Shown: piece after piece, positions 1 to 32,420 of the stretch | How the letters are laid out: each line of letters starts with the position of its first letter | Numbering within the stretch: the stretch's first letter is position 1 | Assembly: GCA_964523275.1 (NCBI GenBank) | Contig: CAZFZI010000002.1 | Coordinates: 3,217-35,636 of the forward strand | DNA length: 32,420 nucleotides | Source: an uncultured Candidatus Saccharibacteria bacterium | GTDB taxonomy: Bacteria > Patescibacteriota > Minisyncoccia > Minisyncoccales > UBA5738 | Direction of reading: 5' to 3' | The notes under the pieces: model-generated | Databases searched by the model: none | Seen by the model: the letters and a program-made list of their open reading frames with translations, nothing else | What the model was told of the DNA's origin: nothing | Program-made: the position numbers and the translations under genes

Positions 1-1
1 C

Positions 2-73
2 AATTTTGCCAAGTTCGCGCTGGCATTTGCTCTATTGTGTTTCGTCGGCGCGGCGCTGGAGTTGGCAATGTAA
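2..73 (+). CDS. 3' end of an upstream CDS (partial; hydrophobic C-terminus NFAKFALAFALLCFVGAALELAM*)
   Basis: The frame is open from the window edge to TAA at 71-73. The tail is hydrophobic. Too short to identify. Confidence 0.3.
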   Translation, partial: NFAKFALAFALLCFVGAALELAM

Positions 74-91
74 AATAAAAGAGAGAAAGAA

Positions 92-619
92 CTAGTCTTC
101 CTCTCGGATGGGGGAGATGGTGGTAATCCCATCATCACTGCGGCGCCAGGCAGTCTTTCCCATGCATATCTTCTCTCTCATCTCGTAGCACTCTCCCTCT
201 ATATGCCATCGATCAACGATGTCATCTGCGAAGCACGATTCTTCGCAATCGTAGTCTTGCCAATCCCAGTCGATCCCGCGGACAACTACAATCTCATTGA
301 TTGTCCATCGCTCTTTTACTCCGTCCCAGTCCTCAAATGTATCAAAGACTGTGGCAGTATAGATATCGCCACATTCGAGTAATTTCCCATATCTTATGGG
401 GATTGCGCCGATACTGACAAAGTTACCACCCAGCTTGAGGCCGATACTATACTCGGCGATATCAACCGTCTTGTTCGTTTCGTTCGCGCGCAGGATTACT
501 TCAGTCGTTCCGAAATCGCTTTGGGGAGTTACCCCAATAATTTCGATCTCCGATGCAACCACGCTCATACTTCCCATGAAGAGAAGTAGAAGTCCTACCA
601 GGCAATATATAGGTTTCAT
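92..619 (-). CDS. secreted hypothetical protein (175 aa) with N-terminal signal peptide
   Basis: N-terminus MKPIYCLVGLLLLFMGSMSVVASE is a classic Sec signal. AGGAGG (plus 628-633) lies 8 nt upstream of the ATG. No recognisable catalytic motif. Confidence 0.7.
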   Translation of the reverse strand: MKPIYCLVGLLLLFMGSMSVVASEIEIIGVTPQSDFGTTEVILRANETNKTVDIAEYSIGLKLGGNFVSIGAIPIRYGKLLECGDIYTATVFDTFEDWDGVKERWTINEIVVVRGIDWDWQDYDCEESCFADDIVDRWHIEGECYEMREKICMGKTAWRRSDDGITTISPIREED

Positions 620-639
620 TTCAAAAACCTCCTATGTTC

Positions 640-668
640 ATTAAATCATAATTATTGAAATTTGTCAA
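640..668 (-). promoter_or_regulatory. candidate sigma70-like promoter for the 92-619 gene (TTGACA-17-TTTAAT on minus strand)
   Basis: Reverse complement of 663-668 is TTGACA. After a 17-nt spacer, the reverse complement of 640-645 is TTTAAT. Confidence 0.35.
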
Positions 669-1017
669 GGATAAGGGAGGTAACCCGCGTGCGCCGGGGA
701 TTAAAAAATAAGACCAAAATGCAAGTTTGACGAGGTCGCACCTTTCCAATTATTCCTCGCAAAGCCTCGGGATAATCGGCAAGGAACGACCTCCAAAATG
801 CAAATACCCGGCAAAGAAAAAGGTGTGATGCTCTTGACCCGGTAGTAGATTTTTGGCTTGCTAAAGCGATTTCTGATTTTTTCAAAATCAGGCCCAATTC
901 ACTACTGGGCTTGACTTAATTTTTAAGCTCAATTACTCTATATTAAGGTAGAAAAGGATTTGGATTATAAAGGTCGTCAGTTATTTTTGTTTTAAATTTT
1001 ATTAATTTTAAAAATAT

Positions 1018-1218
1018 ATGACAATGACAGGATATTGCGTTAAATGCAAAGCCAAAGATCGCGAAATGAAGGATGTTAAAATTGTTGATATGAAGGGCAA
1101 GGGCGATGTGGTGCGCAAGGCGGCCACCGGTGCGTGCGCGGTGTGCGGCACAAAGATGTATAAAATTCTTCCCGGTGATTTTGACGAGAAGGCATTCAAC
1201 GAAGAAAACGCAGAATAA
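1018..1218 (+). CDS. DUF5679-like small zinc-ribbon protein (66 aa)
   Basis: Two CxxC pairs are present (CVKC ... CAVC) in a 66-aa basic protein. The pattern matches the DUF5679 mini zinc ribbon from memory. Confidence 0.7.
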   Translation: MTMTGYCVKCKAKDREMKDVKIVDMKGKGDVVRKAATGACAVCGTKMYKILPGDFDEKAFNEENAE

Positions 1219-1242
1219 ATTCACTGTTTTTGAGAATTTTCG

Positions 1243-1270
1243 AAAGCGCGGGCATTAAGCCGGCGCTTTT
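1243..1270 (+). terminator. rho-independent terminator after the zinc-ribbon gene
   Basis: Stem aaagcgcggg (1243-1252) pairs with ccggcgcttt (1260-1269), with one internal mismatch and a 7-nt loop. The stem runs into TTTT. Confidence 0.5.
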
Positions 1271-1300
1271 GTGTTAAAATAATATCGGGTGAAATAAAAA

Positions 1301-1327
1301 GTGTGTCTAGGTTTCACCTAGACACAC
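1301..1327. other. perfect 11-bp inverted repeat (gtgtgtctagg / cctagacacac, 5-nt loop)
   Basis: Read directly from the sequence. It sits 10 nt upstream of the 1338 start codon. There is no T-run, so its function is unknown. Confidence 0.6.
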
Positions 1328-1337
1328 TTCCGCTTGT

Positions 1338-2234
1338 ATGAGGATGGAATTAAAGGAAACGAAAGATGATAAAAATCGGCGATGGTTTAGGTGGGCTGTT
1401 TTGGCGTTAATCTGCGCGAACTTTTTTGTTTGGCTGGCGGTTGCCGATGGCGCGGGTGATAAAATTGCCGAGGTTTGGTTTTTTGACGTGGGGCAGGGTG
1501 ACGCGGCGTTTGTCCAATTGCCCGGCGGGGAGCAGATTGTTATTGACGGGGGGCCGAATGCCGCGGTGCTGGAAAAACTGGGGGAGGCGATGCCGTTTTA
1601 TGATCGCGATATTGATTGGGTGGTTTTGTCACACACCGATCGGGATCATTTGGCGGGGTTGCTTTCGGTTTTGAAAAACTATCGTGTGGAAAATATTATT
1701 TGGTCGGGTGTGAGCGACGGCGATGCCGAGGACACTGAATGGGAACGGTTGATTGATGATGAAGGCGCGAATGTTAAAATCGCGGTCGCGGGCGAGAAAT
1801 TGGAATTGGGCGGCAATCCGTTAACGGTTTTGGAAATTTTGGCGCCCGATGAAAACGACAAGATGTCAAATAAAGACCAAAACGAGCTTTCTGTGATTGT
1901 GAAATTAACCTATGGGGAAAAGTCTTTTTTGTTTTGCGGCGATGCCAAAAGCAAGGAAAATGGATTTATTGGCACCGCGGCTTTGCCGCAAGCCGATGTT
2001 TTGAAGGTGTCGCATCACGGGAGCAAGTATTCCACCGAAGATGGTTTTTTGGCGCAGGTTTGCCCGTCCGCCGCGGCGATATCGTGCGGAAAAAACAATT
2101 CTTACGGCCATCCGCATCAAGAGGTCTTGGATTTATTGCAAAAATATGATATTACGACATTGAGAACCGACCAAGACGGAGATATTGTTTTTCAAACGGA
2201 CGGAGAACGCATTTTTGTGGGCACCCAAAAATAA
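1338..2234 (+). CDS. ComEC/Rec2-related metallo-beta-lactamase-fold hydrolase with N-terminal membrane anchor
   Basis: A TM segment (WFRWAVLALICANFFVWLAV) is followed by FFDVGQGDAAFV, VIDGG, LSHTDRDH and KVSHHGS. These motifs are typical of the ComEC C-terminal MBL domain. Confidence 0.75.
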   Translation: MRMELKETKDDKNRRWFRWAVLALICANFFVWLAVADGAGDKIAEVWFFDVGQGDAAFVQLPGGEQIVIDGGPNAAVLEKLGEAMPFYDRDIDWVVLSHTDRDHLAGLLSVLKNYRVENIIWSGVSDGDAEDTEWERLIDDEGANVKIAVAGEKLELGGNPLTVLEILAPDENDKMSNKDQNELSVIVKLTYGEKSFLFCGDAKSKENGFIGTAALPQADVLKVSHHGSKYSTEDGFLAQVCPSAAAISCGKNNSYGHPHQEVLDLLQKYDITTLRTDQDGDIVFQTDGERIFVGTQK

Positions 2235-2374
2235 TTCCCAAATCCTAATTTATAAATTCCAAACAAATCCAAATTTCAAAATGAAAAATTCAAAACGGAA
2301 TACGAATTTCATTTTGGATTTTGACATTCGGATTTTAGATTTGTTTAGGATTTGGCGCTTAGGATTTAGAATTT
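2235..2374. repeat. type A palindromic intergenic cassette (copy A1)
   Basis: A/C-rich left arm ...aaatcctaa...ccaaacaaatccaaat faces G/T-rich right arm gatttgtttaggattt...ttaggattt. Apex is aaaacggaatacgaattt. It fills the stop-to-start gap. Confidence 0.8.
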
Positions 2375-2383
2375 AATAAATTT

Positions 2384-3457
2384 ATGGATTTTGAAATATT
2401 TAAAACCAAGACAGAGGGCAAGGATCAAAAGTTCAACCTCACCGACCCCAAAGAGCGCAAGGATTATTTTTATTACAAAGCGGGGGAGGAGATTGAGAAA
2501 TTGAAAGATTATGTTAAAGAGCACACATTCATTGTCTATCTTTTGGGCAAAAAAAATTCCGGCAAAGGAACCTATTCCAAAATGTTGGCGGAATTGCTTG
2601 GCGCCGACACTTTGGATCATTTTTCCGTGGGTGATATGATTCGCGCGATTTCCAAAGAAATCAAAGATCCGGCCCGAAAAATAGAGTTGGAAATGTATTT
2701 GAAAAAGAATTACCGCGGGTGGGTTCCTCTGGAAAATTTGATCGCGGCGATTGAGGGGCGCGACACCAAAACGCTTTTGCCCACCGAGCTTATCCTGGCG
2801 CTGGTGAAGCGCGAGATTGCCAAAAGGCCGCGCAAAACCCTTTTTATTGATGGATTTCCCCGCGATATGGACCAAGTGTTCTATTCGCTGTTTTTCCGCG
2901 ACTTGATCGGTTTTCGTGAAGATGACGATGTGATGGCGTTTATTGATGTGCCCACCAATGTGATTGAAGAGCGGATAAAATACCGCCGGATTTGTCCCAT
3001 TTGCAACACCTCGCGCAATACCAAGCTTTTTCCGACCGCGCAAGTGGGTTATGACGAAAACACCGCTGAATTTTATTTGATTTGCGACAATCCGGATTGT
3101 TCGGGTTTTGGTCGTCAAAGAATGGGGCAAAAAGAAGGCGATGAGCTGGGGATTGAGCCGATTAAAGAACGATTAGATATTGATCAAAAATTGATGGAAA
3201 AAGCGATGGGATTGCACGGCATTCCCAAAATCTTTTTACGCAATTCAATTCCGGTTGATGTTGCCAAGGATTATGTTGATGATTATGAATTGACCATGGC
3301 CTATGATTATGAATGGGACGCGGCCGACAAAAAAGTTAATATCACCGAAAAGCCGTGGACGATTGCCGATGACAACGGCAAAGAATCGGTGAGCCTGCAG
3401 GCCCCGGCAGTGGCCGTGTCGCTGATCAAACAATTGGCCAAAGCACTGGGCATTTAA
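2384..3457 (+). CDS. atypical long adenylate-kinase-family (NMP kinase) paralog, 357 aa
   Basis: P-loop GKKNSGKGT, an IDGFPR motif and a four-Cys LID (CPIC ... CDNPDC) are present. Extra segments flank the kinase core: about 50 aa N-terminal and about 100 aa C-terminal. Confidence 0.65.
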   Translation: MDFEIFKTKTEGKDQKFNLTDPKERKDYFYYKAGEEIEKLKDYVKEHTFIVYLLGKKNSGKGTYSKMLAELLGADTLDHFSVGDMIRAISKEIKDPARKIELEMYLKKNYRGWVPLENLIAAIEGRDTKTLLPTELILALVKREIAKRPRKTLFIDGFPRDMDQVFYSLFFRDLIGFREDDDVMAFIDVPTNVIEERIKYRRICPICNTSRNTKLFPTAQVGYDENTAEFYLICDNPDCSGFGRQRMGQKEGDELGIEPIKERLDIDQKLMEKAMGLHGIPKIFLRNSIPVDVAKDYVDDYELTMAYDYEWDAADKKVNITEKPWTIADDNGKESVSLQAPAVAVSLIKQLAKALGI

Positions 3458-3486
3458 TCTTTAATCATAGAAGCATTAAAGCACTA

Positions 3487-3514
3487 GTCCCGCATTTGCG
3501 GGGCTTTTGTTTTA
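3487..3514 (+). terminator. rho-independent terminator after the adk-like gene
   Basis: Stem gtcccgc / gcggggc is 7 bp with one G:T pair and loop attt. It is followed by ttttgtttt. Confidence 0.65.
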
Positions 3515-3734
3515 TAACAATTTGACAGGGGGTATGAAGGGGTTATAATCAAAATAACCCTGTGGCCAAAGTTTTCCAACACACTTTTTAGGGGAACCGG
3601 ATATGGACCTTCGCTGTGGCGGCGGCCTACGGTACCCACTTACATTTTCGGATTACTTTTTCCCAGGGTTACCAAAAAATCCCGAGCTTATTGAGGGATT
3701 TTTTGGTAATGGTGAGCTTTGCCGAATTCATTAC

Positions 3735-3773
3735 CAAAAAAATGTCCTTCGACTTTGTTTAGGACATTTTTTG
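3735..3773 (-). terminator. bidirectional-looking terminator downstream of tRNA-Pro
   Basis: atgtcct (3742-3748) pairs with aggacat (3761-3767). An A-run lies on one side and a T-run on the other, so a hairpin plus U-tract forms on either strand. Confidence 0.5.
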
Positions 3774-3775
3774 TT

Positions 3776-3852
3776 CGGCGAATCAAAGATCGCCTTCGCT
3801 GAAGCTTCGGCGAATCAAAGATCGCCTTCGCTGAAGCTTCGGCGAATCAAAG
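3776..3852. repeat. 32-bp tandem direct repeat, about 2.4 copies (cggcgaatcaaagatcgccttcgctgaagctt)
   Basis: Units at 3776-3807 and 3808-3839 are identical. A 13-nt partial third unit (3840-3852) abuts the tRNA 3' end. Confidence 0.9.
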
Positions 3853-3923
3853 TCGGAACGCCGGGAATTGAACCCGGGTCTTACCCACCCCAAGGGCAAA
3901 TACTACCGTTATACTACGCTCCG
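3853..3923 (-). tRNA. tRNA-Pro (anticodon GGG), no encoded CCA
   Basis: Folded by hand on the reverse complement. Acceptor CGGAGCG/CGTTCCG has one G:T. The D stem is 4 bp and its loop contains GG. Anticodon stem TGCCC/GGGTA carries loop TTGGGGT, with GGG at plus 3889-3891 and G37. T arm is CCGGG-TTCAATT-CCCGG. C1-G72 is typical of bacterial tRNA-Pro. Confidence 0.85.
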
Positions 3924-3942
3924 CAATCTCGCCAAAGGCGGG

Positions 3943-4084
3943 AAAATTCTAATTTTCAAAATCCTAAATCCTAAACAAATTCAAAAATCAAAATCCAAAA
4001 TAAAATCCGTATTTCGTTTTGAGTTTTTAATTTTGAAATTTGGATTTGTTTGGAATTTGGCGCCTGGTGCTTGGAATTTGTTTA
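3943..4084. repeat. type A palindromic intergenic cassette (copy A2)
   Basis: Left arm is aaatcctaaatcctaaacaaattcaaaaatcaaaatcc. Right arm is ttttgaaatttggatttgtttggaattt. It lies between tRNA-Pro and rpmB, both on the minus strand. Confidence 0.8.
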
Positions 4085-4148
4085 TATTACACCACAATCC
4101 GCTTTTGCGGCGGATTGAAAGCAAACAGATATCGCCATTCCGAATGGT

Positions 4149-4349
4149 TTATTTGACGCGCGCCGGTTTGTGCAGGGTTTTGATGCACTTGGTGCAGGCT
4201 TTGATCTTTTGGCCGTCGGGCAAAGTGATTGATTGCAGGTTGGGTTGTTGTCTGCGCTTGGTTGTGGGGTTGAATTTGGTGGCACGCAGACGCACGCGCC
4301 TCCACACCACCATTCCTTTTTTGTCGCAGAGTTGGCAAACTTTAGACAT
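4149..4349 (-). CDS. rpmB: 50S ribosomal protein L28
   Basis: MSKVCQLCDKKGMVV...TKRRQQPNLQ matches the conserved L28 N-terminus and the KRR..PNLQ motif. Confidence 0.85.
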   Translation of the reverse strand: MSKVCQLCDKKGMVVWRRVRLRATKFNPTTKRRQQPNLQSITLPDGQKIKACTKCIKTLHKPARVK

Positions 4350-4351
4350 AG

Positions 4352-4407
4352 AATCATTTAATCATTTAATCGTTTAATCATATAATCATATAATTATATG
4401 ATCACCA
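4352..4407. repeat. 8-bp periodic micro-repeat (aatcattt x2, aatcgttt, aatcatat x2, aattatat, gatcacca)
   Basis: Read directly. It occupies the 55 nt immediately upstream of the rpmB start codon. On the minus strand it contains TATAAT/TATGAT-like hexamers. Confidence 0.8.
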
Positions 4408-4432
4408 AGACAAAATGATGAATATTTTAAAA

Positions 4433-4461
4433 TTGACAATAAAGCAATCATAGGATATTTT
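4433..4461 (+). promoter_or_regulatory. candidate sigma70-like promoter (TTGACA-17-TATTTT)
   Basis: TTGACA lies at 4433-4438 and TATTTT at 4456-4461. A transcript from here would carry cassette A3 as the 5' leader of the M50 protease gene. Confidence 0.4.
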
Positions 4462-4504
4462 TAGCCAATTGGCAAGAGCCAGCTTGAATGCTAAAATATA
4501 AAAG

Positions 4505-4650
4505 CCAAATTCTAAACTCTAAACCCTAAATCCCAAACAAATTCAAAAATCAAAATGTCAAAACCTAAAACAGAATTTTTATCCTGTTTTGAATTTGAAA
4601 ATTTGAATTTTGAGTTTGTTTAGAATTTAGAAATTGGGATTTAGGATTTT
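4505..4650. repeat. type A palindromic intergenic cassette (copy A3)
   Basis: Left arm is ccctaaatcccaaacaaattcaaaaatcaaaat. Right arm is ttttgagtttgtttagaatttagaaattgggatttaggatttt. It ends 9 nt before the ATG at 4660. Confidence 0.8.
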
Positions 4651-4659
4651 AAATTATTT

Positions 4660-5289
4660 ATGGAATTAACTTTTATCGTTTTCTCAATTATCGCGTTGAT
4701 TTTTTCGGTGGTGATTCACGAAGTGGCGCATGGCGCGGCCGCCGCGGCTCAAGGAGATCCCACGGCCAAATTTGCCGGCCGCCTCACGTTAAATCCCTTG
4801 AAGCATCTGGATTGGACCGGATCGGTGTTTCTGCCGCTGGTTTTGGTTGTTTTGCAATCGCCGATACTTTTTGGTTGGGCGAAGCCCGTGCCGGTTAATC
4901 CGCTTAATTTCCGCGACAAAAGATGGGGCGACGCCAAAGTGGCGGCGGCGGGTGCGGCGGCCAATTTCGCGCTGGCGCTGGTTTTTGGATTGATTCTGCG
5001 GTTTTGGCCGGAAATTTCCGATCCGATAAGCGCCAATTTTTATATGTTGGCGCAAACGGTGGTGATAATCAATTTGGTTTTGGGAATTTTTAATTTGATT
5101 CCCATTCCGCCCTTGGACGGGTCGCATGTTCTGTTCGCGTTCCTGCCGCCGTCGCAAACCGATTTCAAAATTTTTCTGCAACGCTACGGATTTATTTTTT
5201 TGCTGGTCCTGATTTGGTTTTTCTCGCCGATCATCTGGCCCATCGTGGCGTTTCTATATCAATTAATCACCGGCACATTCTTGATGTAG
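4660..5289 (+). CDS. site-2 protease family (peptidase M50) integral membrane zinc metalloprotease
   Basis: An HEVAH (HExxH) motif sits in the first TM helix. The protein is multi-TM and has the NLIPIPPLDGSH motif typical of M50/COG1994 proteins. Confidence 0.8.
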   Translation: MELTFIVFSIIALIFSVVIHEVAHGAAAAAQGDPTAKFAGRLTLNPLKHLDWTGSVFLPLVLVVLQSPILFGWAKPVPVNPLNFRDKRWGDAKVAAAGAAANFALALVFGLILRFWPEISDPISANFYMLAQTVVIINLVLGIFNLIPIPPLDGSHVLFAFLPPSQTDFKIFLQRYGFIFLLVLIWFFSPIIWPIVAFLYQLITGTFLM

Positions 5290-5449
5290 GATAAAAAAGT
5301 GAAGAACAATATCCCAAAGAGCGGCAATATCAAGGTAATTCAACATATGCGCGTAAATTTCCGGCAAAGTTGAGTCGCAAAACGCGCCGGTGTCAATTTC
5401 CCCGTTCCCGGGCGTTTTTTGTTCCATGGTCTGGAAAACACCGGAAGTT

Positions 5450-5479
5450 GGCAGGGGTCTTGCCTCTGCCGGTTTTTTT
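5450..5479 (+). terminator. rho-independent terminator
   Basis: ggcagggg (5450-5457) pairs with cctctgcc (5463-5470), 8 bp with one G:T and a 5-nt loop. It is followed by ggttttttt. Confidence 0.55.
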
Positions 5480-5487
5480 ATTGGTTT

Positions 5488-5516
5488 TTGACAAGTGCAA
5501 AAATTTTTATTATTGT
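5488..5516 (+). promoter_or_regulatory. candidate sigma70-like promoter (TTGACA-17-TATTGT)
   Basis: TTGACA lies at 5488-5493 and TATTGT at 5511-5516. It sits just upstream of the GGAGGTGG Shine-Dalgarno of the 5535 gene. Confidence 0.5.
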
Positions 5517-5534
5517 GCAGGCGGAGGTGGCGTT

Positions 5535-5840
5535 ATGCCGGTAGTCGAACATACCAAAGAAGAAATAGAGAAGATAGTTGATGGCGGCAGTGTTCTTGAT
5601 AACGGATTGATGTTAATGAATTTTGAGGCTGCCTACTGCAAGGATAATCCCGATAAAGTGATTCTTTGCGCCAGAAGTATTATGGCGAAGTATGATGGTT
5701 GTGGGGGAAGTGAAGAAATAGTAAGCTTGCTCATTCGAAAAGCAATGGAACACAATGATGCAGAAATGCTTTTACATGCGGCGAAGTTTATAACAGGAAA
5801 GTATCTGATGGTAGTTGATATAAAGTCAATCGCGGAGTAA
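5535..5840 (+). CDS. hypothetical protein (101 aa)
   Basis: The ATG at 5535 is preceded by GGAGGTGG. The ORF-track start at 5370 would read through the terminator and promoter. No recognisable motif. Confidence 0.55.
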
Positions 5841-5851
5841 TTTGCTCAGGT

Positions 5852-5880
5852 TTGACTTTTATTTTTTTTTATGATAGAAA
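5852..5880 (+). promoter_or_regulatory. weak candidate promoter for the str/S10/spc cluster (TTGACT-17-TAGAAA)
   Basis: TTGACT lies at 5852-5857. The -10 at 5875-5880 matches only 4 of 6 positions. Confidence 0.25.
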
Positions 5881-5959
5881 TACTTTGTTTGGGGGCAAAA
5901 TGTTCCAAACGAATTTTGTTTTGCGTTTTTCATCAATTTATCAATTTATTCATTATTCT

Positions 5960-6370
5960 ATGGCAACGATTCATCAACTCATCAAGAACAAACGCACTAA
6001 TCGCGCCCACAAGACAAAATCGCCGGCGCTGTCTTTTGGTTTTAACGCGCTGAAGAACCGCCCGCGAAATTATGTTTCGCCGTTCAAACGGGGAATTTGC
6101 ACGAAAGTTTTCACTGCCACTCCCAAAAAACCCAATTCGGCATTGCGTAAAGTGGCGCGCGTTAAATTGACCAATGGCATGGAAGTGACTGCCTACATTC
6201 CCGGCGAAGGACACAAATTGCAAGAACATTCCATTGTGTTGATTCGCGGAGGAAGGGTGAAAGATCTGCCGGGCGTGCGCTATCACGTTGTGCGCGGCAA
6301 GCTGGATTGCGGCGGCGTGGAAAAGCGCAAACAGGAACGGTCAAAGTATGGCGCGAAGAAACCCAAATAA
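5960..6370 (+). CDS. rpsL: 30S ribosomal protein S12
   Basis: [12 protein letters not shown]... and [10 protein letters not shown] motifs are present. The start was moved to the ATG at 5960, which gives the conserved S12 N-terminus. Confidence 0.95.
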
Positions 6371-6500
6371 AAATCAAAATCAAATTATAAATGATAAACA
6401 AAATCAAAATCAAATTTTAAAACGGAATTCGCAGTATTTGTTTTGATTTATAATTTGAGGTTTTGATTTTGTTTATAATTGAATTTTAGATTTTAAAATT
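6371..6500. repeat. type A' palindromic intergenic cassette (copy A4)
   Basis: Left arm is aaatcaaaatcaaattataaatgataaacaaaatcaaaatc. Right arm is ggttttgattttgtttataattgaattttagatttt. Apex is aaaacggaattcgcagtatt. It starts right after the rpsL TAA. Confidence 0.8.
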
Positions 6501-6506
6501 TTTAAA

Positions 6507-6974
6507 ATGCCTAGAGGAAAAATTACAAAAAAAGAGATTGCTCCGGACTTGGTATACAACAGCGTGGCGATTGCCCAGATCATCAATCACATCATGAAGC
6601 AGGGCAAGAAAAACGCGGCCAAAAAGATTGTCTATGGCGCGCTGGATATTATCAAAGAAAAAACCGGCAAAGAACCGCTGGAGGTTTTTGATTCGGCGAT
6701 GGAGAACGCTCGTCCGTTGTTGGAAGTTAAGTCCCAGCGGGTCGGCGGCGCTACCTATCAAGTGCCCAAGCCCGTGGCCAAAGAACGCGGGACGGCTCTG
6801 GCGGTGCGCTGGCTGTTGGAATCGGCGCGCAAAAAAAAGGGCCAACCGATGAAAGCCAAATTGGCCGAAGAATTAATCGGCGCGGCCAATAACACGGGGG
6901 TGGCCATCAAGAAAAAGGAGGACACTCATCGCATGGCCGAAGCCAACCGCGCTTTCGCGCATTTCCGCTTCTAA
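6507..6974 (+). CDS. rpsG: 30S ribosomal protein S7
   Basis: [11 protein letters not shown]... with S7-typical KQGKK and [15 protein letters not shown] motifs. Synteny follows rpsL. Confidence 0.95.
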
Positions 6975-7035
6975 TTGTAATATTGGCGGGGTTGTAATAA
7001 CTTACGTCGTCTGTTTTGTGTTGAAATTAGCTTTT

Positions 7036-7196
7036 ATCAAATCCAATTTTATCAAATCCAAAACTCTAAACTCTAAATCCTAAACAAATCCAAAATTCAA
7101 ATATCAAAATTTAAAGCAGAATTACGTAGTGGTTTTGAATTTTAGATTTTGAACATTTGAGTTTGTTTAGTGCTTAGAATTTAGTGCTTAGAATTT
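7036..7196. repeat. type A palindromic intergenic cassette (copy A5)
   Basis: Left arm is aaactctaaactctaaatcctaaacaaatccaaaattcaaat. Right arm is ttttgaacatttgagtttgtttagtgcttagaatttagtgcttagaattt. It ends 4 nt before the fusA ATG. Confidence 0.8.
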
Positions 7197-7200
7197 ATTT

Positions 7201-9309
7201 ATGTCCAGACAAGCTCTCCTTGAAAAAAATCGCAATTTCGGCGTGATCGCCCACATTGATGCCGGCAAGACCACCACTTCCGAGCGTATTTTGTTTTACA
7301 CCGGCTTGTCTCATAAGATCGGCGAAGTTCACGAAGGTGGCGCGATTATGGATTGGATGGAACAAGAGCGCGAGCGGGGGATCACGATTACGTCGGCGGC
7401 AACGACTTGTTTTTGGTCTCCGGGCGAATATTTGAGCAAGCAAAAAACCAACGAACATCGCTTTAATATCATTGACACCCCCGGACATATTGATTTTACC
7501 GCTGAAGTTCAGCGCGCTTTGCGCGTGCTGGATGGCGCGGTGGTGGTTTTTGACGGCGTGGCCGGCGTTCAACCTCAATCCGAAACGGTTTGGCGCCAAG
7601 CGGATAAATACTCGGTGCCGCGAATATGTTTTATAAATAAAATGGATCGGACAGGCGCCAGTTTTGAGCGTAGCTTGCAATCCATTTGGAAAAAATTGAA
7701 TCCCAACGCGGTTGCCGCGAACATTCCGATTGGAGAGGAGGACAAATTGAGCGGCGTGGTGGATTTGCTTCAAATGAAAGCGTTACGATTTAAAGGCGAC
7801 CACGGCCAAGAAGTGGTTGAAGAAGAAATTCCGGCGGACATGGTTAAAATGGCCCAGGAGTGGCGCGCCAAACTGGTGGAAAAGATTGTGGCCGAAGATG
7901 AAGCTTTACTGAATAAATATTTGGCCGGCGAAGAAATCTCTGTTGATGAATTGTGCCAAACTTTGAGAGCCGCGACAATTAAAGGAACGATTATTCCGGT
8001 TTTTTACGGGTCGTCGTTGAAAAACACCGGCGTGCAACCGGTTTTGGACGCGGTTTGTTACTATTTGCCCAGCCCGCTGGATTTGCCTCCGGTGAAGGGA
8101 ATGGAAGTGCGTGGCGAAGGCGAAATTTTGCGCCGGCCTGATGATGACGAACCGTTTACCGCTTTGGCGTTTAAAGTCGCGACCGATCCTTATGTTGGGA
8201 CATTAACATTTTTCCGTGTTTATTCGGGGCGTCTGAAAAAGGGTTCTTATGTGTTAAACACCACCACCGGAGAAAAAGAGCGGGTGGGACGGATGTTGCG
8301 GATGTATTCCAATGACCGCAAGGAAATTGACGAGGTTTGTACCGGCGATATCGCCGCGACGGTGGGTTTGAAAAATACTTTCACCGGGCACACTTTGTGC
8401 GATGAAGATCATCCGATCGTTTTGGAAAGGATCACTTTCCCGGAACCGGTGATTGACATTCGCATTGAGCCGAAGACCAAAGCCGATCAGGAAAAAATGG
8501 GTTTGGCGCTTAAGAAACTTTCCGATGAGGATCCGACCTTTCGCGTTAAATCCGATGAAGAAACCGGTGAAATGATTATCGGCGGTATGGGTGAATTGCA
8601 TTTGGATATTATTGTTGACAGAATGAGGCGCGAATTTAAAGTTGAAGCTGATGTGGGCCGGCCGCAAGTGGCATACAAGGAAACCATTAAAATCAATTCT
8701 GACGCGCAAGGAAAATTCATCAAGCAATCGGGCGGCCGCGGCCAATATGGCGATGTTCATATTCGGCTTGAACCGCAAGAACGCGGCGCGGGGTTTGAAT
8801 TTGTTGATGAGATCAAAGGCGGGGTAATTCCCAAAGAATATATCAGTCCGGCGCGCAAGGGTATTGAAGAGGCAATGGGGAAAGGCGTGGTGGCCGGTTA
8901 TCCGATGGTGGACTTGAAAGCGATTCTGGATGACGGATCATTTCATGAAGTTGATTCCTCGGAAATGGCGTTTAAGATCGCCGGTTCCATGGCGTTGCAA
9001 GCCGCGGCCAAAAAAGCCAATCCGGTTTTGCTTGAGCCGATAATGAAATTGGAAATAACCGTGCCGGAGGAATTTTTCGGCGATGTGATTGGCGATGTTT
9101 CTTCGCGTCGCGGAAAGATTGAAGATACTCAAGATCAGATGGAATCCAAAATTATCAACGTGAAAGTGCCGTTATCGGAAATGTTTGGCTATGCCACAAA
9201 TTTGCGATCGCTCACGCAAGGACGGGGAACATTCACAATGGAATTTGATTATTATGAGGAGGTGCCCGGCAACGTTGCTCAAGAAATTATTTCAGGAAAA
9301 CGAAAGTAG
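7201..9309 (+). CDS. fusA: elongation factor G
   Basis: G1 motif [14 protein letters not shown] and NKMD are present. Length is 702 aa. Synteny is rpsL-rpsG-fusA-tuf. Confidence 0.97.
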
Positions 9310-9319
9310 TTCGCGACAT

Positions 9320-9347
9320 TTGACTTTTTCTGAAAAACGAGTAGTAT
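9320..9347 (+). promoter_or_regulatory. candidate internal promoter ahead of tuf (TTGACT-16-TAGTAT)
   Basis: TTGACT lies at 9320-9325 and TAGTAT at 9342-9347 in the 95-nt fusA-tuf spacer. Confidence 0.3.
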
Positions 9348-9404
9348 ATAATTGTTGTTATTTTCATTGATTCTAAATAAATATAAAAAAATAAATAAAA
9401 ACCT

Positions 9405-10604
9405 ATGGCAGAAAAAGAAAAATTCGTCAGAGGCAAGGCCCATTTGAATATTGGCACTATCGGCCATGTTGATCACGGCAAAACCACTTTGAGTGCGGCG
9501 ATTTTGCATTCGTTGGGTTTGAAGGGCAACAAGGTGATGATGAAGTCAATTGATCAAATTGATTCGGCTCCTGAAGAAAAACAGCGGGGAGTAACCATCA
9601 ATATCGCGCATTTGGAATATGAAACCGAAAAAAGGCACTATGCTCACATTGATTGTCCGGGCCATGCCGACTACATTAAGAACATGATTACCGGCGCGGC
9701 GCAAATGGACGGAGGTATTTTGGTGGTTTCGGCCGCGGACGGCGCGATGCCGCAAACCCGAGAACACATTTTGCTGGCGCACCAGGTCGGTTTGCCGGCG
9801 ATGGTTGTTTTTCTGAACAAGTGCGACATGGTGGATGATCCGGAAATGATTGATTTAGTGGAATCCGAAGTGCGCGAGTTGTTGAAAAAATATCACTTTC
9901 CGGGAGACGAAATTCCTTTTGTGCGCGGATCGGCGTTGAAAGCTTTGGAAGGTAAATCCGCCGATGATGAAGCGGTTAAACCGATTCTTGAATTAATGGA
10001 CAAAGTTGATGAATACATCCCCGAACCGGTGCGCGACACCGAAAAGCCGTTTTTGATGGCGGTGGAAGATGTGTTTTCAATCGCGGGCCGCGGCACTGTG
10101 GCCACCGGCAGGATTGAGAGGGGTATTGTAAAGGCTAATGAAGAAGTTGAATTGGTCGGCATCAAGCCCACCACGAAAACCACCGCGGTTTCAATTGAGA
10201 TGTTCCAGAAAATTTTGGATGAGGGCCGCGCGGGCGACAATGTGGGTATTTTGTTGCGCGGATTAAAAAAAGAAGAAGTGGAACGCGGCCAGGTGTTGGC
10301 TAAGACCGGTTCAATCACTCCGCACACTGAATTTCAGTCCGAAGTTTATATTTTGACCAAGGAAGAAGGTGGCCGCCACACTCCGTTTTTCTCCGGCTAC
10401 AAACCGCAGTTTTATGTTCGCACCTGCGATGTTACCGGCGAAGTGACTTTGAATCCCGGAGTGGAGATGGTGATGCCCGGCGATACGGTGACATTCAATG
10501 TCAAATTAATCAATCCGATCGCGCTGGAAGAAAAATCGAAATTTGCCATTCGCGAAGGCGGCAAGACCGTGGGCGCGGGAGTGGTGACTAAAATCGTTAA
10601 ATAA
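9405..10604 (+). CDS. tuf: elongation factor Tu
   Basis: [18 protein letters not shown] and NKCD motifs are present. Length is 399 aa. Confidence 0.97.
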
Positions 10605-10670
10605 ATAATTTTAAGAGAAATTCCAAAAGCGCCATTTCAAAAATGGAGGCGGGAAATTCAAAGCAGAAAG

Positions 10671-11021
10671 ATGGCAATCGCGACTACAAAGAAAAATAAA
10701 GATATAAAAGAGGCCGCTCGTCCCAAATTGAGAATTAAACTGCGGGCATACGACCACAAGGTGATTGATAGCTGTACCAAGCAGATTATTGAAACAATCA
10801 GCCGGTATGGCGCCGAAATCTTGGGGCCGATTCCTTTGCCGATTGAAATTCACAAATATACGGTTAATCGGTCAACGTTCGTGCATAAAGACGCGCGCGA
10901 GCAGTTTGAAATTCGGGTGCATAAGCGATTGTTGGACATTATGAATCCGACGCCAAAGATTATTGATTCTTTGCGCAATTTGACTTTGCCCGCCGGAGTG
11001 GATATTGAGATTAAGATGTGA
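10671..11021 (+). CDS. rpsJ: 30S ribosomal protein S10
   Basis: LRIKLRAYDHKVID...GPIPLP...FEIRVHKRLLDI is diagnostic for S10. The gene ends with a TGA stop. Confidence 0.95.
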   Translation: MAIATTKKNKDIKEAARPKLRIKLRAYDHKVIDSCTKQIIETISRYGAEILGPIPLPIEIHKYTVNRSTFVHKDAREQFEIRVHKRLLDIMNPTPKIIDSLRNLTLPAGVDIEIKM

Positions 11022-11071
11022 TCTGTTTTTGGAATTTTGAACAAGAAAAAAATCAGAGATATAGCCGTTAA

Positions 11072-11096
11072 GAAAGCCGGTCTATGCCCGGTTTTC
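11072..11096 (+). other. 9-bp hairpin with U-rich tail between rpsJ and rplC (attenuator/terminator-like)
   Basis: gaaagccgg (11072-11080) pairs with ccggttttc (11088-11096), with one G:T and a 7-nt loop. It is followed by tattgctttt. Confidence 0.35.
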
Positions 11097-11142
11097 TATT
11101 GCTTTTAAAGAATTAAACCAGAAAATTTAGAGTGTTGAATAT

Positions 11143-11742
11143 ATGAAATTTATTTTGGGGAAAAAAATCGGAATGACGGAAATTTTTGCCGATGACGGTA
11201 AGAAGATTCCGGTAACGATAATCCAAGCCGGGCCTTGCGCGGTTACGCAGTTGAAAACCATTGAAAAGGACGGCTATTTTTCGGTGCAAATCGGTTTTGA
11301 AGAAATCGCTGAAAAAAGAATCAAAAAAAGCCGGGCCCGAAAACCTTTCCGTTTTTTGAAAGAATACCGCCAACAAGATGGCGCGTCCGAATTAAAGGCG
11401 GGAGATCTTGTGCGGGTTGCTGATTTCAAGGAAGGGGATACGGTGAAAGTCGCCGGTATTTCCAAGGGAAAGGGATTTCAGGGCGCGGTGAAAAAGCACG
11501 GCTTCAAAGGAAGGCAAACTTGTACTCACGGCACCAAACATGAATTGCGCAACGTTGGTTCGGTGGGAATGGGTGAAGCTTCAATCCGCAAAGGAAGAAA
11601 AATGCCGGGGAGAATGGGCGCCGAAAGAATAACTGTTAAAAATTTGAAAGTTTTTAAAGTTGATTTAGAGAAAAATTTAATGGCGATCAGAGGAGCGGTT
11701 CCCGGACACAAAGGAACGTTGCTTGAAATCAGAGGAAATTAG
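11143..11742 (+). CDS. rplC: 50S ribosomal protein L3
   Basis: ILGKKIGMT, GISKGKGFQG and PGRMG motifs are present. Confidence 0.95.
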   Translation: MKFILGKKIGMTEIFADDGKKIPVTIIQAGPCAVTQLKTIEKDGYFSVQIGFEEIAEKRIKKSRARKPFRFLKEYRQQDGASELKAGDLVRVADFKEGDTVKVAGISKGKGFQGAVKKHGFKGRQTCTHGTKHELRNVGSVGMGEASIRKGRKMPGRMGAERITVKNLKVFKVDLEKNLMAIRGAVPGHKGTLLEIRGN

Positions 11743-11885
11743 AAAATCAAATTATAAATAATAAATTATAAACAAAATCAAAATCTTAAATTATAAATCT
11801 AAAAAAATAACATGTATTCCGTTTTAAATTTTGATTTTAAATTTTGATTTTGTTTATAATTGGATTTTAAATTTTGATTTTTGAG
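11743..11885. repeat. type A' palindromic intergenic cassette (copy A6)
   Basis: It shares ataaacaaaatcaaaatc / ttttgattttgtttataattg with copy A4. Apex is tgtattccgtttt. It starts right after the rplC TAG. Confidence 0.8.
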
Positions 11886-11893
11886 ATATTTTT

Positions 11894-12604
11894 ATGGAAG
11901 CTGTAATCTATAATCAAAAAGGGGAAAAAACCAAAACGATGGAATTACCCAAAAATATTTTTGAGGTTAAGACCAATGCGGATTTGGTTTATCAGGTGGC
12001 AACGACCCAAGCGGCTAATCGACGCCAAGTGACGGCGCACACCAAAGATCGGAGCGAAGTGTCGGGCGGCGGCAAAAAACCTTGGCGACAGAAGGGCACC
12101 GGCCGATCGCGCCACGGGTCCACTCGATCGCCGATTTGGCGTCATGGCGGCGTTGCGTTTGGTCCCAGAAACGATAAAGTTTACGGCGGTAAAATCAACA
12201 AAAAAATGCGCCGCAAGGCCTTGGCGATGATTTTATCGGCAAAAGCTTCAGCCGGAACGATGATGTTGCTTGACTCTCTTGAGACCGATCAGCCCAAGAC
12301 CAAGCAAGCGGTTCAAATTTTGGAAGCGGTGAAAAAGAACAATGCCAATTTCCAAAAGGGGAAAATCCTGATTGCTTTGTCCGGAATTGAAAAAAACATG
12401 GTATTGGCCGGAAGAAATATTCCCGGAGTGGAAACGGTTGAAGCGGTTAAATTGAATGTGCTTGATTTACTTAACTTTAAATGTCTTTTGATGCCCGCCG
12501 AATCAATAGAGGCGATTGCCGGAATTTTTGGAAAGGGCGGGGAGGTTAAAGAAAAACAAACCAAGACGGTGGCAAAAAAGCAAAAGTCCGCAGAAGAGAA
12601 CTAA
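11894..12604 (+). CDS. rplD: 50S ribosomal protein L4 (with Lys/Glu-rich C-terminal tail)
   Basis: SGGGKKPWRQKGTGRSRHGS motif is present. Synteny supports the call. Confidence 0.95.
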   Translation: MEAVIYNQKGEKTKTMELPKNIFEVKTNADLVYQVATTQAANRRQVTAHTKDRSEVSGGGKKPWRQKGTGRSRHGSTRSPIWRHGGVAFGPRNDKVYGGKINKKMRRKALAMILSAKASAGTMMLLDSLETDQPKTKQAVQILEAVKKNNANFQKGKILIALSGIEKNMVLAGRNIPGVETVEAVKLNVLDLLNFKCLLMPAESIEAIAGIFGKGGEVKEKQTKTVAKKQKSAEEN

Positions 12605-12613
12605 AAAATAGCT

Positions 12614-13012
12614 ATGGCGATTACTGACATTTTTAAAAAAGAATCCGAAAAAAAATCCGCGGTTAAGGTTGAGGAAAAACCGGTTGCGGTCAAGAAGAAG
12701 GCCGCTACGAAACCTGCCTCCAAAAACAGCGGGCGGGCGGTGCGGGTTTTGATTCATGCCCACATTACTGAAAAAGCTTCAACTTTATCGGATGTCAATC
12801 AATACGTTTTTAAGGTTGCCAAATCAGCCAACAAAAAAGAGATTGCGCGCGCGGTGGAAGAATATTATCAGGTAAAGGCAATCGGTGTGAATGTGATCAA
12901 TGTTTGCGGCAAGCGCCGGCGAAATCGCCACGGTATATTTCTTGAACCGGGATATCGCAAAGCAATTGTGAAGATCGAAAAAGGGCAAACGATTGAAATT
13001 ATGCCCAAATAA
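12614..13012 (+). CDS. rplW: 50S ribosomal protein L23 (with about 40-aa basic N-terminal extension)
   Basis: HITEKAS...YVFKV...ANKKEI...VE..Y.VK core is present. Synteny supports the call. Confidence 0.9.
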   Translation: MAITDIFKKESEKKSAVKVEEKPVAVKKKAATKPASKNSGRAVRVLIHAHITEKASTLSDVNQYVFKVAKSANKKEIARAVEEYYQVKAIGVNVINVCGKRRRNRHGIFLEPGYRKAIVKIEKGQTIEIMPK

Positions 13013-13137
13013 AAAAATAAAAGCTCAAAAATCAAAATTAAAAATGACAATGTAAGTTAAGAATTGGACAATTTTAAAATTTTTTAATTTTGAATTTTGA
13101 ACTGCCATTTTGATTTTTAAATTTTAAACTTTAAATT
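13013..13137. repeat. type C palindromic intergenic cassette (copy C1)
   Basis: aaaaatcaaaat (left) pairs with attttgattttt (right). The right end tttaaattttaaactttaaattaac runs up to the GTG start. Confidence 0.7.
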
Positions 13138-13140
13138 AAC

Positions 13141-13914
13141 GTGAAATCCATTTTAACCAAAAAAAAGCCGGAAAAACACTTGTTAAGGCCGTTGAAAAAC
13201 AAAGCGGGCCGGAATTTTACCGGGAGAATCACCGTGCGCCATCGTGGCAAGGGCGTGAAAAAGATGTATCGCGTGGTTGATTTCGGACAGGAGAAATTGG
13301 GAATTGCCGGCAAAGTTTCCGCGCTGGAATACGACCCCAATCGCACTGCTTATTTGGCGTTGGTCCAATATCAAGACGGAAGCCGGCGATATATTTTGGC
13401 AATTGATGAAATGACGGTGGGGAGCGAGGTGGTTTGCGAGGATGGCGCGCCGGTGAAAATCGGTAATCGCGCGATGTTGAAAAATATTCCCGTGGGTACT
13501 GAAGTTTGCAACATTGAATTGCAGCCAGGCAAGGGAGGCCAGATGGTTCGCTCAGCGGGTACGGCGGCGAAAGTGATGGCAAGCGAAGGCAAGTTTGTGC
13601 AATTGCAGATGCCTTCCAAGGAGATCCGCCGGGTTGTTGCTGAATGTTTTGCCACGATCGGCAAGATTTCGCATCCGGAGCATCGCTTTGAAGATTATGG
13701 CAATGCGGGGGCTAAGCGCCGCAAAGGATGGCGGCCCACCGTGCGCGGTTCGGCGATGAATCCCTGTGATCATCCGCACGGCGGCGGCGAAGGCAGAACC
13801 GGTATTGGTTTGAAGGGCCCAAAAACACCGTGGGGCAAACCGGCTTTGGGGGTGAAAACCCGCAATCGCAACAAGTGGACAAGCAAAATGATAATCAAAA
13901 GGAGAAAGAAGTAA
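13141..13914 (+). CDS. rplB: 50S ribosomal protein L2 (GTG start)
   Basis: GRNFTGRITVRHRGKG, MNPCDHPHGGGEGRT are present. A stop codon lies just upstream in frame, so the GTG at 13141 is the first possible start. Confidence 0.93.
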   Translation: MKSILTKKKPEKHLLRPLKNKAGRNFTGRITVRHRGKGVKKMYRVVDFGQEKLGIAGKVSALEYDPNRTAYLALVQYQDGSRRYILAIDEMTVGSEVVCEDGAPVKIGNRAMLKNIPVGTEVCNIELQPGKGGQMVRSAGTAAKVMASEGKFVQLQMPSKEIRRVVAECFATIGKISHPEHRFEDYGNAGAKRRKGWRPTVRGSAMNPCDHPHGGGEGRTGIGLKGPKTPWGKPALGVKTRNRNKWTSKMIIKRRKK

Positions 13915-14068
13915 AAATCATAAATAAAATCCAAAACACTAAATCCTAAATCCTAAACAAATCCAAAATCCAAAATCAAAAATTCAAAGTAGTTCATATT
14001 CTCTGTTTTGAATTTGGAAATTTGAGTTTTGAATTTGTTTGGGATTTGGAAATTAGAAATTAGAATTT
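13915..14068. repeat. type A palindromic intergenic cassette (copy A8)
   Basis: Left arm is aaatcctaaatcctaaacaaatccaaaatccaaaatcaaaaattcaaa. Right arm is tttgaatttggaaatttgagttttgaatttgtttgggatttgg. A 38-nt arm alignment differs mostly by transitions. Confidence 0.85.
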
Positions 14069-14077
14069 ATTTGAAAT

Positions 14078-14368
14078 ATGGCTCGGAGTTTAAAAAAAGG
14101 TCCTTTCGTGGACGAAAAGTTAATGGAAAAAGTCAAAAAAGGCGGTAGTGTCGTCATTAAGACTTGGTCGCGCCGAAGCACGATTGTTCCCGAGATGATC
14201 GGAATGGTTTTCGCGGTGCATAACGGCAAGGAATTTATCACGGTCAAGCCCAATGAAGATATGGTGGGGCACAAGCTGGGAGAGTTTTCGCCGACGACCA
14301 AGTTCCATCGCCACGGAGGCAAAATGCAGAAAGAATTGGAAGCCAAGCAAGCAGGGGCAAAAAAATAG
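14078..14368 (+). CDS. rpsS: 30S ribosomal protein S19
   Basis: [12 protein letters not shown]... and VHNGK.F..V motifs are present. Confidence 0.95.
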
Positions 14369-14454
14369 CGCAAAGCCAAAAGCGCAAAGCGCAAAGCCAA
14401 AATGCGGATTTCGTATTTTCGCTTTACACTCTTCGCTTTACACTTTAAGTTTTT
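14365..14454. repeat. type B (GCGCAAAG) palindromic cassette, copy B1
   Basis: tagcgcaaagccaaaagcgcaaagcgcaaagcc ... cgctttacactcttcgctttacactttaag. The first unit overlaps the rpsS TAG stop. It ends 3 nt before the rplV ATG. Confidence 0.85.
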
Positions 14455-14457
14455 ATT

Positions 14458-14859
14458 ATGTCAATCACGGTTAAATTGAGACAATTGAAAATCACCGCTC
14501 GGAAAACGCGTTTGGTGGCGGATTTGGTGAGGTATAAAACAACAGGCGAGGCTGAGGCGCTTTTGAGATTTACTCCCAAAAAAGCCAGCTTGCCGTTGTT
14601 GAAATTATTGCGGTCGGCGATGGCGGCCGCCAAAAATACTTACAAACTTGATCCCGGAGATTTCTATATTGCCAAATTGACGGTTGATGACGGGCCGATG
14701 CAAGAAAGAGTTTTCCCTCGTTCGCGTGGAAGGGCTGATAAGATTCAAAAACGGACTTCCCACATTACTCTTACATTGGAACAAAAAGAAACAAAGAAAC
14801 GGAGCGATAAGCTGAAAGCCGCAAAAGAAGACAAAAAAGAAGACAAAGAGGATAATTAG
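14458..14859 (+). CDS. rplV: 50S ribosomal protein L22 (Lys/Glu-rich C-terminal tail)
   Basis: ITARKTRLVADLVR...A..LL.F.PKKAS core is present. Synteny supports the call. Confidence 0.93.
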   Translation: MSITVKLRQLKITARKTRLVADLVRYKTTGEAEALLRFTPKKASLPLLKLLRSAMAAAKNTYKLDPGDFYIAKLTVDDGPMQERVFPRSRGRADKIQKRTSHITLTLEQKETKKRSDKLKAAKEDKKEDKEDN

Positions 14860-14903
14860 GAAAAAAGTAAATTTTTGAAAGTGAATAATTTTTAAATTGA
14901 AAC

Positions 14904-15557
14904 ATGGCACACAAGGTTCACCCAAAAGCATTTAGAATAAAAGACGTTTCCGGATGGTATTCCCGCGGATACTATGAAAAGAATTTTTCCAAGCTGTTGG
15001 AAGAAGATTTTATGATAAGGGAGTTTCTTCACCGCCGTTTGGCGAGTATCGGTATTTCCGAGGTGGAGATTGAGCGGTTTCCCGGCAAAATCAGCGTGGC
15101 GATTTCTTGCGTTCGGCCGGGGCTGATTATCGGTCGGCAGGGACAGGGGATTGAAGAGTTGCGCAAGAAATTGCAGAAAATAATTATTGGGAAAAGCACA
15201 CAAAAAAAAGATAATGCCGATTTGCGGGTTGAGGTAAGGGAAATTGCCAATCCTTGGGCGTCTTCGTCCTATATCGGGCAATCTGTCGCGTCGCAGATAG
15301 AAAGAAGAATGCCATACTTAAAAGTTATAAAGCAAGTGATGGAAAAGGCGATGGCATCGCGAGAGGTTCAGGGCGTGCGGGTGCAGGTTTCCGGAAGGCT
15401 GAACGGCGTGGAAATTGCGCGGACGGCATGGTTGGCCAAGGGGCGTTTACCGAGGCAAACCATCAGGGCCGACATTGATTACGCGATCACCGAAGCTCAT
15501 TGCACTTATGGCGTAATTGGAATCAAAGTTTGGGTTTATAAAGGGGACAAGGTATAA
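14904..15557 (+). CDS. rpsC: 30S ribosomal protein S3
   Basis: MAHKVHPKAFR..., KH-domain GRQGQGIEELRK. Confidence 0.95.
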   Translation: MAHKVHPKAFRIKDVSGWYSRGYYEKNFSKLLEEDFMIREFLHRRLASIGISEVEIERFPGKISVAISCVRPGLIIGRQGQGIEELRKKLQKIIIGKSTQKKDNADLRVEVREIANPWASSSYIGQSVASQIERRMPYLKVIKQVMEKAMASREVQGVRVQVSGRLNGVEIARTAWLAKGRLPRQTIRADIDYAITEAHCTYGVIGIKVWVYKGDKV

Positions 15558-15678
15558 AAAATCAAAATTGAAAAATCAAAAATTAAAATTAAGGAATTAT
15601 TATATATATATCGTTGAAATTTTTGAAAAAATTTCAATACCAAAACTTTAAACTTTGATTTTTTAACTTTAAATTTGG
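15556..15678. repeat. type C palindromic intergenic cassette (copy C2)
   Basis: It starts aaaaaatcaaaattgaaaaatca, overlapping the AA of the rpsC TAA. It has an inner 10-bp AT hairpin at 15614-15637. The right end is tttaactttaaatttggaat before the ATG. Confidence 0.8.
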
Positions 15679-15681
15679 AAT

Positions 15682-16104
15682 ATGTCTTTATTGATGCCGA
15701 AAAAAATAAAACATCGCAAATGGCAGAAAGGCCGCCGAAGAGGCGTCGGTCTTTCTTATCGTGGCGCGGAATTGAATTATGGCAGTTTTGGACTGAAAGC
15801 GATGGAGGAAAAATGGATAACTTCTCGCCAAATTGAAGCGGCGCGTCGTGCGATTCTGAGGTACTTGAAAAAAGGAGGAAAGATGTGGATTCGGATTTTT
15901 CCGGACAAACCGGTGACCAGCAAGGGGGAAGAAGTGCCTCTGGGCGGTGGCAAGGGTGGAGTTGATCACTACGCGTTTGTGGTGAAGCCCGGCCGGATAA
16001 TGTATGAATTGGATGGCATCAAAGAAGATTTGGCACGCCAAGCGCTTGAAAAAGCCGGTGATAAATTGCCAATCAGGGTTAAATTTGTGAAGAAAGAGTT
16101 TTGA
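15682..16104 (+). CDS. rplP: 50S ribosomal protein L16
   Basis: [19 protein letters not shown]-terminus is present. The gene ends with a TGA stop. Confidence 0.95.
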
Positions 16105-16123
16105 ATAAAATAACGCAACATTG

Positions 16124-16306
16124 ATGAAAACATCGGAATTACGCCAAAAAAATAATCAGGAGTTAAATCAATTATTGGAAGAGCGGCTGACCAAGCTGGC
16201 CGGTTTGAAATTTGATTTGGCGGGCGGAAAAGTGAAAAATTTGAAAGAAATCCGCCAAACCAAGCTTGATATCGCACGTATTAAAACTTTGCAAAGAGAA
16301 AGTTAA
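16124..16306 (+). CDS. rpmC: 50S ribosomal protein L29
   Basis: [20 protein letters not shown]...[13 protein letters not shown]. The ATG at 16124 is preferred over the TTG at 16121. Confidence 0.9.
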
Positions 16307-16380
16307 AAAGCGAAAAACTAAAAGCGCAAAGCGCAAAGCAAAAATACGAATCCGTATTCCTGCTTTACGCTTTAAGTTTA
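16304..16380. repeat. type B (GCGCAAAG) palindromic cassette, copy B2
   Basis: taaaaagcgaaaaactaaaagcgcaaagcgcaaagcaaaaatacgaatccgtattcctgctttacgctttaag. It runs from the rpmC TAA to the rpsQ ATG. Confidence 0.85.
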
Positions 16381-16382
16381 TT

Positions 16383-16694
16383 ATGAAGCATCAATTAACA
16401 GGAAAAATAGTTTCTGACAAAATGGATAAAACCGTTGTGGTTTTGGTGGAGCGGCTTAAAGAGCATCCCAAATACCGCCGGCGTTATAAAGTGAGCAAAA
16501 AATACAAAGCTCATGACGAAAAAGGCGAGTACAAGATTGGCGATGTGGTGGTGATTGAGGAGTGCCGTCCGATCTCGGCGGATAAACGCTGGAAGGTGGT
16601 TAAAGAGGTTGTTGCCGCGGAGGTCAAAGACAAAGAAAGCAAAAACAAGAAAGGGAAAAAAGAGGGAGATCAAGACCAAGATAAGGAAGAATAA
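16383..16694 (+). CDS. rpsQ: 30S ribosomal protein S17 (acidic/basic C-terminal tail)
   Basis: [16 protein letters not shown]...HPKY.R......K..AHDE is present. The start was moved to the ATG at 16383, because the ORF-track start reads through cassette B2. Confidence 0.93.
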
Positions 16695-16779
16695 GGCGGC
16701 GGCATTGCATTTTTTTGCGATTTATAGTATATAAAAAAAGTTGCGGCGATTTTTGAAATTTTAGATTCAAACTCAAAAT

Positions 16780-17151
16780 ATGATTCAATTGAGGACAATG
16801 TTAAAGGTGGCGGATAACAGTGGCGGCAAGATCGTTCAGTGTTTTCATGTTGCCGGCGGAACGAGACGCAGGTATGCGGCAGTGGGGGATGTGATAATGG
16901 GCGCGGTGAAAGAGGCTGAGCCGCGAAAAGGAGTTAAAAAACACGATAAAGTGCGCGCGGTGATTGTCCGGCAAAGAAAGGAATACAAGCGTTCCGACGG
17001 CACTTATGTGCGTTTTGATGATAATGCCTGTGTGATTTTGGAAGGCAAAAGCAAAGAGCCCAAAGGCGGCCGTATTTTTGGGCCGGTGGCAAAAGAATTG
17101 AAAGTGAAGGGTTATGATAAGATTGCGGCGATAGCCAAAGAGCTGGTTTAA
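16780..17151 (+). CDS. rplN: 50S ribosomal protein L14
   Basis: MIQLRTMLKVADNSGGK N-terminus is present. Confidence 0.95.
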   Translation: MIQLRTMLKVADNSGGKIVQCFHVAGGTRRRYAAVGDVIMGAVKEAEPRKGVKKHDKVRAVIVRQRKEYKRSDGTYVRFDDNACVILEGKSKEPKGGRIFGPVAKELKVKGYDKIAAIAKELV

Positions 17152-17237
17152 AAGCGCAAAACTAAAAGCGCAAAGCGCAAAGCAAAAATACGAATTCGTA
17201 TTCCTGCTTTACTCTTTACACTTTACACTTTAAGTTT
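17149..17237. repeat. type B (GCGCAAAG) palindromic cassette, copy B3
   Basis: taaaagcgcaaaactaaaagcgcaaagcgcaaagcaaaaatacgaattcgtattcctgctttactctttacactttacactttaag. The apex aatacgaattcgtatt is a perfect 16-nt palindrome. Confidence 0.9.
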
Positions 17238-17239
17238 TT

Positions 17240-17563
17240 ATGAAGATTATTAAAGGCGACAATGTGTTAATAATATCCGGAAAAGACCGCGCGAAAACGG
17301 GAAAAGTGTTAAAATCTTTACCCAAGTTTGGCCGTGTTGTGGTGGAAGGCGTTAATATCGTCAAAAAAAGCCAGCGGCCCCGCCAGCAAGGGCAAAAAGG
17401 GCAGATTGTTTCCTTTTCCAAGCCGATTGATGTATCAAACGTGAAGTTGCTGTGTTCCAAATGCGGCAAGCCCACGCGAGTGGGTTACAGGGCGATGGAA
17501 GGTGAAAAAACCGGCCAAACGAAATCGGTGCGCGTTTGCAAGAAATGTTCGGCGGAAATCTAA
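17240..17563 (+). CDS. rplX: 50S ribosomal protein L24 (C-terminal CxxC...CxxC)
   Basis: MKIIKGDNVLIISGKDRAKTGKV (KOW motif) is present. The C-terminus carries CSKCGKPTRVGY...CKKC. Confidence 0.93.
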   Translation: MKIIKGDNVLIISGKDRAKTGKVLKSLPKFGRVVVEGVNIVKKSQRPRQQGQKGQIVSFSKPIDVSNVKLLCSKCGKPTRVGYRAMEGEKTGQTKSVRVCKKCSAEI

Positions 17564-17652
17564 AAAGCGCAAAACTAAAAGCGCAAAGCGCAAAGCAAAA
17601 ATACGAATTCGTATTCCTGCTTTACTCTTTACACTTTATACTTTAAGTTTTT
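17561..17652. repeat. type B (GCGCAAAG) palindromic cassette, copy B4
   Basis: Nearly identical to B3 over about 88 nt. One substitution is visible in the arms (ttacactttaag becomes ttatactttaag), and there are small length differences at the two ends. Confidence 0.9.
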
Positions 17653-17654
17653 AT

Positions 17655-18221
17655 ATGGCTTCTTTATACGAAAAATATAAAAAAGAGACGGTGGCGGAAT
17701 TGATGAAACAGTTTGGCTATCGCAATCAGAATCAAGCGCCTCGAATTGAAAAGGCGACGGTTAATTGCGGTTTTGGACGAATGATTTCAGGAAAGACCAA
17801 AGATGAGCAAAGAAAAATACAAGAAGCGGTGGCGCGGGATTTAACTCAAATTTGCGGACAGCTCGCGGTGGTAACCAAGGCGCGCAAATCAATTGCCGGT
17901 TTCAAGATTCGCGAAGGCCAAAACATCGGCGCCAAAATCACCTTGCGCCGCGCCCGTATGTATGATTTTTTGGAGAGAACGATTTTTGTGGCGTTGCCTC
18001 GTTCCCGTGATTTTCAGGGAATTCCGGCCAGAGGAGTTGATCAAGATGGAAATTTGACTTTTGGAATAAAAGAACATATTGCGTTTCCGGAAGTTTCGCC
18101 CGAAAAAATCAATTTTATTTTCAGCTTTGAAGTTACGATCACGACTACCGCGCGTTCCCGGGAAGAAGGATTGGAAATGTTTAAGTTGCTGGGGTTTCCC
18201 ATCCAAAAAAATCAAAATTGA
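17655..18221 (+). CDS. rplE: 50S ribosomal protein L5
   Basis: The N-terminus LYEKYKKE..ELMKQFGY.N....PRIEK and the internal motif FGIKEHIAFPE are present. The start was moved to the ATG at 17655, because the ORF-track start reads through cassette B4. The gene ends with a TGA stop. Confidence 0.93.
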   Translation: MASLYEKYKKETVAELMKQFGYRNQNQAPRIEKATVNCGFGRMISGKTKDEQRKIQEAVARDLTQICGQLAVVTKARKSIAGFKIREGQNIGAKITLRRARMYDFLERTIFVALPRSRDFQGIPARGVDQDGNLTFGIKEHIAFPEVSPEKINFIFSFEVTITTTARSREEGLEMFKLLGFPIQKNQN

Positions 18222-18265
18222 AAAATCTGCGTTTTATGCGCGGATATTTAAACTTTAAATTTGAA
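18205..18265. repeat. type C cassette, short copy C3, overlapping the last 5 codons and stop of rplE
   Basis: aaaaaatcaaaattgaaaaatc (18205-18226) matches the left ends of C2 and C4. A hairpin atctgcg/cgcggat follows. The right end is atatttaaactttaaatttgaaac before the ATG. Confidence 0.75.
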
Positions 18266-18267
18266 AC

Positions 18268-18453
18268 ATGGCTACAAAAGCACAAATTGCAAAATCAAAA
18301 AGAACACCCAAATTCAAATGCCGGGTGGTGCGGAGATGCTTTCGTTGTGGACGAAAACACGGGTATATGAGAAAATTTGGTTTGTGCCGCATTTGTTTTC
18401 GTGAGGCGGCTAACCAAGGGTTGATCCCCGGCGTGTCAAAGAGCAGCTGGTAA
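18268..18453 (+). CDS. rpsN: 30S ribosomal protein S14, short zinc-binding (type Z) form
   Basis: The protein is 61 aa with CFRCGR...CRIC cysteines and C-terminal KSSW. Confidence 0.93.
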
Positions 18454-18456
18454 TGT

Positions 18457-18600
18457 TTTAAAAATCAAAGCACTAAATATCAAATTCTAAATAAATTCAA
18501 AATCCAAAATCAAAAATTAAAAACAAAACGCAGTGTTAAAGTTTTGAAATTTGAATTTTTAATTTGTTTAGAATTTGAAAATTAGAATTTAGAAATTAAT
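18457..18600. repeat. type A palindromic intergenic cassette (copy A10)
   Basis: Left arm is aaattctaaataaattcaaaatccaaaatcaaaaattaaaaac. Right arm is gttttgaaatttgaatttttaatttgtttagaatttgaaaattagaatttag. Confidence 0.8.
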
Positions 18601-18606
18601 TTAATT

Positions 18607-19011
18607 ATGGATACAGTCGCAAATATGTTAACCGTGATTCGCAACGCCCAAGCGGTGGCAAAACCGATGGTGGCCGTCCCTTATTCGCGTTTGAATTACG
18701 ACATCGCCAAGATTCTTGAAAGAAGGGGTTTTGTCGCGGGGGCGGAAAAAAGAAGCCGCAAGGTAAAGAAAAGCGCTAAAACCAGGCTTTGTTTGGAGAT
18801 TACGCTGAAATACACCGATAAAATTCCGGCGGTGGCCGGGTGCAAAAAAGTTTCCAAGTCCGGACAAAGGATTTATGTGGCGGCAAGCAATATCAAAAGA
18901 GTTAAGCAAGGGCGCGGTATTGGCATTATTTCAACTTCAAAGGGGCTGATGACTGAATACGACGCGAAGAAACAGAATATCGGCGGTGAAATGCTTTGCG
19001 AGATTTGGTAA
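18607..19011 (+). CDS. rpsH: 30S ribosomal protein S8
   Basis: DTVANMLTVIRNA N-terminus is present. Synteny supports the call. Confidence 0.95.
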   Translation: MDTVANMLTVIRNAQAVAKPMVAVPYSRLNYDIAKILERRGFVAGAEKRSRKVKKSAKTRLCLEITLKYTDKIPAVAGCKKVSKSGQRIYVAASNIKRVKQGRGIGIISTSKGLMTEYDAKKQNIGGEMLCEIW

Positions 19012-19014
19012 TAT

Positions 19015-19077
19015 AAAAAATCAAAATTGAAAAATCAAGAATCAAAATTTTTGATATTTAAATTTTAAATTTGAAAC
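19015..19077. repeat. type C cassette, short copy C4
   Basis: aaaaaatcaaaattgaaaaatcaagaatcaaaatttttgatatttaaattttaaatttgaaac runs directly into the rplF ATG. Confidence 0.8.
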
Positions 19078-19623
19078 ATGAGCAGAATAGGCAAAAAACC
19101 GATTATAATTCCCGCGGGAATCCAAGTGGAAATTGATGAATCGCTGGTGAAGGTGAAGGGCGTGAAAGGCGAGCTGGCTCGCGATTTCGGATCGCAGGTT
19201 TCGGTTATCAAAGAAGATGGCTTGCTGAAAGTTTTGCCCAAAAACGAAAGCAAATTCGCGCGCGCGATGTGGGGCACGGTGAGAATGCATCTGGCGAATA
19301 TGATTGAGGGAACAAGCAATGGCTTTGCCAAGCAGTTGCAGATTGAGGGCATTGGTTATCGCGCGGTTCTTGAAGGAGATAATTTGGTTTTGAATATGGG
19401 GTTCACTAATCCGGTTGCCATCGCCAAACCCGAGGATATTTCTTTTAAAGTGGAAAAAAATATTATTACTGTTTCCGGGTGTAATAAGGAATCAGTGGGA
19501 AAAGTTGCCGCGCAGATCCGCCGAGTGCGTCCGCCGGAACCCTATAAGGGCAAAGGTATTCGCTATGTCGGTGAAAAAGTGCGCCGGAAGGTGGGCAAGA
19601 AAGCTGCCGGGGCCGCCAAATAA
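19078..19623 (+). CDS. rplF: 50S ribosomal protein L6
   Basis: MSRIGKKPIIIPAGIQV N-terminus and a PEPYKGKGIRY motif are present. Confidence 0.95.
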   Translation: MSRIGKKPIIIPAGIQVEIDESLVKVKGVKGELARDFGSQVSVIKEDGLLKVLPKNESKFARAMWGTVRMHLANMIEGTSNGFAKQLQIEGIGYRAVLEGDNLVLNMGFTNPVAIAKPEDISFKVEKNIITVSGCNKESVGKVAAQIRRVRPPEPYKGKGIRYVGEKVRRKVGKKAAGAAK

Positions 19624-19710
19624 AAAAGCGCAAAGTTAAAAGCGCAAAGTTAAAAGCAAAAATACGAATCCGCATTTTTGTTTCACACTTTCCGCTTCAC
19701 ACTTTAAGAT
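19621..19710. repeat. type B (GCGCAAAG) palindromic cassette, copy B5
   Basis: taaaaaagcgcaaagttaaaagcgcaaagttaaaagcaaaaatacgaatccgcatttttgtttcacactttccgcttcacactttaag. It begins at the rplF TAA. Confidence 0.85.
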
Positions 19711-19716
19711 TTCAAG

Positions 19717-20103
19717 ATGAGCACTAGTAACAAAACACAACATAAATTGAAAAGAAGGGATGACCGGCACCGTCGCGTGCGCGCCAAGGTGGCGGGAGTG
19801 GCGTTGCGGCCCAGATTGTGCGTTTTTCGTTCCAACAAGCATATTTCCGTTCAATTGATTGATGATAAAAAAGGTGCCACTTTGGCGGCTTGCGATGATT
19901 TGAAAATTGCCGCCGGAACGACTGAAGCAAAAGACGGCTTGTCGTCAAAATGCGCTTTGGCCTTCGCGGTTGGGCTGGAAATAGCAAAAAAAGCGCAACA
20001 ATTAAAGATCACTGGCGCGGTTTTTGATCGCGGCGGATATCGTTATCATGGACGTGTGAAAAGTTTGGCTGACGGCGCGCGGCAAGGCGGACTTGAATTT
20101 TAA
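19717..20103 (+). CDS. rplR: 50S ribosomal protein L18
   Basis: RHRRVRAKV.G...RPRL.VFRSNKHI..Q.IDD and DRGGY.YHGRVK..ADGAR..GL.F are present. Confidence 0.95.
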   Translation: MSTSNKTQHKLKRRDDRHRRVRAKVAGVALRPRLCVFRSNKHISVQLIDDKKGATLAACDDLKIAAGTTEAKDGLSSKCALAFAVGLEIAKKAQQLKITGAVFDRGGYRYHGRVKSLADGARQGGLEF

Positions 20104-20188
20104 AAGCGCAAAGCTAAAAGCGCAAAGCTAAAAGCAAAAATACGAATCCGCATTCTTGCTTTATACTTTTCGCTTTACACTTTAAGAT
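20101..20188. repeat. type B (GCGCAAAG) palindromic cassette, copy B6
   Basis: taaaagcgcaaagctaaaagcgcaaagctaaaagcaaaaatacgaatccgcattcttgctttatacttttcgctttacactttaag. It begins at the rplR TAA. Confidence 0.85.
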
Positions 20189-20194
20189 TATTTT

Positions 20195-20887
20195 ATGGAG
20201 GCACCAAAAACAACGCAAACAACTCAAAACAGAAGCGCGGCAACGCCGACAGTTCCGGGCGCTGATCGCAAAAGATCGGGTTTTGGAGGACCGGGCGGAT
20301 TTTCAAGACCGAGAGGCGACAGCCGTTTTGGAGGCCGCGGCCGCGGCGGTTTTGGTCGTCGCGATGATGGCCGCAAAAAAGATAATTTTGATTCCAAATT
20401 GCTGGATTTGTCGCGAGTTTCACACACGCGCGCCGGCGGACGCCGTTTGCGTTTCCGCGCCATCATAGTTAGCGGCGATAAAGCGGGGAAGGTTGGATTG
20501 GGGGTGGCTTCGGGGTCGGATGTGGCGCAAGCGGTTGAAAAAGCTACCGCGCAATCCAAAAAAAATATGATTACGGTTCCCGTGGTTAAAGGAACCATTT
20601 CGCACGAAGTAATTGCCAAAGTTGGTCCGGCGCGAGTGATTGTCAAACCTCAGCGCAAAGGGCGGGGGTTGATGGCCGGTGGCGTGGTGCGCTTGCTTTG
20701 CCAGCTGGCGGGGATTAAGGATATTTCTTCAAAAGTGCTGGGAACCACAAAAAACAAGCTGAATAACGCGCGCGCGACAATGAAAGCGTTTGAATATTTG
20801 CAGATGCAATCGGCAAAAAGCGTTGATGGCGCGCAAACGGAGAAGGTTGAAAAATCGGAAGAAAAAGAAATCCCGGCCGTCCAATAA
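20195..20887 (+). CDS. rpsE: 30S ribosomal protein S5 with about 60-aa Arg/Gly-rich N-terminal extension and acidic C-terminal tail
   Basis: The S5 core is present (RVSHTRAGGRRLRFRAIIVSGD..G.VG.G). It is preceded by RSGFGGPGGFSRPRGDSRFGGRGRGGFGRRDDGRKK. Confidence 0.93.
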   Translation: MEAPKTTQTTQNRSAATPTVPGADRKRSGFGGPGGFSRPRGDSRFGGRGRGGFGRRDDGRKKDNFDSKLLDLSRVSHTRAGGRRLRFRAIIVSGDKAGKVGLGVASGSDVAQAVEKATAQSKKNMITVPVVKGTISHEVIAKVGPARVIVKPQRKGRGLMAGGVVRLLCQLAGIKDISSKVLGTTKNKLNNARATMKAFEYLQMQSAKSVDGAQTEKVEKSEEKEIPAVQ

Positions 20888-20913
20888 ACCAGATATTGAA
20901 ATTAACTATTTTT

Positions 20914-21345
20914 ATGCAGATACATCAATTAACCAAGACAGCTTCGGTCAAAATCAGGAAACGCATTGGCCGCGGCGGCAAACGGGGAACCTATTCCGGC
21001 CATGGAGGCAAGGGGCAGACTGCCCGCGCCGGAAGAAAATTTTGCCCGATCGTGCGAGAGGTTTTGAAACGCTATCCCAAATTGAGGGGTTATAAAAACA
21101 ACCCCGTGGGTTTTGCACCGGAGATTGTGAACGTTGGAATATTGGAAGCCAAATTTGGAAAAGGGGAAACAATCAGCCCTCGGGTTTTGGTTGAAAAAGA
21201 TATTGTTTGCCGTGTTGGCGGCAAATATCCAAAAGTGAAGATATTGGGCAAAGGCATTATTTCTAAAAATTTAAATCTTTGCGGGTGTGAAGTTTCCGCG
21301 TCTGCCAAAGAAAAGATTGAGAAAGCCGGCGGAACCATAAAATAA
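20914..21345 (+). CDS. rplO: 50S ribosomal protein L15
   Basis: The IGRGGKRGTYSGHGGKGQ motif is present. The ATG at 20914 is preferred over the TTG at 20896. It lies only 26 nt after rpsE, so no L30 gene fits between them. Confidence 0.93.
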   Translation: MQIHQLTKTASVKIRKRIGRGGKRGTYSGHGGKGQTARAGRKFCPIVREVLKRYPKLRGYKNNPVGFAPEIVNVGILEAKFGKGETISPRVLVEKDIVCRVGGKYPKVKILGKGIISKNLNLCGCEVSASAKEKIEKAGGTIK

Positions 21346-21487
21346 AAATCCCAAGAACCAAATCTCAAATCCCAAACAAAATCAAAAATCAAAATTCAAA
21401 AATTAAAACAAAAATCTTTCCGTTTTGGATTTGAAAATTTGATTTTTGAATTTATTTGAGATTTGGGATTTAGAATTTGGAATTTAA
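21346..21487. repeat. type A palindromic intergenic cassette (copy A13)
   Basis: Left arm is aaatctcaaatcccaaacaaaatcaaaaatcaaaattcaaaaattaaaac. Right arm is gttttggatttgaaaatttgatttttgaatttatttgagatttgggatttagaattt. It runs from the rplO TAA to 5 nt before the secY ATG. Confidence 0.8.
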
Positions 21488-21492
21488 ATTCA

Positions 21493-22779
21493 ATGTGGTA
21501 TCAAACAGTTATTCAAGTTTTCAGGATTAAAGAGCTTCGCGAAAAAATTTTATTTGTGCTGGGCGCTTTTGCGGTTTTTCGCCTGATGGCCAATATCCCG
21601 ATCACGGGGATTGACTCCGAACAGCTGGCGCGATTTTTCGGTGATTTTCAAATATTTCAATTGTTGGGCGCGTTCACCGGCGGTTCGCTGGATCGTTTTT
21701 CCATTGTGATGCTTGGGCTTGGTCCGTATATCACCGCGATTATTATTTTTCAGTTGCTGACGATGATTTTTCCGGCGTTGGAAAAAATGTATAAAGAAGA
21801 AGGCGAGGCCGGACGGGCGAAATTCAACCAATACGCGCGCATTGCCACTGTGCCGCTGGCGATGCTTCAGGGGTGGGCGATGATTTCTTTGTTGAGTGGT
21901 CCAAGCGCCAACATTTTGCGTTTTTCTTCCGTTTTGGAAATGATTGCCGCGCTGTTTATGATTGCGGCCGGTGCGATGTTGTTAATGTGGGTTGGAGAAT
22001 TGGTAACCGAAAGAGGTATTGGCAATGGCGTATCTTTGTTGATTTTCGCCGGTATTATGGCGGATTTTCCTCGCAATATCAGGCAAATGATTGAAGTTTA
22101 TGATTCTTCAATGGCTCCCGGCTATATTGCGTTTTTCGCGATGGCGATTGCGATGGTGGCCGCGGTGGTGCTGGTTAATGAAGCGCGGCGGAACATTCCC
22201 GTATCCTATGCCAAGCGCGTGCGGGGAACGAAAATGGCAGGAGGAGTTTCCACTTACTTGCCCTTGAATATCAATCCGGCGGGGGTGATTCCAATTATTT
22301 TCGCGCTTTCAATTCTAATTTTTCCGGCGATGGTGGCTCAATTTTTTGAATCGGCTGGCGGCTGGGTCGGAAGCGTGGCACAGACAACAATCAGTCTTTT
22401 TGCCACTGATAGCGCGTTCTATATGATTTCTTATTTTGCTTTGGTGGTGATGTTCACTTATTTTTACACCGCGGTAACTTTTGACCCCAAGCAAATTTCA
22501 AATAATTTGCAAAAGATGGGAGGATTTGTGCCCGGTATTCGCCCGGGACATCCCACTGCCAATTTTCTGCGCTATATTCTAAACAGAGTTTTATTATTGG
22601 GCGCGGTATTTTTGGGGCTCATTGCGATAATGCCGCAAATTATCGGGCCGTTCACCGGCGTTAACGCATTTTCCTTCTTGATCGGCGGCACATCGCTTTT
22701 GATCGCGGTAAGCGTTATCTTGGAAACAGTGCGTCAAATCAAAGCACAACTTCAAATGCGCGAATATGAAACTTTTTAA
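21493..22779 (+). CDS. secY: preprotein translocase subunit SecY
   Basis: The protein is a 10-TM type of 428 aa with LGLGPYITAIIIFQLL and GGVSLLIFAGI-like motifs. The ATG at 21493 is preferred, because the TTG at 21463 lies inside cassette A13. Confidence 0.95.
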   Translation: MWYQTVIQVFRIKELREKILFVLGAFAVFRLMANIPITGIDSEQLARFFGDFQIFQLLGAFTGGSLDRFSIVMLGLGPYITAIIIFQLLTMIFPALEKMYKEEGEAGRAKFNQYARIATVPLAMLQGWAMISLLSGPSANILRFSSVLEMIAALFMIAAGAMLLMWVGELVTERGIGNGVSLLIFAGIMADFPRNIRQMIEVYDSSMAPGYIAFFAMAIAMVAAVVLVNEARRNIPVSYAKRVRGTKMAGGVSTYLPLNINPAGVIPIIFALSILIFPAMVAQFFESAGGWVGSVAQTTISLFATDSAFYMISYFALVVMFTYFYTAVTFDPKQISNNLQKMGGFVPGIRPGHPTANFLRYILNRVLLLGAVFLGLIAIMPQIIGPFTGVNAFSFLIGGTSLLIAVSVILETVRQIKAQLQMREYETF

Positions 22780-23524
22780 CAAAGCGATTTTAAAAAATCT
22801 CAACGGCAATCAAGTTCAAAAAGCAATTTTACTTTTTGGCCCTCCGGGAGCAGGTAAGGGGACTCAATCCGAATTGCTGGCTTCCAAATTCTATTTTTAT
22901 AATCTGGATACCAGCCGGATCTTGGAAGAAAAATTCAAAAATGCCAAGCCTGGCGCTCATATTCAGATTGACGGCAAGCAATATTCTGTGGACGAAGAAC
23001 ACGCCAAAAGGAAGAAGGGAGTTTTATGTTCGGTGGAATTCACAGCCTTTTTGATGAACAAGCGGATTGCCGAAATCTACGAGCTGGGCAAATCGCTGAT
23101 TTTATCGGGCTCTCCAAGATCAATGGCTGAGGCCGAAATTGAAATGCCGGTTTTGGAAAAATTATACGGCAAAGAAAATATCCACATTTTTTTTCTTGAT
23201 TTACCGCAAGATCAGACCATTTTTCGCAACAGCAACCGCCGGATTTGCGAATTAATGCGTCATTCCATACTTTATATTCCGGAAAACGCTGATTTAAAGC
23301 GCTGTCCGCTTGACGGCTCGCGCTTGATGCACCGGGATTTGGACAATGTTTCCACCATCAAGGTGCGTTTGGCTGAATATGAAGAAACTGCCGCGCCCTT
23401 GGAAAATTATTATCGCAAAACAGGATATAATCTAAAAAAGATTAACGCCAATCAGTATGTGGAAAGTGTTTTTGACGATATTATTGCCGCGCTGGGTCCG
23501 TGTTTCAAAGTTTATGAAGTGTAA
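22766..23524 (+). CDS. adk: adenylate kinase (divergent, 252 aa)
   Basis: P-loop is GPPGAGKGTQ. The gene holds the canonical position after secY and overlaps the secY 3' end by 14 nt. Confidence 0.85.
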   Translation: MKLFNKAILKNLNGNQVQKAILLFGPPGAGKGTQSELLASKFYFYNLDTSRILEEKFKNAKPGAHIQIDGKQYSVDEEHAKRKKGVLCSVEFTAFLMNKRIAEIYELGKSLILSGSPRSMAEAEIEMPVLEKLYGKENIHIFFLDLPQDQTIFRNSNRRICELMRHSILYIPENADLKRCPLDGSRLMHRDLDNVSTIKVRLAEYEETAAPLENYYRKTGYNLKKINANQYVESVFDDIIAALGPCFKVYEV

Positions 23525-23530
23525 ATTTTA

Positions 23531-23558
23531 CTGCCCCCGCCTTGGCGGGGGCAGTTTT
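23531..23558 (+). terminator. strong GC-rich rho-independent terminator between adk and map
   Basis: ctgcccccgcc (23531-23541) pairs with ggcgggggcag (23544-23554). It is followed by tttt. Confidence 0.7.
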
Positions 23559-23568
23559 AACAAATTCA

Positions 23569-24348
23569 ATGATTACGATTAAAACCTCTGAAGAAATTGA
23601 AATTATGGCCGAGGGTGGTCAGCATTTAGCTTTGATTCTTGAAAAGTTAAAGCAAGAAACGAAGCCTGGAGTATCTACCTGGGAACTGGATGATTTGGCC
23701 ACGGATATGATCGCCAAAGCCGGTGGCAAGCCGTCTTTTTTGGGCGAGGGCGGTTATCCGGCGGTGATCTGTGTTTCCATTAACGATGAAGTGGTTCACG
23801 GGGTGCCTTCAAAAAAAAGAATCATCAAAGACGGCGATGTCGTGAGTTTGGACGCGGGGATGATTTATAAGGGGTTTCATACTGATATGGCCGCTACTGT
23901 CGCGGTGGGAGAAGTTGCTCCGGAATTGCGCCGGATGATAAAGGCGGTTAGAAAATCATTGAAATACGGCATCAAGAAGGCCCGTCAGGGGAATACTTTC
24001 GGCGATGTGGGCAATACTATTGAGCGTTATGTTGAAAGCCAAGGGTTCCATGTTGTGCGCGATTTGTGCGGCCACGGCATTGGCAAAAAATTGCACGAAG
24101 ATCCCCAAATTTTGAATTATGGCAAGCGACACAAGGGGCCGGTGATAAAAGCCGGAATGACGTTTTGTATTGAGCCGATGATCACCGCCGGCGATCCGGA
24201 GATTATTTTGGCGCGCGACAAACAAACCTACAAAATCAAAGACGGTAGCGTTGCCGTTCATTGGGAACACACTCTGGCGGTTTTTCCCGACGGTTGTCGC
24301 GCATTAACCCAATTGCCGGAAGCAGAAAATGAAATTGATGGCGAATAA
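23569..24348 (+). CDS. map: type I methionine aminopeptidase
   Basis: MITIKTSEEIEIM..., DVVSLDAG, HGIG, IEP and WEHT motifs are present. The ATG at 23569 is preferred, because the ORF-track TTG lies inside the terminator hairpin. Confidence 0.93.
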   Translation: MITIKTSEEIEIMAEGGQHLALILEKLKQETKPGVSTWELDDLATDMIAKAGGKPSFLGEGGYPAVICVSINDEVVHGVPSKKRIIKDGDVVSLDAGMIYKGFHTDMAATVAVGEVAPELRRMIKAVRKSLKYGIKKARQGNTFGDVGNTIERYVESQGFHVVRDLCGHGIGKKLHEDPQILNYGKRHKGPVIKAGMTFCIEPMITAGDPEIILARDKQTYKIKDGSVAVHWEHTLAVFPDGCRALTQLPEAENEIDGE

Positions 24349-24367
24349 CACGGGATAACCGGTTGCG

Positions 24368-24415
24368 GCGATGGTTCGCAAAAGTTTTGCTTTTGCGAAC
24401 CATCGCGGTTTTTGT
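24368..24415 (+). terminator. very strong rho-independent terminator after map
   Basis: A perfect 17-bp stem forms: gcgatggttcgcaaaag (24368-24384) with cttttgcgaaccatcgc (24390-24406). It is followed by ggtttttgttt. Confidence 0.8.
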
Positions 24416-24492
24416 TTGGAGATTGTTTTTGTGGTAAATTAAATAATAATGGGTTTGCTAGCGATTTGGCAACAGACCCATAAAAACGAAAA

Positions 24493-25353
24493 ATGGCAAT
24501 AAGAAATAACGGAAACAATGAAGGCGGCAGAATCGGCAATCGCCCGCGCCGCCAAACCAATCATCGTTTCAGAAATAACGCGCGCGCCAATAACGGCAAT
24601 CGCCTGCGGGACGGCAAAGAGGTCTATCTTTCGGTGATTATTCCGGCTTATAACGAAGAATGGCGCTTGGCGCAAACATTGACTGCTGTTGGCGATTATT
24701 TAAAAAATCAGGCCTATTCTTATGAAATTATTGTAGTTAATGACGGCTCCAAGGATAAAACCGCGCAAATCGCGGAGGGGCTGATTGGCAAGGTGGCCAG
24801 ATTGAAACTAATTGACAATCAAAAAAATCGGGGCAAAGGTTTCGTTGTTCGCCAAGGATTGATGGCGGCAAAAGGTCGTGTTCGGCTGTTTATGGATTCG
24901 GATAATTCCGCGCCGATTGAAGAAATTGAAAAATTGTTGCCATATTTTAAAGAAAACTATGGGATTGTGATTGGGTCGCGCCACGCGCTCGGTGCCAAAA
25001 TTGCTTTATCGCAACCATTGTTTCGCCAATTTATGGGATGGGGCTATCGCGTGCTTGCTGATATTTTGGCCGGCACTTGGGGTATTCGCGACACTCAATG
25101 CGGGTTTAAGACGATTACCGCGCCTGTGGCTGTCCAAATTTTACCGCTTTGCAAAATTGACGGCTTTGTGTTTGATGCCGAAATTTTGATGCTGGCAAAA
25201 ATGAAAGGATATCGCGTTGCCGAAGTTGGCGTTGTCTGGAAAAGCGACGCGCGCCACACGGTGGAAATTTCATCAATGTTTAAAATGTTTCTTGACCTTT
25301 TGCGCGTTCGCGCCAATAAAATCAAAGGAATTTATGGAACAAGAACAAAATAA
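24493..25353 (+). CDS. family 2 glycosyltransferase (dolichyl-phosphate glucosyltransferase-like) with Arg/Asn-rich N-terminal extension
   Basis: LSVIIPAYNEE, IIVVNDGSKDKT and DSDNS (DxD) motifs are present. Confidence 0.8.
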   Translation: MAIRNNGNNEGGRIGNRPRRQTNHRFRNNARANNGNRLRDGKEVYLSVIIPAYNEEWRLAQTLTAVGDYLKNQAYSYEIIVVNDGSKDKTAQIAEGLIGKVARLKLIDNQKNRGKGFVVRQGLMAAKGRVRLFMDSDNSAPIEEIEKLLPYFKENYGIVIGSRHALGAKIALSQPLFRQFMGWGYRVLADILAGTWGIRDTQCGFKTITAPVAVQILPLCKIDGFVFDAEILMLAKMKGYRVAEVGVVWKSDARHTVEISSMFKMFLDLLRVRANKIKGIYGTRTK

Positions 25354-26368
25354 ATGCTGTCCGTCGCAATTGCGCTATGATGTTGCTTCCAAAGATTGGG
25401 TGGTGATCGCGCCCGGGCGCGGCAAACCTCCCGAAGCCTACAAACGGCAAAGAGAGATTGTCAAGATGGATTTGGCAAAATGTCCGTTTTGCAATTTGAC
25501 CGTCCAATCCGGCCCGCTTTTGGCGTTTTCCGGCGGCAAGATTGCCGCGGATCAAATGTTGCCAAGCAATTGGACGCTGGCGGTGATTCCCAACAAGTTT
25601 CCGGCGTTTTGCGCCCCCTCCGGCGCTAAAGTTTGCAAGCATAATATCGGCCCGGTTTATCGCTCGGTTGACGCGGTTGGATTTTGCGAATTGGTGATTC
25701 CGCGCGATCATGATTTGCACATCGGCTTGATGGATTTGCCTCAAGTGGAGGAGATTATCACCGCGTATCAATTGCGTTATTTGGAATTGAAAAAATCCAA
25801 ATTTGTGGAATATATCTCAATTTTTCACAATCATGGGGTTGAGGTCGGTGCGTCTCAATCACATCCTCATTCGCAGATCATCACCAGCCCGCTGATTGAC
25901 GTTGATTTGCTTGGCGAGCTGGAAAATTCAAAAAAATACTGGCGCGCGCATAAAAAATGCCTTTCCTGCGCGATGAATGAGTTTGAATTAAAAGATCGCG
26001 CCCGCTTGGTTTACGAGAACGCGGATTTTGCCGCGTTTTGTCCGTTTGCTTCCAAGTCGGCATTTAAGGTGATCATCGCTCCCAAATTCCACTCGCCGCG
26101 GTTTGAAGATATTGATCTGGCGCAAAGAAAAAGCCTCACCCAGATATTGGCGATGGCGATTAAAAAGCTATACAAAGCCTTGGGCGACCCGGCCTATAAT
26201 TTCTATCTGCACACCGCGCCTTGCGACAAAAAAGATTATTCCTATTATCACTGGCATTTGACGATCGTGCCCAAAACCGCGATTATGGCCGGATTTGAAA
26301 TGGGCACCAAGATTGAAATTTCCACCATTGAACCCGAAACTGTCGCCGCCTACCTGCGCGAACAATAG
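25334..26368 (+). CDS. galT: galactose-1-phosphate uridylyltransferase-like (GalT/HIT superfamily) enzyme
   Basis: CPFC zinc motif and the HPHSQ active-site motif are present. The ATG at 25334 overlaps the GT2 gene by 20 nt. Confidence 0.7.
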   Translation: MEQEQNKCCPSQLRYDVASKDWVVIAPGRGKPPEAYKRQREIVKMDLAKCPFCNLTVQSGPLLAFSGGKIAADQMLPSNWTLAVIPNKFPAFCAPSGAKVCKHNIGPVYRSVDAVGFCELVIPRDHDLHIGLMDLPQVEEIITAYQLRYLELKKSKFVEYISIFHNHGVEVGASQSHPHSQIITSPLIDVDLLGELENSKKYWRAHKKCLSCAMNEFELKDRARLVYENADFAAFCPFASKSAFKVIIAPKFHSPRFEDIDLAQRKSLTQILAMAIKKLYKALGDPAYNFYLHTAPCDKKDYSYYHWHLTIVPKTAIMAGFEMGTKIEISTIEPETVAAYLREQ

Positions 26369-26387
26369 CGTTGATGTTAATTACCGG

Positions 26388-26409
26388 ATTACGTAATTGA
26401 TTACGTAAT
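26388..26409. promoter_or_regulatory. two copies of the 10-bp palindrome ATTACGTAAT, 12 bp apart
   Basis: Copies at 26388-26397 and 26400-26409. The second extends to the 12-bp palindrome GATTACGTAATC. This is either a candidate dimer-binding operator or a 9-11-bp hairpin. Confidence 0.4.
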
Positions 26410-26483
26410 CAATTATGTGCCGAGATTGGCGGCTTTCAAGAGACAGGTAAAACATATATTTATTTACGATTTTTGCTTGCTTT

Positions 26484-26492
26484 TGCTAAAAT
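26484..26492 (+). promoter_or_regulatory. extended -10 promoter element (TGcTAAAAT) upstream of the methyltransferase gene
   Basis: TG lies at 26484-26485 and TAAAAT at 26487-26492, 25 nt before the ATG at 26518. The -35 is weak (TTACGA at 26464-26469). Confidence 0.4.
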
Positions 26493-26517
26493 GAAATCAT
26501 AGCGGTTATCAAATTGA

Positions 26518-27672
26518 ATGGATACTGATTTTGCCATTAAAAAAAAGAGTTTGGGGCAGTTTTTTACTACCAACTCCAATTATATTTTGCAAGGATTGGG
26601 AGGTTTTGTCGCGGGGAAAAGGGTGGTTGATCCGTTTGCCGGCAATTGTGAATTATTAAACTGGGTTGAAGGCAACGGAGCCAAAAGTGCAACGGGTTTT
26701 GATTGTGATCAAGATTATGTTGATGGTAAAAAAGTGTTTTATAATGACTCTATTAATGCACCGCGAAATTATGAATTTGTTTGTACCAATCCTCCTTATT
26801 TGCATAAAAACAAGGCATCGCGCGAAATTAAACAAAAATTTTTTTCCGGCGAAAATGCTATTTTTGAAGACTTGTATCAAGTTTCAATTAAATCCATATT
26901 GAACTGCCACGAAGGGATAATTATTGTGCCCTTGAATTTTTTATGCGCGCAAAACTCGCAAAAGGCAAGAGATTTGTTTTTTGAAAAATTCCAAATTGTG
27001 AAATTAAATATCTTTTTGCGGCAAGTTTTTGACGATACCACCTATAACGTTATCGCTTTTTATTTTACAAGGAATCAGGGATTGCCAAAAAATATCGTTG
27101 ACGCGGTGATTTATCCTGAAAATAAAAAAATCAAGCTAACATTTGAAAAAAAATTTGGCTGGCAATTCGGGGGAGAGTTTATCGGTAGAATAAAAGAAAC
27201 TAAAAATAAATTGGGAATTTCTCGATTAACTGAAAATGATATTGATGCCGGAGATTGTGAAGTCCCAATGGCATTGGAAAATATTAAAAACAAAAAAGTT
27301 TTTAAAACAAATCATGATATTAAAAATCTGCTTGATAAAAATATCTTATTTTTGCGCGCGATTGACAGCAAAAACGGTAAAAAAATCCAACTTGAAGATA
27401 TTAGGAAGTATAATATTGCCGGTCTGGTCGGGAAAAGCACTTCGCGGAATATGGCACACCTGCTTTTTCAAAAGGATGTTTCTGTTAAAGAGCAACTTGA
27501 TCTGATGGAATTTTTCAATGAAAGCCTTCAGTTGAACCGAGAAAAATACTTTTCGTTTTTCTTAACAAATTTCAGGGACAATAATCGCAAAAGAATGTCG
27601 TTTGATTTAGCTTACAGGCTTTTGAATCTGATCTACTCTCAAAAATATGAAAACCAATCTTCACTATTTTGA
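26518..27672 (+). CDS. gamma-class N6-adenine DNA methyltransferase (type II R-M M subunit)
   Basis: Motif order is GQFFTT, then VVDPFAGNCELL (AdoMet motif I), then CTNPPYL (motif IV NPPY). The C-terminal half is unassigned and is presumably the target-recognition domain. Confidence 0.8.
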   Translation: MDTDFAIKKKSLGQFFTTNSNYILQGLGGFVAGKRVVDPFAGNCELLNWVEGNGAKSATGFDCDQDYVDGKKVFYNDSINAPRNYEFVCTNPPYLHKNKASREIKQKFFSGENAIFEDLYQVSIKSILNCHEGIIIVPLNFLCAQNSQKARDLFFEKFQIVKLNIFLRQVFDDTTYNVIAFYFTRNQGLPKNIVDAVIYPENKKIKLTFEKKFGWQFGGEFIGRIKETKNKLGISRLTENDIDAGDCEVPMALENIKNKKVFKTNHDIKNLLDKNILFLRAIDSKNGKKIQLEDIRKYNIAGLVGKSTSRNMAHLLFQKDVSVKEQLDLMEFFNESLQLNREKYFSFFLTNFRDNNRKRMSFDLAYRLLNLIYSQKYENQSSLF

Positions 27673-27949
27673 AATATCAAAGAATAATCCGGAGCAATTA
27701 TTGGATGACGCTTATGTTTTTGATGAAAGACATCCTGATTTGGATAAATATATTCAAAACGCAAAAGAGATTAAAAGTATATTAATCACTATTCGCACTT
27801 TGGTTAAAAGCAATGAAAAACGTGAAGTGATTGATAGGTATTTTGGCCAGCTTTCAAAAATAATCGGCAAGCATTCCAACTGTTCGGAATTTGCTTGTTT
27901 TGTTAATGCTTGTGACAATATTATCGCCGATGCGAAAAATGAAATCTGA
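27647..27949 (+). CDS. hypothetical 100-aa protein, possibly the severed N-terminal part of the downstream nuclease
   Basis: The ATG overlaps the MTase 3' end by 26 nt. It is in the same frame as the 27992 ORF, separated only by TGA 27947-27949 and 14 sense codons. Confidence 0.45.
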   Translation: MKTNLHYFEISKNNPEQLLDDAYVFDERHPDLDKYIQNAKEIKSILITIRTLVKSNEKREVIDRYFGQLSKIIGKHSNCSEFACFVNACDNIIADAKNEI

Positions 27950-27991
27950 TTATTAGAGAAAATTGCTGAAAAATATTTCGCGAAAAGAATT

Positions 27992-28579
27992 TTGAATGAG
28001 GCTGTTCCTGAAGAATGGGTGCAGGCGCTGATTGATAAAAATTCATCAAGCAAGAAAGGCAAAAGCGGAGAAAAAAAGCTTGTTAAAATTCTTGAGAAAT
28101 TGGGGTTTGAGGAGGTTTTTGATTGGAATGATTTTAAAATCAAAAAATGTGTTGTAATGAAATTTTCTAAAAGGATTAATTTGAAAAGTGTGCGCAAAAA
28201 TTTGGGAATTAAAATTAAAACTAAAAAACAAAATAAAACATTGGATTTAATTATTAAAGCCCAAAACAAAATTTTTATTTGTGAAGCGAAACATTTGAAT
28301 ACTTCGGGCGGCGCCCAGGATAAGCAGATTTCCGAGTTGATTGAGATAATTGGCTTGAAAGAAAAGAACGGAATTTCCTATGTTGCTTTTTTTGATGGAA
28401 AATATTCTAATATCTTTCTGGGCGGTAGCGGTGGTGGCGATAAAATAACCGCGCAAAGAAAAGAATTGGCCAAATGCCTGCGTGCCAATCCGCAAAATTA
28501 TTGGGTGAATACGTCCGGGTTTGAGGCGTTGTTTTTAGATTTGGCTGAAAGCGCAAACAGTAACGCGATCAGCAAATAA
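27992..28579 (+). CDS. PD-(D/E)xK restriction-endonuclease-like nuclease (TTG start, or C-terminal part of a split gene)
   Basis: TLDLIIKAQNKIFICEAKH gives D-x13-E-x-K. A Glu-containing helix lies upstream (GEKKLVKILEKLGF). It is adjacent to a DNA MTase. Confidence 0.55.
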   Translation: MNEAVPEEWVQALIDKNSSSKKGKSGEKKLVKILEKLGFEEVFDWNDFKIKKCVVMKFSKRINLKSVRKNLGIKIKTKKQNKTLDLIIKAQNKIFICEAKHLNTSGGAQDKQISELIEIIGLKEKNGISYVAFFDGKYSNIFLGGSGGGDKITAQRKELAKCLRANPQNYWVNTSGFEALFLDLAESANSNAISK

Positions 28580-28690
28580 ATTGACGACATTATATAAATT
28601 TAGCTATGGCAAAAAATATAGAATGAAAAATAAAAAAATAACAAAAAAGGTATTCCGAGGTTTGGCGCCAACGTTTGCGTTATCATCCGC

Positions 28691-28745
28691 CGCGAATTCG
28701 TTGAGGTTTCACCTCAAACGCGAATTCTTGAGGTCAAACCTCCAC
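28691..28745. repeat. two tandem units, 28 and 27 nt, each carrying a small hairpin (cgcgaattc(g)ttgaggt-loop-acctc)
   Basis: Unit 1 is 28691-28718 and unit 2 is 28719-28745. Unit 1 plus the start of unit 2 also form a 13-bp bulged inverted repeat: gaattcgttgagg with cctcaa(acg)cgaattc. Confidence 0.6.
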
Positions 28746-28804
28746 AAATTTGCCTCCCGGCGAGAGTTTGTGCGATAAAATAAATAATAAAATAACAAAA
28801 TAAT

Positions 28805-29158
28805 ATGACGAAAAAGCAAAAAATTTGGCTGGTAATTTTTGGCGCAATGTTTTTAATCCCGGAAATCTTGTGGACAGGGACAGTGGGTAAGGCTGTTTAT
28901 TATTGGGTATTGGGCAATAGCGTTAAGGGTGGTATTTTAAGTTTTAATTTATTGGTAATTCCCCAGTCGGCTAATCTTGCCAAATTTATTTATTTAGTTG
29001 AATTTATTGGAATTTTGGGAAGTTTTATTTATATTATTAATTTTTATCATCCAAAAAATAAATTATTAAAATACTTTTTATTGATTCTTCTGGGGTTGTT
29101 ATTGTCTATTGCTTTTTGTTATGTAATGTTTGTTATGAGTTTTGGAAACTTGCCATAA
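28805..29158 (+). CDS. small integral membrane protein (117 aa, about 4 TM)
   Basis: Four hydrophobic stretches are present. The gene is AT-rich. Its stop lies 10 nt before the lipase ATG. Confidence 0.6.
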   Translation: MTKKQKIWLVIFGAMFLIPEILWTGTVGKAVYYWVLGNSVKGGILSFNLLVIPQSANLAKFIYLVEFIGILGSFIYIINFYHPKNKLLKYFLLILLGLLLSIAFCYVMFVMSFGNLP

Positions 29159-29168
29159 AAATAAATTA

Positions 29169-31427
29169 ATGAAATCCGGATTTGAAATTATCCCATTTTT
29201 GTTTATTGCAATGTGTTTATGTGCATACTCTTTTGCGCAAGAACTGCCGGAAATTGTGATTGAGGATGCGGATGCCACCACCACGATTAATTTAGTCGCG
29301 CCGCCAAGTGATTTGTTTGATGCCTCGGAGGTTGACTTACGCTTGCCCAACGAGGCGGTGATTTGTCGCGCGGATGAAAAGATGACCATTGATTTGGCCC
29401 CGCCGCCCGATGATTTGTTTGATGCCTCGGAGGTTGATTTACGCTTGCCCAACGAGGCGGCAGTTTGTCGTGCCGACGAAGTTGTTGTGATTGATCTGAT
29501 CGCGCCGCCGGAGGAATTTTTTGATCCCGCGCCGGAAGTGAAAATTCTATCAAGAACGCCGGTTTTGTTTGTGCCGGGATTATTAAGCACGGAAATTAGA
29601 AACAATGAAGATCTCTTATGGCTAGATTTGGAAAAAGTTTTTTGGTCAACACCTGATGATTTTTTAGACGATCTTTCTTTTCAAAACGATTTAACGCCAT
29701 ATAACGATGCTTTATCATTGGGACAAGTTATAAAGACAAAGATTATCCCATTTTATTGGGATTATGATTACTCGCAAGGGTTGATGGATGAGTTTGCGGG
29801 GCAGGGGTATGATGTCAATGAGGACAGCGGCGAGCAAACTTTCTACACTTTTCCCTATGATTGGCGCTATGGCGCCAGCGGGGTCTATCCAAAACCGGAA
29901 AATACCAGCCAGCGTGATATCACCAACAGTGATTTGTTGGCAGAAAGGATTGGGCAATTGGCGGCAATTTCGCCCATGGGCAAAGTTGATGTGATCGCCC
30001 ACAGTTTGGGCGGGTTGATCGTCAAAAAATATGTTGCACAAATTTCGGAACCCAAGATCAACAAACTGGTGTTTGTGGGCGTGCCCAATTTGGGCGCGCC
30101 GCTTGCCGGCCGGGCGCTGATTCACGGCACTGATTTTGGCGTGTTCGGTCTCAACCCGCAGGAATTGAAAAAAATTTCCCAAAATATGCCCGCGGCCTAT
30201 GATTTATTGCCCAGCCAGGCGTATTTTTCCGCCAAAGGCGCGTGGTTGAGTAAGGTCAAGCCCACGACGGTTTTTGGCATCAACCAAACAAACGAGCAGG
30301 ATTATGTCCAAACACGGATATATTTGGCCGGCGTGGGACTGAACGGCGCGGCAACTCAAAACGCGATTGATTTTCATTCCGAGTTTGATGCAATGCTCGC
30401 GGAAGATTTTTTGGCCAAGGAAATTGATTCCTACAATATTGTTGGTTGCAAATCGGCAACCTTTTCCAATCTGCAGGATTGGGTTAACCCTGACGGCACT
30501 CACAACCATTATGATTTTTTTGACATTGCCAACGGTGATGACACCGTTCCGTTTGAGTCGGCCAATCGCCGGCTGGCAAGCGATGCAAACACTTTGTACG
30601 CGCCGGCCGTCAAGCACGGCCAAATGCCCAGCTTTGACGGCATACGCCAAAAAATAGTTGGCATTATTTCGGGCAACAACATTGCGGTTCCAAACGGAAA
30701 GATTGTTGCTCGGGTGCAATTGCTGGCGGACAACAACTTGTGCCGGCTTTGGGGAACGGCCATCAAAATTGAAAGTCCGCTGGCGATAAAGATCACCGAT
30801 CAGTTTGGCAACATCATTGAGGATGTTGCCGGCATCGGCCCCAAAAACGAAATTCCGGGCGCGGCATTTGAAATTGACGGCGCAAAAAAGTTTGTCTATT
30901 TGCCCCAGGATACCGGCGAGCAATACCAAATTGATTTGCAGGGAACCGGCGATGGGCTTTTCACTCTCACAACGCAAGCGGTCAAAAATGATATTCTTCA
31001 AACGCCGCGGGTTTTTGGCAACATTCCGGTTGGGTTTGAAACACGGGGAATCTTGGAAATTGGCGATCAAGAAACAATTCTAAAAATTAACGCCGGGGGC
31101 AACGGCCCGATTGACCAAACATTCTCGCAAGATGACAATTTGAGCGTTGATGAACTGACAGAAGACTTTGATCGCTATGTTGATCAAGGATTGATAAAAA
31201 AGCCGCAAAGCAAAATTTGGGGAGGTGCTTTGCGAAGCATAAAAAGTTTGCTGGCGGTTTGGCAAAAAAACAAAAACAAGGAAAGTGGCAAATCATCCTT
31301 GGCGTTGGCGCGGGCGGCCAATGAACGGATTGATTCGCTGATCGCGCAGATCGGGGAAGTCCAAGGGGCTGATGCCAAAACCTCCCGATTGTTGATAAAT
31401 TCGCTGGAACGTTTAAAATTAAAATGA
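29169..31427 (+). CDS. secreted LCAT-like (lecithin:cholesterol acyltransferase family) alpha/beta-hydrolase lipase/acyltransferase, 752 aa
   Basis: The signal peptide is MKSGFEIIPFLFIAMCLCAYSFA-QE. PVLFVPGLLSTE, PYDWRYG and the nucleophile elbow AHSLGG are present. Candidate Asp is in GDDTVPF and candidate His in VKHGQMP. The ATG at 29169 is preferred over the TTG at 29142. Confidence 0.75.
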   Translation: MKSGFEIIPFLFIAMCLCAYSFAQELPEIVIEDADATTTINLVAPPSDLFDASEVDLRLPNEAVICRADEKMTIDLAPPPDDLFDASEVDLRLPNEAAVCRADEVVVIDLIAPPEEFFDPAPEVKILSRTPVLFVPGLLSTEIRNNEDLLWLDLEKVFWSTPDDFLDDLSFQNDLTPYNDALSLGQVIKTKIIPFYWDYDYSQGLMDEFAGQGYDVNEDSGEQTFYTFPYDWRYGASGVYPKPENTSQRDITNSDLLAERIGQLAAISPMGKVDVIAHSLGGLIVKKYVAQISEPKINKLVFVGVPNLGAPLAGRALIHGTDFGVFGLNPQELKKISQNMPAAYDLLPSQAYFSAKGAWLSKVKPTTVFGINQTNEQDYVQTRIYLAGVGLNGAATQNAIDFHSEFDAMLAEDFLAKEIDSYNIVGCKSATFSNLQDWVNPDGTHNHYDFFDIANGDDTVPFESANRRLASDANTLYAPAVKHGQMPSFDGIRQKIVGIISGNNIAVPNGKIVARVQLLADNNLCRLWGTAIKIESPLAIKITDQFGNIIEDVAGIGPKNEIPGAAFEIDGAKKFVYLPQDTGEQYQIDLQGTGDGLFTLTTQAVKNDILQTPRVFGNIPVGFETRGILEIGDQETILKINAGGNGPIDQTFSQDDNLSVDELTEDFDRYVDQGLIKKPQSKIWGGALRSIKSLLAVWQKNKNKESGKSSLALARAANERIDSLIAQIGEVQGADAKTSRLLINSLERLKLK
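29286..29543 (+). repeat. 102-bp (34-aa) in-frame tandem repeat, about 2.5 copies, in the lipase N-terminal region
   Basis: I(N/D)L.APP.DLFDASEVDLRLPNEA..CRADE occurs at 29286-29387 and 29388-29489, with a partial third copy. Confidence 0.9.
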
Positions 31428-31442
31428 AATTATAAAAAATCT

Positions 31443-32168
31443 ATGAAATACATCATTGGCAATTGGAAGTGCAATCCGGAAAACAAAATTGAAGCCAAAA
31501 AGATTCTTTTGGGCTATCAAAAGGGGATCAAAAAAAGTTCAAAAACCAAAGTTGCGCTTTGTCCGCCGGCTTGCTATTTGGAATTGGCAAAAGAAGTTTT
31601 GAAGAGCGCGGTTGCTTTGGGCGGGCAAAACTGCCATTGGGAAAACGCGGGCGCGTTCACCGGTGAAATTTCGCCAACACAATTGAAAAATTCCGGCTGC
31701 AACTATGTGATTATCGGGCATTCCGAAAGGAGGCATATTTTTGGAGAAACCGATGGAGCGATCAATAAAAAAATCAAAGCCGCGCTGGCGGCGGGCCTTG
31801 CGCCGATATTTTGCTGCGGCGAAACGCGTGAACAGCGTATTGATGGGCAAATCACCGATATTGTGGAGGCGCAGATTCGGGAGGGGCTCAAAGATGTTGA
31901 CTTGAATTCCGCGCCGGTGATGATTGCCTATGAGCCGGTGTGGGCCATTGGCACGGGGCAGGCATGCGATTCCGACGAGGCCGCGGTGATAAGCCGATTT
32001 GTCAAAAACATTACCAATGAAAAAATCCCCCTGCTTTACGGCGGATCGGTAAGTTCCAAAAATACCGCGTCCTATCTGCGGGAAGCCGGCTATGACGGCC
32101 TGCTGGCGGGCGGCGCGTCCCTTGACCCCAAAGAATTTGCCGCCATCATTGAAGTAGCAAAAGGTTAA
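31443..32168 (+). CDS. tpiA: triosephosphate isomerase
   Basis: IIGNWKCN, IIGHSERR and AYEPVWAIGTG motifs are present. Confidence 0.95.
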   Translation: MKYIIGNWKCNPENKIEAKKILLGYQKGIKKSSKTKVALCPPACYLELAKEVLKSAVALGGQNCHWENAGAFTGEISPTQLKNSGCNYVIIGHSERRHIFGETDGAINKKIKAALAAGLAPIFCCGETREQRIDGQITDIVEAQIREGLKDVDLNSAPVMIAYEPVWAIGTGQACDSDEAAVISRFVKNITNEKIPLLYGGSVSSKNTASYLREAGYDGLLAGGASLDPKEFAAIIEVAKG

Positions 32169-32211
32169 GCAATTTCTGCTGTTGAATCAAATTTCAACAA
32201 AAATATATATT

Positions 32212-32250
32212 AACTATTCCAATATTCTGCAGAATACCAGAATAGTTTTG
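32212..32250 (+). terminator. CTGCAG-centred hairpin 1 downstream of tpiA
   Basis: An outer 8-bp stem (32212-32219 / 32240-32247) and an inner 6-bp stem surround a 3x3 internal loop of A:C mismatches. It is followed by tttt. Confidence 0.4.
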
Positions 32251-32270
32251 TCCTGGATGCGGTTAGCGGA

Positions 32271-32306
32271 CATTCCAACGTTCTGCAGAATGTCGGAATG
32301 TTTTTC
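32271..32306 (+). terminator. CTGCAG-centred hairpin 2, rho-independent terminator
   Basis: cattccaacgttctg pairs with cagaatgtcggaatg over 14 positions, including one G:T and one A:C. It is followed by tttttc. Confidence 0.6.
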
Positions 32307-32315
32307 GTTGCGGGG

Positions 32316-32343
32316 TTGACAGTATTTTTTTTGGTGTATTTTA
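32316..32343 (+). promoter_or_regulatory. candidate promoter (TTGACA-16-TGtATTTTA extended -10)
   Basis: TTGACA lies at 32316-32321, TG at 32335-32336 and ATTTTA at 32338-32343. Confidence 0.4.
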
Positions 32344-32374
32344 AGGGCAGAAAATTCACAGGAGATTATTGAGA

Positions 32375-32420
32375 ATGGATTTGGAAGCGCAAGTTTGTGA
32401 AGCGGATATTATCAAGGGAT
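32375..32420 (+). CDS. 5' end of an unidentified CDS (MDLEAQVCEADIIKG...), partial
   Basis: The ATG at 32375 is preceded by AGGAG (32360-32364). The frame stays open to the window edge. Confidence 0.35.
   Translation, partial: MDLEAQVCEADIIKG

Follow-up and report, generated by a model that had tools for sequence, protein, structure and literature searches.

Heptad-repeat palindromes at the gene junctions of a ribosomal-protein supercluster in a Patescibacteria genome

Most gene junctions of the ribosomal-protein supercluster investigated here are occupied by long imperfect palindromes. [quoted passage not shown] This reading is favoured because of their swift turnover, their dispensability in sister genomes, their mixed orientation and a family that extends over many phyla. 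Among the five roles that a first-pass annotation of this DNA had offered without choosing between them, that of a selfish element is the best supported.

Results

Gene order was determined from ORFs and homology in the window, i.e. the whole analysed stretch of 32,420 nt, and was rpsL-rpsG-fusA-tuf-S10-spc-secY on the plus strand throughout; rpmD was absent from the rpsL-to-secY gene map. The host is a Paceibacteria-type member of the Patescibacteria with a tiny, streamlined genome of about 1 Mb. Long imperfect palindromes of about 55-165 nt were found at 15 of the 24 junctions from rpsL to secY, and short remnants comprising the 3' leader motif only were found at rplV-rpsC and rplE-rpsN, so that the earlier count of 16 occupied junctions was essentially right. 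Independent assemblies of one species (JGI, ENA and Logan) had identical junction lengths.

Each cassette consists of two arrays of 7-nt units (AAATCCT, AAAATCA, AAAGCGC and similar) in inverted orientation, and either strand can therefore form a single long hairpin. The best period was 7 nt in 17 of 18 cassettes (z = 3-6), in agreement with Tandem Repeats Finder; the sub-repeat period is 7 nt rather than the 7-9 nt described earlier. The palindromic structure proved to be real, as on either strand the cassettes folded far better than dinucleotide-shuffled sequences. With 100 shuffles per cassette, every cassette except the short rpsH-rplF copy had a z of -2.1 to -8.5 on one strand or both. 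A 5' arm almost devoid of G and a 3' arm almost devoid of C, previously ascribed to all copies, were found in types A, A' and C (3% G, 3% C) but not in type B, where the 5' arms are composed of A, G and C and the 3' arms of T, C and A. Likewise, a CG-containing apex motif was shared by about 10 of 17 copies, but was not conserved beyond the present genome. A.C and G.U mismatches were balanced overall (275 vs 295). Paralogues showed 66-80% identity, which is roughly equal to the complementarity of the arms, as expected under neutral decay of perfect palindromes.

Fold z-scores are given as pairs, one value per strand. The type A cassettes of the window were matched end to end, with E-values of 1e-13 to 3e-17, by R1, a covariance model derived from non-CPR copies only (Planctomycetota, Omnitrophota, Bacteroidota, Chloroflexota and others). 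The three copies reported outside the cluster (2235, 3943, 4505) truly belong to type A (R1 matches, E 1e-13 to 1e-17). The cassette at 2232..2375 (z -4.9/-5.5; full-length match, E 1e-14) spans the whole stop-to-start spacer between a Lactamase_B-like and an ADK-like gene, and that at 3944..4079 (E 5e-15; palindrome score 102) is flanked by tRNA-Pro and rpmB, both on the minus strand. The cassette at 4498..4661 (E 3e-17) lies 5' of an M50 peptidase gene and closely follows two promoter-like sites (4433-4461, 4469-4497), indicating that it probably forms a 5' UTR. Within the cluster, type A palindromes were found at rpsG-fusA (7054..7196; z -3.7/-4.5; E 1e-16), ending 5 nt upstream of the fusA ATG, at rplB-rpsS (13922..14072; z -6.2/-6.3; E 2e-16) and at rplO-secY (21346..21485; z -4.8/-8.5; E 1e-14), where the 3' arm had previously been taken for an N-terminal extension of secY. 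Type A' palindromes, with AAAATCA units, occupy rpsL-rpsG (6368..6504; z -4.3/-5.6; R1 E 1.5e-4), where the copy starts with the T of TAA and stops 3 nt short of the ATG, rplC-rplD (11743..11881; z -4.8/-5.9; R1 E 0.02; period 7) and rpsN-rpsH (18458..18604; z -4.3/-4.6; R1 E 2e-10). An AT-rich heptad palindrome is located at rplW-rplB (13020..13132; z -1.1/-3.3; R1 E 0.01; period-7 z 4.9).

Type B palindromes, (AAAGCGC)n / (CTTTACA)n, were found at six junctions. The copy at rpsS-rplV (14367..14444; z -2.7 on the plus and -6.0 on the minus strand) starts within the TAG stop codon and contains 0 G.U vs 6 A.C mismatches, and the copy at rplN-rplX (17149..17240; z -3.3/-7.3) reaches from the first base of the TAA stop codon to the first base of the ATG and is 96% identical to that at rplX-rplE (17561..17653; z -2.7/-5.4). 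The latter and the copy at rpmC-rpsQ (16307..16383; z -4.4/-5.9) had been concealed by over-long ORF calls, i.e. false N-terminal extensions of rplE and rpsQ, respectively. The remaining copies are located at rplF-rplR (19625..19712; z -3.7/-4.9) and rplR-rpsE (20104..20190; z -2.1/-5.6). The type C cassette at rpsC-rplP (15558..15676; z -2.1/-4.1) has AAAAATC arms around a conserved asymmetric core (AAGGAAT..TATATCGTTGAAATTTTTG-AAAAAATTTCAA), which is also present, in both orientations, in L007, L010-L012 and L016. A short type C-like hairpin at rpsH-rplF (19017..19072; palindrome score 57; period-7 z 3.6) has the conserved leader TTTAAATTTGAAAC as its 3' arm; its fold did not differ significantly from dinucleotide shuffles (z -1.1/-0.4).

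Of the 16 cassettes located between co-directional genes, 15 showed the proposed geometry of stop-to-start spacers: the helix begins inside the stop codon or 0-13 nt past it, and 0-13 nt separate its end from the start codon. In about 52 kb of the genome, cassettes were enriched at ribosomal-operon junctions (16/31 vs 3-4/34 other spacers, p ~0.001). Junction targeting is not supported as a property of the element, which in other phyla occupies intergenic spacers of every orientation class and also sits at the tips of rRNA helices. The ribosomal genes lack SD sites here and share a common TTTAAATTTGRAAY leader, with which the 3' arms of type C end. Promoter-like hexamer pairs were in excess (48 vs 30.8 +/- 5.3), many of them within cassette arms, and terminator-like sites showed no enrichment (36 vs 29.4 +/- 4.1).

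Recovery of the type A cassettes, the commonest type, by a non-CPR model indicates a wider family, with multi-copy elements of about 130-150 nt in more than 12 phyla. In other phyla several copies were present per 8-kb locus, also on Mb-scale Planctomycetia and Bacteroidales contigs, and they occupied intergenic spacers of each class, whether co-directional, convergent or divergent. A total of 527 kb of other repeat-bearing contigs yielded only about 7 elements with R1. In a Saccharibacteria 23S rRNA gene, three copies are placed precisely at the tips of hairpins, including the helix-25 region, consistent with the short ORF-less insertions reported at intervening-sequence (IVS) sites of CPR rRNA (PMC11270868). 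In the cross-phylum alignment, none of 500 shuffles reached the observed score for arm covariation, which subfamily structure alone could also cause. Searches for a recurrent neighbouring ORF or transposase gene beside the copies, for a target-site duplication and for an empty/filled site pair found none; mobility is inferred from the distribution of the elements.

Comparison of orthologous operons showed that cassettes recur in relatives (72-86% S3 identity), but occupancy was not conserved junction by junction, with between 1 and 15 of the 24 junctions filled. In the two strains L010 and L011, with genes at least 99% identical, the rpsN-rpsH cassettes are unrelated and the rplC-rplD cassettes differ by an indel of 28 nt (4 heptads). 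Growth and shrinkage of the arrays by 7-nt steps suggests slippage. Most junctions of L010 are compact (10-40 nt) and the cassettes are therefore dispensable. Judging by these sequence comparisons, cassettes are swiftly gained, lost and replaced between close strains. Both type A copies and type C cores occur in either orientation, which, together with the absence of an overall G.U/A.C strand bias, argues against a sequence-specific function of the sense RNA.

Discussion

The cassettes appear to behave as DNA-level elements, which would persist at sites where an insert that folds on itself is nearly harmless. These might be the spacers between stop and start codons in operons, 5' UTRs and the end loops of helices already present, among them the classic IVS region of 23S rRNA. 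In ribosomal-protein mRNA the insert would be folded aside, the upstream stop and the downstream start meeting at the base of the helix. Translational coupling may be preserved by this arrangement, perhaps even tightened, if the terminating ribosome melts the helix base and frees the SD-less, AU-rich leader. Each junction would also yield a long double-stranded RNA, a natural substrate of RNase III like the T7 intercistronic sites, Correia elements and rRNA IVSs. RNase III processing and a part in translation, as leaders or in coupling, are both plausible as consequences of the hairpins.

Alternatively, the hairpins might be adaptive cis-acting RNAs, which couple translation in an SD-less operon and/or segment the mRNA through RNase III and stabilise it; in the coupling variant, the hairpin would hide the AU-rich leader until termination by the upstream ribosome. 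The stop-to-start geometry, the enrichment at ribosomal junctions and the shared leader of the SD-less genes speak for such a role, the same roles have been suggested for the hupS-hupL hairpins of STRR (PMC2670836), and TAACTGA heptamers stop 1 nt short of start codons without a ribosome-binding site (PMC4679880). We nevertheless regard it as doubtful, at perhaps half the weight of the preferred reading or less: compact junctions suffice for the same operon in close relatives, junction-by-junction occupancy is not conserved, asymmetric features occur in mixed orientation, the sense strand has no excess of G.U over A.C, C.A mismatches weaken the type B copies of this genome on the sense strand, and the family is also found at convergent and divergent gene pairs and within rRNA. 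Some observations do run counter to tolerated or selfish DNA. The junction enrichment could mean function, about 10% hairpin DNA inside the most conserved operon of a streamlined genome is odd for junk, and the helices fit the stop and start codons more tightly than compact spacers of 10-40 nt predict. In addition, the arms covary across phyla, and the hallmarks sought (transposase, target-site duplication, empty/filled pair) were not found.

An action on transcription, as terminators, antisense insulators or weak internal or antisense promoters arising from the TTGxxx / TAxAAT-rich arms, is improbable. Besides the excess of promoter-like hexamer pairs, it draws on type B, with folding energies of -32 to -41 kcal/mol for the minus and -20 to -23 for the plus strand, 2 G.U vs 35 A.C mismatches and two copies scoring as minus-strand terminator-like sites. 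This bias is, however, limited to one family in one genome, being absent from the type B relatives in L015/L016 and from the other families, and the common ancestry of the six copies makes it one inherited feature rather than six independent ones. The antisense insulator suggested earlier has this bias as its sole support, and the bias is absent overall; terminator-like sites are not enriched, and the AU-rich stems lack the GC-rich base and U-tract of intrinsic terminators. Still less probable are DNA-structural sites, i.e. cruciforms, phased A-tract bends or nucleoid-protein arrays organising a highly transcribed region. Hairpin potential is indeed equal on both strands, without an RNA-type wobble bias, and A3/T3 tracts are regular. 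Planar bending by A-tracts, however, needs phasing of about 10.5 bp, and because the tracts are phased at 7 bp the bent DNA considered earlier is unlikely; moreover, types A, B and C have no conserved sequence in common that resembles a protein-binding site, and sister genomes dispense with the cassettes. That repetitive, AT-rich spacers or misassembly merely resemble palindromes is hardly credible, given the identical junction lengths in independent assemblies, folds well below dinucleotide shuffles, covariance-model E-values down to 1e-17 and the scarcity of R1 matches in other repeat-bearing contigs.

Rfam contained no match to the cassettes and no description of the type A family was found in the literature. 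The earlier view that they are unlike described elements nevertheless goes too far, since tandem heptanucleotide repeats are known that fold into hairpins in the spacers of operons or adjoin start codons (PMC2670836, PMC4679880, PMC4692102). Cyanobacterial STRR sequences are heptanucleotide repeats forming intergenic hairpins at hupS-hupL, with proposed roles in transcript stability or translational coupling (PMC2670836), and, according to the account of Vioque 1997 in PMC2858038, they extend a helix of RNase P RNA. The cassettes resemble them in their 7-nt units, their position as spacers within operons, the folding of inverted arrays into hairpins, the ability to lengthen a helix of structural RNA, and a structure that is retained although sequence and length vary among close strains. 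They differ from STRR of heterocystous cyanobacteria, with units such as CCCCAGT, in their own units, in a palindrome of about 140 nt with conserved module order in many phyla, and in their density, filling most junctions of the ribosomal supercluster. Intergenic direct repeats of the heptamer TAACTGA in Beggiatoaceae, Cyanobacteria and Bacteroidetes (PMC4679880) and GGGAATC / GGGGAYT heptamers in Xanthomonas and Nostoc (PMC4692102) likewise adjoin SD-less start codons, vary between strains by indels in 7-nt steps, are inverted in some cases and show a patchy phylogeny indicative of horizontal spread without an evident mechanism. These are, however, mostly direct arrays in a single orientation to the gene, whereas the present elements are complete palindromes of AT-rich units in either orientation.

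Correia/NEMIS, ERIC, RUP and REP/BIME/REPIN elements are also small, non-coding intergenic palindromes that are transcribed inside operons; RNase III cleaves the Correia hairpins, and REP hairpins stabilise the mRNA upstream of them. No sequence similarity to them was found, and in contrast to MITE- and REP-like repeats the cassettes have, as far as searched, no target-site duplication, transposase or RAYT gene, their arms are heptad arrays instead of unique terminal inverted repeats, and their hosts cross phyla. The intercistronic RNase III sites of phage T7 are hairpins between the cistrons of a polycistronic mRNA and would be a model for the cassettes if RNase III cuts them, but the T7 sites are conserved, functional and shorter, with interrupted helices, whereas the cassettes are variable and dispensable. 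Classical 23S IVSs are sporadic hairpin inserts, thought to be horizontally spread, which are removed by RNase III (PMC11270868). Type A family copies at 23S helix tips in a Saccharibacteria MAG resemble them, while the cassettes of the window are located between protein-coding genes and not in rRNA.

Cassettes in the ribosomal-protein supercluster

The genes of the supercluster lie on the + strand from rpsL (5960-6370) through rpsG, fusA, tuf and the S10 and spc genes up to secY (21493-22779), and are followed 3' of secY by adk, map, sugar-nucleotide genes, a restriction-modification pair and tpiA. No rpmD was present between rpsE and rplO in the window. The matches of the S3 protein were relatives labelled Paceibacterota or Minisyncoccales, which places the organism in the Patescibacteria (CPR). 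Every junction from rpsL to secY was inspected, an inverted-repeat search was carried out, and both strands were folded and compared with 100 dinucleotide-preserving shuffles. Imperfect palindromes of about 55-165 nt with a GC content of 12-33% were found in 15 of the 24 junctions, and a leader-like 3' remnant alone in the short junctions rplV-rpsC and rplE-rpsN, which bears out the statement of the first-pass annotation that palindromes occupy most junctions of this cluster. By their units the cassettes are referred to as type A (AAATCCT), A' (AAAATCA), B (AAAGCGC/CTTTACA) and C (AAAAATC arms with an asymmetric core). Junction lengths were the same in independent JGI, ENA and Logan assemblies of the window's own species, ruling out an assembly artefact.

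With the exception of the short rpsH-rplF copy, the cassettes folded better than the shuffled controls on at least one strand (z -2.1 to -8.5), and the earlier description of them as imperfect palindromes was thereby upheld. Seventeen of 18 cassettes had 7 nt as their best period (z 3-6 relative to shuffled arms), and Tandem Repeats Finder returned arrays of period 7 or 14 composed of AAATCCT, AAAATCA, AAACTCT, AAAGCGC, CTTTACA and TTTAGAA. The rule that 5' arms contain almost no G and 3' arms almost no C held for types A, A' and C, but failed for type B. Among the cassettes at co-directional junctions, the helix started 0-13 nt past or within the stop codon in 15 of 16, and likewise ended 0-13 nt 5' of the start codon in 15 of 16, confirming the described geometry of stop-to-start spacers. 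The ribosomal genes had no Shine-Dalgarno sequence; many carried a leader, TTTAAATTTGRAAY, immediately 5' of the ATG, as in the 13 nt upstream of rplP (15669-15681), rpsN (18255-18267) and rplF (19065-19077). This leader was also found in the relatives' loci L007, L010, L012 and L013, and all seven occurrences in L007 and seven of the eight in L013 were at annotated starts of ribosomal genes. The 3' arms of some cassettes end in this AU-rich leader, followed by ATG.

The type B copies at 16307-16383 and 17561-17653 lay inside over-long ORF calls, and an extension of secY had been called from the 3' arm of the copy at rplO-secY. False N-terminal extensions through cassettes affected the ORFs 16266-16694 (rpsQ), 17502-18221 (rplE) and 21463-22779 (secY), and the public gene calls of locus L002 showed the same read-through error. 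The cassettes are an annotation hazard in CPR genomes, giving rise to spurious N-termini and inflating 'intergenic' content.

Junctions without a cassette held other features that are conserved in relatives. These were a promoter, TTGACT-N16/17-TAGTAT/TATAAT, before tuf in the junction fusA-tuf (9320-9350), an AATTCC...GGAATT hairpin before rpsJ in tuf-rpsJ (10620-10660) and a promoter-like block, TTGCAT...TATAGTATATA, before rplN in rpsQ-rplN (16700-16760). In rpsJ-rplC, the hairpin AGAAAGCCGG.CTATGCCCGGTTTTCT (CCGGGCTATGCCCGGTTTTC hairpin), followed by a U-run, precedes rplC (11071-11097). Every sister genome kept it, even at 72% S3 identity; it gave no match in Rfam and resembles a regulatory structure of the attenuator or terminator type. 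Elsewhere in the window, a perfect 32-nt tandem repeat of 2.5 copies, TTCGGCGAATCAAAGATCGCCTTCGCTGAAGC (3774-3852), abuts the 3' end of tRNA-Pro(GGG) (3852-3923, minus strand). A pair of restriction-modification genes, one Eco57I-like and one DpnII-like, follows the ribosomal cluster (26518-28579); its GC content is low, 0.32-0.36, and it is probably a horizontally acquired island.

The distribution of cassettes was examined in the window widened by 10 kb on each side (52 kb in total). Of 31 junctions in ribosomal or translation operons, 16 held a cassette, among them rpsM-rpsK of the alpha operon, compared with 3-4 of 34 spacers elsewhere (p ~0.001 over the 52 kb, Fisher's exact test). The family is not junction-specific, yet, as these counts show, it accumulates in the ribosomal operons of this lineage. 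A streamlined genome of ~1 Mb carries roughly 10% hairpin repeat DNA within its most conserved operon.

Turnover among sister genomes

The same operon was fetched from relatives with 86, 85, 84, 81, 79 and 72% S3 identity, and all genes were mapped. When each genome was scored with one uniform, rather strict hairpin criterion, 14 of the 24 junctions were occupied in the window genome, 15 in L016, 10 in L015, 7 in L012, 3 in L010 and 1 in L017; L007 showed 3 of 22 scored junctions, an undercount because its hairpins are GC-richer. The length of rplO-secY was 147, 17, 10, 49, 77, 113 and 121 nt, depending on the genome. The ribosomal operon clearly works without cassettes. Heptads were genome-specific, with GAATTTA and GAATCAA in L015, AAATGTC and AAAGATC in L016 and ATAAGTG in L010. 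Cassettes from the same junction of different genomes resembled each other no more than paralogues within one genome (identities of 66-80% for type A and 62-96% for type B), so that shared junctions are not evidence of conservation. 

Even strains sharing at least 99% identity in their genes showed turnover, and this in the most conserved operon of the genome. The genes of L010 and L011 were 97.5-100% identical, nearly all of them at least 99%; their rpsN-rpsH junctions held unrelated cassettes of 111 and 158 nt, and their rplC-rplD junctions differed by 28 nt, i.e. by exactly four heptads. L012 and L013 were mosaic, being at least 99% identical from rpsC on and 86-97% identical upstream, with the breakpoint between rplV and rpsC, indicating inter-strain recombination or a chimeric assembly. 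Their occupancy differed at rplC-rplD, rplB-rpsS and rpsS-rplV, all in the divergent part. In this comparison of empty and filled junctions the whole spacer had been swapped, and because of this replacement and the mosaic contigs no insertion boundaries could be derived. A GC-rich mini-repeat, a REP-like double hairpin of CCCGCCAGAGGCGGG and TGCGCCTCAGGCGCA, was also observed in or beside AT-rich cassettes in both orientations (L007 rplC-rplD, rplE-rpsN and rplW-rplB; L011 rpsN-rpsH).

Test for selection on the folded RNA

Each element was aligned to its own reverse complement, and the mismatches were sorted into G.U and A.C. Over all genomes the sense strand showed 295 G.U and 275 A.C mismatches. 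This equality makes wobble-tolerant selection on the fold of the sense mRNA unlikely, and the idea was dropped. The exception were the six type B copies of the window, with 2 G.U against 35 A.C mismatches, as a consequence of which their minus strand folds better (about -32 to -41 kcal/mol, compared with -20 to -23 kcal/mol for the plus strand). The type B relatives in L015 and L016 showed no such minus-strand bias, and since the type B copies are of common ancestry the bias is to be read as one inherited feature. The strand scoring better with the type A model varied between window copies, and the asymmetric core of type C was inverted at two junctions of L016. The elements are under no strand or orientation constraint. 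Complementarity between arms was about 72-80% Watson-Crick, equal to the identity between paralogues, and neutral decay of once-perfect palindromes therefore suffices to explain the window copies.

Type A as a cross-phylum family

The 17-mer AAATCCYAAACAAATYC was scanned in GTDB species genomes (596 Gb) and was found at at least 120 loci. Bare matches mean little, as a few hundred are expected by chance in 596 Gb by our own estimate, which assumes uniform base composition. About half of the matches listed, however, sit in a palindrome of ~130-150 nt with the same order of modules. Among the matches listed, the hosts of type A were Omnitrophota, Planctomycetota (including a contig of 2.59 Mb), Bacteroidota (a contig of 647 kb), Chloroflexota, Desulfobacterota, Verrucomicrobiota, Nitrospirota, Elusimicrobiota, WOR-3, Clostridia, an Actinomycetes bin, a Pontiellaceae isolate, several classes of Patescibacteria and a Methanophagales bin. 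In viral contigs, the full palindrome was present in 10 of 104 matches of the 17-mer.

A covariance model, R1, was trained on 24 aligned copies from outside the CPR, with no CPR sequence used. Six copies in the window matched it over positions 1-139 of 139 (E 1e-13 to 3e-17), and three to four further window cassettes matched at E 2e-10 to 0.02, among them those at 18459-18599 (E 2e-10) and 6368-6503 (E 1.5e-4). Both the underlying cross-phylum alignment and the window copies showed the order of [YTAAATCC / AGCACY units], a YAAACAAATYC landmark, AAAWTYC units, apex and mirror. Type B reached E about 0.03 with R1 and type C about 0.9; both follow the plan of a heptad palindrome, but homology to type A could not be demonstrated from these scores. 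The model also detected copies lacking the 17-mer in the same loci (three in Phycisphaerales, five in Saccharibacteria, two in Omnitrophota and two in Planctomycetia). In 527 kb of contigs picked for a different repeat it found only ~7 elements, so it is not promiscuous. Type A thus belongs to a multi-phylum, multi-copy family.

Covarying pairs were observed across phyla, as in AAATCCT/AGGATTT versus AAATCCC/GGGATTT. The covariation score was 0.136 against 0.110 in shuffles and was reached by none of 500 shuffles; the structure had been derived from the same sequences, and subfamily structure could also yield such a score. The RNAalifold consensus had 14 pairs, and the pair counts were based on a structure of 49 pairs from palindrome alignments of the single sequences, which leans towards structure. 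Conserved mismatch positions in the cross-phylum alignment show that the element has polarity. In phyla other than that of the window, 21 contexts were co-directional, 8 divergent and 7 convergent, roughly as in random intergenic placement, and the proposed targeting of junctions was consequently abandoned as a property of the element.

An 18-mer of type B was found in metagenome contigs of 31-69% GC, where about a fifth of the matches listed were hairpins. Heptads of type B (AAAGCGC) lay directly beside type A elements in three further loci, L310 (2584-2765), L246 and L280, which suggests composite arrays or co-residence of both families. The type A palindrome of ~140 nt is present in multiple copies in Planctomycetota, Omnitrophota, Bacteroidota, Chloroflexota, Desulfobacterota, Verrucomicrobiota, Patescibacteria and others without a nearby transposase, and this points to a widespread repeat family; no description of AAATCC / AAACAAAT palindromes was found in the literature or in Rfam.

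Copies at the helix tips of 23S rRNA

In L072, a Saccharibacteria MAG, the 23S rRNA gene contained three type A copies (3576-3773, 3882-4108 and 4445-4610), all of them precisely at hairpin tips. The tips correspond to positions of about 165, 286 and 583 of the LSU model, the last in the region of helix 25, and inserts of 179 nt and 211 nt and a third one were seen at these sites; this applies to L072, the window copies lying outside rRNA genes. A fourth copy (6191-6358) lay closer to the 3' end and a fifth (2938-3072) immediately upstream of the 23S gene. Each element formed part of a larger composite insert whose flanking hairpins are similar and GC-richer. Elsewhere, too, the element was often placed between complementary GC-rich flanks, forming the loop of a host hairpin. 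The 23S genes of CPR bacteria contain many short non-intron insertions without ORFs at classical IVS sites (PMC11270868), and the copies of L072 match these insertions. They provide a concrete candidate origin for the short ORF-less rRNA insertions in CPR bacteria.

Mobility and class of the elements

All-against-all clustering of ORFs within about 4 kb of 120 type A loci revealed no recurrent ORF family, and the flanks of 25 copies showed neither target-site duplications nor direct repeats nor a conserved target; these flanks lack the duplication that marks a MITE. Insertion polymorphism was observed as presence, absence and replacement at about 93-99% gene identity, and no clean pair of an empty and an insertion-only site was found among the close relatives compared. 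BLAST of one type A copy against cultured plasmids and phages gave no match, to which the low-complexity filter may contribute.

REP, BIME and REPIN elements are GC-rich imperfect hairpins of 20-40 nt, often paired and linked to RAYT genes. The cassettes, with 55-165 nt, 12-33% GC and no RAYT-like gene in 52 kb, were not assigned to them. At the gathering threshold Rfam 15 reported tRNA only, and relaxing E to 5 gave just miRNA-hairpin matches that were spurious and scored far under their thresholds; the cassettes matched neither Correia, ERIC or RUP nor any other curated family. Terminator-like sites numbered 36 against 29.4 +/- 4.1 expected, and only two type B copies were flagged, both on the minus strand. 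Intrinsic terminators were rejected because the GC-rich stem with an immediate U-tract that defines them was lacking, and the bent-DNA reading likewise on its defining features. Integron attC sites were discarded since, by inspection, the landmark YCCTAAAC / GTTTAGGR is unlike the cores RYYYAAC ... GTTRRRY, no integrase was present in 52 kb, and the neighbouring genes are essential ribosomal ones. Two traits of heptanucleotide repeats were found, i.e. a tandem unit of 7 nt and length variation between strains in steps of 7 nt.

Discussion

We infer that these hairpin-forming heptad palindromes, which turn over quickly, are dispensable and are present at rRNA helix tips, are selfish or neutral repeats acting at the DNA level and kept where a self-folding insert is harmless. 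Among the roles put forward in the first-pass annotation, that of a selfish element is best supported, while junction targeting does not hold for the family. In the operon mRNA, a cassette would bring the stop codon and the start codon together at the base of a single helix, by which coupling would survive, and its long AU-rich dsRNA would probably be cut by RNase III. The main rival to a selfish or neutral repeat is an adaptive role in translational coupling or mRNA processing. Such a role is kept in play by the excess of cassettes at ribosomal junctions, by how closely they fit between stop and start codons, and by the leader TTTAAATTTGRAAY-ATG that closes some 3' arms in genes without Shine-Dalgarno sequences. 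In function the cassettes resemble Correia or REP hairpins or the RNase III sites of T7.

What makes the elements interesting above all is the cross-phylum family and the connection of that family with insertions in rRNA. A more far-reaching version, to which we give a tentative probability of about 0.3, is that type A may be a single, horizontally spreading palindrome family of ~140 nt, made of 7-nt units and without a transposase, whose hosts cover over a dozen phyla of bacteria and which extends to some archaeal bins and to viral contigs. Its movement would follow a mechanism not yet described, targeting or growing from the tips of existing hairpins, and it would unite operon-junction hairpins, STRR-like heptamer arrays and short 23S IVSs as forms of one mobile agent; in Patescibacteria poor in Shine-Dalgarno sequences it would have been recruited to bridge stop and start codons in ribosomal-protein operons.

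Comparison with known heptamer repeats

[quoted passage not shown] TAACTGA repeats stop 1 nt 5' of start codons without Shine-Dalgarno sequences and show 7-nt indels between strains; their distribution suggests spread across phyla, horizontally and by an unknown mechanism (PMC4679880). For the GGGAATC and GGGGAYT repeats of Xanthomonas and Nostoc, polymerase slippage has been proposed (PMC4692102). The closest described kind to the cassettes is this class of heptanucleotide repeats. STRRs are of the same kind, but the units of the window, AAATCCT, AAAATCA, AAAGCGC and CTTTACA, constitute a different family, and this family offers a tractable system for studying whether such repeats mediate translational coupling or RNase III processing and what lies behind the over-representation of heptanucleotide repeats in the intergenic DNA of bacteria.

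Follow-up and report, generated by a model that had tools for sequence, protein, structure and literature searches.

The window, the whole stretch of 32,420 nucleotides that was analysed, carries ribosomal protein genes on its plus strand, and between these genes lie six copies (B1 to B6, Table 1) of a palindromic repeat of approximately 85-90 nt, here called Type B. Every copy in the window (6/6) spans its entire gap, from the stop codon of one gene to the start codon or start region of the next, and a conserved CTTTAAG at the end of the repeat is located 8-11 nt upstream of the ATG. Type B is an imperfect palindrome over its full length, with termini (TTAAAAG... and ...CTTTAAG) that pair, and consists of units of some 7 nt (AAAGCGC / ACACTTT). 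B2 is shortened, with a right arm that lacks the outer repeat units. Type B is open in one reading frame, which leads gene callers to extend rpsQ, rplE and rpsM N-terminally.

Table 1. Type B copies in the window. The strand column names the strand that folds into the long hairpin; energies are in kcal/mol, and mismatches are named as they appear in the sense strand.
Copy	Coordinates	Strand	Gap	Sense energy	Antisense energy	Sense C:A	Sense G:U
B1	14369..14457	(-)	rpsS/rplV	-21.4	-35.9	6	0
B2	16307..16383	(-)	rpmC/rpsQ	-23.0	-30.3	5	1
B3	17152..17239	(-)	rplN/rplX	-20.4	-38.1 (z -6.7)	8	1
B4	17564..17655	(-)	rplX/rplE	-20.4	-35.3	7	0
B5	19624..19716	(-)	rplF/rplR	-21.2	-31.8	6	0
B6	20104..20194	(-)	rplR/rpsE	-20.3	-35.7	5	1

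As RNA, the sense strand of B1-B6 folds at -20.3 to -23.0 kcal/mol (z -2.3 to -4.4) and the antisense strand at -30.3 to -38.1 kcal/mol (z -5.1 to -6.7), the antisense fold being the stronger in 6/6 copies. DNA parameters give the same direction (sense -12.7 to -15.3 versus antisense -18.3 to -20.2). An earlier note on this DNA had claimed that Type B pairs better as antisense RNA, and the energies on both strands bear this out for all six copies; equal energies, which the note had named as evidence against its claim, were not found (-20 to -23 versus -30 to -38 kcal/mol). The tabulation of arm mismatches that it had suggested, in which each left arm is aligned to the reverse complement of its own right arm, gives 37 sense C:A or A:C mismatches, which are G:U pairs in the antisense strand, against 3 sense G:U pairs over the six copies (binomial p = 2e-8, with counts that are not independent because the copies are related). 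Transversion mismatches, approximately 21 across the six copies, disrupt both strands. In B3, the copy that the earlier note had paired by hand, each left-arm GCGC was said to face an ACAC; this is generally so, except that the innermost GCGC faces ACTC, with one transversion mismatch. The strand bias is specific to Type B, since the other hairpin repeat families of the same operon are roughly symmetric between strands. The polarity is also visible in HMM scores, B1 scoring 92 bits forward versus 47.7 on the reverse strand.

The same polarity runs through an alignment of 25 Type B copies from 6 lineages. In a ladder of 38 positions, these copies have 630 Watson-Crick pairs, 139 G:U, 14 C:A and 103 other combinations, and within a 33-pair core the G/U-rich strand has 95.2% of its cells paired, versus 79.8% for the other strand. 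G:U exceeds C:A in 21 ladder columns and C:A exceeds G:U in 4 (sign test p = 0.0009), and many columns alternate between Watson-Crick and G:U pairs among copies, including a CG/UG/UA series. The G/U-rich strand forms a hairpin of approximately 33 pairs, in which GCGC blocks alternate with U runs, and terminates in UUUUAGUUUU. On the complementary, A/C-rich strand, the apical third alone folds, because the same positions turn into C:A mismatches. The difference between 95% and 80% pairing over 25 copies thus shows that Type B pairing is maintained on the G/U-rich strand throughout the family.

It might be supposed that no selection is involved, and that the pattern goes back to a single asymmetric master copy (a founder effect) and to strand-biased mutation. 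The copies are paralogs (B3 and B4, of repeat family D5, are 99% identical), and divergence of the elements between the window and the orthologous copies of a relative (L007) is 31/513 (6%), near the 8.1% seen at four-fold sites. However, the neutral skew points the other way: the coding strand is G+T-rich at four-fold sites (GC skew +0.07, AT skew -0.23), whereas the coding-strand copy of the element is A+C-rich (GC skew -0.20, AT skew +0.12). Copies that are flipped also carry a flipped bias, and on these two grounds a mutational origin of the asymmetry is rejected. Between the window and the L007 orthologues, transitions that break an antisense pair number 2, against 9.1 expected in a neutral simulation (P = 0.004), and those that create an antisense G:U pair occur at a nearly neutral rate (12 versus 14.8 expected). 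Equal rates are rejected by this simulation, which, with the switching between Watson-Crick and G:U pairs over many columns and the column sign test, also eliminates a founder effect alone. An explanation without selection is thus largely refuted and highly improbable. A strain variant of B5 (in L004) differs by a single T-to-C substitution, which replaces a Watson-Crick pair by G:U in the antisense strand. Changes between orthologues are clustered in B4 and B6, which suggests gene conversion among copies of shared polarity, a process able to yield the orthologue pattern.

Insertions of Type B, a palindromic repeat family of Nealsonbacteria-like Patescibacteria, vary between lineages. In the relatives L009-L011 (78% identity), 5/6 of the gaps are spacers of 12-41 nt and the sixth holds a non-B repeat, and in other relatives different repeat families occupy the same gaps; a conserved regulatory hairpin of the operon is therefore rejected. 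B-like copies in the rplN/rplX gap are also found in DGGOD1a (L015), L021 and L026. In L024, a Type B copy splits the atpA/atpG junction, at which the genes elsewhere overlap, providing a new TAA stop for atpA and leaving atpG with a GTG start; the atp operons of five further relatives (L028-L035) have no Type B. Filled and empty sites are clear among relatives, but with stop codons and A/T runs on either side a TTAA or TAA duplication would be masked; no transposase or target-site duplication was identified for Type B. Among the matches listed, an exact-pattern scan returned no Type B match in genome contigs, a metagenome scan two contigs of one relative, a scan of viral contigs none, and a looser pattern three useful loci and 6 apparent chance matches in unrelated phyla. 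Leaving these chance matches aside, the family is, among the matches listed, confined to the Nealsonbacteria-like Patescibacteria clade.

Orientation differs with gene context. All 13 distinct ribosomal-operon gaps with a copy (13/13, binomial p = 0.0002) hold it forward, with the strong G/U-rich strand antisense. Reversed copies are found at atpA/atpG (sense -29.9 versus antisense -10.6), at atpD/atpC (sense -28.0 versus antisense -21.4) and in the nusA leader (sense -25.3 versus antisense -22.0), and the difference between ribosomal and other contexts is significant (Fisher p = 0.006). These three clear cases and one ambiguous one come from one lineage only; the ambiguous copy, at atpG/atpD, is forward by wobble counts and folding and reversed by HMM score. 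A seventh copy in the genome of the window, in the rpmJ/rpsM gap, is symmetric between strands. The polarity belongs to the element, since the insertions are lineage-variable, are flipped in the atp and nusA contexts and include this symmetric copy; the distinctive feature of the ribosomal operon is that its copies share one orientation. The earlier note had treated the copies as fixed in the operon and their asymmetry as tied to being antisense, which these observations contradict. Its interpretation is supported only in part. The reading of selection on the antisense strand, or for a weakened mRNA hairpin, survives in three respects: pairing is kept on the strand opposite the ribosomal genes, mutation does not explain the bias, and changes that break antisense pairs are depleted; the polarity, however, is not tied to an antisense position.

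The main idea of that note was a function of the antisense strand in place. In such a model, the minus strand of Type B would form an intrinsic terminator that works in one direction, or another antisense RNA structure, and would block spurious antisense transcription through a highly expressed operon while its weakened complement lets operon transcription pass. The maintenance of pairing on the antisense strand agrees with this, as does the depletion of pair-breaking transitions beside nearly neutral G:U-making ones. The antisense strand also shows a hairpin of GC blocks with UUUUAGUUUU after it; U-rich tails directly follow its hairpins, whose energies are -25 to -32 kcal/mol, compared to -10 to -20 on the sense strand. 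The G/U-rich strand resembles an intrinsic terminator in that U runs come after a hairpin with GC blocks, and upstream A runs mirror the U runs as in bidirectional terminators. However, the stem is far longer and more AU-rich than that of a canonical terminator, the copies lie inside operons and not at their ends, and a simple consensus scan flags the antisense strand in only 2/6 copies (B2 and B5). Terminator-like sites in the region show no enrichment overall (17 versus 11.8 +/- 4.3 expected). The many promoter-like hexamers in nearby AT-rich repeats also speak for the model. Against it, a suitably placed minus-strand promoter-like site (14484-14455) adjoins B1 only, with none at the other five copies, and no minus-strand gene lies downstream of the copies within 15 kb. 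Antisense function in place is further weakened by the dispensability of the elements in L009-L011, by the flipped members of the same family at atp and nusA, by the symmetric rpmJ/rpsM copy of this genome and by gene conversion, which can yield the orthologue pattern among copies of the same polarity; we regard it as unlikely. A cis-antisense RNA gene is not supported by the promoter scan, in which a promoter-like site is suitably placed on the antisense strand in 1/6 copies (B1). Rfam 15 at the gathering score has a sole match in the window, a tRNA at 3853-3923(-), and none at Type B, and a known curated RNA family is thus rejected.

The strand that matters could also be single-stranded DNA. 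The G/T-rich strand would then be the active strand of a mobile element, and, as in REP/RAYT or IS200/IS605 systems, an enzyme specific for one strand would recognise its DNA hairpin. Polarity would be kept by selection to propagate and orientation set by insertion relative to replication. The elements do insert and turn over, their polarity persists with DNA parameters and is a family property independent of transcription direction, and a Y1 transposase gene is present in a related genome. This gene (Y1_Tnp, L028 12015-12464) is, however, flanked by its own GC-rich hairpins, which are unrelated to Type B, and G:T pairs add little stability in DNA. By skew, the well-folding strand in the ribosomal operon is the leading-strand template, which is the wrong strand under the IS608 model. 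Both orientations apparently occur in one atp operon, although the replication rule fails there only if the ambiguous atpG/atpD copy is forward. According to a passage in PMC3733652, REPs are GC-rich elements of 20-40 bp with a GTAG or CGTC tag, for which roles in termination and mRNA stabilisation have been proposed. Type B resembles REP, BIME and REPIN elements in being an extragenic palindromic repeat with a defined element strand, but it is long and AT-rich, its 25-copy consensus has no GTAG or CGTC head on either strand, and no RAYT gene flanked by Type B is found in approximately 60 kb of this genome (the window, L017 and L036). REP/RAYT membership is rejected on the absence of the defining length, GC-richness and tag, and a single-stranded DNA function appears quite improbable. 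Integron attC sites are likewise folded on one strand only; however, the Type B consensus has no attC R/L boxes (RYYYAAC ... GTTRRRY), no integrase is among the called genes and the flanks are a universal ribosomal operon, and this candidate was rejected.

A function of the sense hairpin is very unlikely. Type B would in that case be a moderately stable intercistronic stem-loop, weakened to the required degree by its C:A mismatches, that serves to process or stabilise the mRNA or to allow re-initiation, and its antisense stability would be a by-product. The sense fold does beat shuffled sequences and is uniform at -20 to -23 kcal/mol in 6/6 copies, and the exact stop-to-start span and the CTTTAAG before the ATG would suit such a role. 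However, sense G:U pairs should then be common, yet they are approximately 10-fold rarer than sense C:A and fewer than the neutral expectation; reversed copies exist, and most of the gaps are short empty spacers in L009-L011.

Our preferred explanation, to which we give about an even chance, is that Type B is a polar, terminator-like palindromic repeat that is tolerated in the ribosomal operon only in the orientation that is weak in the mRNA. This MITE-, REP- or ERIC-like element inserts exactly at gene junctions, and its strong strand may act on RNA polymerase or on mRNA ends, as a hairpin-plus-U-tract terminator, an attenuator or a 3' stabiliser. If so, insertions that are strong in the mRNA would be lost from an operon that needs read-through at equal dosage, and those in the 'transparent' orientation would survive. 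Downstream of atpA and atpD and in the nusA leader, the strong orientation may be tolerated or put to use. The antisense-favouring asymmetry of the window would then be the product of element polarity and orientation selection, and an antisense RNA gene would not be required.

Several observations weigh against this orientation filter. The reversed copies derive from a single lineage, as noted above, and, since a strong terminator between atpA and atpG would do harm, termination there could be no more than partial. The same mRNA accommodates AT-rich Type A hairpins with energies of -29 to -42 kcal/mol, and hairpin stability alone thus cannot be the target of counter-selection. The flagging of only 2/6 antisense copies and the lack of enrichment of terminator-like sites do not favour it, uniform orientation could also arise by local, orientation-preserving copying within the operon, and the apparent antisense constraint on orthologous copies hints at a function in place that an orientation filter does not need. 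A bolder and doubtful extension is that Type B has been domesticated and is kept by the host as a one-way transcription 'diode'. Backwards in the ribosomal operon, it would kill antisense transcription and be transparent to operon transcription; flipped, it would be an attenuator for 3:1 dosage steps after atpA and atpD and for nusA autoregulation, one mobile hairpin having been recruited by a Patescibacteria lineage as a terminator module for general use, programmed by its orientation. Should the strong strand indeed terminate or attenuate transcription, such copies would be expression switches of natural origin, dependent on orientation, in organisms about whose gene regulation very little is known. 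A signal of better antisense folding can, in any case, stem from the polarity of a mobile palindrome and orientation selection, which calls for caution when a functional strand is deduced from G:U versus C:A counts.

In this reduced Patescibacteria genome, the intercistronic gaps of the most conserved operon are colonised by long hairpin repeat families that turn over; in the literature on palindromic repeats or MITEs in Patescibacteria/CPR, nothing relevant and no description of such colonisation was found, and the TIGR arrays met there are unrelated tandem arrays. The ERIC/IRU elements of enterobacteria are 127-bp imperfect palindromes in transcribed intergenic regions, with an orientation-dependent effect on flanking mRNA (De Gregorio et al. 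2005, cited through PMC2229807). Both they and Type B are long imperfect palindromes, co-transcribed in operons and variably present between relatives. Type B, however, has no sequence relation to them, is shorter, is built of its short repeat units, fills gaps exactly from stop to start and belongs to a Patescibacteria lineage. Correia/NEMIS elements of Neisseria are transcribed into long stem-loops and are proposed RNase III targets (PMC2229807). With these and other MITEs, Type B shares terminal inverted repeats and the habit of small non-autonomous insertions at gene junctions, but it is a palindrome over its whole length and not two terminal inverted repeats around a core.

The str/S10/spc ribosomal-protein operon lies on the plus strand of the window (rpsL, rpsG, fusA, tuf, rpsJ through rplO, secY, adk, map). 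Six of its gaps are occupied exactly, from stop codon to start codon, by copies of Type B, a palindromic repeat of about 90 bases. When compared with dinucleotide shuffles, RNA folding of the antisense strand of these copies yields -30.3 to -38.1 kcal/mol (z -5.1 to -6.7), versus -20.3 to -23.0 kcal/mol (z -2.3 to -4.4) for the sense (mRNA) strand; the sense hairpin is limited to the apical part, yet is better than chance. DNA parameters favour the same strand, with a smaller gap. The folding energies of both strands thus agree, in 6/6 copies, with the proposal of an earlier note that Type B pairs better as antisense RNA. The mismatches it described point the same way: alignment of each left arm to the reverse complement of the right arm gives 37 sense C:A or A:C mismatches (G:U in the antisense strand) versus 3 sense G:U, besides approximately 21 transversion mismatches. 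Its pairing of every GCGC with ACAC goes slightly too far, since the innermost GCGC of B3 is opposite ACTC. It is very improbable that a tuned sense hairpin is the functional form, a model contradicted by the scarcity of sense G:U pairs. The Type A and Type C hairpin families of the same operon are roughly strand-symmetric, and ordinary intergenic DNA of the examined loci folds better, if anything, in the sense strand; the strand bias is therefore specific to Type B.

Window coordinates of the Type B copies and of gaps containing Type A or Type C hairpins
Feature	Position	Location
Type B copy B1	14369-14457	rpsS/rplV gap
Type B copy B2	16307-16383	rpmC/rpsQ gap
Type B copy B3	17152-17239	rplN/rplX gap
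Type B copy B4	17564-17655	rplX/rplE gap
Type B copy B5	19624-19716	rplF/rplR gap
Type B copy B6	20104-20194	rplR/rpsE gap
Type A/Type C hairpin gap	2235-2383	window
Type A/Type C hairpin gap	6371-6506	window
Type A/Type C hairpin gap	11743-11893	window
Type A/Type C hairpin gap	13915-14077	window
Type A/Type C hairpin gap	15558-15681	window
Type A/Type C hairpin gap	18454-18606	window
Type A/Type C hairpin gap	19012-19077	window
Type A/Type C hairpin gap	21346-21492	window

Mutational skew is ruled out as the source of this asymmetry, which is opposite to the background at four-fold degenerate sites. On the coding strand of 25 genes, those sites have a GC skew of +0.07 (G>C) and an AT skew of -0.23 (T>A), the G+T richness usual for leading or non-template strands; Type B, read on the coding strand, has C>G (-0.20) and A>T (+0.12). 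Skew also bears on a role as single-stranded DNA, in which the G/T-rich strand would act in mobility. That strand is by skew the wrong one for the IS608 rule, and a cognate enzyme was not found in the examined loci, making such a role distinctly unlikely.

Pairing is maintained on one strand of the element. In 25 Type B copies aligned on the G/U-rich strand, a gapless ladder of 38 positions comprises 630 Watson-Crick, 139 G:U, 14 C:A and 103 other cells, copy counts that are inflated by common ancestry. In the 33-pair core, 95.2% of cells are standard pairs on the G/U-rich strand versus 79.8% on the complement. G:U exceeds C:A in 21 columns and C:A exceeds G:U in 4, and many distinct columns alternate between Watson-Crick and G:U pairs among copies, one series being CG (16), UG (4) and UA (4); RNAalifold recovers the helix from the alignment. 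Between the window copies and their orthologs in L007, the locus of a relative (GCA_964449485.1; 94% L6 identity) in which all six are present, the changes in pair state are 12 Watson-Crick/G:U, 2 Watson-Crick/C:A, 1 Watson-Crick/other and 4 G:U/other. A neutral simulation at four-fold-site rates (8.1% divergence, 47 transitions to 8 transversions) predicts 14.8 Watson-Crick/G:U and 9.1 Watson-Crick/C:A changes. Wobble-forming changes thus occur at about the neutral rate, while changes that break pairing on the G/U-rich strand, with 2 observed versus 9.1 expected, are depleted (P = 0.004). The differences from L007 are clustered in B4 and B6, and look like gene conversion among copies. Such conversion would reuse existing variation that already carries the bias, so the ortholog test is safer evidence for selection on the family than for selection per site.

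Judging from filled and empty gaps, Type B copies are real, lineage-variable insertions. In L009-L011, relatives at 78% identity, 5/6 Type B gaps have spacers of 12-41 nt, and the rpmC/rpsQ gap has a 64-nt spacer with a non-B repeat. Type B occurs at partly different gaps in L012, DGGOD1a (L015; CP092821.1), the POMEDNA-B22 MAG (L021; JAXDBQ01) and a Minisyncoccales MAG (L026), whose other gaps are filled by unrelated palindromic families, often where the window has Type B. In L024, the atp locus of the POMEDNA-B22 lineage, a copy is located between atpA and atpG, genes that overlap through ATGGAGCTTAA in L030, L031 and L034; the element gives atpA a new TAA stop codon, and GTG is the start codon of atpG. 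At the same junction, L029 has an insertion of a different repeat family. Neither a target-site duplication nor a transposase of Type B was identified in the examined loci.

The orientation of the element depends on its context. All eight ribosomal-operon copies in the POMEDNA-B22 lineage are oriented as in the window (forward); those that follow atpA and atpD have the opposite orientation, with the G/U-rich strand as the mRNA. The former has 0 sense C:A vs 7 sense G:U, with sense/antisense energies of -29.9/-10.6 kcal/mol, and the latter 2 vs 5, with -28.0/-21.4 kcal/mol. A further flipped copy immediately precedes the nusA ATG, within the leader, and the atpG/atpD copy is ambiguous (forward by wobble counts, reversed by HMM score). 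Counted as distinct gaps, 13/13 ribosomal-operon sites are forward and 3/4 other sites are reversed (Fisher p = 0.006), although sites are partly non-independent and the reversed copies all come from one lineage. Polarity is thus a property of the element, not of being antisense, and the earlier note's tying of the asymmetry to antisense location fails at the three flipped copies, which pair better in the mRNA. The uniform mismatch direction it anticipated in further copies is broken only by a diverged seventh copy in the window's own genome (rpmJ/rpsM gap, 3 kb past the window end), which is forward by HMM score and symmetric (-27.5/-26.8; 3 vs 2). That the elements really serve as antisense terminators in the ribosomal operon is favoured by the constraint on orthologs, but unlikely, since they are dispensable, occur flipped elsewhere and rarely have a suitably placed antisense promoter.

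The best-supported model is that Type B is a polar palindromic repeat, one strand forming a strong terminator-like hairpin and its complement a weak one, and that the ribosomal operon has it only in the mRNA-weak orientation. The strong strand, 5'-...AAAGUGUAAAGCGAAAAGUGUAAAGCA..loop..UGCUUUGCGCUUUGCGCUUUUAGUUUUGCGCUUUU, folds into a long hairpin, in whose 3' arm GCGC blocks take turns with U runs. In the antisense strand of B1-B6, hairpins of -25 to -32 kcal/mol adjoin U-rich tails, versus -10 to -20 kcal/mol in the sense strand. A simple terminator scan flagged only 2/6 copies on the minus strand, B2 and B5, and found no regional enrichment of terminator-like sites. The strong strand may terminate, attenuate or stabilise transcripts, and it may be this effect for which orientation is filtered. 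Subunit dosage in the F1 complex steps 3:1 after atpA and after atpD, and the nusA leader is a classic autoregulatory termination site in model bacteria; flipped copies at these places fit the polar-terminator model, albeit anecdotally.

Among known systems, Type B comes closest to ERIC/IRU, Correia/NEMIS and other bacterial MITEs, and to REP elements; published reports on these describe long hairpins in transcripts, effects on the flanking mRNA that depend on orientation, and occupancy that varies (PMC2229807; PMC3733652; PMC3184786). In its way of working, Type B may resemble an ERIC-type or MITE-type intercistronic palindrome. Membership of REP/RAYT is ruled out, as the GTAG/CGTC tag, REP size and REP composition are missing, and no RAYT gene flanked by Type B was found in the roughly 60 kb covered of the window's genome; identity as an attC site was rejected, and Rfam has no match. 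Type B is a new family, in a phylum (Patescibacteria/CPR) for which no description of such palindromic repeats was found in the literature. It introduces no new principle; it is a clear natural case of a one-way hairpin repeat, probably filtered by orientation within the most highly conserved operon of bacteria.

Other repeats are present in these loci. Type A and Type C are long AT-rich hairpins with units of about 7 nt, in almost every other operon gap. Between the window and L007 they differ at 6 of 764 nt, where four-fold sites differ at 8.1% and Type B copies at 6%. They look either conserved well beyond neutrality or homogenised in recent time. L007 has a twin module of GC-rich hairpins (8908-9003), CCGCCnGAGGCGG then TGCnCCTCAGGnGCnG, which is missing from the same window gap (19012-19077). 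In the DGGOD1a ribosomal operon it occurs in both orientations (L015 5014-5136, 5506-5613, 9847-10000, 10547-10697, 11082-11230 and 12451-12589), and the rplR/rpsE gap there resembles the 17-nt spacer of L026 plus an inserted module, with a possible flanking TTGAAA duplication. L028, from a DGGOD1a-like MAG, encodes an IS200/IS605-type Y1 transposase (12015-12464) adjoining a serine recombinase and flanked by its own CCCTG(C/T)(C)GGTCTTGCCGCAGGG hairpins, unrelated to Type B. In L024, L028, L029 and L030, the atpG/atpD gap, whatever its repeat family, folds slightly better in antisense (4/4 genomes), and the atpA/atpG and atpD/atpC gaps fold better in sense; the effects are small and consistent in sign.

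The host is an uncultured Patescibacteria (CPR) bacterium, whose L6 shares 72% identity with the L6 of Candidatus Nealsonbacteria DGGOD1a (from a benzene-degrading enrichment culture); the remaining named L6 matches are Paceibacterota. No rpmD gene (L30) separates rpsE from rplO (20888-20895). No GGAGG-type Shine-Dalgarno sequence is visible upstream of any ribosomal gene in the window, and the start regions are TTTAAATTTGAAACATG- or CTTTAAGTTTTTATG-like. One Type B reading frame is open, so ORF finders and public gene calls run rpsQ (142 aa, 16266-16694), rplE (17502-18221) and rpsM (158 aa, 14038-14514 of L036, the window's own genome) upstream through the repeat. The repeat-free rpsQ/rplN gap (16695-16779) has a promoter-like TTGCAT, a 17-nt spacer and TAnAnT, conserved in the corresponding gap of L012, L015 and L021 (the TTGCAT part also in L009), and is probably an internal spc-operon promoter. 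Where the window is gene-dense, only one island lies on the minus strand, made up of a tRNA gene (3853-3923) and rpmB (4149-4349); Type A-like hairpin elements (3943-4092 and 4492-4662) bracket rpmB, and the tRNA gene is just left of the first. Downstream of the operon, a stretch of lower G+C (0.32-0.36) at 26518-28579 has restriction-modification-like genes with weak Eco57I-like and DpnII-like Pfam matches, and a 761-aa LCAT-like ORF (29142-31427) contains two tandem 102-nt units with 81% identity (29268-29471).
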